64,000 bases of DNA, from the NCBI GenBank assembly GCA_001179505.1, contig CDMY01000244.1, positions 62,001 through 126,000 of the forward strand, in the 5' to 3' direction. This document shows, one piece after another, positions 1 through 64,000 of this stretch; the first letter of the stretch is position 1, and every line of letters starts with the position of its first letter. This DNA comes from Vitrella brassicaformis CCMP3155 (lineage: Eukaryota; Protista; Chromerida). The notes beneath the pieces are model-generated. The model was not told the DNA's origin, did no database searches, and saw only the letters and a list, made by a program, of their open reading frames with translations. Position numbers and translations under genes: made by a program.

Positions 1-1362
1 CTCGGATGGCAGCACGAACGTCATGTAGAGGGCACCTTTCCGCGTCCTCTCTATCATGATTGGTGTCGTCAGGTCCATCACCACGCCGCCATCAGTGTCG
101 GTCGTCGCTGTTGGTGGCTTGGGTGGTCTCTTGGCAGGGATTTGGGTGTCATTCATCATGCCCATGGCGCCAGAGTAAGACGTTCCGTTGGATGCTGCGG
201 TGGTGGACGCGCCGAGGGGGACGTTGTTGCCCAGATAGTAGGCCAGCAGCTTTCCCAGGGCCGTGCCGGTCGCGAGGAGGTCTGTCGTGATCTTGCCTGG
301 CGAGACCCGCCCCATCTTGACGCTTGCGATCGAGTATCCGCTGTAACGCCTCACCTCGTACTCATCAACCTGCAGACAGACAGACAGACAGACAGACACA
401 CCACACCACACCACACGCACACGCACACGCACACATGAATGAGCGAATGCATCGCGGCGGATACGCATTGCATTCATTCAGATAGTCGGTCCTTGTTTGT
501 TCTTTCATACCTTCCGTTCCAGTGAGTATCTGGGCGTTTCTATCCCCTGAGGCGTCCGCCTGAGTGCGTTCTTGCCCTCCCGCAGCAGAGGGGCAAGGGG
601 AAGGCCACGTCGAACAGCACGCAGCGACCGCCGCATCAACGGTGGCAACGACCGTGCCACTGACTGAGACGCGGTAGGGAGTCTCGCCACCACCTTGGTG
701 GTCAACTGGGGCATGTCGGAGGCCAACGTGGGCAGCAGGTCACGCAGCACCTGTCGCCGTAACGCCCCCAGATCCCGCCGCCGCGGCACGGCGCCCAACA
801 GAAGCGACACAATCTCACTGCGGATTTCAGGTGCTTGCTTCAACAGATCCTGTAAGGACGGACACGCGGTGTAGGGCGTGCCGTGCGTCAGTGGATGTGT
901 GGTTTGCCTTGCGTACATACCTGTGCTAGCACCGATCGCTGGCTCATGGTGGTTGCTGGCCGCAGGAGGTGGTCTATCTTTTCCTCCCACGACATCACTG
1001 ACATGACGACAAGGCAACACACATGGGTGCGGGCGGAGTGCAAACCACTGCCAGCGGGAGGTGCGCGTGTCACCCACCTGTGGCGTCGGGTGAAGCCAGG
1101 GGCGCTGCAGATTGCTGGTCCGGTGCAGAACGCAGACGAGTGAGCTGCGACATCCTGTCCGGCACATGCAGCAGGAAGGCTGACCCTCCGAAGCCTGCAA
1201 CACGCAAGTGCATGGAAGATGCACGGTTCCCCTTCCCCCTGCCGTCTGTCTGTAATCCTCACCAGGCCGATGTGCAGTCCTCGCTGCATGGGTGAGAGAG
1301 CGGGTGGAAAAGAAGCAAAGGACCAGACAGACAGAGATGGAGATTCGCATATGGGCTGCCAT
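1..1362 (-). CDS. SOUL haem-binding family protein, probably plastid-targeted; 3' end runs off the window
   Basis: Spliced exons ~1362-1263, ~1194-1075, ~1000-921, 849-511 and 369-1 join in phase. They give GIETPRYSLERK|VDEYEVRRYSGYSIASV...MDLTTPIMIE...YMTFVLPSE, matching the SOUL pattern (ETP.Y.V, YE.R.Y, MT.PV, M.F.LP). The N-terminus is hydrophobic (MAAHMRISISVCLVLCFF) and is followed by GFGGSAFLL. Confidence 0.8.
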
Positions 1363-1673
1363 ATCGACACTGATGCCGCTGACACGCGGGAGATGATGAT
1401 GGCGGGATCTTGCAAGCTCGCCTCGAAGCTGAGCTCGCGGATGCGATGACTCGTCCGCCGCAGTCTTTCTCCATCCAGATCTCTCATCTGCACCCATCTA
1501 TACGAGTTGCTTCACTGCAGCGGCTTTTCCTTCTGTCTGTCCTCGTTCTCGGTGTTCAGAGTGTGCCCAGCCGCCAGACCCACAGATCTCCGCATCGGCA
1601 TGAACCGCTGAGCCGTCGGGTAGACAGCCCTTCATCATCAGCCGCCCCGCTATCTCGTGCTTCTGTTGCATGG

Positions 1674-4600
1674 ATGCGTCCATCCATCCGCCGCTCTCTT
1701 CTGAGGTCTATTAGTACTGCTCCGTCTGATCAGAGGCTCATCATCAACAGAAGGCCGGCGGGGACAACGCGGGGATTTTCCTCATTCGTCGCTATGAGTG
1801 CAGCGGCTGCCACCGCGGCTGCCGAGCTTCCCTCGGCCAATGTGTTGTCGTCCGAGAAGAGTCCCTATCTGCTGCAGCACGCCCACAACCCCATCCACTG
1901 GTACCCCTGGGGCAGTGAGGCCTTCGCAAGGGCGCAGCGGGAGGACAAGCCGGTGTTCCTGAGTGTGGGGTACAGCACCTGCCACTGGTGCCACGTCATG
2001 GCGGAGGAGTCATTCGAGGATGCTGAAATCGCAAAGTTCCTCAATGAGAACTTCATCTCTATCAAGGTCAGGAACAGGCAGCTCTATCAGCTCGTGGGAG
2101 CGTCAACACCTAGTGCGATGTGTTTGGCTGGCAGGTTGATCGCGAGGAGCGTCCTGACGTCGACAACACGTACATGCAGTACATCATGGGCTTCACAGGG
2201 AGGGGAGGCTGGCCCATGAACGTCTTCTGCACACCACACGGTAGGTACAAACACTGGTAGATCGATCAGATAGATCAGCCGACCACTTGAGATGCATGGG
2301 ATGGCCATCGTCTGTCTAGTCATATCCGATGGATGCGATGCGATGCATGCTGCGATGCGCTAATGTAATCCAGGCAAGCCGTTCTTCGGCGGTTTGTATT
2401 GGCCTCCCGCGGACAAGACGGTGGAGTCGACAGGCCCCGACGGCGAGCTGCGCAGCACCGTCCGGATGGGTTTCCTGACCATACTCACCAAGATACTCGA
2501 CGTGTGGAACAACAACAGGGACAAGATTGAGGATGACTCCACCGCCATTGTGGATGCTCTACAGCAGGTGAGGTGCCTACACTAACTACATGAAATGCAT
2601 TGACGAGCGGAGAATGGATGAATGAGCTATGGATCTGATCGTCTGAGTGAGTGAGTGCTATGTCATTCATGTCTGTGCTGTGTGTGTCATGTACGTCAGG
2701 CTGAGATGCGGGGCAACTCGAAGACAGCCTTCGCGGAGACCCTGGAAGACATCGTCAAGTGAGTGCATTGATGGCCAGCCATCACACACCACACATCCGT
2801 GCCATCTCACTCATGTTGTCCCTTGTCTGTCTGCCGTGTGTGTGTGGCCTTGCCTTGCAGCATGTACAAGATCCACGTCTTGTCATCCGAGATAGAGGAG
2901 GCGTTCGACACCCAATGGGGGGGATTCGGCCCAGCGCCCAAATTCCCCAGACCAGTGCTGCTGCAGTACCTGTTGCGTGTGTACTTCCGGCTTTCGTCCA
3001 CCCCAGCAATGAGGGAAGACCCCGCCACTGCCGAGAAGGCGGCCAAGATGCTGCACATGGTGACCCACACGCTCACCAAGATGGCGCAGGGCGGCATGTA
3101 CGATCACCTGGGTGGCGGCTTCCACCGCTACTCGGTCGACCAGATCTGGCACGTCCCCCACTTCGAGAAGATGCAGTACGACCAGAGCCAGCTCGTCGCC
3201 ATCTACACCGACGCCTACAAGATCCTCAACAAGGAGGGGGCGAGCAGGAGCACCGAGGCAAAGCTGTACAAGGGCATTGTGCAGGAGACCATCGCCTATG
3301 TGCTGCGGGAGCTGCGGGACACCAAGGGTGGCTTCTACTGCGCACAGGACGCCGACAGTGTGGCGGCCAGCGGCGAGCACAAGGGAGAGAAGAAGGAGGG
3401 CGCCTTCTACGTGTGGACCAGACCACAGGTCGGGGGGAACGACCAACGGCGGGCGCTGCGGTCGGTCAGGACCTGACTGACGTGCGTGTTGGTCGACTGG
3501 GTGGAATGCAGGTTGTGGAGGTGCTTGAGGGTGCGTCTGTGGACGGCCTGAGTGCTGACGATCGCCGGGAGATGATCGACCTCTTCTGCCACGTCTTCGG
3601 CATCACCGACGAGGGCAACGTTAAGCCATTCAGCCAGGTGGGCAAGGCACTCACGAGAGAGCGACATGGATGGCACCACATCATTTCCCTCCCTGACGTG
3701 ACGTCCGTTGTGTTTAACAGAGCGACCCCATTGGCGAGTTCAAGGGGCAGAACGTGCTCTTCCAGAACGGCTCCTTCCCGTCCCTGGTGGAGAGCTTCTA
3801 CGAGCAGCGGGAGAGGGAGGCCGACATGGACCGTGCCAAGTCGCTCATCTCGACGGCTAAGTCGCTTCTCTTTGCGCACCGCAGGGGCCGCCCCGCCCCT
3901 GGATGTGACGACAAAGTGCTGACCGGATGGAACGGCCTCATGATATCGGCACTGGGTATTCCAGGAAACACCACACCGGCCGCGAGAACGAACGATGGAA
4001 TCAAAAGCGCACCTGTGTTGTGTGATGTGGTGTGTGTAGCTGGTGCGCATGGCGTGGTCGAGCCCCCTTCTGGCCAGCCGGCCGATCTCTATCTCACGCG
4101 AGCCATAGAGGCGGCCGACTTCATCCGCACACACATGATGGAGAGGACCACAGTGATGACGACAGTGGGGGGCAAGGAGAGGCCAGCCGAGGTGCTGCTG
4201 CTCTACCGAGCCTACCGGGAGGGCCGTGGTCGTGTGTTGGGTTTCTGCGACGACTATGCATTCTACGTCCAGGCCCTGCTGGACCTTTATGAGGCCTCAG
4301 GCGGCGACCTGCAGTGGCTCAGGCTCGCCAAAGAAGTCCTCGAGTCACAGGTGCGAATGGATGGATGGACACAGGACAGGGGACGGGTGAAGGGGGCGGA
4401 ACAGACCAGTGAGTGCAGTGCGGGATATGTGTGTGTGTGTGTGTGTGTGTGTGTTGAGGCAGGTTCTCCTGTTTTGGGATGAGGAGGGAGGTTTCTGGAG
4501 CGAGCCGCAGATGGCATCGTCCTCCCACGCCCCCACGACCACCACCCTCACCAACATCACCGACCCCTCCAGCCCCCTGGGCGTCTTCCTCAGGACCAAA

Positions 4601-5196
4601 TACGTCTACGACGGCGCGGAGCCGTCGCCCAACGGCGTGAGTGCAATGAATTTGCTGAGGATGGATGCACTGCTGCAGCGTCAGGACAAGCAGGGGGTGG
4701 AGCACGACAGCCCATACCTGAGGAAGGCCAGGCTGCTGCTGGGCACCCTGTTCGAGAAGATGCCTGGGGAGGGCATGCCGCAGATGTACGTGGCCGCCGA
4801 CTGGCTCACATGGAGAGATGAACTCGCCATCAAACAGGTCGGTCGCTGCAGCCAGCCATGCATCCATCCATCCATCTGATCTGCCCTGGGCAAGGCCAGC
4901 ACATCCCTCACCTCCACGTGTGTGTCTCGCCTCGCCCGCCTCAGATATTGTTCTTGGGTGACCAGTCGTCTGTTGAGGCGCTCCATCGGGCGTTCAAGTC
5001 GCGGTTTCTGCCCACGAGTGTGGTGCACTTCATGACGTCGGGCGAGCAGAGGGAGTTTTTTCGCGACGCGACGCCGCACCTGACAGATGAGGAGGGTGGT
5101 GGGGATGTGAAGCCCCAGATGGTCGTGTGTGAGGGCCGGACGTGCCAGCGGCCATGCATGACTGTCGACGATGTACATGCGCTGCTTGACAGATAG
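1674..5196 (+). CDS. SPATA20: SPATA20/YyaL family protein (thioredoxin-like DUF255 plus six-hairpin glycosidase-like fold), multi-exon
   Basis: Motifs [121 protein letters not shown] and CEGRTCQRP. The N-terminus is R/S-rich like a mitochondrial presequence. Stop TAG at 5194-5196. Confidence 0.92.
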
Positions 5197-6429
5197 ATAG
5201 GGATGGCTGGCTAAGGAGGGAGGGAGGGAGGGAGGGAGATTGATGGGATGGACACGACACCTACTTGATTTGACTTGGGACGCGTAAGTGAGTGAGTGAT
5301 CGAGATACCTTAAGCTGCTCGCACGATAGACAGCTTCATGTCGAGGCCAATCAAAGCTTTGACGTGTAGTCTTCTCATAGTATCCATGCCATGCTATGCA
5401 CTCATTCGTTCCTTACACAACACACCACACCACATCACATGTACAGGAAGGGAGAACAGTAGGTGTCCAGTGGCCAGTAAGCCAGTCATCCATCGGTCAT
5501 GTCATGCAGCCAAGGAGGGGTCAATCGGATGCATGGCATTGCAGGCAGCGGGCGCGGCAGGCATAAGCAAGCCACATTTGATATAATTCTGAGTCGTTCC
5601 GGAGCTCGAACGAAAACAAAAACAAGACAAACGTAAAGCGAATTCCAACGGTGGAGGGCCCGCGACTCGAGCCGACGTGACAGAGCGAGACATGCATGGA
5701 GTGCGGTGAAGCAAGAAAAATATGGAGCGAGGGAGGGGAGGAAGCTGTGTGGTATAAAACTGACCATCAAGCTAGAGACCCCTTCCAACAACAAACAGCA
5801 AGCCGTTGTGCGAGTGAGGGTGGCTCACTCAGGCCTTCACAACCGCTCGCTATCCGTTGAATCGCGTGTGTGCACCTTCATGGACATGGAATTGAAACAA
5901 ATAAGGTCTAGGTTTCCTTCGTCTCGTGGATGGGTGGGATGGATACACGGGAGCTTCAGCCAATTCAGCCAGCCAGTACAAAAGCGTCAACCAAAACACT
6001 ATGGTCCCTCCCTCCCTCGTATGTCATGTCATGTCTCCCGGAGCCTCGTGGTACATACTTCATACTTACGAAGCAGCAAGCACACACAGCGACTCCACTC
6101 ACGTGTGCTACATGTAGGAGCGTTCCCTTGTCACTACCAAAAACGAATGTCATGACCAAAAAGCGTCACAACAATCAATCAATCAATCGATCACCGCAGG
6201 AAATGACTGACGCACATAGGTACGGGTGGACACCGGACTGGCCGCTTCAAAAAGGTGCTGGTTCCATCCTCTCTCGTCAGCGAGCCGTGCGTGGTGGGCA
6301 GTGAATGCCATGCCATGCCATGCCATGCCATGCCATGCCGTGTATGCCCCCTTAAACTCAACACGGCACGCACAACACACACACGCACGCGCACACATGC
6401 ACAAGCAGATCTTCCCCCCCCCCCCGGCA

Positions 6430-6729
6430 NNNNNNNNNNNNNNNNNNNNNNNNNNNNNNNNNNNNNNNNNNNNNNNNNNNNNNNNNNNNNNNNNNNNNNN
6501 NNNNNNNNNNNNNNNNNNNNNNNNNNNNNNNNNNNNNNNNNNNNNNNNNNNNNNNNNNNNNNNNNNNNNNNNNNNNNNNNNNNNNNNNNNNNNNNNNNNN
6601 NNNNNNNNNNNNNNNNNNNNNNNNNNNNNNNNNNNNNNNNNNNNNNNNNNNNNNNNNNNNNNNNNNNNNNNNNNNNNNNNNNNNNNNNNNNNNNNNNNNN
6701 NNNNNNNNNNNNNNNNNNNNNNNNNNNNN
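6430..6729. other. Assembly gap (300 N)
   Basis: N run; both flanks read C12-GGCA. Confidence 0.99.
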
Positions 6730-7361
6730 CCCCCCCCCCCCGGCAATCCGATCCATGCACACATGTATACAATGCAGTGTAATGTACCGTACTGATTGAC
6801 GTGACGAGGCCAGTAAGGTAAGTAGCATAGCAAGGCACGTCACGTACGTACGTACCCGTACTTATCGATCTCCTCCTTCCCTCCAGCTTACTGGCCGCTG
6901 CGATACACACACATCTCACTCACAAGTCCAGAGCAGACAGAGCACATATGCAGGCCAGGCCTGCCACGGCACGGCACGGTAGGTAGGTAGGTACGTACAT
7001 CTGCGTATTTACGTACGTTTTAAGCAAGGAGAGATAGAGAGATACCACACCACATACAATACAATACACACACACACACACACGCCCACACACCATGCAA
7101 TCCACACCAATGCAGTCAGTACACAGCACCACAAGACGACAAAGATAGAGCAGGATTCGCATGAGACAGACTGCATCCATCCATCCATCAAGACCAATGG
7201 TATGGACGCAACCAATGCGACAACACATCACACAAAACTGTACAGCGCTCTCCACACACCCACATGCATCGCAAGGGCCCCAAAGATATACTTATTCATT
7301 CTGCCCTGCCTGTCTCGATCCTCTATACACATCGTCCCCTTCCAGGCAGCCCCTCTCTCAC

Positions 7362-10300
7362 TTATCGCCTGAAGCTTGGCGCACACCCGACGTTCATGCT
7401 TCGGCGCGCCTTGCTGCAGCTCTTGCCCTTGATGCTGGCCTTGGTCAGGGCGTCAAAACGCTGGTCCTCCTCGTCAAGGGCGAAGTCACCAATGGATGCG
7501 GGCACCGACTTGATGGCGCTCAGCCGGCTCCTGTTGGCGAGTACCATCCTCCACATGGCCTGGGACGACCGGCGGGAGAGGGGGGAGAGATTGAGCTTCC
7601 TGTACAGCCGCTTGACGCGGTCCACGGGATTCTTCAAGAGGTCACTCAGCGTCACGTCGGCGAACTGGGCCTTGAGGTGCGGGTTGCGCCTCCTGAAGTC
7701 AGCCGCGGCCTTGGCGTTGGTCGCCATCTGGTGAAGCTCCCTCTCGGCCACCTTGGATGCGTCGACACTCATCAGGCCACGGCGGAGGGACAGCACCTCC
7801 TGACACCGACCAGCAACCGTCTCGCTCCCATCCCTGACATCATACACGCAGGCAGAAAAACCAACCAACATGATAAGGATGACCATCAACATACATACGT
7901 TTCGTTCCTTCCTTGTGCGTTCCCCTACGTACCTGTGGGCGAAGATGACCTTAGCGTCAGGGTATGTCGCCAAGATATCGTCGAGGTGGCCCACATGGTC
8001 TGTCGAAGCCAGGAGCCACCTCTTGTGCTCGCATCCGTGCTGCCACTGCAGGTGCTGCAGGAAGGTCTTATGGAATGCGTAGCCCTCCTGCGCCTCGGAC
8101 CCACTGTTGTCTGACAGCCACGACTCGTACTCGGGGGCGTCGAATTGCGTCGCCAGGAAACTGTCTCGCAGCGAGTTTTGCAGTATCATTGAGTCGTCGA
8201 ACGCCATGTCGGCTTTGCGAGGGCCGAGGCGGTTGAGGTAGTCGTTGGAACCAAACATCAGGTCCATGGCCACCTGGGCTGGTGCAAGGCGACAATCCTG
8301 CACACACATACACCCAAAGACATGAAGGACAGCAAGAGGTAAGTAAGGGATAGGACTCGTCGGTTGAGCATCTTCTCTCTTCCCCTCACTCACCGCTTCG
8401 GATGATGCCTGCACGAACTCTCCATGCTCGCCGAAGGGGTGAAGCATCTCACTGAATGTCGGCGCCCTGTTGCCCTCATCGCAGGCCAGCAGCTGCTGCG
8501 TGAGAGTCACCGACACTCGGTCGAAGCCGACAATGAACAGGGGCTGCTTGATCTGCTGGCGCCGGATGGCGGGGTGGGTGTGGGCCCTGTCAGCCATGTG
8601 CAGGAGGTTGCAGAAGGTCTGGCGCACTCTCTGCGCTAGCAGGAACTTGCCCAGGAAGGTCATGTTATGGCTCTCCTTGAGTGCCGACTCCATCAGGACA
8701 CCAGCAGCCTCAAGCACATCCTCCTCGCCACTCAGCTGCCTTAGGCCCGTCTGTCGCCGAACCATGTCGAGCAGCGCCTTCGGCTCCAGGGTGAGGGCCT
8801 TGGCATCACTGGGCAGCAGCTCCTGGCTGATGAGGTAGCGGAAGGACGCTTCCATGAGCTCCTTGGCGCCAGGCCAGCTGACCTCGATGTCCTCTGACGC
8901 ATTGGATGTGCGGATGGGGACCTCTGTGCGCTCCGCTGCGACGTCGTCGTACCAGTACTTCTGCCAGTGCCGCATGACGGGCACGTGGTTGAAGATTGGC
9001 GACTCGGGGCCCCTCGCCTTGATGGCCGCCGTGAAGTCCTCGAAGCTCACGGGCTTGATGGGCAGGCCCCAGGCTGCAGTCCAAGCCACCAGCTGCGACC
9101 TGATGGAAGCAAACGAGACGACACGACACATGAGCAATGCGAAATCAATGCCCTTGTGTGTCTCGTTGTTTGCTTACTCGGTGAGAGCGGCTGGGTTGGC
9201 GAGGTGGTAGAACCAGTGCTTTCTGTTCTCCTTGAAGGAGAGGGCGACGATCAGCTCGGCGACCATGTCGATGGGGGTGTTGTTGGCCCAGCTGGCAGAC
9301 TGCGGGAAGACACCCTCCTGGATGTAGCTCATGATGAGGGCAGTGGCGATATTGGACATGCCCGTGAAGCCAGTCGAGATGGCCATGTTGGTGTTGGGCA
9401 GCCGGTAGATGGTCACTGGCAGCCCCTGGTCACGTGCCTCCCTAAGCACCTCCTCGCACACGTACTTGCTCCAGGGGTAGCCCATCTGCTGTGGCGGGAA
9501 AACCTTGGTCATGTCCTCGATGGACGGCGGGGCGCCCTCCACGAGCTCCTCATCGGCAAACTCCTTGGTGAAATTGGAATCTGTTCAAACACAACAGCAG
9601 ATAAAAAGAATTCACGAATGGATGGATGGATGGATGGAAGGTGTGGCGGCGTCACTGCGTGTCGTGTGTGTCTTCTGCCTCACTCACCGAATGCCGGGAA
9701 GATGCCCAGCGTGGAGACGAAGTGCAGGGGCTTGATGCGGTCACAGGTGCAGAGCTCGATCATGAAGAGGAGGGGGAGGGTGTTGGCCAGTCGCGCGCGG
9801 CTGTACGCCTGGTACAGGCTGATGTTGGCGCCAGTGTGGTACACCGCGTCGATGGTTTCGCAGAGAGTTGAGAACTTCTCCTGCCCCAGACCAAAGAGCT
9901 CCTTGCTCAAGTCGCCCAACAGCACCACAATCCGAGCAGCCCACTCCTCCTTCCAAATCTTGGCCTCCACGCAGGCCTCCCTGATGCGCTCCATCCCCTC
10001 CTTGTGGTTCTTGGCACGGACGATACAGTGGACGGTGAGTCTCTTGCCGTCCACATTCCTCTCGAGAAGCGAGGCAAGCTGGAAACGGCCCACAATGCCG
10101 GTCACCCCGGTCAGCAGCACGTTGCTGTACTCGTGAGGCTGCTTGGCCGGTGCCGCCCCAGAGAGATCGATGCTCAGGTTTGCCTTGAGCTCAGCAAGGT
10201 CATCAAGGGGATGGATGGCGGCGTCGCTGGCCGTGCGCTTGGCCGACGTAGAGCGGGTGGTGCTGATGAAGCTGATGTCAGGGACGACGTGTGCGGTGTC

Positions 10301-13300
10301 CATCTCCTGCGCCTGCTCGAGGATGAACTTGGACATGGTGCTGATGGTGGGGTTGTCGAAGAGCAGGGTGGGCGACAGGGTGATGCCCGTCATCTTCCTG
10401 ACCGAGTTGCGCAGCTCGATCACGGCGCGTGAGTCGAGGCCCATCTCCATGAGTGGCGTGTCCAGGGCGAGTGTGGTGCTGGAGATGTCCTGCACGACCT
10501 CCATGACCAGGTGCGACATGTCGTCCTGGCTGATCATCTTGAGGTCGATGCTGCTCTTGTCGGAGATGAAGGTCGTCACGTGGCTGTCCGGGGTCACCTC
10601 GCCGTCTGGCTGAGGTGAGTCATCAGCTCCGCGCACCCGATGGCTGTTGTCGCCTTTGGCGGCGGTGCCACTAGGCTTCTTGGGTGAGTCATCCTCCAAA
10701 CCGGCTCCCTTCCAGGTGAAGGCCTGGTGGTTCCACGTCACGGGATTGTCCATCCAGTCCTCCCCTTCCTCCAGCCAAGGCCGGGACACCTTGCCCACTC
10801 TCGCCTCAACCGTCACGTAGGCGTTGGAGCCACCGAAGCCGTAAGCGCCTGTGCCGCCGATGAGGGTGCCCGTCTCGCGGGTCGCTTCGGTCGGCACGAG
10901 CTTGACACCTCCGCCCTCCTCGACCGGCATGATGAAGGGGAAGTCTCCCGCCGAGTCGATCTGGGGCGACAGCTGCTTGAGATGCAGATTGGGAGGCGCC
11001 ATGCCGTGGCGCAGCGTCAAGATGAGCTTGATCAAGTTGGCAATGCCCGTGGCGCCTTCCGTGTGCCCAATGTTGGTCTTGAGGGCCCCCAAGACAAGAG
11101 GCGACGAGGCAGGCCGCTTGCCGAACACACTCTTGAGGGCGCCCATCTCGATGGCGTCGCCCATGATCGTCCCAGTGCCATGCACCTCGGCGTAGCTGAA
11201 AGCGCTCGGCGACAGGTTGGCTTGGTTGAGGGTGTCGCGGATGAGGAGCTGCTGTGCGGGGCCGGAGGGGGCGGTGAGGGAGGCCGAGACGGCGTTGTGG
11301 CTGGTGGCGCTACCGCGGATGATCGCGAAGGGCTCGGCTGCCTTGGGGCGGTCGAGGCGCTGCAGGTAGGCAGCCCCGACACCCTCACCACGGGTGTAGC
11401 CATTGGCGGCGGAGTCGAAGGTCTTCACCTGCCCATCCGCAGACAGAAGCTGAGCCCTGCACACACACACGCAAACACACAGGCGGACGGACAATGAGTG
11501 GATCATTCGTCCGTCTCGTGCAGCCGCCCTGCCCTTTTCTTCTGCCTCACCCTGACAAGGCGATGTAGCTGTGGGGCGTCAACAGCAGGTTCGTCCCGGC
11601 ACAGAGCACTCCATCTTTGCAGGCACCCGCCAGCAGACTCTTGCAGCCCGCGTCGAGGGCCACCAGTGAGGAAGAGCAGGCAGTGTCCAGAGCGAAGGAG
11701 GTGCCCTTGAGCCCGAAGATGTAGCTGAGGCGATTCGCCAGGATCGACTGCGCGCTGCCGGTTGCTGCCAGGGAGCCGCCTTCCTGCTCATGAGACTTCA
11801 TGAGGGCCCAGTCTTGCGCCATGCATCCGACGAACACGCCAATGTTCTTGCCCGACACGGCGGAGAGCTGCTTGTTCTTGGAGAAGAGCCCGCCGCTGTG
11901 GAAGGCCTCGTAGGTCACCTCCAGCAAGTGCCTCTGGTGGGGGTCCATGCCAGCCGCCTCCCGCTGACTGATGCGGAAGAACTGGTTGTCGAAGTTGGCG
12001 ACATTGTCGATGAATGTGCCGGCCAGCGTGTAGTACTTGTTGGGGTCCTCGCCCTTAGGATCATAATACAGAGTCGTGTTCCATCGGTCCTTGGGGATGG
12101 TGGTCACGGCGTCCGTTCCCTCACATAGCAGCTTCCAGAAGCTGCCCAGCGAGTTGATGCCGCCAGGATAGCGGCACCCGATACCCATGACGGCGATGGC
12201 GCTCTCGCCGGTCTCGACGTGGACGACGTCGTCATGGGGGTGGTGGGTGGCTGAGGGGTCGACGTCAGAGCCCGACCGCTTGGCCAGCAGGGCGATCTTC
12301 TCGCCAGCGATGTAGTTGATGAGTGCGTTCATGGTGGGGTAGTCGAACAGCATGGCGATCGACAGCCTGACGCGCAGCTTGCGGGAGACGGCATCCCTGA
12401 ACTCCACCAGGCCCAACGAGTCGATGCCGAGGTCGACGAAGGGCACGTCCAACTGGACGGTGCCTTCCTTGGCCTGGTCCTGCATGATCTCGGTGGCCGT
12501 GTCCGTGATGGTCTGGGTGACGTGCTTAGTGATGGCCTCTGCGTCCATGCTCTTCTCCTCCTTGGTCAGGTGGCACACCTCGTCACCGTCACCCGAGCCC
12601 TCGCTACTCTCCGCGTTAATCTCCTGCCGCATCTGCTCGAAGAAGCGCTGGCTGTCGGGGGGGCGGAGGGAGAGGAAGCTGGACCAGTCGACGCCGATGC
12701 ACCCGACAGTGCCCGTCGTCTCCCTGGCGGCCATGATGTCCCCGAGCAGCTGCAGCCCCACCGCGTTTGTCAGGCCCTTGATTCCCACCTTGGCCAGTTG
12801 CTCCACCACCTGGGGCGACGCCATCCCGCCCTCTGTCCATGGGCCCCACTGGATGCTTTGGGCGGCGAGGCCGCGCGACCGACGGTGGTTGGCGAGGCCG
12901 TCGAGGCAGGCATTGGCGGCCGAGTAGTTGGACTGCTCCATGTTGCCGAAGAGGGACGCAACCGACGAGAACATGACAAAGTGATCCAGAGACGACCCAA
13001 GCAGCGAATGGAAGTTCCACGCACCTTGCACCTGAGGGAGGGACCACAAACAAGATATAAGGACACACACACACACAGACGGAGAAAATGAGTGAGCGGA
13101 CGAATGAGCCTCGGTCGTGGTCACATAGGATACCTTGGCATGGAAGACCTTGTCGATGGTCTCTCGGCTCTGCTTGGCGAGCGGGGCATCGTGCAGCACA
13201 CCCGCAGCGTGGAAGAAGCCCTTGATGGTGACATCCGACAGGGCGTCGACGACCCCCTCGCACTCCTTGAGGGACAACACGTCGCACGCCATGCAGTCGA

Positions 13301-16300
13301 CCTTGATGCCCTTGCTCGCCTTGACCTCCATCAGCTGATCCCAGGCGGCTGACTCCAGGACACTCTGAGAGGGGCTGCCACGTCGGGACAGCAGCACGAT
13401 GTGTGTGGCGCCGTGGTCAGCCAGCCACTTGGCCGTCAGCAGCCCGAGGGAGCCCAGCCCGCCCGAGATGATGTAGCAGCCAGTGTTGGACACCAGTGCA
13501 GAGTGGGCGACGTTGGTCTTGAGAGTCGACTTGATCAGGCGCGGGTAGAAGAGCTCGAGCTTGTCGTCTGCCTGACGCAGGGCGATCTCCCTGATGTCGC
13601 TCGTCTCGGCCTGGATGACCGACTCCACCACAGTCCTGATGACGGTGTCCAGGGCATCATCTGCCGACAGGGCCACGCTCGAGTCCAGGTCGACACATCC
13701 CAAGGGCGCCGGGCGGCCACAGGAGGCAGCCAGCTCCAGCCGCACACTCTTGGCGAAGCCCCACAGGCCAGCATGCCGCGGGATGGTGGCGGTGGACACC
13801 TCACTCTCATCCGTGACGTTGTGGACCCCGTGCGTCAGCAGCCATGTGGGAGCGACCGCCTCCTTCCCCTTCTTCCGGCTGAGCAGTGTGATGAAGGCCT
13901 GGCTGAGAGTCAGGCACTCGCCCAGCACGGCCGTCGGATCGTGGTCCTGGTTCTCCAGGCCGCCCAGGTAGAGGATGGCGTCCCAGGACCCCTGACTGTT
14001 AAGTGCACCGGAGAGCATCGTCTGGAGGTCGTCCGTGTCGGTGCTGCAGAGGCTTCCGAAGGGAACCAAGGTTGACTCGTCGCTCAGACCAAGGCGGAGG
14101 GCATCAAACTTGGCGACCCATTCAGACGGCACGCCCAGCAGCAGCAGCCGGGGACGGTCAAGCACCTCAGTGACATCCTCCTCTTGCTGCTCACGCTCGA
14201 CAGTCGACGTCCACTGGGTCTCCCAGAGCAGGTCAGCTGTGGCGGCAATGTCCATCCGTCTGACCTCTATGCCTTGGAACGAGGCCACTAGCTTGCCGGT
14301 CGCGGCGTCGGTCAAGGTGCAGTTCATCTGGGCTGAGCGCTCCTCCACCTTGATGATCTGCAGGTGGGACCACCAGCGGTCGTTGGGCGAGTGGGAGTAG
14401 GAGAGGGGCACGAACGCCTTGCCGATCCGGAAGAGCACCCACGCCCCGCTGCGGCCCTCGGTGCCATCGTTCTCTCTCCTCTTGTCATGCTCCAAATGAA
14501 TGACGCCCGCGGCGGCCTGGAAGGCGCAGTCCAGGACGCCTGGGTGAGCCATCAGGAAGGGGCCGTCCCTCTTGTCATACTGCTCCAGACACGCGATCGC
14601 CTCTTTGTCGCCCACCCAGCACGACTTGATGGCGCGGAAAGACGGCCCGTACTCGAGGCCCAAGGCGCGCAGCTGCTTGTACATCTCGTCCACGTTGACC
14701 TCCTGCTGGCACCGCTCCTTGACGACCTCGACGGGCTCGACGGGGGGGTGCAGGGCGGCGTCAGCGCCGAACCACAGGGCGCCGTTGGAGGCCTGCTGGG
14801 GGCTGACGATGTGCGCCGCCGAGTGCTGGACGAGCTTGCGCTTCTTGGCGACCGACGACGAGTAGAGAGTGATGGTCGTGCCGCTCTTGGCGCCACTGCC
14901 ACTCTGCTCCTTGACGGACACGTGGAAGCGGACATCGTCAGACACGCTGGAGAAGATTAGGGGGCGCTCGAAGAAAAAACCTGATGATGAAGATGGAACA
15001 TCACAGACACAGCAGAGTGAGCGAAGACGTCAACCACAACCTGGCTCCTTGTTGTGTACACACGCACCTTCGAGGCAGACGATGCCGTCATCCTTGCTGA
15101 TGGTCCGCGCGGCGGAGCAGATGGTTTCCACATACGTGGCGCCTGGGACGATGATAGTGCCGTTGACGACGTGGTCGCTCAGCATCCGCAGGACGTCCCG
15201 GCTCAGACGCCTCTCGAACGACACCTCGCGCGGGTGGGCCGCCGATAGGGACACTTGGGTGGGGCGGCCCAGCAGACAGTGAGAGGACGCGTCGGGTAGT
15301 CCATCCCCGGCCTCTACCGCCTCCAGGGTGTGCTTGGGCCAATCGTAGACCTGGTGGTCCCACTTCATGTCCGTGTGGAGGCGGCCCCGCTCCTCTGCCG
15401 GCTTCCACTCCTTGACGGCCTTGACGACCGAGTCGAGGAGGCCCGAAGCATCCCGCGTCTTGTCATCCATGGCCGCCAGCAGGGTCACGCCACTCTCACG
15501 CTCCTTGATGAAGTTGCGAGCTATCTTGATGAGCGTCGGCTTCGGCCCCACCTCAATGAAGACCACACCCGGGCTGCCGTCGGTTGCCTTGATGGCGCTG
15601 TTGAGCGAGTCCATAAACCTGACAGTCTTGGTGATGTGCTGAGCCCAGTAGTTGGGCGATGTCAGCTGTCCAGCCGATGCTGTCCTGCCCGTGACGGTGG
15701 AAATCAGGGGGATGGAGGGCGACTGCAGGGGGGCCTTGGCGAGCTCGTTGACGATGGCGTCGCGGAAGAGAGGCACGGTCGCGTTCATAAGGGGCGAGTG
15801 GTAGGCGTGGGACACGGGCAGCATCCTGTGCCTATCCTTGTCAATCTTGAGCAGCTCCAGAAGCGCCGACACCTCATCTCTCTTGCCCGCCACCACCACC
15901 CTCTCGGGAGCATTGACACCCGCGATGGCCAGGCTCTCGAATGACGACTTGCCGCTCTTCAGTTGCTTGATGCCCTTGACCACCTCGTCCTCGCCGGCCA
16001 GCAGTGCTGCCATGACACCATCCTCTGACGGTGTGTCCTGCATCAGGCGAGCGCGGGCCACGACCAGAGCGAGCCCCACCTCCAGCGACATGACGCCAGC
16101 AATGGTCGCCGCGACGTATTCGCCGAGAGAGTGGCCGAGGACCATGTCGGGCGACACTCCGCGCTTGATCAGGGACTGGGCGAGGGAGTAGCCGAGGGAG
16201 AAGAGGATGGGCTGTTGGTAGCGCGCCTGGCTCAAGAGACCCTGCAGCTCAGCCTTGGTGGCCTCGTCGTGGGTCTGGGGGTAGATGAGCCCGAGCATCG

Positions 16301-17175
16301 ATCGGGGGAGATGGGGGTCGACCAGCGCCGCACACCGATCCAGGTTGGCGCGGAAGACCTCGTCCGTCTCGTAAAGGTCCTTGCCCATCCCGACGTACTG
16401 GGAGCCCTGGCCCGTGAAGAGGAAGGCGACGCGGGGGCGGGTCTCCTTGTTTTCTTGGGCCGCTGCGGTGTCCTCCTCGGGGGCGTCGAATGGCGAGGAA
16501 AGGATGACGTGTGCGTTGGTGCCCCCGAAGCCGAAGGAGCTGACGCCTGCCACGAGTGCGCCCCCGTTCTTGCGAGTGAGCTGGAAGCCGTCTGCGGCCG
16601 AGGGGAAGACGACTGGGAAGCCCTCTGTGTTGATGTTGGGGTTGAGGGTCTTGAGGTGCAGGTTGGGCGGCACGCGCTGCATCTGGAGGCAGCAGATGGT
16701 CTTCAACACACCAGCCATGCCTGATTATTGAGTTGTGAATGACACAGGAGAGAGAGACCGACATGAGTGTGGTGGGCATGCAAAGGTGGGTGACTCCATC
16801 CAAGGCCTGCCTTGTGTATCCCTCACCTGCTGCTCCTTCAAGATNNNNNNNNNNNNNNNNNNNNNNNNNNNNNNNNNNNNNNNNNNNNNNNNNNNNNNNN
16901 NNNNNNNNNNNNNNNNNNNNNNNNNNNNNNNNNNNNNNNNNNNNNNNNNNNNNNNNNNNNNNNNNNNNNNNNNNNNNNNNNNNNNNNNNNNNNNNNNNNN
17001 NNNNNNNNNNNNNNNNNNNNNNNNNNNNNNNNNNNNNNNNNNNNNNNNNNNNNNNNNNNNNNNNNNNNNNNNNNNNNNNNNNNNNNNNNNNNNNNNNNNN
17101 NNNNNNNNNNNNNNNNNNNNNNNNNNNNNNNNNNNNNNNNNNNNGTTGGGTCCAAGTTGTTGTGCACTGAGTGAC

Positions 17176-17206
<31 letters not shown>

Positions 17207-20200
17207 GGCAGCAGTACACACTCAAGATGGGCCAGCCAGAATCCTCGATTCCGCTGTATTGCATACATGGCGTACCTCTTAAGCCCATGTCTATGTTGTC
17301 GATCGATGGGAAACTACCCGATGCCCAGCCGTCAAAGGGAACCTCAGCGAGACTAACCTCACCACCCCACCCCAGACTATCCCAGCACCAGTCACCGACA
17401 GTGACAGTGCCCACCTCCCTCTCCACGCCCAGGCCTTTCAGAACGCTCCTCCTTTCTTGTGGACTCACTGCTGTCTCGAACTTTACCTCTTTGACGTTGC
17501 CGGGCATCTTCTCTGCCAGCAGTCGTGCCACAGTAACGCCAAGAGCATTGGTCACCTCCAGCTCACTGTCCCTTGATGCAATGGTCACAGATAAGAGCCA
17601 CTTCTGAGCGGCGCCGCCCCACACGGTTAGCCTCAAACGCTCCAGGCCCCGCACACCATCCACAATGGATGAGGTGCCGTCGCGGATGAGCTCGGCAGCC
17701 GCAGAGGCCTCCAAATCATCGGGCACTAAGTGACAACAGACACACGGCAGCAATGCACACACAAGATGAGCCAGCCAGAGTCGTCTCCTGCACTGCATTG
17801 CATACCTCTCACGTCTAGGACTAGGTTATGAATCGATGGATAGCTATCCGATGACCGCTCCTCTGCCGGCTTCCACTCCTTGACGGCCTTGACGACCGAG
17901 TCGAGGAGGCCCGAAGCATCCCGCGTCTTGTCATCCATGGCCGCCAGCACGGTGACCCCGCTCTCACGCTCCTTGATGAAGTTGCGAGCTATCTTGATGA
18001 GCGTCGGCTTCGGCCCCACCTCAATGAAGACCACACCCGGGCTGCCGTCGGCTGCCTTGATGGCGCTGTTGACGGAGTCCATGAACCTGACAGTCTTGGT
18101 GATGTGCTGAGCCCAGTAGTCGGGCGATGTCAGCTGTCCAGCCGATGCTGTCCTGCCCGTGACGGTGGAAATTAGGGGGATGGAGGGCGACTGCAGAGGG
18201 GCCTTGGCGAGCTCGTTGACGATGGCGTCGCGGAAGAGAGGCACCGTCGCGTTCATCAGGGGCGAGTGGTAGGCGTGGGACACGGGCAGCATCCTGTGCC
18301 TATCCTTGTCAATCTTGAGCAGCTCCAGAAGCGCCGACACCTCATCTCTCTTGCCCGCCACCACCACCCTCTCGGGAGCATTGACACCTGCGATGGCCAG
18401 GCTTTCGAATGACGACTTGCCGTTCTTCAGTTGCTTGATGCCCATGACCACCTCGTCCTCGCCCATCACCGCTTGATGCCCGCTGCCGCTGCCGCCGCTC
18501 CGATGGACTACCTGAGCCAGCAGCCGTCAACCTGTGACCACCTGTATGGCGCTATGCATCAGCAGCGTCGGCCACAGCTGCCGTACCACCCTGGTGAGAG
18601 CGACCTGCCCCCTCTGCTGGGCGGCGACGATGACTCGCTCATGGGGTCGGGTGACGAGCTCGACAGACATGGCCTTGGCGGAGGGGAAGGGGGAGGCATG
18701 GATGACTTCGATCCCGTCGGCCACCATCGGCCATCGGACAGCCCCTATGACGGCGCCACGGGATTCGGACCACCTGTGGGCCAGCCGGGGATGGGCAATA
18801 GCGCTCTGTCGCCCATCGCGGAAGATCCATGTGGGCACATCATGACCCGTGGTGAGCGGGGCAGACAATGGGCCCATACCGGTTTGTGTTATGACTACGT
18901 GTGTTCCGATTTCTGCAGGTGATTCCAAGAAGCGTCGTGTGGAGCAGATGAGCCCGTCCCCGCCTTCGGACCATTCACAAGCCCGCCCCAGCGTGTCCTT
19001 CTCAATGAGCACGCTGCAGAACTCCATCATCATAGCCGACCTGAAGAAGAAGATGGAGCAGTGTGAGGAGCTGAGGGGCCGCTTCAACAAGCTCGAGGTG
19101 CAGCAGAACCAGCACTACCAGTCCAACATCACTACCGTCGGCGCTTCGGGCACCTTCGGCCCTCCGCATTTGAGTCAATTTCTGGCTGGTCGTTCCTGGC
19201 TCGGCCCTGCGGGCTTCGCCTTCGCACCACACTAGTCGTTGAAGCGACTGCCACCATGCCCACACCGGCAGCAGTGCTGCCATGACACCATCCTCTGACG
19301 GTGTGTCCTGCATCAGGCGAGCACGGGCCACGACCAGGGCGAGCCCCACCTCCAGCGACTTGACGCCAGCAATGGTCGCCGCGACGTATTCGCCGAGAGA
19401 GTGGCCGAGCACCATGTCGGGCGACACTCCGCGCTTGATGAGGGACTGGGCGAGGGAGTAGCCGAGAGAGAAGAGGATGGGCTGTTGGTAGCGCGCCTGG
19501 CTCAAGAGACCCTGCAGCTCAGCCTTGGTCGCCTCGTCGTGGGTCTGGGGGTAGATGAGCCCGAGCATCGATCGGGGGAGATGGGGGTCGACCAGCGCCG
19601 CACACCGATCCAGGTTGGCGCGGAAGACCTCGTCCGTCTCGTAAAGGTCCTTGCCCATCCCGACGTACTGGGAGCCCTGGCCCGTGAAGAGGAAGGCGAC
19701 GCGGGGGCGGGTCTCCTTGTTTTCTTGGGCCGCTGCGGTGTCCTCCTCGGGGGCGTCGAATGGCGAGGAAAGGATGACGTGTGCGTTGGTGCCCCCGAAG
19801 CCGAAGGAGCTGACGCCTGCCACGAGTGCGCCCCCGTTCTTGCGAGTGAGCTGGAAGCCGTCTGCGGCCGAGGGGAAGACGACTGGGAAGCCCTCTGTGT
19901 TGATGTTGGGGTTGAGGGTCTTGAGGTGCAGGTTGGGCGGCACGCGCTGCATCTGGAGGCAGCAGATGGTCTTCAACACACCAGCCATGCCTGATTATTG
20001 AGTTGTGAATGACACAGGAGAGAGAGACCGACATGAGTGTGGTGGGCATGCAAAGGTGGGTGACTCCATCCAAGGCCTGCCTTGTGTATCCCTCACCTGC
20101 TGCTCCTTCAAGATGCCCGATGTGCGTCTTGACAGCCCCGATGGCCAATGGCGATACGCCAGCGTCACGACGGCTCTTGGCGAAGACGGCCTTGAGGGCG

Positions 20201-23200
20201 GCGACCTCGATGGGATCCCCAAGTGCAGTGCCCGTGCCGTGCGCCTCGAGGAAGTCCACATCATTGGGCTGCAGGCCAGCACTCTTGAGGGCCCCCTTGA
20301 TCACGTTCTGCTGGGCGATGCCATTGGGCGCTGTCAGCGTCACCGCACGGCCACCGTGGTTGACGCACGCCCCTCGAAGCATCGCCAGCACCAGCCTGCC
20401 CCGCTCCTTGGAATCCATGTCGTCAAGGCGCTTCAGCACGATCGCTCCCGCCCCCTCGCCGCGCACGTATCCGTTGGCCGCTGCGTCGAATGTCTTGCAT
20501 CTGGCGTCAGGTGCCATGAAGCGGGCCTTGCAGAGGGCGATTGTCGTGTGTGGGTTGAGCATCGTGTTGATGGCCGCTGCGACGGCGGTCTTGCAGCCGT
20601 TGGGATCCTTGCGGAGCGTTGAGGCGGCCGAGTCGATGGCGACAAGGGAGGACGAGCAGGCCGTGTCGACGGTCATGGAGGGGCCGTGGATGCCGAGGAT
20701 GTAGCTGATCCGGTTGGCGAGGATGGAGGGGGCCGCACTGGTGGCCGTGTAGGAGCTGAAGGCACCCGCACCCATCTTGGCTTGGATCGACGACCACTCG
20801 AACGAGCAGCACCCGACGAACACACCGACGGGCTTCTGCATGAGGGCCTTCTTCTCAAGGCCAGCAGAGTTGAGCGACTCGTAACAAACCTCGAGCAGGA
20901 TGCGCTGCTGCGGGTCCATCGTCTTGGCCTCCACGTCCGACACGCGGAAGAACCCGTTGTCGAACATCTCTGCGTTCTTGATGAAGCCGCCCTCTCGCAC
21001 GTACATGCGGGCCTCTGCGTCTGGATTGGGGTGGTAGAACTCATCGATGTCCCACCGGCTGGCGGGGATCTGCTCAATGGCATCCTTGCCACTGCTGACG
21101 GCGTCCCACAGCTGTGCCAGTGACGAGATGCCGCCGGGCAGGCGGCACGCGGCGCCGATGATGGCGATGTGCCCGGTGGCGTCGGAGACGGCCGTGTTGC
21201 TGAGGACATCCACCGATGGGGTCGGCGAGACGCACTCGGTCCTGCCCTCCAGCTCCTCAACCAGGAAATCAGCAACTGAGACACACAGACAGACAAACAG
21301 ACAGACAGACAGACGAAGAGACGAGGGATAACTACCAGTACAACCTTGCACTTTCGTCTCTCTCTCTCTCTCTGTCTGTGTGTGTGTGTGCTTACTTTGG
21401 TCAAGTGTCTGGTGGCTGAAGAGGATGGTCACATCGATGTTGAGCCCCAGGGCCTTCGAGACTGCCTCGGCAAACTCGACGGCCTTGATGCTGCTCACGC
21501 CGAGCTCCTGGATGGGCGCATGGAAGTCGACGACGCTCTCCTCGACAGCGAAGATCCTGACGGCATTCTCGATGATGACCTTGTCGACGCCCTTGCGCTG
21601 CTCCTGCCGCACTGCGCCATCGCGTGGGGGGGTGAGGGTGATGGTGGCTGGCATGGGTGTGTCCAGGGCGGCCCCCATGGCCTCGACGACGCACGAGGAG
21701 GGGGTGTTGGTCACGGACGGGGGGCGGAGGAGGGACGGCGATGGGGCGGGCGACAGGTTGCGCGGGGGAATGGGCGTCACATCGGGACTGGGGGGTGCGG
21801 CTGCCGACAAGCTCTTGGGGGAGGCTGTGGACGCGCTCGCGGAGTCGTTGACCTCCTTGATGAGGATCTCGTCGTGCAGTACAGTCGAGACCTTGCCGTC
21901 CAGCAGGAGGTCGCGTGTGGTGGACCGGCGCACCTTGCCACTAGTCGTCTGAAGGCGAAAAACCACACCACACCACACCACACACACCCATTGTGGGATC
22001 ACTCAGTGCATCAGATACAGACTGCGCTGTGTTGGTTGGTGTATGTGTGTTGCACTGCACGTACCTTTCGGACACTGCGAGGCTTGACAAGCCAGATGCG
22101 ATAGACGGGAATGCCGATGCGCTGTGAGACGACCTTGGCAATTTCCTTGGCCTTGCTGTGGTAGTCGGGCTTCTCTTGGCCGCCTCCAGTGAGCCAGGCG
22201 AGGAGGCTGGCCGACTGCTGCTGCTTGATCTCGACGCACAGGGCCAGCTGCTCCGTGTCGTCGACATCCAAAGCGAAGGCGACGCTGCAGCCCTTGCGGA
22301 CTTCGGCCACTTCTTCAACCACCTCCTCGATCTGATAGACACACACAACAAATGTGCACACATTCGTCACCCTGACTGACACATTTGCTTACATCTTGCG
22401 GAAACAAGTTGCGGCCGCGGACAATGATCATGTCCTTGATCCTTCCTGCGACGAAGATCTCTCCCTGGTGAAAGAAGCCGCTGTCGCCTGTGCGCAGGTA
22501 GTGCGGCTTGGAGAGCTCGCCGTTGAGGTAGGTGCACTGGCCGCGGAAGGCCTCGGCGGTCTTCTCGGGCAGGTTGAAGTAGCCCCCGGCGGTGCTTGCG
22601 CTTCGGCACCAGATCTCCCCTCTGCGGCCGGGCGGCACCTCCCTGAGTGTCTCAGGGTCCACGATTCTGACCTCTACACCTGGGGGAGGGCCGCCGCAGC
22701 CGACGAACTGAGCCGATGTCACCGAGGGCGGAATCTCACCCTCCAGCAGCTCAACCACACCCTGACAACACCAACAGACACACAACACAGGTGGTCAGGT
22801 GGCTCATGTGTCTGTTTGTTTTGAAAGCCACCTCAGTTCTGAGCTTGTTTGCGTCGACGGTGATAGTTAGTGGATTGTAGTCATAGCCTCGACGGCCGGA
22901 GATGAACAGTGTGTTCTCCGCCATGCCGTAAGCCGGCACAAACAGATTCGGCGTCACTCCTTTCGACGCAAATTTCTGACACACACACGAAACCACAGCC
23001 AGAAATGTATGTTACACGATCTCGCGTGAGAGGTGATAAGACAACCCGCCTACCTTACCTTGACAAACTTGTTGACGGTCGACGCTCTGATGGGTTCGGC
23101 ACCGCAGCAGAAGCCCGCAACGCCGCTGAGGTCGAGTTGGTCGAAGACCTCCTTGAGCTCGGGCTTGTCGAATGCTCGAGTGACGAGCTCGAAGCCGAAA

Positions 23201-24866
23201 TTGGGAGCGCCTGTCGCACCGCACTTGAAGCGTGACACGCCCTGTAGCCACAGGTGGGGTCGCCTGATGAAGTCGAGGGGAGACATCAGATAGGTGGAGA
23301 AGCCGGTGAGGAAGGGAGCACAGAAGAAGCCGACCAGACCTGCACACAGACAGACAGACAGACAGACAGACATTCAACAGACCCATCAGACAGACACGTC
23401 AATGTGATAATGTGGTGGTAGCCTAGCCCCGTGGCTGGCTCGGCCGGCCACTGACTGACCCATGTCGTGGTAGACGGGGAGCCATGAGAAGCAGCTGAGG
23501 TGATAGCCTCTCTTTTGGAGGGTCAGTGCCTTCCGCCGCTTGATGAACTCCGGGAAGTGGTGCAGCGGCATGTTGGTGAGGCACTCGTTGGGTGCATCTG
23601 GATCGTCGAGCTTGGTGTCCGCGCCAAACACTTGCAGACACAGGTGGGCGTTGTGCAGCAAACAGCCGTGAGTCACCATCACTCCTTTCGGCTGCCCAGT
23701 AGACCCTGCAGGCAGACAGACAGACAGACAGACAGAAAGGAGTGAAGCAATATGGTATGGTGAGCATAGCATGTCCGTCTGTCTCTCTCTCTGTCTGTCT
23801 GTTCTTTCGGTCGATGTGTGTGAGGTGAGTGTACCAACCAGATGTGAATTGGAGGAAGGCGAGTGACTCGAGGGTCACGGCGGCCGGCACAAACCCTTGG
23901 GCAGCGGCGCCCATGTTTTTGACGTTGTCGGTAGGGATCCACGTGAGGGAGCTCCACCGACTGTCATGCGCACGGGCAGGCAGGTTGATTATCATCGTCG
24001 CAACACGCCTGTACAGTCTGGTGGATCGGTCGGATCCAAGCCAAGGCACACAAACAGACACATATATGACAGTGACACATGGACCGGCAGGAAGGTCACA
24101 ATCAGGTCAGAGGAAGGAAGAGTGTGTGGGCCGGGTGTGGTTGTGTCTTACTGGTTGGTGAGAACGAACTTGGCCTGGGAGCTCTGGGCGATGTCGCATA
24201 GCCTGGGGATATCCGTTGACAGTTTGTTGGGGTCGGGTGGGTACTGACACACACACGCACACAGAGGCAGGGGAGAAGGAGAGGAAGATTGTGTCGGTTG
24301 GTTCCATGGTCTGTGTGTGTCACTGTACAGGTACATACCACGGGCACTGCCACAATTCCCGACACGACACAGCCCAGGAACGCCGTTATGAAGTCGAGAC
24401 CTACACACAAGACGCGACACACACAAAAAAGATTGGGGCCTGTCAACCAGCCCGCCCTCTCTCCGCTTAGTGAGCGCCTGTGGTCGCTGACTGGCTGGGC
24501 CGGGTGGGTGGCTTGTTTACTCACTTACCGGGTGTGTAGCAGAGGATGACGCGGTCGCCGGCCTCGAGTGCCAGGTCAGCTTTGAAGTATGCACACATGT
24601 TGAGCACCTTGTCCTTGACTTGGCCGAAGGTCAACTCCGTCACCTTCTCGCCCGACCCGTCCAGCCACGTGACGCACATCAGGTCCGGGAAGTCACTCGC
24701 GTGCTGGAACATCATGTTGGCGAAAGGATGGTCACCGTACACGGAGCGGAGACCCTCCAGGTCGGGAAAGGGAGACGTCAGGCCGGACTCCCTGGCGTAA
24801 CCTGGCCACCCATAGCCATGATCACACACAAGGAGACGAGACAATCAGTGATCGATCATCGATGCC

Positions 24867-24900
<34 letters not shown>

Positions 24901-25030
24901 CGTGCGCTGTGGTGTGCTGCGTACCACGTGGCGTGGCAAACGCCTCGTTGTTGTCCTCCATCTCCAAGTTGGGGGTCTTGGTGTCCACGGCCGGAGCAGG
25001 AACATTATCAACAGCGTAGCCGAGCGGCAT
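7362..25030 (-). CDS. Multimodular type I polyketide/fatty acid synthase: FAAL-ACP-KS-AT-DH-KR-ACP-KS-ACP-thioester reductase (R)-sulfotransferase-like; locus interrupted by a partial duplication and a gap
   Basis: FAAL ~24780-21900 (LAFLQFTSGSTGQPKGV, SWLPVYHDMG, YGMAENT, LRTGD, GRIKDMII, TTSGKVRR). ACP ~21580-21400 (LGVSS). KS1 ~21180-19780 (DTACSSS, EAHGTGT, KTHIGH, SSFGFGGTNAH). AT ~16450-15400 (FLFTGQGSQ, GHSLGE, HAYH). DH ~15290-14250 (DHVVNGTIIVP). KR ~13480-12830 (GGLGSLG, AAGVLHD, NYSAAN). ACP ~12520-12310 (LGIDS). KS2 ~12200-10750 (DTACSSS, EVHGTGT, KTNIGH). ACP ~10500-10320 (MGLDS). R ~10130-9150 (LLTGVTGIVG, GYPWSK). ST-like ~8780-7480. ATG at 25030, stop TAA at 7364-7362. Confidence 0.9.
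7480..8780 (-). CDS. C-terminal sulfotransferase-like domain of the PKS (bacterial Stf3/Sulfotransfer_3-like)
   Basis: TFLGKFLL...NLL...HPAIRRQQIKQPLFIVGFDRVSVTLTQQLLACD..NRAP..SE..HP and RWLL...H...LDDILATYPDAKVIFAHRD align by eye with the bacterial sulfotransferase pattern HPEI....I.RPIFI.G.PRTGTT.L..LL..DP..R.P..WE / LK.P.H...L..L...YPDA..I..HRDP. Confidence 0.72.
15387..16844 (-). repeat. Copy A of the duplicated KS1-C-terminus/AT segment (intact reading frame)
   Basis: 15387-15995 aligns with 17855-18463 (offset 2468, scattered substitutions). ~16000-16844 aligns with 19270-20114 (offset 3270), and 16261-16844 looks identical to 19531-20114. Confidence 0.93.
16845..17144. other. Assembly gap (300 N)
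   Basis: N run directly after the duplicated KS exon fragment (HLEGAAG). Confidence 0.99.
17145..17854 (-). pseudogene. Fragment of an unrelated multi-exon repeat-type gene embedded in the PKS locus
   Basis: Two similar exon-end/intron units (SYPSIHNLVLDVR|gtatgc...tag|VPDDLE and SFPSIDNIDMGLR|gtacgc...cag|VHNNLD) with in-phase splice sites. No PKS motifs. Confidence 0.5.
17855..20114 (-). pseudogene. Copy B of the KS1-C-terminus/AT segment; AT disrupted by a ~800 bp insertion and truncated
   Basis: The AT frame breaks after DGVMAALL (~19270), resumes at GEDEVV (18463) and leaves PKS homology after KPAEER (17855). Confidence 0.8.
18476..19235 (+). CDS. Two-exon hypothetical ORF (~230 aa) carried by the insertion in AT copy B
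   Basis: ATG at 18476, GT-AG intron 18852-18918 in phase, TAG at 19233-19235. G/P/D-rich N-terminal half, a KKRR motif and a heptad-like IIIADLKKKMEQCEELRGRFNKLEVQQNQ. Confidence 0.5.
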
Positions 25031-25674
25031 GGTTTCAGCGGGAGAGTAATGGGCAGATGTGGTGGGCTCGTATATATCGACAAGACGGGACGAGGATGCG
25101 ATAGCTGCGATAAAGGGGTGGCAGGTTGAATGCCGACACAGTTAGACAAGCAGACGAGACGACAAGACACAGACACGCAGGCAGGCAGTGAGGGGCAGGG
25201 CCTTTCCTATACAGATGCCGCTGGGCACAGCAGATCAGATCTCCTCGCACGGATAGATCTCGGACAGAGAGCAGTCAAGCGCAAGCACACAGTTGCCAGT
25301 CAGATTGCAGCAACCCCACCAAAGACACACAGAGAGAGAAAAAACGAATGGACAGTTGGGGAGAGCTCTCTCTCTAGCTCGCAGACAGAGCGATCCGAGT
25401 TGCGAGCGGTCTCTCTCCGAGCTCTCCCCGGGTGTCTTGCCTCCTGCCACGCCCACCACCCTAGCAGCTGCTGTTGATACTTTCCCCGAGGCAGTTTAAT
25501 CATCCGGCTTCCCTTCAAGGCGACAGAATATCGTCAGTGACTGCGGCCATCCCATCATCGCATCGCAACGGCGTGGCTGGCGTGACTGACAGCACCTCTT
25601 GTCGCAAGCTGACCACCTCGTCGCAAGATCTTGTCCCTGCTTGCCTGCCTCATCCGCCATTACTGTCAGTCCCG

Positions 25675-28600
25675 ATGTTCGCGACGTGGAAGGGTCGTTT
25701 TGTGGGGCGCATCGAGAGGTTCTTTTACAACTACACGTGCTTCGTCTACCGGCACCCATGGAAGTTCATCTGGGTGACTCTGCTGCTGTCGCTGTCTGTG
25801 GGGACCCTCACCTTCTTCCGTCAGAAGGAATTCGACACCGAGATCAACTTTGCTATGCCAGACAGCAAGGCGGTCAAAGCAAGGTGAGCCAATCAACCCT
25901 CCGACGGTTCATGGCATCCGTCAGACATGCTTGCTTGCTTGTTTCTGATGGTTGGTTGTGTGACGTGACAGGGAGTTGTACGAGAAGCATTTTGGTCAGT
26001 GGCCCCGGGATGCGGCCGTCGTGGCGTCGGCGGTGGATCCTGATGACAACCTGCTGACCAAGGAGCACCTGGATGAGCTCAGGGCGCTCACAGACGACAT
26101 TGCCAATGTCACAGTGAAAGTGGACGGCAGGAGCTGGAGATTCGAGGATATTTGTGCCCGAGATGGGACGGGCGAATGCGACATGGCCACTGTACGCACA
26201 CACAGCTGATGCTGTGCCACGCACAGGCCAGACAGCGATAGGCTGGCACCCTCACACACTGCTCTGCTGGTGTGGTTTGTGTGGGCGTCGATTGGTCAGG
26301 TGTTCATGGTGTATGGTGAGGACAGCGAGGACCGGTACGGCACCCCTCTCAACTACCCCAGACACCCCTCCATCCGCCACGGCGGCCTGTTCCCCTGGCC
26401 TGTCGCCTTCCTGATGGGCAACATCACTGTCGAGGACGTCAACGGTCGGCAGAAGGCCACCCGCGCCAGCTCATTCATCTTCCGCTGGGCAGTGACCCCT
26501 GATGCTGCACCAAAAGCCGCTATTCTCCAGTGGGAGAAGGCCTTCCTGCACAAGGTCATGGACTGGACCCCAGAGTTCCGCGACAAGCATGGTATTGAGC
26601 TCCTTCGCTACGCACGGAGGACACCAGGTACGTAAGGATGGGTGGATTTGATGCGACACAGACGTGACGAAGGTGATTTCTTCCTTTCTTTCTTTCTTTC
26701 TTTCTTTCTGTGTGTGTGTGTGTGTGAATGTGCAGAGGATGAGCTTGCCAACAGTTTCTATCCGCTGATGGAGTTTCTCATCCGCATGGGGTGCTGTGGT
26801 CTGGTGGTGGGCATCTACTGTGTTGTGGCCAATCTGTCGGGATTCGGCAACGGACACAAATCTAAGTAAGTCAGTGACACGGTCGGACGGTGTGTGCAGC
26901 TAGCTCACCTTGTCCGTCCGTCCGTATAACTAACTGTTCATCTCTCTCTCATCCATCGTCTGTGTTCAGGTTGGTCCCCGCCATCATGGGCCTGGTGAGT
27001 GCGGTCCTGGGATCCTTTCTGGGCTTCGGTATCGTGTACAGTGCCGGGTTCAAGCATGTGGTGACGATGGAGGTGACCCCATACCTGTGCATGGGCATCG
27101 GCGTCAACGACCTCCTCGTCATCCTCAATGCATACGCACCCGCTTCCCAAATCGAGGCAGACCCCATGAAGAAGTGCGCACGGACCATGAAAGACTCAGG
27201 TACGGGGGGGTGGACCCACTCGCACGCACACACACGGCACCACGTTTGCCCATACACATCGGCGGCCACTCATTGGTGTGCGCGCCGTGCTGTGCTGTGC
27301 TGTTGCTGTGTGTACGTGCAGGTTTGGCTATCACGATCACCACCCTGGCCAACGTCATCGCCTTCGGCATTGGTGCGTCTACTGGGTATACGGCTGTGGT
27401 CAATTTCTGCGTCCTCACTGCCGTGGCCCTCGGCTTCGTGTACATCTATGCCCTGACGTTCTTCCTCCCCTTCCTCTGCCTCGACGCCCGCCGCGAGGCC
27501 TGCAGCCCCCCCTCATACTTGAAAGGCTACTTTGGGGTGGGGCGTGGTGGCACTGCCAAGGGCGACGCCACCCCCTCGACCAACATCATGAGCGGCGACA
27601 GCAGCAAGCCCGAGGTGTCCCCTCCCGCCTCCACACAGGCCTTCTCGCCGCAACCCGAGGGCGACCGAGACATCGCCTTCCCCACCATCGAGACCATTGA
27701 CCTTGGCCCAAGCGGAGACTATGACGTGGAAGAGGCCGGCAAGACGACCACGCTGACGCCAATCAGAGAGGAAGAGGAGGCATCCGATGCCGCCGAGGCC
27801 GTCACTGAAATCAGTGCCGTGGCCAGTGGCGTCCACGAGCTGGTGGCCCTGCAGGTGCTGCAGCAGGAGGACCGCATCCAGCAGAAGCTGCGGCAGAGGC
27901 GGCAGAGGCGGCAACCGGCAGCCGGCAGTGCAGCGACACACGAGGCCAATCATGCTCCCGATGTGGAAGCGCAGGCGCCCCGCCAAGAGAGCGAGGCAGA
28001 CTCCAAGACTGCCGGTCCCCCCTGCAGCGGGTTCTTCTCTGTCCAGCTGGCCAAGCCCGCCGATAGCAGCCCCGTATCTGTGGACGTGGAGGAGCCCAGG
28101 GGCCTTCACGGCAAGTGGATGCGGCTCTACTTCAGACGCTTTTGGGGCAGGTGGCTCACCATCCCAGCCGTCAAGGTACGTGAGAGAGAAGAGAGCGAAA
28201 CCAACCTGCCGCACAGCCAGCCGGCGTTTGTACGTATTGTGTGTTTAGGTGTTTGTGGTGGCGCTGTGGTTGACCTACGTGGGTTTGTGTGGGTTCTCGG
28301 CCTCCAAGTTGCGTGTGGAGTTTGAGGTATCGAACACGGCGCCGTACGGCTCTTACTTCATCGACTTCCTCGGCGGTGTCGACGAGGCCTTCGGAGGGTT
28401 CAACCTTCCTGGGGTGTTGCTGTACTCGGAGAAGCAGCATTGGTGGACCAAGGCCACTCGGGAGGCCTTCATGGAGTTCGAGGACGAGCTGACGCGGGTG
28501 GAGGGCGTCCACCCTGAAACACAAAGCGGCCTCTATAGATTCTACGAGTTCTACAGTCGCACCCCAGAGCTCCTGCAGGAGCTCAACGAAATGGAGAATG

Positions 28601-29773
28601 ACCCCAAGGCATTCTCTGACAAGTAAGTGAGACAGATACACAGGCAACAGCAAATTTCTCCTACTTCATCTGATGTCACCGAGTGTGTGTGTGTGTGTGT
28701 GTATGCGGTTTGTCTGTTCTGTTCAGGTTGCGTCAGTGGATGAACAGGACCATGATCACCAGCACGCCCTTCAAGCTCTTCAAAACCGACTTCAACTTCA
28801 ACGATGACGGTACGCGCACAAGCTAACGTGGCAGCCTCCCTCCCAGCCGAGCCGAGCCAGCACCTTGATGATGCGTCTTTTGTGTGTGTGTGTGTGTAGG
28901 TGAGTTGGAGGCCTACAAGACCAAGTTCTTCATGCGGGCGTACAGCGACCCGCCCCTGGGAGGCGCACCCCTCATGCAGCGCATCCGCGATAAGTGCGAC
29001 AGAGTGAAGAGGGACCACGGCATCACGGTGGCCACCTTCACCGACGCCTTCGTCTACTACGAGAGCGACCTGATCCTGGTCCCACAGACCCTCGTGCAGC
29101 TGTCCGCCGCCCTCGTGGGCGTCCTCCTCGTCTCCATCTTCCTCCTCCACGGCGCCATCACATGCGCCCTGGTGCTGGTCATGCTGATCAGCATCGACCT
29201 GGGCGTGTTCGGCTTCATGACTGTGTTCGACCTGCCGCTGAATCTCATCACCTCCATCAACCTCGTCGTCTCCATCGGTTAGTGTAGTGAGTGTGTGTGA
29301 TCACGCCACCGTGCCATACGGCACACGAAGCGACGGCGTGTCTGTACTGTATGTATGGCGGCCTGCCGGTTGTCTGTCTCGTGTGTGCAGGGTTCTCTGT
29401 GGACTTCACCACCCACATCTGCCACGCCTACACGCTGGCAGTGGGGCGCACACCAAACCACCGTATGGTGGAGACGATGGCGCTGATGGGTGCCCCCGTG
29501 TTCAGCGGCGGCATGTCCACCTTTCTCGCCTTGACGCCCTTCCTCATCGTTCAACGCTCATACTCATACGACTCGTGGTGCCTCATGATGATACTGGTCG
29601 TGGCCTGCGGCGTCCTCCATGCGCTGGTCTTCCTGCCGGTCATCCTCTCCCTCCTCCCCATCAGCAAGGCCAGGAACCGCACCAATAGCCAGCCCAATCA
29701 GGCCCCGACTGAGGCGCGGGGGCAGGCTGCCAAGGGTCAAGACAACAAGGGCGCTGTGTCACTGCCGGCGTAA
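25675..29773 (+). CDS. Patched/NPC1-like sterol-sensing-domain RND-superfamily transporter, multi-exon
   Basis: TM1 KFIWVTLLLSLSVGTL. SSD helices VTPYLCMGIGVNDLLVI and GLAITITTLANVIAFGIGASTGYTAVVNFC..AVALGFVYIYALTFF. Second repeat with ISIDLGVFGFMTVFDLPLNLITSINLVVSIGFSVDFTTHI and GAPVFSGGMSTFL. ATG at 25675, TAA at 29771-29773. Confidence 0.9.
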
Positions 29774-32202
29774 TTGATCATTGGACTGGTGTGTGTGTGT
29801 GTGATACCTCGTGATGCGTGTCCTGTTCTTGTGCATAACCGTGGGTGACTTGTTTTGGCTGGGCTGTTTGCACGCTTGCAAACAGACATGCACGGCTGGC
29901 TGGTTTATTGGGGGGTGCGTGGGTTGCCCGGCGGTGCGGTGCGGTGCTGTGCGGTGCGGTGCGAAAATCTCTTCGACTGCTGGTCACTCAGATGTTTGTG
30001 TGACCACTGGGGCGGCCGTGGGCGTGGCGTGCATGTGTGCGTGTGGGGTGATTGGTGCCCAGGCTGCTCTTTCCCTTTTTCAACGACCCACCCCCCACCC
30101 ACCCACGAGTTGGACTGGGAGGGAGGGAGGGAGGGAGGAAGTCTTTTTGGTGGGTCTTTTGTGGCTGTGCCGTGCCGTGCCGTGCCGTCCGTTGGTTAGT
30201 TAACCTGGTATGTACCAACCAACCAGTAGAGGGACGGATGGGATGGACCAGCGTTGGTTGTTTTTTACTCTTGAAGGATCGTTTCTACGTACATGATACA
30301 CTGACATGATACACACCCGTACGTACGTTACAGTATGTACAGTCGCGTACACGTGAGTGAGTGTGGTTTGGTTGTGTGAATGAATGAATGATGGATGTAC
30401 TCGATTTTGTCAAGTCCCTCCCTACTGACTGTACAGAGGAGTAGTCTCGTGGAACTTGTGTATCGAGCTATCGAGCTATCTCTCCCTCCTCCTACTTTCC
30501 CTTCCCCTCCCTGTCTCTTGCCTGCATGCTTGCGTGTCAGCTCAGCTGGGTAGGTAGGTAGGTAGATGGATGAGCTGTGTGGCGTCTCTTGTGTTTGGAC
30601 CGACGGACGGACGGATGAATGGATGGATTACGTGCAGTACATGCGCGGAAGGGACGACGATCAAATGAATCCTTTTTCTATGCGTATCGGCGCACATCAA
30701 TCCAATCTGCCCAAACATACTTTTCTTCATGCTTCACGCAGGCACCGTTGAGAAAGCTGGCTCATGTCTCGGACGTTCACCCATTCGGTCATCGACACAC
30801 ACACACACACACACGCACACACACATGATAAACGTCAATTCCGCCGCACATCCCTCCCCTCGTCCGCCCGCCCACAAGAGTGCCTCTGCTCAGCGCCTTT
30901 GTAGGTCGGCAGAGCTAAAACATGAGCCTGCCTCCTCTGTCTACTGCAGATCCGTCTGTTTCGATCACAATCGTATGGAAGAGAAAAGGAAAGTAAGTAG
31001 CGGTGTTGTGTTGCTTACACTACTACAGACACGTCAATATGTCAAAACAGCTTCGTGTTTTGTAGGTGCCCTGTTGGCTACACACAGTATTGATTGATTG
31101 AGTGGAGCTGTCTCCCATGCATAGATGTCCGTCCACTTTGCTTTGTCGTCAGTCACATAATGGGTATCAATCATATCATCCACGCGTACAGCCAGACAGG
31201 TACGCGTAGCTCTGCGCGCGTATATGGTGGAAGACAGACAGACAGCCCTATTCGCTTTGTCGTCATATATCAGTGTATATCTGATCTGATCTGCTGTATG
31301 TGTGTTTGTCTATGCAGTGGACTGCAGTGCACAACTAACTTGTATGTATGTCTGTGGGAAAGAGGGAGGGGGGGGAGGCAGGCAGGCAGGCAGGCGTGCA
31401 TGGATGCGAGGCGATGGGCCAGGCAGGTAGGCAGGACAGGATAGGATAGGATGCACAGCACACAAAGCCGAAAAACGAATCGATCCCTCGGTTGTCACCC
31501 GCATCGTATGCAGGTATGCATGTACATGCATGTATATGTATATATGTATGTGTGTGTATATGTATGTGTGTGTATGTCCCCATGTAGCCTTAGTCATCAT
31601 CGTCTGTCTGTCTGTCTGTCTGTAGGAAGGAACGCAGAAACAATTAAATTAACAGAAATCTTGGCGCCACCGGTCCGTCCGTCCATCAGAGAGAGATGAA
31701 GGTGTTGTGGTGCGCACGGAAAAACAAGGATCAGTCGCACAGCACAGCATGACCCAGCCATGCACCGACCAACCAGTCCACCAACCAACCAGCCAGCCAC
31801 AGCTGGTAAGGTATGTAGGCGTGTAAGTATATATCTATGTATGTATGTGTATGTGAATCAGTGTGTATGTGAATCAGTATCATCTGATCTGCTGCAGACG
31901 CGGCGCGCGCGCGTCGACGTCGCCGTATAGACGAGTAAAGTAATATCACATGCAATCCTTGAACTCATGGAATGAATCATCGACTGATGGGCACTCTATC
32001 TCTCAGGCGCGGTGGGACACGTCATGACGACAGGCGAGTGGTCTACTGTCACCCGTCGTCGAATTACGTGTTCTTCCAGTAGCGCGCGCCACATCGAATA
32101 TAACACAACAGCAGCCTCCAGCCTCCTCACTACCGACAGACACCAAAAACGCAAAACCTACCTGACGTTTGTGTGTGTATGCCTCTCGCAAGACAGACAG
32201 AA

Positions 32203-32233
<31 letters not shown>

Positions 32234-33523
32234 AAGTAAGGATGACATCAGGTGCACCCATAAACCACCATAGTTTGGTGATGGACATAACACAAGAGCC
32301 AACAGAAACACATGTATGTATGCAATGTGCCCACGCCCCACTCACCCGGCCCTCCCTCCCTCCCTCCCTCCCTCCCTTCGGCCCACTTGCCCCGACCCGA
32401 CCCCACCCACTCCCTCACTCACCGACGGCATGGCATGCACACGTACACAAAAATACTTGTACAGAGGCAGGCAGTCATCAGGTGAGTGTGTGAGTGTGTG
32501 AGTCAGTCAGGGCACAGCGCGATGATCTCTCTTTCCACTCATACAGTCAATACATTCAGTTGATCCAATCCGTCACCAACCAGCAGAGAGTCAGGTAGGT
32601 ATATACACTCTATAAAATCAGCGACCCAAAGAGATGCAGTCACCGCTCAGCTAGCCGTACACACACACACACCAACACACACATATACACCCCCCACACC
32701 CCCACCTCCGGCCCTCTGTGTACACACCGACATATGTAGATCAGATCAGTCATGGATTCATCGCACTCACCCACTCACTCCCTCAGTCATCGAACAACCA
32801 ACGACCCGGAAGGTGCGAGGACAGACAGACAGACAGACAGGCAAGTAAGCAGCAGGCAGCAGACGTTTCAAGGCATGAATTCATTCAAGGCATGAAGGCT
32901 GGCTGGTACACACACACATACATACACACATAGGTAGGTAGGCCGGTACTTTCAGGGACACAAAAAGGGTATGAAGGCGCACACGGACGGTACACACTAT
33001 ACACCTTAGTCATTCCTGTGGCCTTCAAAACTTACACACTCACACCCAGCGACAGAACTGGCCAGCCAGCGAGCACAGTCGTCCGAGCAATCAATAAGTA
33101 GGGGAGGGGAGGAGGCAGGGAAGGAGAGGAGAGAGGACACAAGAGGCAGGCAGTCTGGCAGGCAGGCAGGCAGGCAGGCAGAAAAAGGGGAAGGGATGCC
33201 GGGATTCGTCTATCCTCACTCCATCCATCTGACTGATATCCACGCGCAGGACCGTGTGGCTGTCTGTCTGGCTGTCTGTCGCATCGCTCATCCACCCACC
33301 CATCCATCCATATCCCATCCACCCGCGGGAGGGGCCCGACCCACTAGATGGACAGGCCGTCCGCGTCCGTCAATCGGCCGACCGACTATGTATCTATGTA
33401 CGGTACGTAGTCCATCGACCGATCGACCGACCAACTCACCCATCCACCCAGCAGGCCACAGGCCCCCTCTCCCCCACCTAGTCAAGCGTGTGCGATGGTG
33501 TCGGTCGTCTTGGCTTGATCCAG

Positions 33524-35094
33524 TCAGTTGGCCATGCCCGCCGACACGCGCAGGCCAAGCCGTGCCCTGGCCAGTCCATGCAGGTGGCGGAGTCCCCTGC
33601 TGATGGGCGAAGCTGAGGGTGAGGAGGGCGGTGACTCGCCCCCTGCGGCGCCGTCCGCCCCTGTGACCATCTTGTCTTCGCTCTTGCCCTTGCCCTTGCC
33701 CTTGTCACCGACCAGGAGGGACCTCAAGGCCCTCCCGAATTCAGCGACGAGCACCTCGCTCTTCTTCTGCATGTTCTGATCAATGGGCGGATGGACAGAC
33801 AGACAGGCACACACACACACATGTCGGTCGGATGTCAGTCACGTCTCTGTCTGTGTCTGTCTGTGTCTGTCTGTGTCTGTCTGTCTGTCGCTCACCGGAA
33901 CATAGTTCTTGACGTAGAACTGTCCGAAGAGGAGTGCGTACGAGAAGTACATGAGGAGGGCACACAGGGCGTTGTTGTAGTGGACCGGGTCGCCCGTCGC
34001 CTCAGGACGCAGCATGGCCGATACCGTGATGCCCACACCAACAAACATCTGCACGACAGTGATACAGCACAGGCGACTTTCCATAAGCCTTGCTCTTTCC
34101 GTGCCTTCCTTCCTCGTGTGTCTCCCTCACCTGGCTGAGCTGGGCGGAAGTGATGAAGGGTCGCAGCTTCTTCAAAACCCTGATAGATCGATACGTACGG
34201 CAGGCAGACAGGTCAGTCAGGTGTGCTCACGTGGGTAGGTGGGCTCGGTGACTGACTCACCTGTTTTTGGCGAAGAGTGCGGTGAGGGCGTAGTAGAGGT
34301 ACATGACGCCGTGGACGCAGAGGTTGATGAAGGCGAACTGGTGGGCGAAGGCGACACCCAGGTGAACTGCGCTCCAGCAATACAGGGCCTGAATGAAGCA
34401 AGGGAGGGAGGGAGGGAGGACAACACACACACGCACGCACACACACACACACACATCCGTATGACAACAGAGAGCCTCTCCCTGTGTGTGTGTGTCAAAT
34501 GTGTGCGTCCATACCACGGTGACGTGGTGGTACGCGTGCAGGAAAGTGATGGGTCGCTTCCTGAGTGCCAGCAGCACCGTGTCGCCGAACTCAATGAGCT
34601 TGCTCACCGCGAACCACACACAAATCGCACGAGTGGTGGGCTGAAGTCAACGCACCCGAAGACAAAGCAGTTGGACACAGATCCCATTGTCCTCCCCGTC
34701 GGTGCTGTCGGCTCACCTTGTAGTCCTTTTCGTGCTTGGCTGCCGTGAAGACCAGCTGCCAGTCGTCCAGAAGCTGTGTGTGGAGACGCACACAGAACAG
34801 ACAGAGAGGCCATGCAGAGCCCCGCCTGCTATGTCTGTGTCCCACCCACGTGTGTGTCTTACTTACCACGAGGGCAACGCCGAGGATGGAGAAGAATGAG
34901 AGGGCGAGGTTCCATGCGCAGATGAACGGCTTGATGGGCAGCGGCTCCCGATTCCGCATCCAGTGCCGCAGCGAGAATATGACCGGCAGATAGAGAGCGA
35001 TGCACCCCAGCCACGGCAATCGAAAGTACTCCTCAGTGCGAAACCCGCTGCCTTGCGTCCAGTAGTCATCGCTGAATGGCGAGTAGGGGGCCAT
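33524..35094 (-). CDS. GNS1/SUR4 (ELO) fatty-acid elongase, ELOVL6-like
   Basis: WNLALSFFSILG, FAVSKLIEFGDTVLLALRKRPITFLHAYHH (His box), NLCVHGVMYLYYAL, ITSAQL, QMFVG, LMYFSYALLFGQFY. ATG at 35094. Confidence 0.92.
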
Positions 35095-35362
35095 CTTGCT
35101 TGCTTTCTTCTCGAGGGAGAGGGAGGGACTCGAGGGAGGGAGAAGCACGGCCGCTGAAACTGAAGGGAGGCGAGGAAAGATATCTATCAAAGCAATCAAA
35201 AAGATGTCAGCACAAGGACAAGTAGGAAGATGCAAAAGAGCAAAAGCCAGCCTGTGTGTGACAGACCTGATTGTGTAGAGACGAGACCGCTCGCTCCGAT
35301 CTAACGCATCTCCCCCCTGCGAACTCGGAGAGATCGGAGACCGAATGCGAGCTTGCTCTCTC

Positions 35363-35502
35363 AAACCCTACGGGGTTAGGGATGAGAATCAGGGTTCAGA
35401 GTTCAGGGTTCGGCACCCTAATCCCATGAGCCGGTCCACCCACGCGGCACGGTGTGAATCGCGTCAGCCATACTTAGCTTAAAAGCCACAGACATGCTCG
35501 AA
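35363..35502. repeat. Degenerate telomeric repeats (TTAGGG/TTCAGGG) plus a 57-bp conserved core; copy 1
   Basis: Core 35446-35502 matches 38357-38410 with 2 substitutions and 3 indel positions. Confidence 0.75.
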
Positions 35503-36009
35503 GCAGTAGGCGTACCATGCAGTCAACGAAAGTTCAATGTGTGGATGAGTGCCCATCAACCGTGTATATCGCTCAATTCATGAGCCGGTCAACCTCATCC
35601 ACACATTCATTCATTCATTCAGGCACGTACACACCAAGAGAGTCTGTAAGCAAGTCTGTATGGACACGGACATGCAAATGGATGTAGTCATTGCAGTGAG
35701 GCCAGGCAGAGGACCACTATCACATATGTACACACCGCCGCCAACCGGCCTGCCTGCCTGTCTGCCCGTCGCGACAGCCATCCATCCATCCATCCATTCA
35801 TCGATCTGCCAACCTCAGTCAGACCCGCTCGCTCACTCAAAGGCCGCCCTTCGAAACGACAACAAGGAAAGTGGCTGTCCGGCCGGATGCACTCACTCAC
35901 TGCACTGCACTGCACAGCCGCAGCTAGCTGTCCCTCCCCTCCCTCCCTGTCCCCATCTCTGTCTATCTGTCTCTGTGTACGTGCAATCAGTTCTGAGTCG
36001 CTCGATCGG

Positions 36010-38123
36010 TCAGGTGCCCTTTGGCCGCCACACTTGACGTGTCCTCTGTCTGTGTCGGCCGGTGTGCCCCTTGCCCGCCCTCATCGGCCGTCTGTCGTCT
36101 GCATCTGCGCCCTGGTGTTGTCTGGGTCTGTCTGCCGGACGGGGCGGCGGTGTGTGCGTGGTTGTGTCGCTCGTGTGGCTGCCGGTGCTCCTCGGTGAGG
36201 CTTTCTCGTTGGGTGAGTGGCTGTGGGGCGACTCCGGTGCGGGCGATGACGGACAGCACTTGAGTGGTGTTGGGAGGGGGGCGGGGTGGGCTGGCGAGGG
36301 TGAGGCCATGGGCGTCTGTTTGGGGGCGGATGGCATGTCAGATGGAGCAACATTTGGTTGGGCGGCGGTGGGCTCTGAGGGGTCGGTGGGCGGCGACAGC
36401 CAGGGATGCTTCAGCGCAACATCGGCTGACAGAACACATCACATCAATTAATGAGCTCACTCAGCCACCGACCTGACCAGCGCGTGTAAGTGCGTTCGTT
36501 AAGTTACCTGAGGCGACACGGTCCCGTTTGTCGTACGCCAGGAGTCCTCTGATGAGGCTCTTGGCCTCCTCGGACACACCATCGCTGCGACGGAACTTGA
36601 CGCCCTGCACACAACACAACACACAACACACACAACAGACGTACACACACAGACGTAGGGCTGGCTGGCTGGCTAGTTTGGTGGACTGACTGACCTGCCT
36701 CATCTGAGCGAGAGCCTCTTTGGCCCTCTTGCCGCGGCTGTCGATGCGGAACGGAAAGCGGCGGGTCAGCATGGCGTATCTGACCACACCACAACACACA
36801 CAGAGAGTGACACAGACACCAATCAGCTCAGCTGGTCATCCAGCTGTCTGTCGCTCTATGGTGTGTTTAGGTGTGAGTGTTGTGGGCTCACATGACGACG
36901 CCCATGGCCCAGAGGTCGCTCGCTGGCGAGTAGTCCAAATCTGTCAGGCACTCCGGCGCCTGAAGGGTTAATGCAAGAAGGGAAGGCGCCCACCCACACC
37001 AACACTTAGTCAAGTGCAGTGAGTGAGTGAGTGAGTGAGGTGTGGTCAGACAGACAGACGTACTAGGAACTCGGCCGTGCCGCAGAGGTATCTTGGCTTG
37101 CCCATCTGGCTCGTGAGTGCGTTGTCGAAGTCGATGAGCACCACCCGCCGGCCGGCCGTCATGATGTTCCGTAGCGACACGTCGCCATGAGTTATCTGAA
37201 GGCATCCCACACACACACACGACACACACAGAGAGCGAGAGAGAGGGCATAGAGAGGGGCGGTAGCCACCACATGGTGCGTGTGGGTGGAGTGCAGTGCA
37301 GTGGAGTGCGTCCGTACCCCGGCGTTGTGCAGTTTCCTGAGCCCTCTGAGCGCCTCTGCGGTGATGTGTGTGGCCTCGTTCTCTCCGCCAATGGGCCGCT
37401 GGATGTCCTTGCCGTTGACCCACTCCATGAGCACATAGAACGACTGTGCGTCCTGGAAGAGGCCCGCGACGCTGCAGGTGGTCCTGCCCCACGGCACTGC
37501 CAAAATGGCGGCGTACTTGGCCTTGAGCTCCTCCTCGGTGAACAGAGAGCTGGCGTCGCTGCAGGCAAGGATGTGCGACACACACAGGTGCAAGGACCAG
37601 TCGGTGTGGCGTGTCGATGTGAGCCGCCCAATGAGTGACTAACTGACTGACTCACCGGTAGAAGTCCCTGGGGATGACTTTGACTGCACTGTAGCAGCCC
37701 TTGAAGACCGAACTCTCAACCTTGTATATGGACCCAATACTGTTTGATGACACACACACACACAGAGGTGTGGATGGCAATCGAACGTTGACTGTCTGTC
37801 TGGTCATTGTGTCGGTCGTCCTTGCTGACCCGCCGCAGTCCGCCGCCCTCGCCGCGCCGCCGTCCGTCCGATAGCCATTGAGCCGCAACATGTCTTTGAA
37901 CGAAGCGTACGTCTGCATTCACACAATACACACACGACAAACACACAGACTGCCACTCAGTTGATGCACTCATTCCTCCCTTCTTGATGCACTCATTCCT
38001 GCCCTCACTGCAGTCAGTCTCACTGCAGGCGGGCTCACTCACCTTGAACGGCCGCACCAGTCTCAGCCGTCGCTCAATGCTGTCCTCTGCCGCCGCCCCC
38101 TGACCCATTTCTACCGATGCCAT
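36010..38123 (-). CDS. Ser/Thr protein kinase (CAMK-like, atypical motifs) with a Pro-rich C-terminal tail
   Basis: SAVKVI, FYVLMEWVNG, THGDVSLRNIM, VLIDFD, CGTAEFL|APE, DLWAMGVVM|YAMLT..FPF, EEAKSLIRGLL...R...ALKHPWL. Confidence 0.85.
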
Positions 38124-38278
38124 CGTCGACTCGACGAGGGATGAAAATTGGTGACGGTGGTAAGCCAAAGCGAATCTGTATCGCTCCAGCGGCTCTCTTG
38201 CAATAAACACGACAAACGAACCAACACAGAGAGAGGCTTTGGAGAGAAGGAAAGCCACAACAACGATGAGAGCCAAAT

Positions 38279-38410
38279 CACCGTGGCAGAATTTAGGGTT
38301 TAGGGTTCACCGTGGCAGAATTTAGGGTTTAGGGTTTAGGGTTTTGGAACCCTGATGGCACGGTGTGAATGCGTCAGCCATACTTAGTTTAAAACCCACA
38401 CATGCTCGAA
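38279..38410. repeat. Interstitial TTTAGGG repeats in a 29-bp direct duplication plus a 54-bp conserved core; copy 2
   Basis: caccgtggcagaatttagggtttagggtt occurs twice (38279-38307, 38308-38336), then the core at 38357-38410. Confidence 0.85.
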
Positions 38411-40751
38411 TTTGAAAAGAAGGGCGTGAACGGATGAAGCAAAAGGCCTGTTCCTCTCCATCAGCAAACCGTGGCCGACCTCACTCAACACGAGACATGG
38501 ACGAGACGACAAGACACTCCACTGACGGAGGAATCATCTGTGGTTGTTCTCGTGAGAAAAATGTGACAAAGGTAAGCAAAGAGAGCGGTGCCCTGCGCTA
38601 CGTATCAGTAGATAGATAGAAAGCAGCCAGCCATCATCGGCCAGCATTTGGTGACATACTGACTGCACGTGAGTACTCATAGCTGGTGAGCTAGCCTGTC
38701 TGTCTGTCTCAGCTTTGTTGGCCTCCGGCGTTGGCATCCCAGCAGATGACTCAAGGAATCTACCAAGAACCCTCAGCAGAAGACGTCAAAGCCGTAGACA
38801 CGATACTAGTGCACCGTTCAATCGCAGACAGGGAGTGTTGGCGAGACGAACTACTCACCCTGTCGACACAACACGGTCATGCACTTTCAGGCATCGCGAC
38901 AAGAACAAGCCATCGATCAGCACAGGGACGTCTCTCTCTCCAAGACAGTCACTGTACATAAAGATATCGACAAGACGGCGGATGGATGTGAGGAAAACGT
39001 CTGGGTGCCACATGTGTGTGCGCGCGCGTGCTGGTTCCCGAGCGACCACCCCACACAGCCCTTTAAAAGAACTGAATGAATGTCCACCGACGTGTCCGTC
39101 CGTCGTGAGGACGCAACAGGTCGGGTCGACCATTCACTGCTCAAAACGCATCCACACGCACGCACGAGCGCACCTCAAAGTGCTCAAAGGGTCGACGAGT
39201 CCTCCCCATTCCTCCCTCCCTCACAGGCGCCCCCCCTTCCCCACATTCCCCACACTCACCCCCGCACCCGCAACCCTACGAAGAGAGCCAACCAAAGGCA
39301 CGTGTTAACTGAACCATAGTAGCGGGCGAGAGCACACAGACACCATAGACACAGCGCCTCACTTTGTGGCCCCGTGGGTGGGTCTGTGTGTCTGTCTCGC
39401 CATGTGTGCATCCATGCCTCGCACTCTATCTCTTCGTCTGTCTCCCTCCCCGGCCACAACGCGGCCCGCCAGTGAATTCAGTCAGTCCACATACGATCGA
39501 TATCTATGGATCGTCGCGCGGCCTAGTCTCTCTCTGTGACGCAACTACAGAAGAAAAAAAGAGCGAGGGACGGTATCTGGGAATCGAGCTCCCCCGCGCG
39601 ACTGTGCATTAACGTACTCAGCCAAGTCGTCTGTCGACGCACAACACAGCGACCGAGGGCATCGCGTATGCATGACACACTCGTGTGAGTACATATCTTT
39701 GAGTGTGTCTGTCTGTGAGTGTATGTAACTTCGGCACAGCAAAAAAGAAGTGATCAGGAGGATAGCCAATCAACAAGCCAGCCAGCCAGCCAGCTATAGA
39801 GATCGGATACTGGGTAACAAGGTGGGAAAAAGACCACGGAGCAAACAGAGAGGGAGCGTTAGGCATGCACATGAATGGCAGCAGGGCCAGTGCAACAGCA
39901 TCGGCGTCGAGAAACAAGGGAGTCAAAGGCTCCCTTGCCCCACCCCCTTCAAAATGTCAGAAAACCCTTTCCCCCGTCCATCCCCACCCTGTCAAAACAA
40001 CACAACGTTGACACAACAGCACACCCCATCCAACCCCTCATTCAATCAAAAACGCGGCGATGCGTTGCAACGGGCCAATTCCCCCACCCGTCCTGTCTGC
40101 AGGACGGCAGCCAAACGCCCCCCCTCTCTCTCATCGTCACGAAAAGTCATGTTCTGTCTGTACACACGGCTGGCACGTTTGGTGTCCGTGCTTTGCCCTG
40201 CCGGCTGGCTGGCTGTGGGTCGTGGTGCGTCCACGATTGGCTGTTGACTATAAGACTCTTCCGCTACCTACACACGCAAGAAAAAGCGCATCAATCACCG
40301 AAGACCGATGCATGACAAACAAACGATCGACAAGACGGGCAGCCAAGCCATGGTTAGTATGTACACAACGGATATGGAACAACCACACCGAGCGAGCCAG
40401 CCAGCCTCCCTCCCCCCAGCCCATCCTTACACGTACGTCAGACGTACACGCATTCATAGGCATGAATCGGTCGAGGATTGCACGCAGATAGACAAGCTGG
40501 AAGGCGGGCAGCTGGGTGGGCAAGCAGGCACGCGGGCAGGTCACTCCATACGCATACACAGAGCAAATGTGTAGACGGACAGCACAGTCAGTCGAGCACG
40601 GTGTGCCCATGCATGAGCACTGCACGAACATGCATTGCACCAACGGACAGCCACGCAGGACAACACAATACATACACACGCGTACAAAAGCAGCCAAATC
40701 CACATGGAATCGATCAGCCAGCCCCATACACACGCCTGGCACGCGCGTCAT

Positions 40752-42144
40752 TCATTGATTACGTATCACCACCCGAAGGGCGGGTATTTGGGTGGCTGTT
40801 TGCCTGGGTGTAGCCACCGCCAGAGCAGCCACGAGACGACGGGCATGATGGTGTAGGCGATGACGATCATCTCGATTGGCAGGATGATGGCCGTGCTGAG
40901 AGCGGAGTGGGTGCCCTGCTCGGCCAGAAACACACCCAGGGTCTCCGTGAAGAGCCACACAATTGGAAACCATCCGATGAACAGAGCAAGCACCGTCTTC
41001 CACCTGACAATCAGAAAGGATCAGTGGAGTACTTTTGGGTTTTGTCTATCGTCTGCCTGTGTACCTGGGTGTGCTCTTGGGTTGGAACGGCGGGAAGACG
41101 ATCCAGTCGTCGTGCGCCTTGGTGATGTCCACAGCCACGCGGTCGCAGAGGTGGTTCACACGTGACATGAACGACGACAGCTCCTCGCTCTGCTCCCAAC
41201 TGACGCATCAACACGACACACCACACATGGGTATGCTGTTTGCTGTGCCTGCATCTCATCCATCTCTGCGTGTATGCTTGCATACCGTTTGAGGTTGCTG
41301 AGTCCGTGGAACTTGACGATGATGACGAACTCGTGCAACCCTTTCCGCTGGGGAACGATCACAGTGAACCCTGCTTTGCACAGAACCAACATACGAGGTG
41401 CGAGAGAGAGGAGTTAAGGACCTCGTCGATGCGTGCGTGTCTTTCCTGACTCACCGGCGAAGCCAGGGAAGCCTCGTGCCTTCCGCTGGCAGATCGACAA
41501 GTGACGCACAAACTCCTCAGTCTTGGCCGCCTTCACGACCCTGATACAACATCCATAGATACACAAGCGTCGGCCGCTCATCTCTTCCCGCCCGCATGCA
41601 TCTCCTCGCTCTCACCTGCTGATGACTTTGGTGACGACGCCCTCATAGCTGAAGCTGATCTGTCGTCTCAGTGCGATTTCTTCCAGAGGGTAGTCCCACT
41701 TGCCACCAACACCAGCAGCAGCGGCCGCCGCATCCTTGTCCAGAAACCGACGCAGGAGCTTCCCAGACCGGGTGATGAGCTTCGGCACACGCTCCGCAAG
41801 ATCCTTCTGACTCTGCAGCAACCACAACCACCGGCCATCACAAAATGAGTCGCGACCAATCAACCATCGTTTGTGCTGACCTTAAAGAATCGCCCAAGTG
41901 GTCTTGGCTGCTCCGGCGGCTTCAGTGTGTTGGACTGCTGCCCTCCTACTGTGGTGTGGTCAGAGGATGTGGCTGAGGAGGAGGCCTGTGAGTGGGTAGG
42001 GCTGGTGTCTTCATTGTTTTGCTGCTTCCATGCCGACGACACGATGGTTGTGGCCGACAAAACAGCGTCTTGCTCGTCCGCTCCATCGGGACGCGGGTCG
42101 GGCAGTTGAAGCGCCGATGGGCGAGGAGTCGTGTCTGGCGTCAT
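40752..42144 (-). CDS. ABM-fold (antibiotic-biosynthesis-monooxygenase-like) membrane protein, COG3224-like
   Basis: Spliced EEFVRHLSICQRKARGFPGFAG|...IVPQRKGLHEFVIIVKFHGLSNLKR|WEQSEELSSF... then RWKTVLALFIGWFPIVWL...VIAYTIMPVVSWLLWRWLHP. This resembles the bacterial ABM plus PP.RWK two-TM family. Start position uncertain. Confidence 0.65.
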
Positions 42145-42494
42145 TTGATTGACTACAAAATGCTGCAACCATGCGGTAGACGCCTGAATGACTTGAGACA
42201 ACGGACCCAATTTTCTCAGCTCGCAGTTGGGCTGTCGCCGTCACTTTCGCAACGGACACCTTCTTCACAGACCTACACCTACAGGGTGTCGTGATCGACG
42301 ACACCGCGTCGATACCGAGAAGGCTTTTGCTCACCGGCAGACAGTCAAAGGTATGCACTCCCTCACACACAGATGAAACAGGCGTCCAGGGTGATGGGCA
42401 CGTGACAACAGTAGAGATTGCTTCATTCACTTTGTTTGCTTGGCTGTTTGCTTGTGATTGGTGCGGGTGTTTGTGTCAATGAATCAATCAATTG

Positions 42495-45400
42495 ATGAGT
42501 CAGTGCGTTGAGGACCCGTTGAGGATGAATATGAACGTCAGACGGGAGCAGTCAGGGCCGGGCGGGGACCATGGCAGGTTCCTGGAGCTGCTCAAGAAAC
42601 AGATTGAAGCAAATCTCAAGACATCAAGTAATGACACACAGCACCTGATTGAGGCGATGCATTCACTCACCACGGGAAGCACGGCTGTCTGTCATGTTGG
42701 GTGTGCTGTCTGTTCGTGTGTGTGTCAGCTCACGGCGAGCAGTCGGCTCCCATGACCAAACGGGATATGTTCGACCTCAGCCAGTTCCAGGTCCGCACAG
42801 CCATTCCACCCACGTGTTTCCTTGCCACACACGGCTTGCTTGTCTGTGTGTGGTGCACAGGATGAGTATGCGTTCGAGCACTCCATCTCGCAGTACGGCA
42901 TTCAGGTCAAGTCGCTATATCACAACGCCAGCCCCGCCGTCCTCTACGAGCTGGCACTCAAGTACGAGGCCGGCTCGTACATCTCTGACACAGGGGCACT
43001 CATGTGCAGCTCCGGTCCGACGCAACAACACCCGCACGACACACACAGCCGTCCTGCCCTGCGCTGCCTGTGCCATTTGCCCGTGTGTGTTTGCGTGATG
43101 CAGGTGTGAAGACCGGTCGTTCGCCGCAGGACAAGCGTTTGGTGGAGGAGTCTACGAGCAGCGATGACGTGTGGTGGGGTCGCGTCAACATCAAGCTGAG
43201 CGAGGCCTCGTACGCCACCAACCGCGAGCGTGCCATCGACTACCTCAACCTGCAGGAGCGGCTCTACGTCGTCGATGCATTCGCCGGATGGGACCCTGAG
43301 TACCGCGTCAGGGTCCGTGAGCTGAATGAAGGACAGACGTACGGAGGACGCACGTCGGTGGCTCACTGTGTGTGTGTGTGTGTGTGTGTGTAGATTCGTG
43401 TGATAGCGTCGAGGGCGTACCATGCGCTGTTCATGCAAAACATGCTAGTCATGCCGACAAAAGAGGAACTCAAGGTGGGTGAGACAACAAATGCCAGATG
43501 GGCCGCTCGAGGAGCAGATGAATGATCGATGCTTTGTCTGTGTCTGTGTTGTATGTGTGTGTGTCTTTAGAACTTCGAGCCCGACTTCATCATCTACAAC
43601 GCGGGCAGTTTCCCCGCCAACCGATACGCCGACGGCATCACGTCGCAAACGGCCGTGCTGCTCCACTTCGGCAGAGGTAACCACACACGCACACACACAC
43701 ACACACACACACACCGACACGAACAAGATCAGAGGTCGGCGTTCATTCACGTGTGACGTGTCCATTTACGTGTGTGTCAGGTGAGATGGTGTTGCTGGGT
43801 ACGCAGTATGCGGGTGAGATGAAGAAGGGCGTCTTCACGCTCATGATGTATCTCATGCCCAAGATGGGGCAGCTGCCCCTGCACTCATCATGCAACGTTG
43901 GTACGCGCACGCATACGCACACAGGTGCACCCATGAATGCCGGACACACCTACGCCAACACGCCATGGCTTGTCAGGTCCGGATGGCGATGTGACGCTGT
44001 TCTTCGGCCTGAGCGGCACGGGCAAGACAACACTCTCAGCGGACCCGCGGAGGTACACACACTGACATACACTCACTCCACACCAACAACACGCCATGCA
44101 TCGCTGTTCGTGCCTGGTGATTCTGTGGGTCATGGCCAGGAGTTTGATAGGTGACGACGAGCACGTGTGGACGGACACTGGTGTGTTCAACATTGAGGGC
44201 GGGTGCTACGCCAAGTGCATCGGGCTGAGCCACGAGAAGGAGCCTGAGATCTACGACGCCATCCGCTTCGGTGCCGTCCTCGAGAACGTGTGCTTCGACA
44301 TCGACCAGAGGAACCCGGACTACGACGACACGGGCGTCACTGGTGGGTGAGGGATGAAGGCAGCGCGGCGCATTGGGCAGAGGGAGAGGGGGGGTGGCTG
44401 GCCACACTCAGGTCGTGTATGCATATGCGTTCAGAGAATACTCGTGCGTGTTACCCGCTTCAGCACATCCCGAATGCCATCACCCCCGCAGTGACACAGA
44501 CACACCCCACAAACATCATCCTGCTGGTGAGCGAGGGGAGGACAAACCGCATCAGGGCAACACATAACGATTTCGATTTTGTTGATTGCCTTTGTCGCCG
44601 TGTGTGTTTGTCAGACGTGTGATGCGTTTGGAGTGTTGCCGCCGATCGCCCGGCTGACGCCCGAGCAGGTCATGTACCACTTCATCAGCGGATACACCGC
44701 CAAAGTCGCGGGCACCGAGCAGGGCATTACCGAACCACAAGCCACTTTCTCTTCCTGCTTCGGCGCGCCATTCCTCGTCCGACACCCTATCGTCTATGCC
44801 GAGATGCTGGTACACACGCCAACAGAGAGAGAGAGGGAGGGGGGGCGGGGAAGCGAAAGGGAGGTGAATGGATGTGTCATGTGTGTGAGTGGTGTGAGCA
44901 GGCGGACAAGTTGAAGGCGCACAATGCGGCTGCGTGGCTGATCAACACGGGTTGGGTTGGGGGTGGGTACGGCAAGGGCAGCCGCATCAAGCTGCGGTAC
45001 ACACGCGCCATGATCGACGCCATACACGACAAGGCACTCGAGGACGTCGAATACGAGGTCAGTCAGGGGAGGCCTCGGCTGGCACAAGTTGGCCAACGAT
45101 GGTGGAAAACAGGGATGTGCGTGTGTTGGTGAGTGTCGTTGCAGACGTCCCAGATCTTCAATTTGTCGGTGCCCAAGCACGTCCCTAACGTGCCTGACGA
45201 CGTCCTCATGCCGTCACGGTACAGGGGGGAAAAGAGACACGGTGCCGCTAGTGTCAGTGAAACATATGCACGGTGTGTCTGTGCTTGTTTTGTCTCGTGT
45301 CAGGTCGTGGGCCAACAAGACCGAATACATGTGAGAACAGGCCACACACGGACAGAGAGAAAGAGGGGAGATGAATCGATTGGACGTGAGTATTCCCTTC

Positions 45401-45803
45401 TCGCGCTCAGGAAAGCGCTGTCTAAGTTGTCTCAGCTGTTCGTCAAGAACTTCGAGACATACGCCGACCAGTGCCCACCAGAAGTGCAGGTACGTCTGTC
45501 TCCACACCGTGCCGTGCCCATACACTATTTATTACTCACACAAAACGACTCTGTCTTCCTCTGTCTGTCAATCAGCACGCGGGTCCGGTGACGTCTGGAA
45601 AGCTGCCCCATCCGCCTTCTAGCTCAGCCATGGCCCACCTCCAATCGCCTCAGCCCTCTCGTGGGGCCAGCCCCCGGGCAAACGAGACGGAGCCACACCC
45701 GGAGAACTTCCCCGAGGACATTTCCAAAGGTGGCAGGCTGGAGCTCACGGGCGTCGAGGGCGTCCTCAACGGCGTACACAAGACCAAGACGGAGGTCAAG
45801 TGA
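42495..45803 (+). CDS. PCK1: Phosphoenolpyruvate carboxykinase (ATP-dependent), about 16 exons
   Basis: [92 protein letters not shown]. Confidence 0.96.
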
Positions 45804-48334
45804 ATGGATGGCAGTGTCTGTCAATGGCCTGCCTGTTTCGTGTGTGCGTGTGCGTGCGTCCGTGTATTCGTGTGTTTGTGTGTTTGTGTGTGGTGAGGGG
45901 TAGAGCTCGTGGATGTGTGGCGTGTGCGCAAATGGGCGTGTGTCATGATTTCCGCGCGTGTCTGGCCGGTGTTTGCGGAAGGTTCTGTGGGGGGTGGCCT
46001 GCTGCGGGACACGGTGGCCAGCCAGTCGTGTCCCTGCAGTGGCTGAGCATCCCCAACAGCACCCTACGTGAGCACCCAACCAAGACACACGCACCTGATC
46101 GAGGGCAGATTCTGCCCAGCTGCGAGGGAGGTGAAAAGTTGAACTGACGAGCGAGCGAGCGTCCTCAGCGAGAGGAAGGAAAGCAGCACACTGATTTTTC
46201 CGTCCAACTCTCCTCTCACGCGTGTACGTACGACAGACAGACATACAGAAGTAACTAACTAAGTGTCTTCCTTTTTCGACCGTGGCGTGCAAGGAAAGGG
46301 GTCGTCGTGGTGTCGTCGTTCTTACGTGAGATGAGAGTGGGGGAAGGGCATCATCTTGGGGAGGGGAGGGATGGGCCTTTGGCCCGTCCAGCACCGACCC
46401 GGGGTGATTTTTCGGCCCAGCAGGAGTGTGTAAGGATGGGTGGAAGGAGAGAGAACGATAAAGGGGGATCGAAAGAACAGCGTATCGTATTTTTTGGTGG
46501 GAGTATGGATCACCGACTTCAAGTGTGGTCGGTCGTCTGTCTTAATCAATCGTCGCTACTTATCATGCCACGTAGTGTGGGGGAGGGGGGGGGGTGGGCG
46601 TATGTGTAGAGTAGAGTGGCTGGCTGGCTGACAGGACAACACAAATAAGACAGGCTGTGGCTTTCTCAGCAACAGGGGTGCTTCGGGCACGCAGGGCGCG
46701 GCAGAGGGAGGGAAAGGATCGTACACACACAGAGAGAGGGGAGGGGCAAACGCATTGACGCACTTTCCTGTGAGTTGTGCACTGACGGCGACTGCATGGT
46801 GACGGCATCTCCAACGGGTTCTCAGTTTCATCGATTTGCACTTCACTGCAGACCGGCAATTCGAGAGCTAGAAGGGGACGTGTCGGATGCGGTTGCTCTC
46901 TGTGGTTGGAACGAACAATGGGATGAGATGAGAGGGCAGAAAGGGTGCTCCGAAGGACGCACACGCCCATGCACAGACGTTGATGAGATGGCTGTCGTGT
47001 GCTTGGTACGATGTATGTATGAGCTATCTATGTCCACTTTTTTTCCACAAATGATCGATCGTGTTCGTTCGTCTGAGCAAAGGGCTGACTTGACTTCATT
47101 TATGCTTTGGTTGGTTTGCTGGTTGCCTTGGTGAACTTTGCTGGGTCCGCACCGACCGACCGCACAAGCAATCCTCATGAGCCCTCAGTAGCTAGACTAA
47201 CCACACCACCATACAGCGAAGTTCGCTACAAAGCCGTACGTATCACAAGACGAAATGTGCATCGCATCGATACTCTACCAGCAGGCAAGCGACGCATCGA
47301 TGCCGGTGCCGAAGACCAGGCAGACACTCACTTCTTCCTTGTTCTCTCCCTCCTGTCCCTGCCGGCCTTTCTCTCTGCCGCCTGTGGGGGTCCGCTCCCC
47401 AGCGACATGGAGCGACCCACACCCAGATCAGGCAGGTTGGTTCTCGGATACCTGTGAACCACACAACGCATACCATACACCAGCCGTCGCCATGTGGTTG
47501 CTTTGGGAGGGTGGCCACTCACTTGAAGCAGTGCGTCTCGTTGAAAATGCGGAAGCTGAGACACACAGCATCCATCAAGGGGAGATGCAGACAACAAACA
47601 GCAGTGGACATCACCACAGCAGTGACAAACTTACTGCTCCAGCATGGGCAAGTACTCGATCTGATCCTTAGGCCGCCATTCCTGCAAACACGCAGAGCAG
47701 AGGCGAATCAACTGCCGGCCAGTCGACTGGCGTGCAGTATCTCCCGTGTGCTGATGACTGACTCTGTTTTGTTCTAGGCACTGTTTGTGCAGGCTGGCCT
47801 CCACACGACACTGCAGCATCCTCTTCCCGTGACCAGCAGTCCGATGGCTGCACACACACGGACGATGACAACGACAGGCGCATCACGCCACACCCATACA
47901 TATTGCAGGATGCATCTGTCTGCAGCAGTGCCTGCCGACAATCAGCTCACCCTCTTATGCAGTACAAGTAGTTCTTCCTGCAGTGCAACAAGACAAACAA
48001 CACAGACCACACGAAAACAAGCAAACATTGTAGGCCCTCCCTTTCAGCGGTCCGGCACGGCCTGCCTGCCATGTGTGTCTGTCCGTGTCTGCCTGTCTGT
48101 CTGTCTGTCTGTCTGTCTGTCTGCCTACAGGGTCTTCATGCACGGGTGTTCATCTGAGGGGTCCCCCTCGCTGCGTTGGATGCGGGCGGTGATCGTCTTG
48201 CCCTGCCAGTGCTCGGGCTTCGGAAACGCCTGATACAACTCAAACACAGGCTGCAGCAGACGATGCGAACGCCGCTTTGATGCGCCGTTCATACTCCCAG
48301 GGGTCTTCTCACATGCGAGCTTTAATCCCTACAC

Positions 48335-48350
48335 CCCTAAGCCCTAAACC
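48335..48350. promoter_or_regulatory. Telo-box-like motif about 30 bp upstream of the ATG at 48378
   Basis: cccctaagccctaaacc. Confidence 0.4.
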
Positions 48351-48377
48351 TCTCGTCTTGGGAGAAAGCAACTAACG

Positions 48378-51300
48378 ATGGAGCCCTCTGGAAGGGACCC
48401 TCCCACAGGCCACAGTGGCCATTCCCGTCGGTCCATTGCTTTCAAGGACTTCTCTGACATTTTGAGTTACCTCGCGTCACGTGTGCGCAGCATTGATCCG
48501 TGCGATGGGAGCTATGATGACCTGGAGGCCATCGAGAGCGATCTGCAGCAGCTGCAGCAAGCGCACATCACCCACCAGATCCTCAGACTGCGGGCCGGAG
48601 AGGCCATCGTGCTGCCGGGGAGAAACCAGAGGATTGCACCCGCTGACATGCCTGGTGAGACGAGAGAGAGGGGGGAGGAGCTGATGGCTGTGTGTCTGGG
48701 AGGGAGGGAGGCAGCTGGATACATACGTCTGGTGACGACGCGACATCTGGTGCTCCCGTCTGTTGCGTGCGATGAATGTTGTCGATGCAGAGTTCCTGAG
48801 TTTGCTTCGTGCGGACCGTCTGCCTGTCTCACTGACCCACGTGGGCCTCAACGCGCTCCCCAATGGCCCTCCCTCGGACCTCACACTCTTCACACACAGC
48901 GGGGCCATGGCTGCCCCACCACCACCAGTGGCCCTCGAGGGCCCTCCAAGCGACAACCAGGAGCCGTCAGCCGTCAACTCACCCGTGCTGTCTGGCCGGC
49001 CGCCCAGCCGCCAGAGCAAGGTCGCATCAGCTGCGCCGGCACTCCCGCCTGTTCCCGCAGTCTCTGTGTTCAAACCGTCCAAGGCGCCGGTCAAGCGGAG
49101 TCTCTCCAACGAGAACGATGAGCGGAAGGAGAGCCAGGAAGACGCTGCTGCTGCAGCAGGGGGACCGGAGAGTGCGGCTAAGAGGATGCGCGCGGGCGAT
49201 GTGGGCGTGTCGGCCTCGTCATCGGGTCGTCGAGTGATCAAGTCTGTGGATGATGACATCGACGACGACGATGAGGTCATCCGGGGGTTCACCCTCAGCA
49301 AGGGGGTCAAGAAGGAGCGCGACCTACAGCAGCAACAGCAGCGAGAGCAGGCCGATACCATCGACCAAGATTTGATTGGGATTGTGTCCTTGTCGCGCGA
49401 CCGCGGCAAAGACAAGAAGGCCAAGAAGGCCGAGAGAAAGGAGGAGAGGGAGGGGGAGAGAGGGGAAGAGGTCGGCCGCGAGAGCAGGGGCAGCGTGGAC
49501 GGCCAGCAGCAGACCAAGGCTGACGGTGGTGTCAAGATCATGAAGCTCAAGAAGGTCAAGAAGAAGAACCGCCTCAAGAAGAGTCCAGACCGACACAACG
49601 AGGGAGAGGCACTATCGGGTGGGTCGCGCACACGCACACGCACACGCACACACACACAGAAAAGACAGTCACCCGCCCTTCTCGCGTCTCTCTTTATTCT
49701 GTGTCAGGTTCGTCCAAGCCCTCTGTGTCACAGCCATCGTCCTCCCAGCCAACATCATCTCCCCCCAAGCCGGCAGCAGAGAATCCATCAACCATGAGTG
49801 TGTCTGGGCCGTCGCCCCCGCCCTCCTCGGAGAGACCCCCTCAGCCTCCCGTGCCCTCGTCAGAGAAGAAGTCGGTCTTCTCCCTGCCGCAGATCAAGCG
49901 CAAGGACAAGGACAGCAAAAAGAAAAAGAAACCCACTCCTGTCGTTGCAGTAGCAGCCACAGCCGCCACCACCACCACCACCAGCCACCACCAGGAGCCG
50001 GCACGCGTGCCCTCTCCCCCGCCCCCGCCGCCACCCAAGGACACATCGACCTCCCGTGCCAGCGATGCAGACCGCACTAATGACGACCGGGGCCGCGACT
50101 CGCCGCGCCGGCAGTTTCCGTGGTCGCGTGAGTCACGTGCATCACGGACGTCTTATCCGTGGGAGCGTGACCGTCGCGGGTCGTCCAACCGATGGGACAA
50201 ACGGCACAGAGACCGAGACCGGTCGAAATCTCGCGACAGAGACCGCTACGACCGGCGTTACTCGCGGAGCCCCAGGAGGGAGAGGTCGAGGGGCCGACGG
50301 GATCGTGACGAGAGGAGCCGCGAGAGGGACATGCGGCGGCGATCGAGAGACAAGGGGCGGTATGACAGCAGGGAGAGGGACCGGTCGTGGGACAGGCGTC
50401 GTGATAGCAAAGAGAGGAGCCGTTCGAGGTCATCGGATTACCGACGCCGGACACAAGACAGCGGTGGGCCGTCCTCGCCTTCCCATGCCCCATACGAGGG
50501 CGACAACGACCGATCAAGACAGAGAGGTAACGCCGCCCACACACACGTGCCGTCTCGGCATTCCGGCCTCATTCATTCATTGATGCTTTTGTCATATATC
50601 TGTCTGTGTGTGCAGATGTCTCGGTGGCCCTCGCTCCCTCTCCGACCCAGGAGATCGCCAGTCTGGTGCAGCAGCTGGCCCAACAGCAGCAGCAGAAACA
50701 GCAACAGCAGCGACAGGCTGCTGCTGCAGCCGCCGCGGCGGTCATCGCTGTTGCGGCAAGCAAGGCGGCCGTATCGCCTTCTGTGAGTCCTGTCAATGCA
50801 CCCCCATCCCGCATTCCCGGGCTGTACTCAGCCGTCTCCCACCGAGTGGCGCCTGACGCCGTGTCGCCATCAGTGAGGGGACAGCCACCACCTCCCCCTC
50901 CCCCGCCCCCACCACCGCCTCCCCCTCCACCCCCTCCAGAGGACAAGCGCCCATATGGAAGGTGAGTGTGACCACACTCCCGCCGGGCTAACATGCATGT
51001 GTGGGTATGTGATGTGTCCTCAGGGGCAGGCGTGAGAGCTACGGCCCCCGAGGCGGTCGCCACACGCGGCAGCATGGTGACCAAGGGCCCTCATCGTGGA
51101 ACAGACACCACCGAGGGGTGCCGCGCAACCTTCCCAACCTCCAGCAAGTCTACCAGCAGCAGCAGGGGCCCTACCCGCCCCCCCAGCCGTCCCAGCCCCA
51201 CTTCCCTCCACCTGTATTGATTCCACCGCCCTCAGCCCATCACGCGCCGCTGCGTCGTACCGACTCGGGTGCGTCAACTGGGCGCCGTCGCTCGTACTAT

Positions 51301-52022
51301 CCTGAGAGGGAGATGGCTCCTCCCAGCAGCAAGCCGGCCGCCGCTCCGTCGTATACGATGCCAGACGAGAGCAAGATAGCCCGGCTGGCAGCGGCCTTGA
51401 GCAAGAGTGGCGGTGACGAGGACGAGGGAGACGAGGAGGAAATCATGGGCCCCTCGCCGTCTCCAACACCGGGTGAGCAAAGCAAGCTGCCCTGCCCATC
51501 CACATGTACTTACTGTGCTGTCGGCAGCCGCATCGCATTGATTGCCATTGGTACTTTATTCCGTGTCAGGCTCCGATGACCCCGCGCCACCTGGTGTGGA
51601 GCAGTCCCGGGCCCGGTCAGCTGCTGGCAAGAGCACCAACACAGGCGGCAGTGGCCCTCCCGCCCCGCCATTCGCCCAGTTCGCAGCCTTGTCCAAGTTG
51701 TTTGCGGAGGGCAAGGTTCCCAAGCTGCCTCCCCCCGTGCCGCCTGCCGTCTTGGCGCAGAGCATCGCCGGCAGCGACGTGGCCAAACAGATCAACGGAC
51801 ACAACCAAAGCAGCACCGACCTACTCAAGGTGAAGGGCTTGGGGGTGGGCAGGGCAGCCATGGAACGAACACTGTTGGCGTGAGTAGGTGGTGGAGATGG
51901 ATCTCGGGTGTGGAGAGTTTGTGTGTGTGTGTGTGTGTGCGTGCCTTCAGTTGTTGAAGATCGCGAAGCTGCTGCCACCGCAGGGCGGGACCGGCGGGGG
52001 AGCCAGCAGCAAGACTGGATGA
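48378..52022 (+). CDS. Large low-complexity nuclear-type protein (K/E-rich, RS/RD dipeptide-rich, poly-Pro/Gln), multi-exon
   Basis: In-phase exons with RDRDRSKSRDRDRYDRRYSRSPRRERSR, K-rich NLS-like runs and poly-P. Stop TGA at 52020-52022. No confident catalytic domain. Confidence 0.6.
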
Positions 52023-52522
52023 GCCAATCCAATCACTCTGTCAGCCGACACACAAAGGACCGACTGTGTAGACAGACGGGGCGGCTAGCCGGCCGTGCCG
52101 TCACACACATTTTCGCATCCATCATGACTGAATGGGGCCGGTGTGGTGTGCGTCCATTCTCGCACGGGTTTTCTGGGTCGGTCGGTTGATTGGTCTGTCT
52201 GTCTGATGGTGTGGCCGATGGGCGGATTGGAGTGACCGTAGGTACGATGAGTGTGTCTATTTGCCCAGCGAGCGAGGCTTTTAACAGACCAGCCTGACCG
52301 TGACTGTGTCCATGAGTGCTGCGCAGTTGTGCAACCAAGCAGAACACTCACTGTCTTGGGAGAGGCATGTCACCTCGTAGCTCGCACGAGAAGCAGAAAA
52401 GAGGAATGGCAGGCGAAGAAACAGCTTTGTAGCCTACAGAGTTTGTTGGACATTTCTTTCTTCGCCGCGTTTCCGTCCATTCCCTCCCCTCCCCCTCTGG
52501 TGGGCCACAGCAGTCGGTGGCG

Positions 52523-54309
52523 ATGGCTGATCTGGAGCTGGAGGACGCGTTACGTGCCAAGAAGCGGCTGGAGGACAAGTCCAAGCCACTGGATACCGCT
52601 GATCTGCTGGCGGTGCTGCGTCAGCTGGAGAAGATCAACATGACCCTCGCCACCCTCCGGACCACAAAGATAGGCAAGACGGTCAATGCACTCAAGCAGC
52701 ACCATGACCCGGACGTCAAACGACTCAGCGCCAAGCTGGTCGTCGCCTGGAAGAAAGTCGCTGACGCAGGTGGGGTGGCTGGCTGGGAGGGACAGTCAGT
52801 GACAATCAGCCAGTCGCGTAGCGTGTGCGCCTTCGCTCCAGCCATGTGTCTGCCATGTTTGTGTTGGTTGGTTGCTTGGTTGGTTGTTCACTCAGGCAAG
52901 AGCAGCGGCGCGAGTGCAGTAGCTAAGGGTGCCGCGAGTGCAGTAGCAGTAGCTGCTGCTGCTGGTGGTGGCCCGGCCCTCTCGCCTTCGGGTCTGTCGG
53001 ATTCCTCTCCGTCGCCCAACCACCAGCCTCTCCCCAATGGGGTCCCCGTTCCCCCCAGGCAGCCCGACCGGCAGCGGAGCCAGCCCAGCTCAGCATCGAG
53101 CGGCGGCATCGGCGACGCCTTCAACGAGTACCCTGGCGAGCGGTGCGGACAGCACGACAGGGACAAGGTGAGTGAGCAAGTCGACACAGACATACGAGAC
53201 GCCCAGAAAGCATCGAGTGTCTGTGTGAGTTGGCGTGCAGGCGCGCGCCAAGTTGTGGAAGGCGTTGTGGGAGGGCTGTCCTGAGCACGTCAGAAGTGGC
53301 ACACGCGAAGAGGCCGCACAAGTAGCCGGTAACTAAGGCAACCAATGGACAGAGAGATTGGACGGCGGGAGGCTTCGGTTCCCCCCCCCACCCTCCCGCT
53401 GCATGTGTGTCTGTGTCTGTGTCTGTGTGTGTGACTGCCAACAGCGTCCATCGAGCGGTGTGTGTATGAGCGCTTTTTCCAGTGCCAGGAGATCGAGCGG
53501 CTGCAGCAGGAGCTCAGTGCCATGCAGCAGCTGCACGCCAATGCCATCGCACCCAATCCCAAACACGACGAGCTCATGCGCAAACTCGACAGCCATCGCG
53601 AGGAGGCCGCCAGGGCACAGAAGCCATACCTCAACCAACTCAAAGTCATCAAGTACGCCATGCCACCACCCACACACACGCAGAGGGAGGGAGGGATGCA
53701 TCACTCACAAGTTGTGAGTTTTCTTCATTCAGCTTCAACTTTGCTGACGTCAAGAACTTCGAGTTGAATGCGCGTGTCTTGTACGGCGACATCACGCCCG
53801 AGAAGCTGGCCAGGATGTCATCGCAGGACATGGCTTCTAACGACAAAAAGGCCGAACGGGACAAACACAGACAGGTCAACTGAAATAAATGGATGCAAAC
53901 CACACACCAAACCAAACCACCACACCACCTATGTGTGTGTGTGTGTGACTTTCAGGAGGCGGCCGAGGCGGCTGAGAGCGACTGGCACATGCGGAACCTG
54001 GTGCAGGCGAGCGGGACGTTCCAGTGCTTCAAGTGCAAGAAGCGACGGACCACCTTCTTCCAGCTGCAGACACGATCCTCTGACGAACCCATGACCACGT
54101 AAGTAAACCACACACACCATCCATACCATACATGTACCCGCGCTCACTCCCGAGCAGCTAGGATAGCTGCTCTGCCGAGCAGCTAGGATAGCTGCTCGGG
54201 CTGCATTGCATTGCATTGCCGTTGCTTAAGCTATCTGTGTGTCGTGGTGTGTTGCGTGTGTGGCAGTTTTGTGACGTGCCTCGAGTGCAGCAATCGGTGG
54301 AAGTTCTAA
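52523..54309 (+). CDS. TFIIS: Transcription elongation factor TFIIS (S-II)
   Basis: N-terminal domain LRQLEKINMTLATLRTTKIGKTVNALK...LVVAWK, domain II ITPEKLARMSSQDMAS, and Zn ribbon FQCFKCKKRRTTFFQLQTRSSDEPMTT|FVTCLECSNRWKF with the DE hairpin. TAA at 54307-54309. Confidence 0.95.
54149..54200. repeat. Tandem pair of perfect hairpins in the last TFIIS intron
   Basis: gagcagcta-gga-tagctgctc at 54152-54172 and 54177-54197, enclosed by ccc...ggg. Confidence 0.85.
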
Positions 54310-54878
54310 TTACACTTTCGCGACACGGCCAGACAGACAGACAGACACAGAAAGTGGAGACCGACAGCGTGGCCATTAGAGGGGGAGGGGGCGATTGGGG
54401 AAGGGGAGAGAAGACAGACCAGCAAGCAGGGCCTTTCTGCCCTGTGCTTGCAATGAGTGGATGCATCCATTGGTTGTGTCCAGTCCGGGGGGGTGCGGAA
54501 TGTGGCCGGCCGGCTGGCTGCTGGCATGCATGGTGGCAGGGGGCGGTGTGTCTGTCTGTCTGTCTGTATCCCTCCCTGTGTGTCTCTTCCTGCCTCAGAT
54601 GGCTGACTGACGGACGGACTAACAGGGAGGGAGGGACCCCTGCGTTGTTGCAGTGGTTGGTTGACTGGCATGCATTGCATTGCATGTCTTGCATGATGAA
54701 CATCTCAGAATGCCTCACTCACACGATACGATGGATGGCCATATGGCCATTCATTCATATGTGCTGTAATGTATCTAACCCATCGACGTGTCCAGATGGA
54801 CGAGTCGCGTCCGCACACCCTCACTCACCGTGTCAATTACGACACTACAGCACACCACAGCACACCACACTGCCTACC

Positions 54879-57800
54879 CTACCCCCCAGCCGCTGGCCCC
54901 CCTGCAGGCTCGCCACCCCCCTGCCCACCCCCGCCACTCCTCATGCGGCTCTCCATCTCACTGGATGCGAACGCCGCCACGCTGGCGTCACACTCGGTGA
55001 TGAGACAGTTGGGCCAGCGAGTCTGCAGCGCCGCCTCGAGCGTCACCTCGTACCGGTCGCCCTGTGCGAAGGTCTGGTCGATGTCACTCAACTCTACCAG
55101 AAACCGATGGAGAGACGGACCTGCAGGGCAGGTGGAAACATACACGGGAAGGAGGAGGACGATAGATAGGTCAGGAATGTGAGTGGGCGGCGTGGGTGTG
55201 TCCATGTAGGCAGGTACCCTACCTGGTGGGTCTTGTCCGTCGAAGTGATAGAGTGTCATCTTGCGGGGCGGAACGGCGTCGCTGACAGCAGACGCGCCGC
55301 CAGCTGAGGTCACACACACAGGGAAAAAACGGCATCCATGCCGTCTGGTAGCATGTTGTAGTGTAGTGTAGTGTCTTGTAGTGTGTGGGAGTGCACTGGC
55401 TGACCTTGTTGTGCCCTCTCCATGACGCGTTTGGTTCGGAAGAACTCCAGGAAGTCATGCCACAGAATGATGCTGCCGTCCTGCACCCACCGCACCCACA
55501 ACCGTATACATACATGGACACAATCAACAAATATTCATGGTGAGGTGGGGTGTCCCGCCCCGTCGTCCCCTCCATCCATCCATCTCGACATCCACCTGTG
55601 TGTTTTGGACTACGTGCTTCTTGGCCTCCTCGAAGTGCTGCACCAGATCTGACAGACACGACACACCAACACCCACCGGACAGACAGGACATCTCTCTCA
55701 ACCCACATCATGATACATACAATTAACACACCCATGCTATGCCCTGCCCTGCCCTGCCCACCCCACATCACATCCAGGCCTTCTGTACTTACTTGCAGCG
55801 GTGAGAAGTGCGAAGAGGTTGTCGCTCTTGACGAACCCAAACTGCTCGGGGTCGAACTGACGAAACGCCTGAGTCGCATCCTGATCGACACACACCACAC
55901 CACACCACACGACACGACACACGCGGATGGGCGGGGTGCGTGACACTCATCTCATCTGACTACACATGCATGGTGAGGTGAGAGTGAGGTCCCTCCCTGG
56001 CTGGCCTGGCCCACCCACGTTTTGCATCTTGACGTTTGGCGGTAGCTTTGAGACGGTCGGGTCGAGTGAGAAGAGGGTGGTGTAGTGGTTGGGGGAGCCC
56101 AGCACCCACAGGGGGTGGATGGGGTGCTTGTAGTGCACACCCACCTCCAGGTAACGCATCGCCTCCACCTCACTCAGGTAACCAACCAACGGCTCGCGAT
56201 CCACACCCCTGCAGAGGGAGGGGCATGTGACGTATGCATTGCACACACTCAGGCCGGGCCGTGTGCTCTGTGCTGCGTGACGGTGGTCTGTCTGTGTGGT
56301 TTGTTTACTTGAGGAGCATGCCGGTGCTGGGATCGTCCCCCAGGAACTTCTGGCCATCGAAGCAGTTGGAAGTGGCCTTGCCGATCAGCAACAAATTCAC
56401 CAGCTCCTGCAGACAGACAGACAGACAGACAGACAGAAGGCCCAGAAGGCCCGTCAAATCTCCCAAGTCCGTGTCTGTCTGTCCTTGTAACCACCCCCCC
56501 ACCTGTGAGCAGTGTCCGAATCTGCCGACCAGCGGGACTGTCGCATCGTCCATGTCACCCTTTACCTGACGCATCAATCAATCATGTGACGGGAGGCAGA
56601 TGTGCCAGGGTGGATGGATTCTCTTGTTTGCCGTTGTTGCGCATGTATGTTGTGTTGTGTTGTGTTGTGTTCATTTCACCTCCTCTATGGTCCTGGTGAG
56701 AACGAGTGATAGCACCAGTGCCAGCACTGAGGGGGCGGGGCGCAGCAGGGTGTCCTGATGCTTGTGGTAGAAGGCCATCACATCCTGAACCCTCGTAAAG
56801 GAGGCTACCCTGCAGGCAATCACAGCACAGCACAGAGATGAACCAGAACGAATGTGGACGTCCACACATGGACAGTACGGAGCGAAGAAAGCCCTGTTGT
56901 ATTGTGTTGTGTGATCTACCTACCATGCCTTTGCGCCAGCCATGATGATGGACACGTCAAGCTGGTCGCTCCCGCCGCCCTCTCTCGAAGCCGCCACCAT
57001 CTGATATCCATGACACACACACACCGTCACACAGAGGCACCGATACGTCCGTCCGTCGCCCTGCTCACCGCCTGCATTTGTTCCGTGTCTTGGCCTTTGG
57101 GGCCCTGCAGCATGACCACCCTGTAGGCGCTCTTGGACGTGGCCTGGTAGATGAGCTGCGCGATGGCCTCGATCAGGTGACCCCACCTGTCGCTCTCGAG
57201 CCGCGGGTGGCTCGACAAACTGATGGGGTGGTCGCTGCTCGCATCGCCTGATGCTGCTGCTGCTGCTGCTGCTGCTGACGATGGTGGCTGGTGCTGCTGG
57301 CCGTGGCTAAACAGGATCTGCTTGAGTATGAAGCACTGCAGAGGTGCGAGTACGCCACATGGGCCGCCCTGCTTCTGCTTGAGTCCCCACAGAGTCCGCT
57401 CCTCACTGCTGAACTCCAAACCCTGACCCAGCCTGTAGACACAGACAGACAGACACGTACAAACAAATGGCCGCCAGGCGTATGTCAGGTATGTGCCTCT
57501 TGGTGCATACGTACGTAAGGTACATACATACCATCTGATGACGTCGTCGAGCTGTGGGTTGTTGGCTCCCTCCCCAAGGACCACCTTCATGACCTCCACC
57601 AGCTGTTGGTCCGTCAGCCTCTCCATCCCCTCAGGCACCTCACCGGTGGCAGCCGACCCCGCCCTCCCTCGGTCATCCTGGGCGCTATCGGTCGTCTTGG
57701 CCCGCTTCACAGCCGCACCGGCATCGTCCTCTGAGCCGCCCCTGGCCTGCTCAACCACCTGCTGGAAGGGCACCAGGGTGTCGTCAGGGGACTTGTCGGT

Positions 57801-58289
57801 CAAAGATGGCTGCTGCTGTGACCCAGTGGCACTCGCAAGAATGGCGTCGAAGTTGATGTCCGTCGGGGCTGCTGGCTGGGCGGATGACGATGGCTGGCTG
57901 GCCTGCTGCTGCTGTGGTGGCTGAGGTGCGCCTGGTGGGGCGGCCTTGGAGGAGGACTCTGACTCAGCTGCACACACAACACACGGGGGAGAGGAACAGG
58001 GTCGCGAGTGAAGGTCGTTGGTCGGCAAGAGATCTCATATCGCGGTTGTATGTATCACAATGGCTGACCTGTTTGTAGTGAGAGCTGTATTGCCCGCTGC
58101 AGCATCTCATCTTCCGTGCCCTGCTGCTCGACCACCTGCCTGATTTATGAGAAAGAAAAACACAAAACGGCAAGTGGTGAGTGACACCGGCTCTCTTCCC
58201 CTTGTCATTATGTCGACTGCTTACTGCTGGTTGGCCTCCTGCAGTGACAGCCGAATGGCGCGTTCGAGCTCAGCATCCTCGTCGTTCAT
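54879..58289 (-). CDS. MINDY-3 (FAM188A)-like Lys48 deubiquitinase with an EF-hand-like insert and two N-terminal UIMs
   Basis: Catalytic Cys motif WGLKQKQGGPCGVLAPLQ, ELVNLLLIGKATSNCFDG, catalytic His motif PLWVLGSPNHYT, FRQFDPEQFGFV, LYHFDG, LQTRWP. UIM-like MNDEDAELERAIRLSLQE and TEDEMLQRAIQLSLQT. Confidence 0.88.
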
Positions 58290-58548
58290 CCTCGGAAGTA
58301 GTCGACGACACGCCTCAACGCCGAAAGATCTCCAACGCTTTGGCTAAGGAGGGGAGAAGAAGGTCGCAAGAAGCGAGCTCAAAAGTGCGAGCTTCAAGCG
58401 ACAGATCTGCCTCGGATGGCCACGTGCGATGGCATCTGTGTTGTGTGTAGTCAAGGCTGCCTACGCAGCACTGATCCTTTGTTTTGAGATCTCTTGCACA
58501 ACAGGCCTGCCGCACCATCGCATCTCGTTCATCCTCCCCCGGCCCGCT

Positions 58549-60182
58549 ATGACGCGCTGTCAACCGCTAGCTGCAGAACCATCATCGTCGGCGACGCTGC
58601 CCGCCCCGCCGGCCCCGCCGTCGACAGCCGTTGATGAGGACAGCGAGGCGAGAATGAAAGACTACCTCGAGCAGATAGACCACTATGCGCACTTCTACTC
58701 ACGTAAGTAAGCTAAGCGGCCAGTCAGTCAGCTCGATAGATGGGATGGGATGTGTGTGCATTTATGGAGTATGTATGTATGTATGCAAGGAAGGCAAGCA
58801 TGGCATCGAATGGCTGGTTAAGTCATGTGTCACACTGTGTGTGTGCTGATATCTATCAGCGTATGACAGCCCCGACTACAACATCATTCCCAACCCGATG
58901 ATGAGTGCCCCGGTGGGGACCAGCCCACGGCTGATACTCATCAGGCACGGCAGATCCACCTGGAACGTCCAGGTTAGCCAACCAGAGGGAGATGATCTAC
59001 ACAATCCAATCACATGCGCAATAAATCCCTATTTGCGGTGCGGTGCTGCAGGGCCGCACACAGGTCAGGTCAAGCAGTAGTGCTGTGCTCGGGGCGTGCC
59101 CCTGAAGTGGTGAGTGACATGTTTTGTTTGCAGGGCTGGGCGGATCCCCCTTTGCATGACACAGGCCACACCGACGCACGCCGCAGTGCACTCAAGCTGC
59201 TCAAGCTGAGACCAATGGTCGAAACGGATGTCATCTTCTGCTCTACACAGGTAAAAACCTAATGCACACGCAAATTCCCCAAAGTCGGTTCTCACTGCCT
59301 TGTCGGTCTGTTCGTCCGTGTCGCCTTCCCAGATGCGTGCACGGCAGACGACTGAGTACGTGATGGAGGTGCTGCGGACTCAACGGAGAGTCGAGTACGG
59401 AGAGGACGCCGTCGACTTCCCACTCGTATGCCGCACTGATGCAAAGCTGCCACATCTTGCTTCTTCTCTTCTCTCTCTCTCTCTCTCTCTCTCTTTCACT
59501 CCGATCTCTCAGCGTGTCAAGTACGACAACCGTCTGCGCGAGCGTCACTACGGTGCCTTCTCCGGCCACCTGAAGTCTGACAATGTGGAGCGATTCGGCG
59601 CGGAGTTGCTCGAGGAATGCCGCAAGGGCGCATTCGCCAAACCGCCATACGGTCGGTGAAGGAGACGTCACAGGGGTTCACGAATGAGACGACGCACTAT
59701 GTCTGTGCAGGTGGCGAGCCATTTGTGCCGAATGGCCACGAGAGTCTGAAGGATGTGCAAGACCGAGTGTCGCCTATGTGGAACGATGAGTTCCGTGCGC
59801 GGCTCGAGAGGGGCGAGGACGTTGTGGTGGTGGCGCACAACAACCTCATCCGCGCCCTCATGACCTTTGTCGACCCCGAAGTGAAACTTGACAACATCTA
59901 CAGGGTAAATGCAACGAACAGAGAAGAAAGTCTGTCTGTCTATCGGTCGCGTACCTCTCTCCCTCTCTCCCTGGTTGGGTTGTCTGTCTGGCTGGGTGTC
60001 TGCAGGTTCCTGCGCCCAAGCAGGACACCCCGTTGGTGTTTTTCCCCGCCGGGTGTCACGACCCCGAGAAGTGTGGGATCCTCGAGATGGTTGACCTAGA
60101 GAGGGAGCACTACCTGTCGTTCGTTCATGAGAAGAAGGACGTCGATGAGAAACAGATCTGGCTCGATGTGCCCTACGACTGA
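58549..60182 (+). CDS. Histidine-phosphatase superfamily, cofactor-dependent phosphoglycerate-mutase-like protein
   Basis: LILIRHGRSTWN, GWADPPL, RARQT, LRERHYG, ESLKDVQDRV, VVVVAHNNLIRAL. TGA at 60180-60182. Start position uncertain. Confidence 0.85.
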
Positions 60183-60524
60183 CTGACTAGCTTGTGGTCT
60201 GTCTATTCGCCGCTGAGTGCATGTTGTGTGGTGCATAAATCGAATCGGGCAAATGTATGTATGTGTAACTAGGGATGTATACAATGCTCGCCCGATAGAC
60301 AGATCGACAGACAGAGAGTATACTGGGGTGAGGGAGGGGAGGGGATGGATGAGTTTTTGGCATGCTGCATGTCTGTCCGTCTGTGTGTGCCATGCCGTAT
60401 GGGTGAGAGACGGACATTTCTTTCTATCGTATAGGTTATGTACAAGTATGAAGTGACCTCGGTCGGTCCCAAGCATGCTTCATTCAGCACCAGACAACAG
60501 TCGCCCCACTACTCCCCTCCCCCC

Positions 60525-62796
60525 TCACACCACACGAGCACCACTTTTCTTGTTGTGAATTCTCGGCAGCTCATTCCCGCCCTCCGTACCTTCCTTCCCA
60601 GGTGGAATAATGCCCTTCCTCATGCAAGCATTCACCAAGTGCTGCTGTGCCGTCCCGGGCCTCGTCCTTCCAGGCACGCTGGTCCTGTTTGGCCTGGCCT
60701 GCCTGGCCGGCAGCCGATGACACGATGCATACCTTGATGAAGCTGTGCGTGGGGGTGTGGGCAGCCAGTGGATGTGTGACGCCCCAGTAGAGGGCCGGGA
60801 GGGGGGAGGGCCGACGGCTGCGTGGGGCAGCATCTCGAAGGGGACTGGCTGGATGTCACCTGACCGGATGAGGTCCTTGTAGTCTGCCAGCGGGACACAG
60901 CACAGCCGCCCGTTGCATAGTGCGATGGCGAAGGGGTTGGAAGGTCCCGCCTCGGCCTCCTCTCCCGCCGTATCAGGGGATGCCTCCTTCTTCTCCTCGC
61001 CAGCGGCTGGTTCCTCCGTTGCCTGCTCCTTCTCCGGCTGTGTCTCGTCGGCTGTCTTGGGGGCTTCAGCGGGGGCCGCCTGGCTCCTCTTGTCTTCAGC
61101 AGCCTCGCATTCGGTCTTGGTGGCTCCTGTGGCCGTGTCGATCCTGCCACTTTTCCACGCCTCCTCGAAAGACTCATCCAGAGGGTCGACGTCTGGATGC
61201 TCTGGGGGAGACGAAAGCGGAAAGAGACATTCATGCCATGCAAGGGTCGAGGCTAGTGCTTATTTACTTACCCAAGAGCCACTGCAAAGCGGAGGCACGC
61301 GCACAAACGAGGAAAAGAGGAACACACGGGAAAGGATGCATTAGAGAGGAAGCCAGATAGATGGATGGACGGTGTTGGTTACCTACCTTCCAGTCTACGA
61401 GCTGGAATACAGGCTGCGATTTGGCCCGCTCCATTTGCCGCTGGTTGATGTCATCCCACAGCATTTTGTTCCTGAAGGACAAGTTGCCAGCCAACTCAAC
61501 ACCGATTCAGGCATGGGCCTCCCTCCATTGCTCGCCGCCCGACTGGCTCACCTCTGCTCGTTCGGGATTGTCCCTGCCATCACACGAGCTGCAAACAGAC
61601 AGGGGGACCGGCATACGTGTCTGCCGTTTCTTGATGACACTGTGTGTGTGAGATGGATTACCTGAGTTGTCCTTGTGTCGCTCTTTGCCCATGTTGGTCC
61701 TCGGCCGCGGGGTCCATCGGGTGGCAGAGGTGAACTCCTGCATGCACATACGCGCAAATATGTCGGTCTGGTTCTTCAACCAGTCTTACATGCATACCTC
61801 TGTGTAGTGCGGCGTGCCCTCGAATCTCAATCCTGTCGCGCTGGGGATGTATATCGGCCGCATCGACTCACCACTGAACGCCACACACATACAGGGCAGG
61901 CGATGATGCAGCTGACACACGAAGGGGCCTACTGTATGTCTCGCAGAGGGAGGGGCCTGTACGTCTCGTGTGTCTCCGATATGAGCCGCATCAGGTGGGC
62001 GTCGTCACTCACGTGTTTTTCCTGGATCGGCTTATAGGACTCTGCACACACGGCGGATTGACGCAATCCATGCACGGGTGCGTGTCCCCTGCTGACCTGG
62101 TGGTCTGAACGAGACATAGGGTGTGTAGGCAGCGCGATGAGTCGTCCGCTCCTGAAACCGCAAATGGTAGAGTAGACACCCCAGCCAGTCTCCAAAGGCG
62201 CCATCGTCTTTCTGCCGTGGCTTTTTCATTGCACCATGTCGATGGTATGTACTTACATCAAGCTTGTATTTGTCTCTGCGATGCATCGGATTGGACTTGG
62301 GCGGAGCAAAAATCTGTGCCAGCTCCTGCAGCGCCAGTCACCCTCCATCCATCCGATGGTTGACCGCCTGTCTGTGTTCCCTCCCTGTCTGTCTCCCCAG
62401 TTACCTTGTTGACGGCCACGCCATCCAGTGGCAGCTCCGTGTAGTCCATGGCGTACCGACACATATTCCTCGCCCAGAAAGGCGCCACATTCTTGCTGCC
62501 CCTCCACTTCAGTTTGTAGTCATGGATATCCGTGCAGCTCTTGCCCCTGTAGCCGGCCTTAGCGACGGGATCCAGCCCCGGGAACTGGGTGGCGGTGCTG
62601 GTGGTGAAGAACAGCAGTCTCCTCACCTCTGGCGGCAGCTGGGGGAGACGCAACCGCAGTGCAAATGGACAGTGAAATGAAGCAGATGCGGTCGACTGAC
62701 CTTGGAGTGGGATGCAGGAATGAACCCGACCGAACGCAACAGCTCTTCCTTGAGTTGTCGGTTCAGCGGCACCTGCACGCACCTGTGAATCGGCAT
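60525..62796 (-). CDS. Hypothetical multi-exon protein (possibly two genes)
   Basis: In-phase exons MPIHRCVQVPLNRQLK...|LPPEVRRLLFF...CRYAMDYTELPLDGVAVNK|LDVSTY... and an acidic A/E-rich exon at ~61200-60830. Distal exon phases not resolved. Confidence 0.45.
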
Positions 62797-62892
62797 CCTC
62801 TTCTCGCTCCGTTTTGCCTCGGATTCTTACCTTGCCGCTGACGTTTGTCGTGCTTCTGCTTCTTTTCATCTTTCCCCCTGTTGACGTCGGAA

Positions 62893-62921
62893 CCCTTGAC
62901 CCCAACCCTAACCCTAAGCCC
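62893..62921. promoter_or_regulatory. Telo-box-like (CCCTAA) motifs in a divergent intergenic region
   Basis: cccaaccctaaccctaagccc between the ATGs at 62796 (-) and 63052 (+). Confidence 0.4.
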
Positions 62922-63051
62922 CACGCTCGCACAGGGAGCAATCACAATCAATTGACTTACACCTGCATCTGAGCGCCTTCGAATGGCATTGATCTGAGCT
63001 CCGTTTCCAGCGAACCGCAATGGATAGAATTGTGTGACCTTCCGCAACGCA

Positions 63052-64000
63052 ATGCCCTACACCAAGAACTTTGTTGGTGTTGCCGTCGAGGAGGGCGGCC
63101 GGAGGGTCGTCGTCACTGTCAACGATGAGACCACAGCGGCGGATGTGCTGAACAAAGTGAGTGACCGACCACAGGGACGGCCATCACAATTTGATGTGTT
63201 CATCTGCTTGTTGATTTGTGTGTGGCGACTCACTGCTGTGGTTTGGTTGGAGCAGGTCAACTCGAAGATTGCGACCAACCCCGCCTTTCAGGCCAATCGC
63301 ACCCAGCGGCTGGTCGTCGAGCACCTGCTTGTCAACGGCGACACCTTCGATGCCGACATCAACATCAGAGAAGCATGGTGACGAGAACAGCACAACAGCA
63401 AAACGCACACGCCGCCCATTCTTCTCTGTTCCCCTCTTGCAGCGAGGATGGTGATGAGTTCGTTGCCGTTCCGGCATTCGTCCCGCCCCCCGCCCCACCA
63501 CCAGCTGCGGCTGCCGCCTCAGCGGCACCCCTCCCCCGCGGGCAGAAGCGGCCCCACGAGACCGACCGTGCAGACCAAGGAGATGACAACAGCCACCAAG
63601 AGGCAGGGCACAAGGCCAAGCAGCTCAAAGCGGCACCAGCTGCTGCGGCCGCTGCTGGTGGTGGTGGTGGTGCGGCTGCGGCTGGTGATGCGGGCGAGGG
63701 TGTTGGTGTGGGGGAGGGGAAGGGGCCAGAGATCGTCAAAATGGAAACAGACGAGGAGGAAACAGAGGTGCACCCAACACACCATACGACAGGCGGCAGA
63801 GCTCATTCTGTGTGTGTCCATTTGTGTGTGTCAGGTGTCGTTCACGTACGCCACCCTCGACCGCACCAACACCATCAGTGTGTCCAGCAAGGCCACGGTG
63901 GACGAGTTGAGGCAGCAGATCCTGGAGGAGGAGCTGGCCCTGCAGGACATCCCGGCGGCCGCCGCTGCCAGACCCACGCGCAAGAACAAGAAGACCGTCG
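63052..64000 (+). CDS. Hypothetical protein with possible ubiquitin-like (beta-grasp) domains; truncated by the window end
   Basis: RRVVVTVNDETTAADVLNK|VNSKI and VSFTYATLDRTNTISVSSKATVDELRQQI both show the Ubl-like 'strand-strand-TV.EL' pattern. Exons splice in phase. Confidence 0.5.

What the first reader, a model, noticed from the sequence alone, without database searches (positions are those of the whole stretch)
7362..25030. Megasynthase ending in a reductase-plus-sulfotransferase tandem (FAAL-ACP-KS-AT-DH-KR-ACP-KS-ACP-R-ST)
Seen: every listed domain motif, with the ST-like domain in frame after the thioester reductase once introns are spliced. Established: FAAL-ACP loading and terminal reductases occur in apicomplexan FAS/PKS (e.g. 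Cryptosporidium FAS1), and cyanobacterial CurM/Ols use ST followed by a thioesterase to make terminal olefins. An ST placed after a reductase is a different termination logic, and I do not know it as characterised. Inference: a fatty acid is loaded, extended twice (enoyl, then beta-keto, since no ER is visible), reductively released as an aldehyde or alcohol, and possibly sulfated to an alkyl-sulfate-type lipid.
Basis: partly seen in the sequence, partly recalled or inferred. Interest (0 to 1): 0.9.

Follow-up and report, generated by a model that had tools for sequence, protein, structure and literature searches.

The report
Algal polyketide synthase ending reductase–sulfotransferase
A giant lipid-building enzyme gene of the alga Vitrella brassicaformis really does end in a reductase fused to a sulfotransferase-like domain, but the same tail occurs in Toxoplasma, gregarine and Chromera enzymes and was drawn in a 2013 paper, so this is a new member of a known but biochemically untested kind.

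Summary
The window is Vitrella brassicaformis CCMP3155. On the minus strand (about 24775 to 7362) all the listed domains are present in the stated order. A 78-nt GT..AG intron (9177-9100) holds the in-frame TAA between reductase (R) and sulfotransferase (ST). A transcript contig (L001) reads straight across that splice, so R and ST share one mRNA and one frame.

Two corrections are needed.

1. The gap at 16845-17144 lies between two 97-99% identical copies of the KS-tail and AT. Sequence is not continuous across it, the public annotation splits the gene there, and whether FAAL-to-ST is one transcript is not shown.
2. ACP-R-ST is not a new architecture. It ends megasynthases of Toxoplasma gondii (type I FAS), gregarines, Rhytidocystis, Cardiosporidium, Colpodella, Chromera and at least four other Vitrella loci. 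Bushkin et al. 2013 drew "ST" on coccidian and Cryptosporidium PKS1. Zhu et al. 2010 expressed the CpFAS1 "R domain" with an unrecognised C-terminal half.

The ST is Stf1/Stf9-like (mycobacterial), not CurM-like. Here its PAPS-binding motifs are degenerate: GFDRVSVT instead of GLNRTGTT, and the 3'-phosphate serine is glycine. It is nonetheless under purifying selection (dN/dS 0.28). Reduce-then-sulfate remains plausible but untested.

The parts
22056..24775 (-). FAAL-type adenylation domain, spread over at least 8 exons. The start codon was not located.
   Evidence: AMP-binding and fatty-acid--AMP ligase hits. tblastn with Chromera, Rhytidocystis and Vitrella relatives from their residue 9-22 onward.
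21400..21576 (-). Loading ACP (PP-binding).
   Evidence: Pfam.
20097..21171 (-). KS1, with DTACSSS, HGTGT and HIGH all intact.
   Evidence: Pfam E 1.7e-80. Motifs read in annotated model P0281.
17855..19997 (-). KS-AT linker plus AT copy A, interrupted by an 802-nt insert at 18464-19264.
   Evidence: Acyl_transf_1 profile 2-133 and 143-299 in two different frames. Repeat coordinates.
18476..19232 (+). Antisense nested ORF of about 230 aa with its own GT..AG intron (18851-18917), inside the 802-nt insert.
   Evidence: RNA run X5 contig 18359-19298 shows that skip. ORF reading. No Pfam family.
17145..17854 (-). Copy-A-specific flank. It contains the annotated 151-aa exon X (17726-17274) of no known family, and a second 'intron + exon X' unit that runs into the gap.
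16845..17144 (.). Assembly gap (300 N). Its content is unknown.
15387..16844 (-). Copy B: the last 18 nt of a KS exon, a 99-nt intron (16826-16728), the KS-AT linker and an uninterrupted AT (GHSLGE, HAYH).
14250..15281 (-). DH (HxxxGxxxxP present), with an 87-nt intron at 15065-14979.
   Evidence: PKS_DH_N and PS-DH. Spliced in RNA run X5.
12930..13481 (-). KR. The end coordinate is approximate.
   Evidence: Pfam KR, E 4.3e-53.
12309..12491 (-). ACP of module 1.
   Evidence: Pfam.
10979..12200 (-). KS2 (Cys-His-His intact), with one intron near 11549-11471. No AT follows it.
10322..10480 (-). Terminal ACP.
   Evidence: Pfam.
8790..10114 (-). Thioester reductase (TGVTGIVG, GYPWSKY), with introns at 9687-9581 and 9177-9100. 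The C-terminal subdomain lies after the second intron.
   Evidence: NAD_binding_4 and TIGR01746. Splicing shown in L001.
9100..9177 (-). 78-nt GT..AG intron that contains the in-frame TAA between R and ST.
   Evidence: Sequence. Spliced junction read in transcript L001. Conserved in paralogue CEL93275.
7421..8741 (-). Stf1/Stf9-like sulfotransferase-like domain, with introns at 8393-8298 and 7932-7834.
   Evidence: Pfam. PDB 2ZQ5 and 2Z6V by sequence. AF2 model pLDDT 88.6 and Foldseek TM 0.83.
7362..7364 (-). Stop codon TAA. The 3' UTR reaches at least 6738.

Best explanation
This is the Vitrella brassicaformis member of a conserved apicomplexan/chromerid family of FAAL-primed type I FAS/PKS megasynthases. 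Their C-terminus is an ACP - thioester reductase - Stf1/Stf9-like sulfotransferase cassette.

Shown: the domain order; intact catalytic motifs in KS1, KS2, AT, DH, the ACPs and R; R and ST joined on one spliced mRNA and one frame; the same cassette in many relatives; purifying selection on the ST-like domain.

Inferred mechanism: FAAL adenylates a fatty acid and loads the first ACP. KS1-AT-DH-KR-ACP adds one C2 unit and leaves a 2-enoyl chain, because there is no ER. The AT-less KS2-ACP adds a second C2 unit, giving a beta-keto chain. R releases the chain reductively as an aldehyde or a primary alcohol. The fused ST-like domain then acts on the released alcohol.

In family members with canonical motifs, such as T. 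gondii FAS, that last step is most simply PAPS-dependent O-sulfation. In this copy the PAPS loop and the 3'-phosphate serine are altered, so I put sulfation by this enzyme at about 0.4. The alternative is a retained non-canonical or non-catalytic role. Whether the gene carries one or two AT domains, and what lies in the gap, is unresolved.
For: Domains and motifs.

R-ST on one mRNA: L001 reads the junction CACCGA|GTCGCAG and all four introns are removed. The annotated CEL96740.1 includes R-ST.

Family: 26 representatives at E<1e-30, with matches beginning exactly at the post-intron residue of R. PP-binding, NAD_binding_4 and Sulfotransfer_3 were confirmed in 9 of 9 long relatives scanned. Organisms are listed. 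T. gondii type I FAS matches at 40% identity over 93% of the R-ST region. Rhytidocystis P0402 and Chromera P0024 and P0403 carry AMP-binding through Sulfotransfer_3 in one protein.

Selection: dN/dS against the paralogue locus L082 is 0.278 for ST (347 codons) and 0.292 for R (370 codons).

Fold: pLDDT 88.6; STF1 TM 0.83.

R function: CpFAS1-R reduces very-long-chain acyl thioesters with NADPH (PMC2995488).
Against: PAPS-binding motifs are degenerate. GFDRVSVT replaces GLNRTGTT, LASTDH replaces LKMPFH, and HRDGSETVAG replaces HRDPxExxxS. Only 46 of 66 family-conserved columns are kept, against 66 of 66 in T. gondii. The domain sits on a long stem branch of 0.75.

No transcript links the FAAL-KS1 half to the DH...ST half, and the public annotation has two gene models. 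The gap and the duplicated AT leave the module count open.

No sulfated product is known. The product of any R domain in this family, aldehyde or alcohol, has never been determined.
Confidence: 0.62

Rival explanations
1. The ST-like domain of this gene, and of its chromerid paralogues, is a pseudo-enzyme. It would be kept as a structural, dimerisation or substrate-channelling appendage of the reductase, with no sulfotransfer. The product would be simply a fatty aldehyde or alcohol.
For: The PSB-loop Gly and Thr residues, the Lys of the KxPxH motif and the 3'-phosphate Ser are all lost. 20 of 66 conserved columns are changed. The stem branch is long. Purifying selection fits a structural role equally well. 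CpFAS1-R was active as a reductase when expressed together with its C-terminal half.
Against: The PSB Arg (R113), the invariant His255, the His-Arg of the 3'-PB motif and E136/R157 are retained. A related clade also has Ser at the Gly position but keeps the other motifs, so the loop variant may still bind PAPS.
Confidence: 0.33
2. CurM/Ols-like logic: the ST sulfates a beta-hydroxyl on the ACP-bound chain before release, so that sulfate acts as a leaving group and gives an olefin.
For: ST domains at PKS termini are known to work this way in CurM and Ols. The TgPKS2 preprint cites this as a precedent. One Vitrella transcript (P0009) has KR-ACP-ST with no R.
Against: No thioesterase follows the ST. 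The last module (KS-ACP) has no KR to make a beta-hydroxyl. The family profile matches CurM ST only at E 0.025 and TM 0.45, against 4e-76 and 0.83 for STF1. The ST comes after R, not before the release domain.
Confidence: 0.04
3. The locus is two genes, or the duplication is a mis-assembly. In the first case FAAL-ACP-KS-AT is one product and (KS?)-AT-DH-KR-ACP-KS-ACP-R-ST is another. In the second case the true gene has a single KS-AT-DH, as its paralogue does, and copy A or copy B is an assembly artefact.
For: The public annotation has two models, P0281 and P0151, which break inside AT copy A. Copy B's identity runs to the gap edge. The paralogue L082 has one uninterrupted AT. Contigs diverging at 16547, 16647/19917 and 19773 show further near-identical AT contexts elsewhere in the genome.
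Against: DNA contigs of two runs end 30 nt inside both repeat edges. Copy-A-specific and downstream unique sequence have equal depth: 21.5 against 21.2 in one run and 16.1 against 13.5 in the other. The shared parts are at about 1.6-1.8x. Relatives carry FAAL through ST in one protein or one transcript.
Confidence: 0.3

Closest known systems
Terminal 'R domain' of apicomplexan type I FAS/PKS (Cryptosporidium CpFAS1-R; Toxoplasma gondii type I FAS; Eimeria PKS1)
   Same: FAAL/acyl-ligase loading unit and terminal ACP-R, followed by an Stf-like domain in the same ORF. The T. gondii FAS R-ST region is 40% identical over 93% of this gene's R-ST region. Zhu et al. 2010 describe an R domain of about 780 aa whose second half was 'unique to apicomplexans'. 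Bushkin et al. 2013 label the end 'ST'.
   Different: Those enzymes have 3-4 fully reducing modules (with ER) and canonical PAPS motifs. This gene has one DH-KR module plus an AT-less KS-ACP, no ER, degenerate ST motifs, and a duplicated AT.
Mycobacterial sulfotransferases STF1 (PDB 2ZQ5) and STF9 (PDB 2Z6V)
   Same: Same sequence family and fold: profile E 4.4e-76 and 6.8e-69; Foldseek TM 0.83 and 0.76.
   Different: They are free-standing enzymes of about 380-410 aa with canonical RTGTT loops. Here the domain is fused behind a PKS reductase and its loop is altered.
CurM / Ols ACP-ST-TE off-loading cassette of cyanobacteria
   Same: A sulfotransferase domain at the end of a PKS assembly line.
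   Different: That ST precedes a thioesterase, sulfates a beta-hydroxyl on the ACP-bound chain, and belongs to a distant ST subfamily (E 0.02-0.025, TM 0.42-0.45). Here there is no TE, no terminal KR, and the ST follows R.
TgPKS2 KS-ACP-TR release unit (Toxoplasma gondii)
   Same: A ketosynthase and ACP immediately before the terminal thioester reductase.
   Different: No ST is reported for TgPKS2 in that preprint. The KS2 here keeps all condensation residues.

Membership tests
Type I modular PKS/FAS | KS with Cys-His-His, AT with GHSxG, ACP with the DS(L) serine, and reductive-loop domains, all on one polypeptide. | tested here: met
   Pfam hits. DTACSSS, HGTGT and xIGH are present in both KS domains; GHSLGE and HAYH in AT; HxxxGxxxxP in DH.
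Type I modular PKS/FAS | One continuous transcript and ORF from the loading domain to the release domain. | tested here: inconclusive
   The 3' 4 kb (KS2-ACP-R-ST) is on one transcript. No transcript was found across the AT duplication and gap.
Thioester reductase (SDR-type TR, NAD_binding_4 / TIGR01746) | TGxTGxxG NAD(P)H motif and the GYxxSKWxxE catalytic Tyr/Lys. | tested here: met
   LLTGVTGIVG and GYPWSKYVCEE. NAD_binding_4 E 1.7e-33 and TIGR01746 E 4.9e-38.
PAPS-dependent sulfotransferase (Sulfotransfer_3, Stf1/Stf9-like) | Significant family HMM match and sulfotransferase fold. | tested here: met
   PF13469 57.8 bits against a cut-off of 27. 2ZQ5 E 2.3e-16. AF2 plus Foldseek TM 0.83.
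PAPS-dependent sulfotransferase (Sulfotransfer_3, Stf1/Stf9-like) | 5'-phosphosulfate-binding loop (G-L-x-R-S/T-G-T-T). | tested here: not met
   The loop reads G-F-D-R-V-S-V-T. The Arg and the last Thr are kept; the Gly and two Thr/Ser residues are replaced.
PAPS-dependent sulfotransferase (Sulfotransfer_3, Stf1/Stf9-like) | 3'-phosphate-binding motif H-R-D-P-x(5)-S. | tested here: not met
   The motif reads H-R-D-G-S-E-T-V-A-G. The Arg is kept; the Ser is replaced by Gly and the Pro by Gly.
PAPS-dependent sulfotransferase (Sulfotransfer_3, Stf1/Stf9-like) | Conserved His of the K-x-P-x-H motif and other invariant residues. | tested here: met
   H255, R113, E136, R157, H275 and R276 are retained. 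The Lys and Pro of the motif are lost.
PAPS-dependent sulfotransferase (Sulfotransfer_3, Stf1/Stf9-like) | PAPS binding and sulfuryl transfer. | not testable with these tools
   This needs recombinant protein.
CurM/Ols-type ST-TE olefin off-loading | ST followed by a thioesterase; a beta-hydroxyacyl-ACP substrate; a CurM-type ST. | tested here: not met
   The ORF ends after the ST with no TE. There is no KR in the last module. CurM ST matches only at E 0.025.
Apicomplexan/chromerid FAAL...ACP-R-ST megasynthases | C-terminal PP-binding, NAD_binding_4 and Sulfotransfer_3 in one ORF, with an N-terminal FAAL. | tested here: met
   This gene. Relatives.

The most novel reading that the evidence does not exclude
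Reduce-then-sulfate would be a real and so far undemonstrated chain-termination logic of type I FAS/PKS, conserved from chromerid algae to Toxoplasma and Cryptosporidium. R would make a primary alcohol and the fused Stf1-like domain would convert it to an alkyl sulfate. On a 3-oxo chain such as this gene's predicted product, the sulfate could instead serve as a leaving group. The chromerid copies, with their rebuilt PAPS loop under purifying selection, could have shifted to a different donor or a different reaction.
Probability: 0.3. Interest if true: 0.7.

Novelty: new member of a known kind. Interest (0 to 1): 0.4.

Why it matters
The products of the apicomplexan giant FAS/PKS enzymes are still unknown. 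These enzymes are abundant in Toxoplasma and Eimeria oocysts. The Stf-like domain behind the reductase has been labelled in a figure but never assayed. A free-living, culturable relative with several R-ST genes gives a tractable system for asking whether these enzymes make alkyl sulfates. Comparing canonical (Toxoplasma) with degenerate (chromerid) ST domains gives a built-in test of whether sulfation is the conserved function. For this window itself the main practical value is a corrected gene model and a warning about the duplicated AT and the gap.

Tried and rejected
1. The metagenome-contig scan with the AT-DH frame, meant to fetch Vitrella transcripts, returned only distant bacterial AT hits.

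2. The search for homologous proteins with the AT-DH frame and with the ACP-KS1 frame found no transcript-derived protein crossing the duplication. It found only the annotated upstream model P0281 and paralogues.

3. Read laying on 14900-20300 showed that both repeat contexts exist in DNA and gave some splices. Logan contigs are too short there, and a third and fourth near-identical AT context confuse the depth, so the KS1-to-AT junction in RNA and the gap content stayed unresolved.

4. Exon X (17726-17274) and the nested plus-strand ORF gave no Pfam or Atlas lead.

5. NCBIfam has no model for the ST-like frame.

6. Literature searches for a biochemical test of an R-ST didomain found none. One search for STF1/STF9 papers was uninformative.

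7. The idea that R and ST are separate genes was rejected: the stop lies in a spliced intron.

8. The idea that the ST-like domain is decaying was rejected: dN/dS is 0.28, the same as for R.

9. An exact reconstruction of the paralogue's annotated exons failed. It was replaced by a tblastn-guided codon alignment.
Full report
**Identity and layout**

The window is Vitrella brassicaformis CCMP3155. The C-terminal frame is 100% identical to a member of the cluster of CEL96740.1 / A0A0G4EK11. The gene lies on the minus strand.

Pfam scans of stop-to-stop frames gave this order:
- AMP-binding pieces
- PP-binding
- KS
- KAsynt_C_assoc plus AT
- PKS_DH_N / PS-DH
- KR
- PP-binding
- KS
- PP-binding
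- NAD_binding_4, in two pieces
- Sulfotransfer_3 (57.8 bits, cut-off 27)

NCBIfam calls the adenylation pieces fatty-acid--AMP ligase, and calls the reductase a thioester-reductase domain. Relatives align to FAAL exons from 24775 downward. No ER domain appears. KS1 and KS2 both keep Cys-His-His. AT has GHSLGE and HAYH. DH has HxxxGxxxxP. R has TGVTGIVG and GYPWSKY.

**The R-ST junction**

The frame carrying the end of NAD_binding_4 (9584-9177) and the ST frame (9173-7365) are the same frame, separated by a single TAA. That stop lies in a 78-nt intron with GTAAGC...CAG ends, at 9177-9100.

A 4017-nt transcript contig from a JGI transcriptome (L001) matches the window at 99-100%. It has the introns at 9687-9581, 9177-9100, 8393-8298 and 7932-7834 removed, and it reads CACCGA|GTCGCAG across the R-ST splice.

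L001 has a 10-N scaffolding joint 18 nt upstream of that junction. Both sides of the joint map to the same exon with a 3-nt overlap, so the joint explains why the gene caller split the contig into two ORFs. It does not break the biology.

The paralogue CEL93275 reads ...FTE|SLL... continuously. The refuting condition 'separate transcripts' is therefore not met.

**The gap**

Two segments flanking the N run are near-identical:
- 15994-16844 matches 19265-20114 at 99.06%
- 15387-15995 matches 17855-18463 at 97.2%

Copy B (downstream in the gene) starts at the gap edge. It carries the last 18 nt of a KS exon, the same 99-nt intron, and then an uninterrupted KS-AT linker and AT that runs on into DH.

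Copy A follows KS1 and differs in two ways. Its AT is split by an 802-nt insert (18464-19264). After the AT it diverges into 710 nt with no known domain.

The sequence at the upper gap edge is a 78%-similar second copy of the intron at 17806-17727 plus the first letters of the annotated exon X. A tandem unit therefore runs into the gap. The letters on the two sides are not continuous, and no frame can be carried across.

The public annotation breaks here. P0281 (FAAL-ACP-KS-AT') ends in the insert. P0151 starts in AT copy A and hops the gap with a predicted intron.

Logan contigs of two DNA runs end 30 nt inside both repeat edges. They give equal depth for copy-A-specific sequence and for the unique downstream sequence (21.5 against 21.2 in one run; 16.1 against 13.5 in the other). 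The shared parts are at about 1.6-1.8x, and both variant sets are present. That favours a real duplication over a haplotype artefact.

Two things stop a firm conclusion. Further contigs diverge at 16547, 16647/19917 and 19773, which shows other near-identical AT contexts in the genome. And one contig (19888-20194) sits at single depth. The paralogue locus L082 has a single uninterrupted KS-AT-DH...KS-ACP-R-ST.

**How widespread the tail is**

An exhaustive HMMER search with the 603-aa ST frame found 26 representatives below 1e-30. Many are 1,600-6,700 aa long, and their match sits at the C-terminus and begins at query residue about 22-27, the first residue after the intron.

Pfam confirmed PP-binding, NAD_binding_4 and Sulfotransfer_3 in all nine long relatives tested.

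Sources of these relatives:
- Chromera velia (Cvel_19857, Cvel_3734, Cvel_17954)
- Rhytidocystis
- Selenidium
- Gregarina species, including G. niphandrodes, where the protein is named 'type I fatty acid synthase'
- Digyalum
- Polyplicarium
- Cardiosporidium
- Colpodella
- several Vitrella paralogues

A word-indexed search added T. gondii 'putative type I fatty acid synthase', at 40% identity over 93% of the R-ST region, and another Vitrella protein of 2010 aa. Chromera P0024 and Rhytidocystis P0402 carry FAAL through ST in one protein. Earlier notes of this scan list three more R-ST ends elsewhere in this genome.

**Literature**

Bushkin et al. 2013 (PMC3760245), in the legend of Fig. 2A, draw FAAL and 'sulfotransferase (ST)' at the two ends of Cryptosporidium, Toxoplasma and Eimeria PKS1, and say the ST 'releases' fatty acids.

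Zhu et al. 2010 (PMC2995488) expressed the CpFAS1 R domain of about 780 aa. They noted that its C-terminal half was unique to apicomplexans and had no recognisable motif. They showed NADPH-dependent reduction of very-long-chain acyl-CoA and could not tell aldehyde from alcohol.

I found no paper that tests the ST. The architecture is thus already noted but uncharacterised.

**What kind of ST**

The domain matches PDB 2ZQ5 and 2Z6V by sequence. A 35-sequence family profile scores them at 4.4e-76 and 6.8e-69, but scores CurM ST and Ols ST only at 0.025 and 0.019.

An AlphaFold model (pLDDT 88.6) superposes on M. tuberculosis STF1 (TM 0.83) and M. avium STF9 (TM 0.76), and on CurM ST only at TM 0.45.

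**State of the active site**

| Motif | Canonical members (T. gondii FAS, gregarines, free-standing bacterial STs) | This gene |
|---|---|---|
| 5'-phosphosulfate loop | GLNR(S/T)GTT | GFDRVSVT |
| Acidic motif | PEE(D/E)F | AFDDSM |
| KxPxH motif | LKMPFH | LASTDH |
| 3'-phosphate motif | HRDPxExxxSW | HRDGSETVAGR |

The other Vitrella and Chromera copies are degenerate in their own ways. This agrees with the earlier scan note s1-205839.

Of 66 columns conserved at 80% or more in canonical members, this domain keeps 46, and T. gondii keeps 66. The loop Arg, the invariant His, and the His-Arg of the 3' motif are retained.

In a tree all Vitrella domains form one clade. This gene and CEL93275 sit on a long stem of 0.75.

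Between those two paralogues dN/dS is 0.278 for the ST-like domain and 0.292 for R. The domain is therefore maintained by selection after a burst of change.

**Mechanism**

Shown: the domains, the motifs and the fusion.

Inferred by collinearity:
1. FAAL loads a fatty acid.
2. Module 1 (KS-AT-DH-KR-ACP) gives a 2-enoyl chain extended by C2.
3. The AT-less KS2-ACP gives a 3-oxo chain.
4. R releases an aldehyde or a primary alcohol.
5. The ST-like domain acts on that product.

Sulfation is the simplest reading for the family as a whole. For this copy I give it about 0.4. The main rival is a pseudo-enzyme or altered function.

**Surroundings**

An RND/sterol-sensing (Patched-like) membrane protein gene lies head-to-head with the PKS. 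An ELO elongase gene lies about 10 kb further on. This is suggestive of a lipid locus, but it is unproven.

**Verdict**

Novelty: a new member of a known, uncharacterised kind.

Noticed in passing
window 18359-19298 (+): A plus-strand spliced transcript lies inside the 802-nt insert of AT copy A, antisense to the PKS. It has a GT..AG intron at 18851-18917 and an ORF of about 230 aa. It is seen in RNA run X5 at higher depth than the PKS exons. It matches no Pfam family.
   Followed up: partly
window 17806-17727 and 17273-17145: Two stretches are 78% alike, including the donor-proximal sequence, the acceptor, and the first letters of the following exon. A tandem 'intron + exon X' unit therefore runs into the assembly gap. 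Exon X (151 aa, part of the annotated CEL96740.1) has no recognisable family.
   Followed up: partly
window 26934-29279 (+): A sterol-sensing/Patched (RND-type) membrane protein gene lies head-to-head with the PKS start: SSD E 3.7e-13, plus a weak AcrB hit. This recalls the mycobacterial FadD-Pks-MmpL-Stf arrangement, and the Chromera PKS modules fused to AcrB/SSD domains that are mentioned in PMC7464705.
   Followed up: no
window 34594-35367 (-): An ELO (GNS1/SUR4) fatty-acid elongase frame, E 2.8e-10, lies about 10 kb from the PKS start.
   Followed up: no
window 16497-16647 and 19773-19917: Contigs of DNA and RNA runs match the KS-AT linker and AT at 95% or more and then diverge into other sequence. 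AT segments that are nearly identical therefore exist at further loci in this genome, which suggests concerted evolution among Vitrella PKS genes.
   Followed up: no
P0009 (Vitrella transcript-derived protein): A paralogue has KR-ACP followed directly by the ST-like domain with no reductase. Its sequence ends in what looks like a retained intron.
   Followed up: no
L083, L084 (TARA and other marine metagenome contigs); L085: Intronless genes with KS-AT-DH-ER-KR-ACP-R-ST (3266 aa) and ...ER-KR-ACP-R-ST (2269 aa, next to a PPTase gene) lie on compact contigs of unknown organisms. The R-ST tail therefore also exists outside the sampled apicomplexans and chromerids.
   Followed up: partly
window 6430-6729: A second 300-N gap lies just beyond the 3' end of transcript L001, which ends at 6738, in or after the 3' UTR.
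   Followed up: no

What the first reader, a model, noticed from the sequence alone, without database searches (positions are those of the whole stretch)
7362..35094. Candidate eukaryotic lipid biosynthesis/export cluster: FAAL-PKS, Patched-type RND transporter and ELO elongase
Seen: the PKS ATG (25030, minus) and the Patched-like ATG (25675, plus) are head-to-head 644 bp apart, and the next gene is an ELO elongase. Established: mycobacterial lipid loci pair FadD-type FAALs, Pks, sulfotransferases and MmpL RND exporters (e.g. sulfolipid-1), and Patched/NPC1 proteins belong to the same RND superfamily and move lipids. Inference: the elongase supplies long acyl primers, the PKS builds the lipid and the RND protein exports it, perhaps to a cyst or sporangium wall. 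Caveat: head-to-head pairs are common in this window, so adjacency alone is weak evidence.
Basis: partly seen in the sequence, partly recalled or inferred. Interest (0 to 1): 0.85.

Follow-up and report, generated by a model that had tools for sequence, protein, structure and literature searches.

The report
Lipid synthase paired with Patched-type transporter
In the alga Vitrella, a giant fatty-acid-primed polyketide synthase starts back-to-back with a fast-evolving relative of the malaria-parasite lipid transporter NCR1; a similar enzyme-transporter pair occurs at a second place in the genome, so the two probably work together, while the neighbouring elongase shows no sign of belonging.

Summary
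The window is Vitrella brassicaformis contig CDMY01000244.1.

- **PKS.** On the minus strand, 7362-25030, lies a multi-exon type I PKS: FAAL-ACP-KS-AT-[gap]-KS(end)-AT-DH-KR-ACP-KS-ACP-thioester reductase-sulfotransferase-like.
- **Transporter.** Its ATG is 644 bp from the ATG of a 10-exon, transcript-confirmed Patched/SSD gene (25675-29773, 1062 aa).
- **Elongase.** An intact ELO gene (33524-35094) follows, but on the minus strand, so it converges on the transporter gene.
- **Gap.** The gap at 16845-17144 is not an in-frame join. Its left edge ends inside KS coding sequence and its right edge looks like intron. At least 1 kb of KS is missing, and the run contigs carry further related copies absent from the window.

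The transporter is not a single-copy NCR1. It is the longest-branched of four Vitrella-specific paralogues of the apicomplexan NCR1 family. A second paralogue (P0002) lies divergent from a FAAL-ACP-reductase gene whose A and R domains resemble this PKS, and no other flanking gene is shared between the two loci. A 2020 paper reports two Chromera genes that fuse an SSD/AcrB-like N-terminus to a one-module PKS; I could not verify them.

Nothing links the ELO, co-regulation is untested, and apicomplexan NCR1 loci have no PKS neighbour. I put PKS-transporter coupling at about 0.5 and the three-gene cluster at about 0.1. The scan has another note on this same PKS (s1-205475).

The parts
7362..25030 (-). 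FAAL-primed type I PKS, probably one gene. It is annotated as three models of 178, 1204 and 3268 aa, and it is incomplete because of the assembly gap.
   Evidence: Pfam domain order. Gene calls. Catalytic motifs are intact: DTACSSS, HGTGT, GHSLG, HxxxGxxxxP, DSL and a TGxxG Rossmann motif. A spliced minus-strand joint 22760->22831 is seen in RNA run X7.
22318..25030 (-). Fatty acyl-AMP ligase (loading) domain, spread over several exons
   Evidence: AMP-binding hits on the exon pieces. The best NCBIfam matches are FAAL models PRK05850 and FadD21/28/32.
19522..22002 (-). ACP plus KS of module 1
   Evidence: PP-binding, ketoacyl-synt and Ketoacyl-synt_C. Active-site motifs present.
17856..19994 (-). 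AT of module 1 (copy B), split by an 801-bp insertion at 18464-19264
   Evidence: The two AT halves are in different open frames. Comparison with the uninterrupted copy A. In-frame GT..AG intron solutions exist. The insertion is present in DNA-like contig X3 18258-19643.
18554..19235 (+). Antisense, spliced transcript (annotated 204-aa gene) nested in the insertion
   Evidence: Gene call. Plus-strand GT..AG joint 18850->18918 in RNA run X7. No Pfam family.
16845..17144 (.). Assembly gap. It hides at least about 1.05 kb of KS coding sequence plus the end of module 1, and possibly a whole extra module.
   Evidence: The left flank is 99% identical to 19265-20114. The right flank is intron-like. 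Loose-end sequences occur nowhere in the window.
15033..16844 (-). End of KS2, then AT2 (copy A, uninterrupted), then the start of DH
   Evidence: Pfam. 97-99% identical to copy B.
9177..15029 (-). DH-KR-ACP-KS-ACP-thioester reductase
   Evidence: Pfam. NCBIfam thioester reductase domain TIGR01746.
7362..9173 (-). C-terminal sulfotransferase-like domain
   Evidence: Sulfotransfer_3, E 2.5e-15. The best solved relatives are 2zq5 and 2z6v. The aligned 5'-phosphosulfate loop reads RVSVT where 2zq5 has RTGTT.
25031..25674 (.). Divergent intergenic region. At most 365 bp lie between the PKS ATG and the most upstream base of the transporter transcript contigs.
   Evidence: Sequence. RNA contigs L005 and L006 begin at 25395 and 25402.
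25675..29773 (+). NCR1-family Patched/SSD RND transporter P0001 (1062 aa, 10 exons). Transcript contigs span 25395-30823.
   Evidence: The best solved relative is 8v0g NCR1 at 202 bits, against about 104 bits for NPC1 and PTCH1.
33524..35094 (-). ELO fatty-acid elongase (330 aa; probably Vbra_12050, by matching length and gene order). A neighbour, not shown to be part of the unit.
   Evidence: Pfam ELO. Gene call. Motifs. Listing in PMC7464705.

Best explanation
A FAAL-primed, reductively releasing polyketide synthase and a lineage-specific NCR1-type Patched/RND transporter form a two-gene unit. They are transcribed outward from one short promoter region.

Proposed mechanism:
1. The FAAL domain loads a long-chain fatty acid onto ACP.
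2. Three or more KS-containing modules extend it. Two are near-identical KS-AT modules, and at least part of the set is hidden in the gap.
3. The terminal reductase releases an aldehyde or alcohol.
4. The sulfotransferase-like domain may sulfate the product.
5. The transporter takes the amphipathic product out of the membrane and passes it outward.

Shown here: the gene structures, domain orders, intact catalytic motifs, expression of both genes, the paralogue tree and the second paired locus. Inferred: the substrate, the product, the direction of transport and any cell-wall destination. The ELO gene is an ordinary neighbour.
For: - Domains and motifs.
- The divergent starts are 644 bp apart, and the transporter's 5' UTR reaches 25395.
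- Both genes are transcribed: exact spliced contigs for P0001 in two runs, and a spliced PKS joint in RNA run X7.
- P0001 is the long-branched member of a four-gene Vitrella clade (UFBoot 99) within the apicomplexan/chromerid NCR1-like family.
- Paralogue P0002 is divergently paired with a 1389-aa FAAL-ACP-R gene on another contig.
- That enzyme's nearest relative found outside its own near-copy is this PKS. Summed pieces give about 350 bits, against 189 bits for the best other hit.
- Nothing else is shared between the two loci.
- P0002 is sister to the unpaired P0151 (support 100). The pairing was therefore either kept from before three duplications or arose twice.
- PMC7464705 describes two Chromera SSD/AcrB-PKS fusions. 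P0001 and P0002 give the same Patched + SSD + weak ACR_tran Pfam pattern.
- The conserved TM4 and TM10 acidic motifs are retained.
Against: - There is no expression-level data, so co-regulation is untested.
- At the second locus a 300-N scaffold gap and an annotated 90-aa ORF lie between the two genes.
- Two of the four paralogues have no lipid-enzyme neighbour.
- Toxoplasma, Cryptosporidium and Gregarina relatives have none either.
- No shared promoter motif was found between the two loci.
- The Chromera fusions could not be retrieved or checked.
- The PKS is incompletely assembled, and its first AT carries an 801-bp insertion whose removal from the mRNA was not seen.
- The sulfotransferase loop is partly degenerate.
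Confidence: 0.5

Rival explanations
1. Chance neighbours. The PKS and the transporter merely share a bidirectional promoter region, as many gene pairs do in this compact genome. P0001 would then be a general membrane-lipid homeostasis protein like apicomplexan NCR1.
For:
- The NCR1 family is described as serving general membrane lipid homeostasis (PMC6424564).
- Two of the four paralogues, and the three apicomplexan loci examined, have no PKS neighbour.
- No shared promoter motif was found.
Against: - The same kind of pair recurs at a second, otherwise unrelated locus.
- A rough estimate: with about 60 megasynthase genes among about 23,000 genes, a given gene has such a neighbour with probability about 0.005. 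Two of four by chance is then about 1e-4. The gene counts come from my reading of PMC7464705 and from general knowledge, and this is not a formal test.
- Chromera fusions are reported in the literature.
Confidence: 0.3
2. The full three-gene cluster. The ELO would make very-long-chain primers, the PKS would extend them and the RND protein would export the product.
For: - The three genes are physically close, within 28 kb.
- The ELO is intact.
- A FAAL needs a long-chain fatty acid as its substrate.
Against: - There is no ELO at the second paired locus.
- The ELO is convergent, not co-oriented or promoter-sharing, and 3.75 kb from the end of the transporter coding sequence.
- It is one of eight elongases that PMC7464705 classes as ordinary enzymes for saturated and monounsaturated fatty acids, with Chromera relatives.
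- ELO products are acyl-CoAs, whereas FAALs take free acids (established biochemistry; an inference here).
Confidence: 0.1
3. The PKS is decaying or is really two or more separate genes. The AT of module 1 is interrupted by an insertion that hosts an antisense gene, and the modules beyond the gap may not be joined to it. In that case no complete assembly line starts at 25030.
For: - The 801-bp insertion does not have canonical intron ends at the points where homology with copy A breaks.
- It is present in DNA and retained in an RNA contig.
- No joint specific to copy B was seen.
- The annotation splits the gene in three.
- The gap is unresolved.
Against: - Thirty-two in-frame GT..AG intron solutions exist just inside the insertion.
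- Nested antisense genes normally sit in introns.
- All catalytic motifs are intact on both sides.
- The A and AT domains are each split across annotated models, which points to annotation error rather than separate genes.
- Short-word contigs break at the 97-99% repeats, so a missing joint is expected.
Confidence: 0.1

Closest known systems
Mycobacterial FadD(FAAL)-Pks-MmpL lipid loci, e.g. sulfolipid-1 (FadD23, Pks2, PapA1, MmpL8, Stf0)
   Same: - A fatty acyl-AMP ligase primes a type I PKS, and the locus also encodes an RND-superfamily membrane protein that moves the lipid (PMC9989471, PMC3318749).
- A sulfotransferase takes part in the pathway.
- The ST-like domain's only solved relatives are 2zq5 and 2z6v. 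From memory, these are mycobacterial Stf sulfotransferases.
   Different: - This is a eukaryotic nuclear locus with introns.
- FAAL, PKS, reductase and ST are on one polypeptide.
- Release is by thioester reductase, not by acyl transfer to trehalose.
- The transporter is of the Patched/NPC1/NCR1 branch, with no MMPL Pfam hit and no MmpL among its solved relatives.
- The resemblance is an analogy, not shared descent of the locus.
Apicomplexan NCR1 (PfNCR1, structure 8v0g; TgNCR1)
   Same: - It is the closest solved relative, at 202 bits against about 104 for human NPC1 and PTCH1.
- Both carry an SSD and 12-TM RND core without the NPC1 N-terminal sterol-binding domain.
- Both fall in the same broad alveolate family in the tree.
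   Different: - P0001 is one of four Vitrella in-paralogues and has the longest branch, 1.05 substitutions per site against about 0.5.
- At 1062 aa it is shorter than PfNCR1 at 1470 aa.
- In TM4 it reads GVND where its paralogues read GVDD.
- The apicomplexan genes have no PKS neighbour.
Cryptosporidium CpPKS1/CpFAS1-type megasynthases (AL-ACP loading, C-terminal reductase). Cited from my own knowledge, not checked here.
   Same: Acyl-ligase-ACP loading unit, multiple elongation modules and a terminal NAD(P)H-dependent reductase, in an alveolate.
   Different: The Vitrella enzyme has an added C-terminal sulfotransferase-like domain, has introns, and is paired with a transporter gene.
Chromera velia Cvel_8275 and Cvel_22311 ('ACR-B coupled' KS proteins; PMC7464705)
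   Same: An SSD/AcrB-like membrane domain is combined with a PKS module in the sister chromerid. Their sizes (4384 and 4523 aa) roughly equal a ~1060-aa transporter plus a ~3400-aa single-module A-ACP-KS-AT-DH-KR-ACP-R-ST synthase (my own estimate from typical domain sizes, not computed).
   Different: They are reported as single fused genes with the transporter at the N-terminus, whereas Vitrella has two divergent genes. I could not obtain the sequences, so orthology and the reality of the fusion are untested.

Membership tests
Type I modular PKS with FAAL loading and reductive release | An A domain of fatty acyl-AMP ligase type, followed by ACP | tested here: met
   AMP-binding plus PP-binding. 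Exon pieces score highest on FAAL models, for example 99 bits for PRK05850 against 64 bits for the best CoA-ligase model. All are below the full-length cut-offs because they are fragments.
Type I modular PKS with FAAL loading and reductive release | KS, AT and ACP domains with catalytic Cys/His, GHSxG and DSL motifs | tested here: met
   DTACSSS and HGTGT in both KS domains, NIGH in the last KS only, plus GHSLG and GIDSL. One KS is only partly assembled because of the gap.
Type I modular PKS with FAAL loading and reductive release | A C-terminal thioester reductase domain | tested here: met
   NAD_binding_4. TIGR01746 at 131 bits over its first 139 of 371 positions, which is below its full-domain cut-off of 213 because the domain is split by an intron.
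Type I modular PKS with FAAL loading and reductive release | One continuous reading frame or transcript | tested here: inconclusive
   A gap at 16845-17144 and an 801-bp insertion in AT1. No bridging transcript was seen.
PAPS-dependent sulfotransferase | Intact 5'-phosphosulfate-binding loop | tested here: inconclusive
   Sulfotransfer_3, E 2.5e-15. The loop that aligns to RTGTT of 2zq5 reads RVSVT.
RND superfamily, Patched/NPC1 family | Sterol-sensing domain plus a second 6-TM bundle | tested here: met
   Patched SSD at 96 bits and Sterol-sensing at 89 bits, with the C-terminal bundle matching ACR_tran weakly. It also matches TIGR00917 and TIGR00918.
RND superfamily, Patched/NPC1 family | Acidic residues in TM4 (GxxxD) and TM10 | tested here: met
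   D343 and D940 are invariant among the four paralogues. P0001 reads GVND in TM4 and GFSVD in TM10.
NPC1 proper | N-terminal sterol-binding domain and NPC1 middle luminal domain | tested here: not met
   The protein begins at TM1. There is no NPC1_N hit, and NPC1_MLD reaches only E 0.008, below its cut-off.
Single-copy housekeeping NCR1 orthologue | One-to-one orthology with PfNCR1/TgNCR1 | tested here: not met
   Four Vitrella in-paralogues form their own clade (UFBoot 99). Their position relative to the TgNCR1 clade is unresolved, with support of 44-46.
MmpL family | MMPL domain, or closest similarity to MmpL | tested here: not met
   No MMPL Pfam hit for P0001. No MmpL chain among solved relatives at E<=1e-5.
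ELO/GNS1/SUR4 elongase | KxxExxDT, HxxHH and MYxYY boxes | tested here: met
   KLIEFGDT, HAYHH and GVMYLYY are found in the minus-strand exons. Pfam ELO, E 2.8e-10.
Biosynthetic gene cluster (functional) | Linkage conserved in relatives or paralogous loci | tested here: inconclusive
   Met for enzyme plus transporter at a second Vitrella locus, though across a scaffold gap. Not met for the ELO. Absent in three apicomplexans. The Chromera genome was not retrievable.
Biosynthetic gene cluster (functional) | Co-regulated expression | not testable with these tools
   Only contigs were available, and these show presence, not level. The supplements of PMC4501334 hold no entry for these genes.

The most novel reading that the evidence does not exclude
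Chromerid algae have a eukaryotic counterpart of the mycobacterial FadD-Pks-Stf-MmpL line. In this reading, a lineage-specific branch of NCR1/Patched transporters has been recruited from general lipid homeostasis to serve as dedicated exporters of the products of FAAL-primed, reductase-terminated synthases. The coupling would be written in the genome three ways:
- a divergent pair with a full PKS-R-ST (this window);
- a divergent pair with a minimal FAAL-ACP-R (locus L001);
- outright gene fusions in Chromera.

The product would be a long-chain, possibly sulfated, hydroxy-alcohol destined for the cell surface or cyst wall.
Probability: 0.3. Interest if true: 0.75.

Novelty: new variant of a known kind. 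Interest (0 to 1): 0.55.

Why it matters
NCR1 is an antimalarial drug target (PMC6424564). A free-living relative in which NCR1-type paralogues are genetically tied to defined lipid synthases would offer candidate natural cargoes and a way to study how these transporters choose substrates.

It would also be, as far as I know, the first case of a Patched/NPC1-type RND protein acting as the dedicated partner of a polyketide or fatty-alcohol synthase in a eukaryote. That would parallel the way mycobacteria build their envelope lipids. It also points to an unknown long-chain, perhaps sulfated, lipid in chromerids.

Tried and rejected
**Verifying the Chromera fusions (all five routes failed):**
- None of the best 150 of the 401 SSD hits carries a PKS domain.
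- The Chromera protein P0074 is not in the contig index.
- The metagenome scan returned only two distant relatives.
- Both word-indexed searches with P0001 returned almost only animal PTCHD3/NPC1L1 proteins. They missed even the Vitrella paralogues, so their blanks mean nothing.
- The length filter (0.55-1.75 times the query) excludes proteins of 4400 aa.

**Other dead ends:**
- I looked for a shared promoter motif between the two paired loci and found nothing beyond chance.
- The supplements of PMC4501334 and PMC7464705 hold no entry for these gene ids.
- treekit's default alignment timed out. I used MAFFT with FastTree and then IQ-TREE instead.

**Readings considered and rejected:**
- *The two near-identical KS-AT copies are an overlap artefact at the gap.* Rejected because the right-hand contig runs 710 bp of different sequence past the repeat, and the DNA-like run X3 confirms the structure of copy B.
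- *The 'skips 805' joint shows splicing of the insertion.* Rejected because it carries copy A's variant letters and its extra GGC, so it is copy A laid on copy B.
Full report
**Source.** The window is Vitrella brassicaformis CCMP3155, contig CDMY01000244.1. Window position = L004 position + 15674.

**The PKS.** Open frames on the minus strand between 25030 and 7362 carry these domains in order:
- AMP-binding, spread over several exons (22318-25030);
- PP-binding and KS (19522-22002);
- AT in two halves (19265-19994 and 17856-18463);
- the gap;
- the end of a second KS, an uninterrupted AT and the start of DH (15033-16844);
- DH-KR-ACP-KS (11550-15029);
- KS_C-ACP-NAD_binding_4 (9177-11578);
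- Sulfotransfer_3 (7365-9173).

The A-domain pieces score best on fatty-acid--AMP ligase models. The active-site motifs of KS, AT, DH, ACP and R are intact. The public annotation splits the gene into models of 178, 1204 and 3268 aa. The A domain and the first AT domain are each divided between models, so this is most likely one gene. PMC7464705 lists Vbra_12045 (3268 aa) and Vbra_12047 (1204 aa) as 'other KSs'.

**The gap, tested first.**
- Positions 15994-16844, which run to the very edge of the N run, are 99.1% identical to 19265-20114.
- Positions 15387-15995 are 97.2% identical to 17855-18463.
- There are therefore two near-identical KS-AT modules, and the left flank stops inside KS C-terminal coding sequence, just past a ~105-nt intron.
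- The right flank (17145 to about 17487) contains a (CA)n run, has no Pfam domain, and follows a likely GTAAAG donor after an exon at about 17488-17725.
- The two sides are therefore not continuous or in frame.
- By comparison with copy B, at least about 1.05 kb of KS (equivalent to 20115-21168), plus whatever ends module 1, is missing.

Laying contigs of four runs on 17145-23144 (6000 letters) gave loose ends at 19917, 19767, 18498, 18480 and 21113. Their letters occur nowhere in the window. One RNA contig carries 14 differences over 19269-19917. At least one further related copy therefore exists, in the gap or elsewhere in the genome.

**The insertion in AT1.** Copy B carries 801 bp (18464-19264) that copy A lacks.
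- It is real in DNA: contig X3 covers 18258-19643 without a mismatch.
- The 'skips 805' joint with GGC between is copy A laid on copy B, as its variant letters show.
- The exact homology break-points are not GT..AG, but 32 in-frame GT..AG solutions lie just inside them.
- Run X7 is RNA. It shows a minus-strand 70-nt intron (22760->22831, CT..AC) in the A domain.
- X7 also shows a plus-strand 67-nt intron (18850->18918, GT..AG) inside the insertion. This matches an annotated 204-aa plus-strand gene (18554-19235) with no Pfam family.
- I read the insertion as an intron that hosts an antisense gene, but no joint specific to copy B was seen.

**The transporter.**
- P0001 (1062 aa) maps to 25675-29773 in 10 exons.
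- Two RNA-derived Logan contigs (L005, L006) encode it exactly and span 25395-30823.
- At most 365 bp therefore separate its transcript from the PKS ATG.
- It starts directly with TM1, carries Patched SSD and Sterol-sensing domains, and gives a weak ACR_tran hit.
- Its best solved relative is the NCR1 chain 8v0g (E 1.3e-58, 202 bits). NPC1 and PTCH1 score about 104 bits, and no MmpL chain appears.

**Paralogues and tree.** Vitrella has at least four close paralogues: P0001, P0002, P0003 and P0151. An IQ-TREE analysis used 28 sequences and 842 columns under LG+F+G4.
- I chose the 28 from the best full-length phmmer hits plus two named animal proteins (P0162, P0167). P0004 was left out as a shorter copy of P0151.
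- The four Vitrella genes form a clade (UFBoot 99).
- P0001 is the long first branch, sister to (P0003,(P0002,P0151)) with support of 82 and 100.
- Apicomplexan NCR1-like groups and Chromera Cvel_23145 and Cvel_4232 lie outside this clade, with weak backbone support (44-46).

The transporter is therefore not a single-copy housekeeping NCR1.

**The second locus.** On contig CDMY01000231.1 (L001), P0002 lies divergent from a 1389-aa AMP-binding + PP-binding + NAD_binding_4 gene.
- That gene's A domain is 45-48% identical and its R domain 36% identical to the window PKS.
- Summed, these matches (about 350 bits) exceed the best other database hit to that enzyme (189 bits). The one exception is an 88% near-copy at a contig end, P0169.
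- None of 137 flanking open frames of L001 matches the window. Only the enzyme-transporter pair is common to the two loci.
- Caveats: a 300-N gap (9154-9453) and a 90-aa annotated ORF lie between the L001 genes.
- The loci of P0003 and P0151 have no lipid-enzyme neighbour.
- Cryptosporidium, Gregarina and Toxoplasma relatives have none either.

Because P0002 is sister to the unpaired P0151, the pairing is either ancestral to the clade and lost twice, or gained twice. Either history argues against pure chance.

**Literature.** PMC7464705 describes two Chromera genes, Cvel_8275 and Cvel_22311 (4523 and 4384 aa). In these, an N-terminal AcrB-like or sterol-sensing structure is fused to a one-module PKS. 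This is the same Pfam pattern that P0001 and P0002 give. I could not retrieve these proteins, so this remains a citation rather than a test.

**The ELO.** The gene at 33524-35094 (minus strand, 330 aa; probably Vbra_12050 by matching length and gene order) is intact. It is convergent with the transporter gene, has no counterpart at L001, and is listed among ordinary elongases of saturated and monounsaturated fatty acids. The other neighbours are a DUF255/thioredoxin-like gene on the left and a protein kinase on the right.

**Verdict.** The best reading is a two-gene synthase-transporter unit (confidence about 0.5). It is analogous to, but not homologous with, mycobacterial FadD-Pks-MmpL loci (PMC3318749, PMC9989471). 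The three-gene version gets about 0.1 and chance adjacency about 0.3. The product and the direction of transport are inferences.

Noticed in passing
window 18554-19235 (+), inside the PKS AT1 domain: An antisense gene (annotated, 204 aa, no Pfam family) sits in the 801-bp insertion that splits the AT domain. RNA run X7 shows its 67-nt plus-strand GT..AG intron removed (18850->18918). The RNA contig runs into the PKS exons on both sides.
   Followed up: partly
window 15387-16844 versus 17855-20114: Two KS-AT modules are 97-99% identical at the DNA level, including a ~105-nt intron. This points to recent module duplication or gene conversion, and it probably caused the assembly gap. Contigs also indicate a third, slightly more divergent copy that is not in the window.
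   Followed up: partly
L001 2365-7447 (-), Vitrella contig CDMY01000231.1: A stand-alone FAAL-ACP-thioester reductase (1389 aa) looks like this PKS with all its KS modules and the ST removed. Its roughly 200-aa C-terminal tail has no Pfam family, but the first ~57 residues of the tail resemble the linker that precedes the ST domain here.
   Followed up: partly
L014 3-2157, end of Vitrella contig CDMY01000328.1: P0169 is a partial ACP-reductase protein 88% identical to the L001 enzyme. The contig ends where a partner transporter gene would lie, so a third pair can be neither seen nor excluded.
   Followed up: no
window 26700-27400 region of P0001 (residues 338-343): In TM4, P0001 reads GIGVND where its three paralogues read GIGVDD. 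P0001 also has by far the longest branch of the four.
   Followed up: no
window 7800-8600 (-): The ST-like domain's only solved relatives are 2zq5 and 2z6v. The loop that aligns to RTGTT in 2zq5 reads RVSVT, so PAPS binding may be weakened. The open frame also seems to read through a short intron around residues 420-450.
   Followed up: partly
window 1383-6200 (+) and 6430-6729: The left neighbour is a DUF255/thioredoxin-like (Thioredox_DsbH) gene. A second 300-N assembly gap lies at 6430-6729, just beyond the 3' end of the PKS.
   Followed up: no
window 24866-24905, 17175-17203, 26680-26730: Microsatellites sit in introns of both genes: (CTGT)n, (CA)n, and (TTTC)n followed by (TG)n.
   Followed up: no
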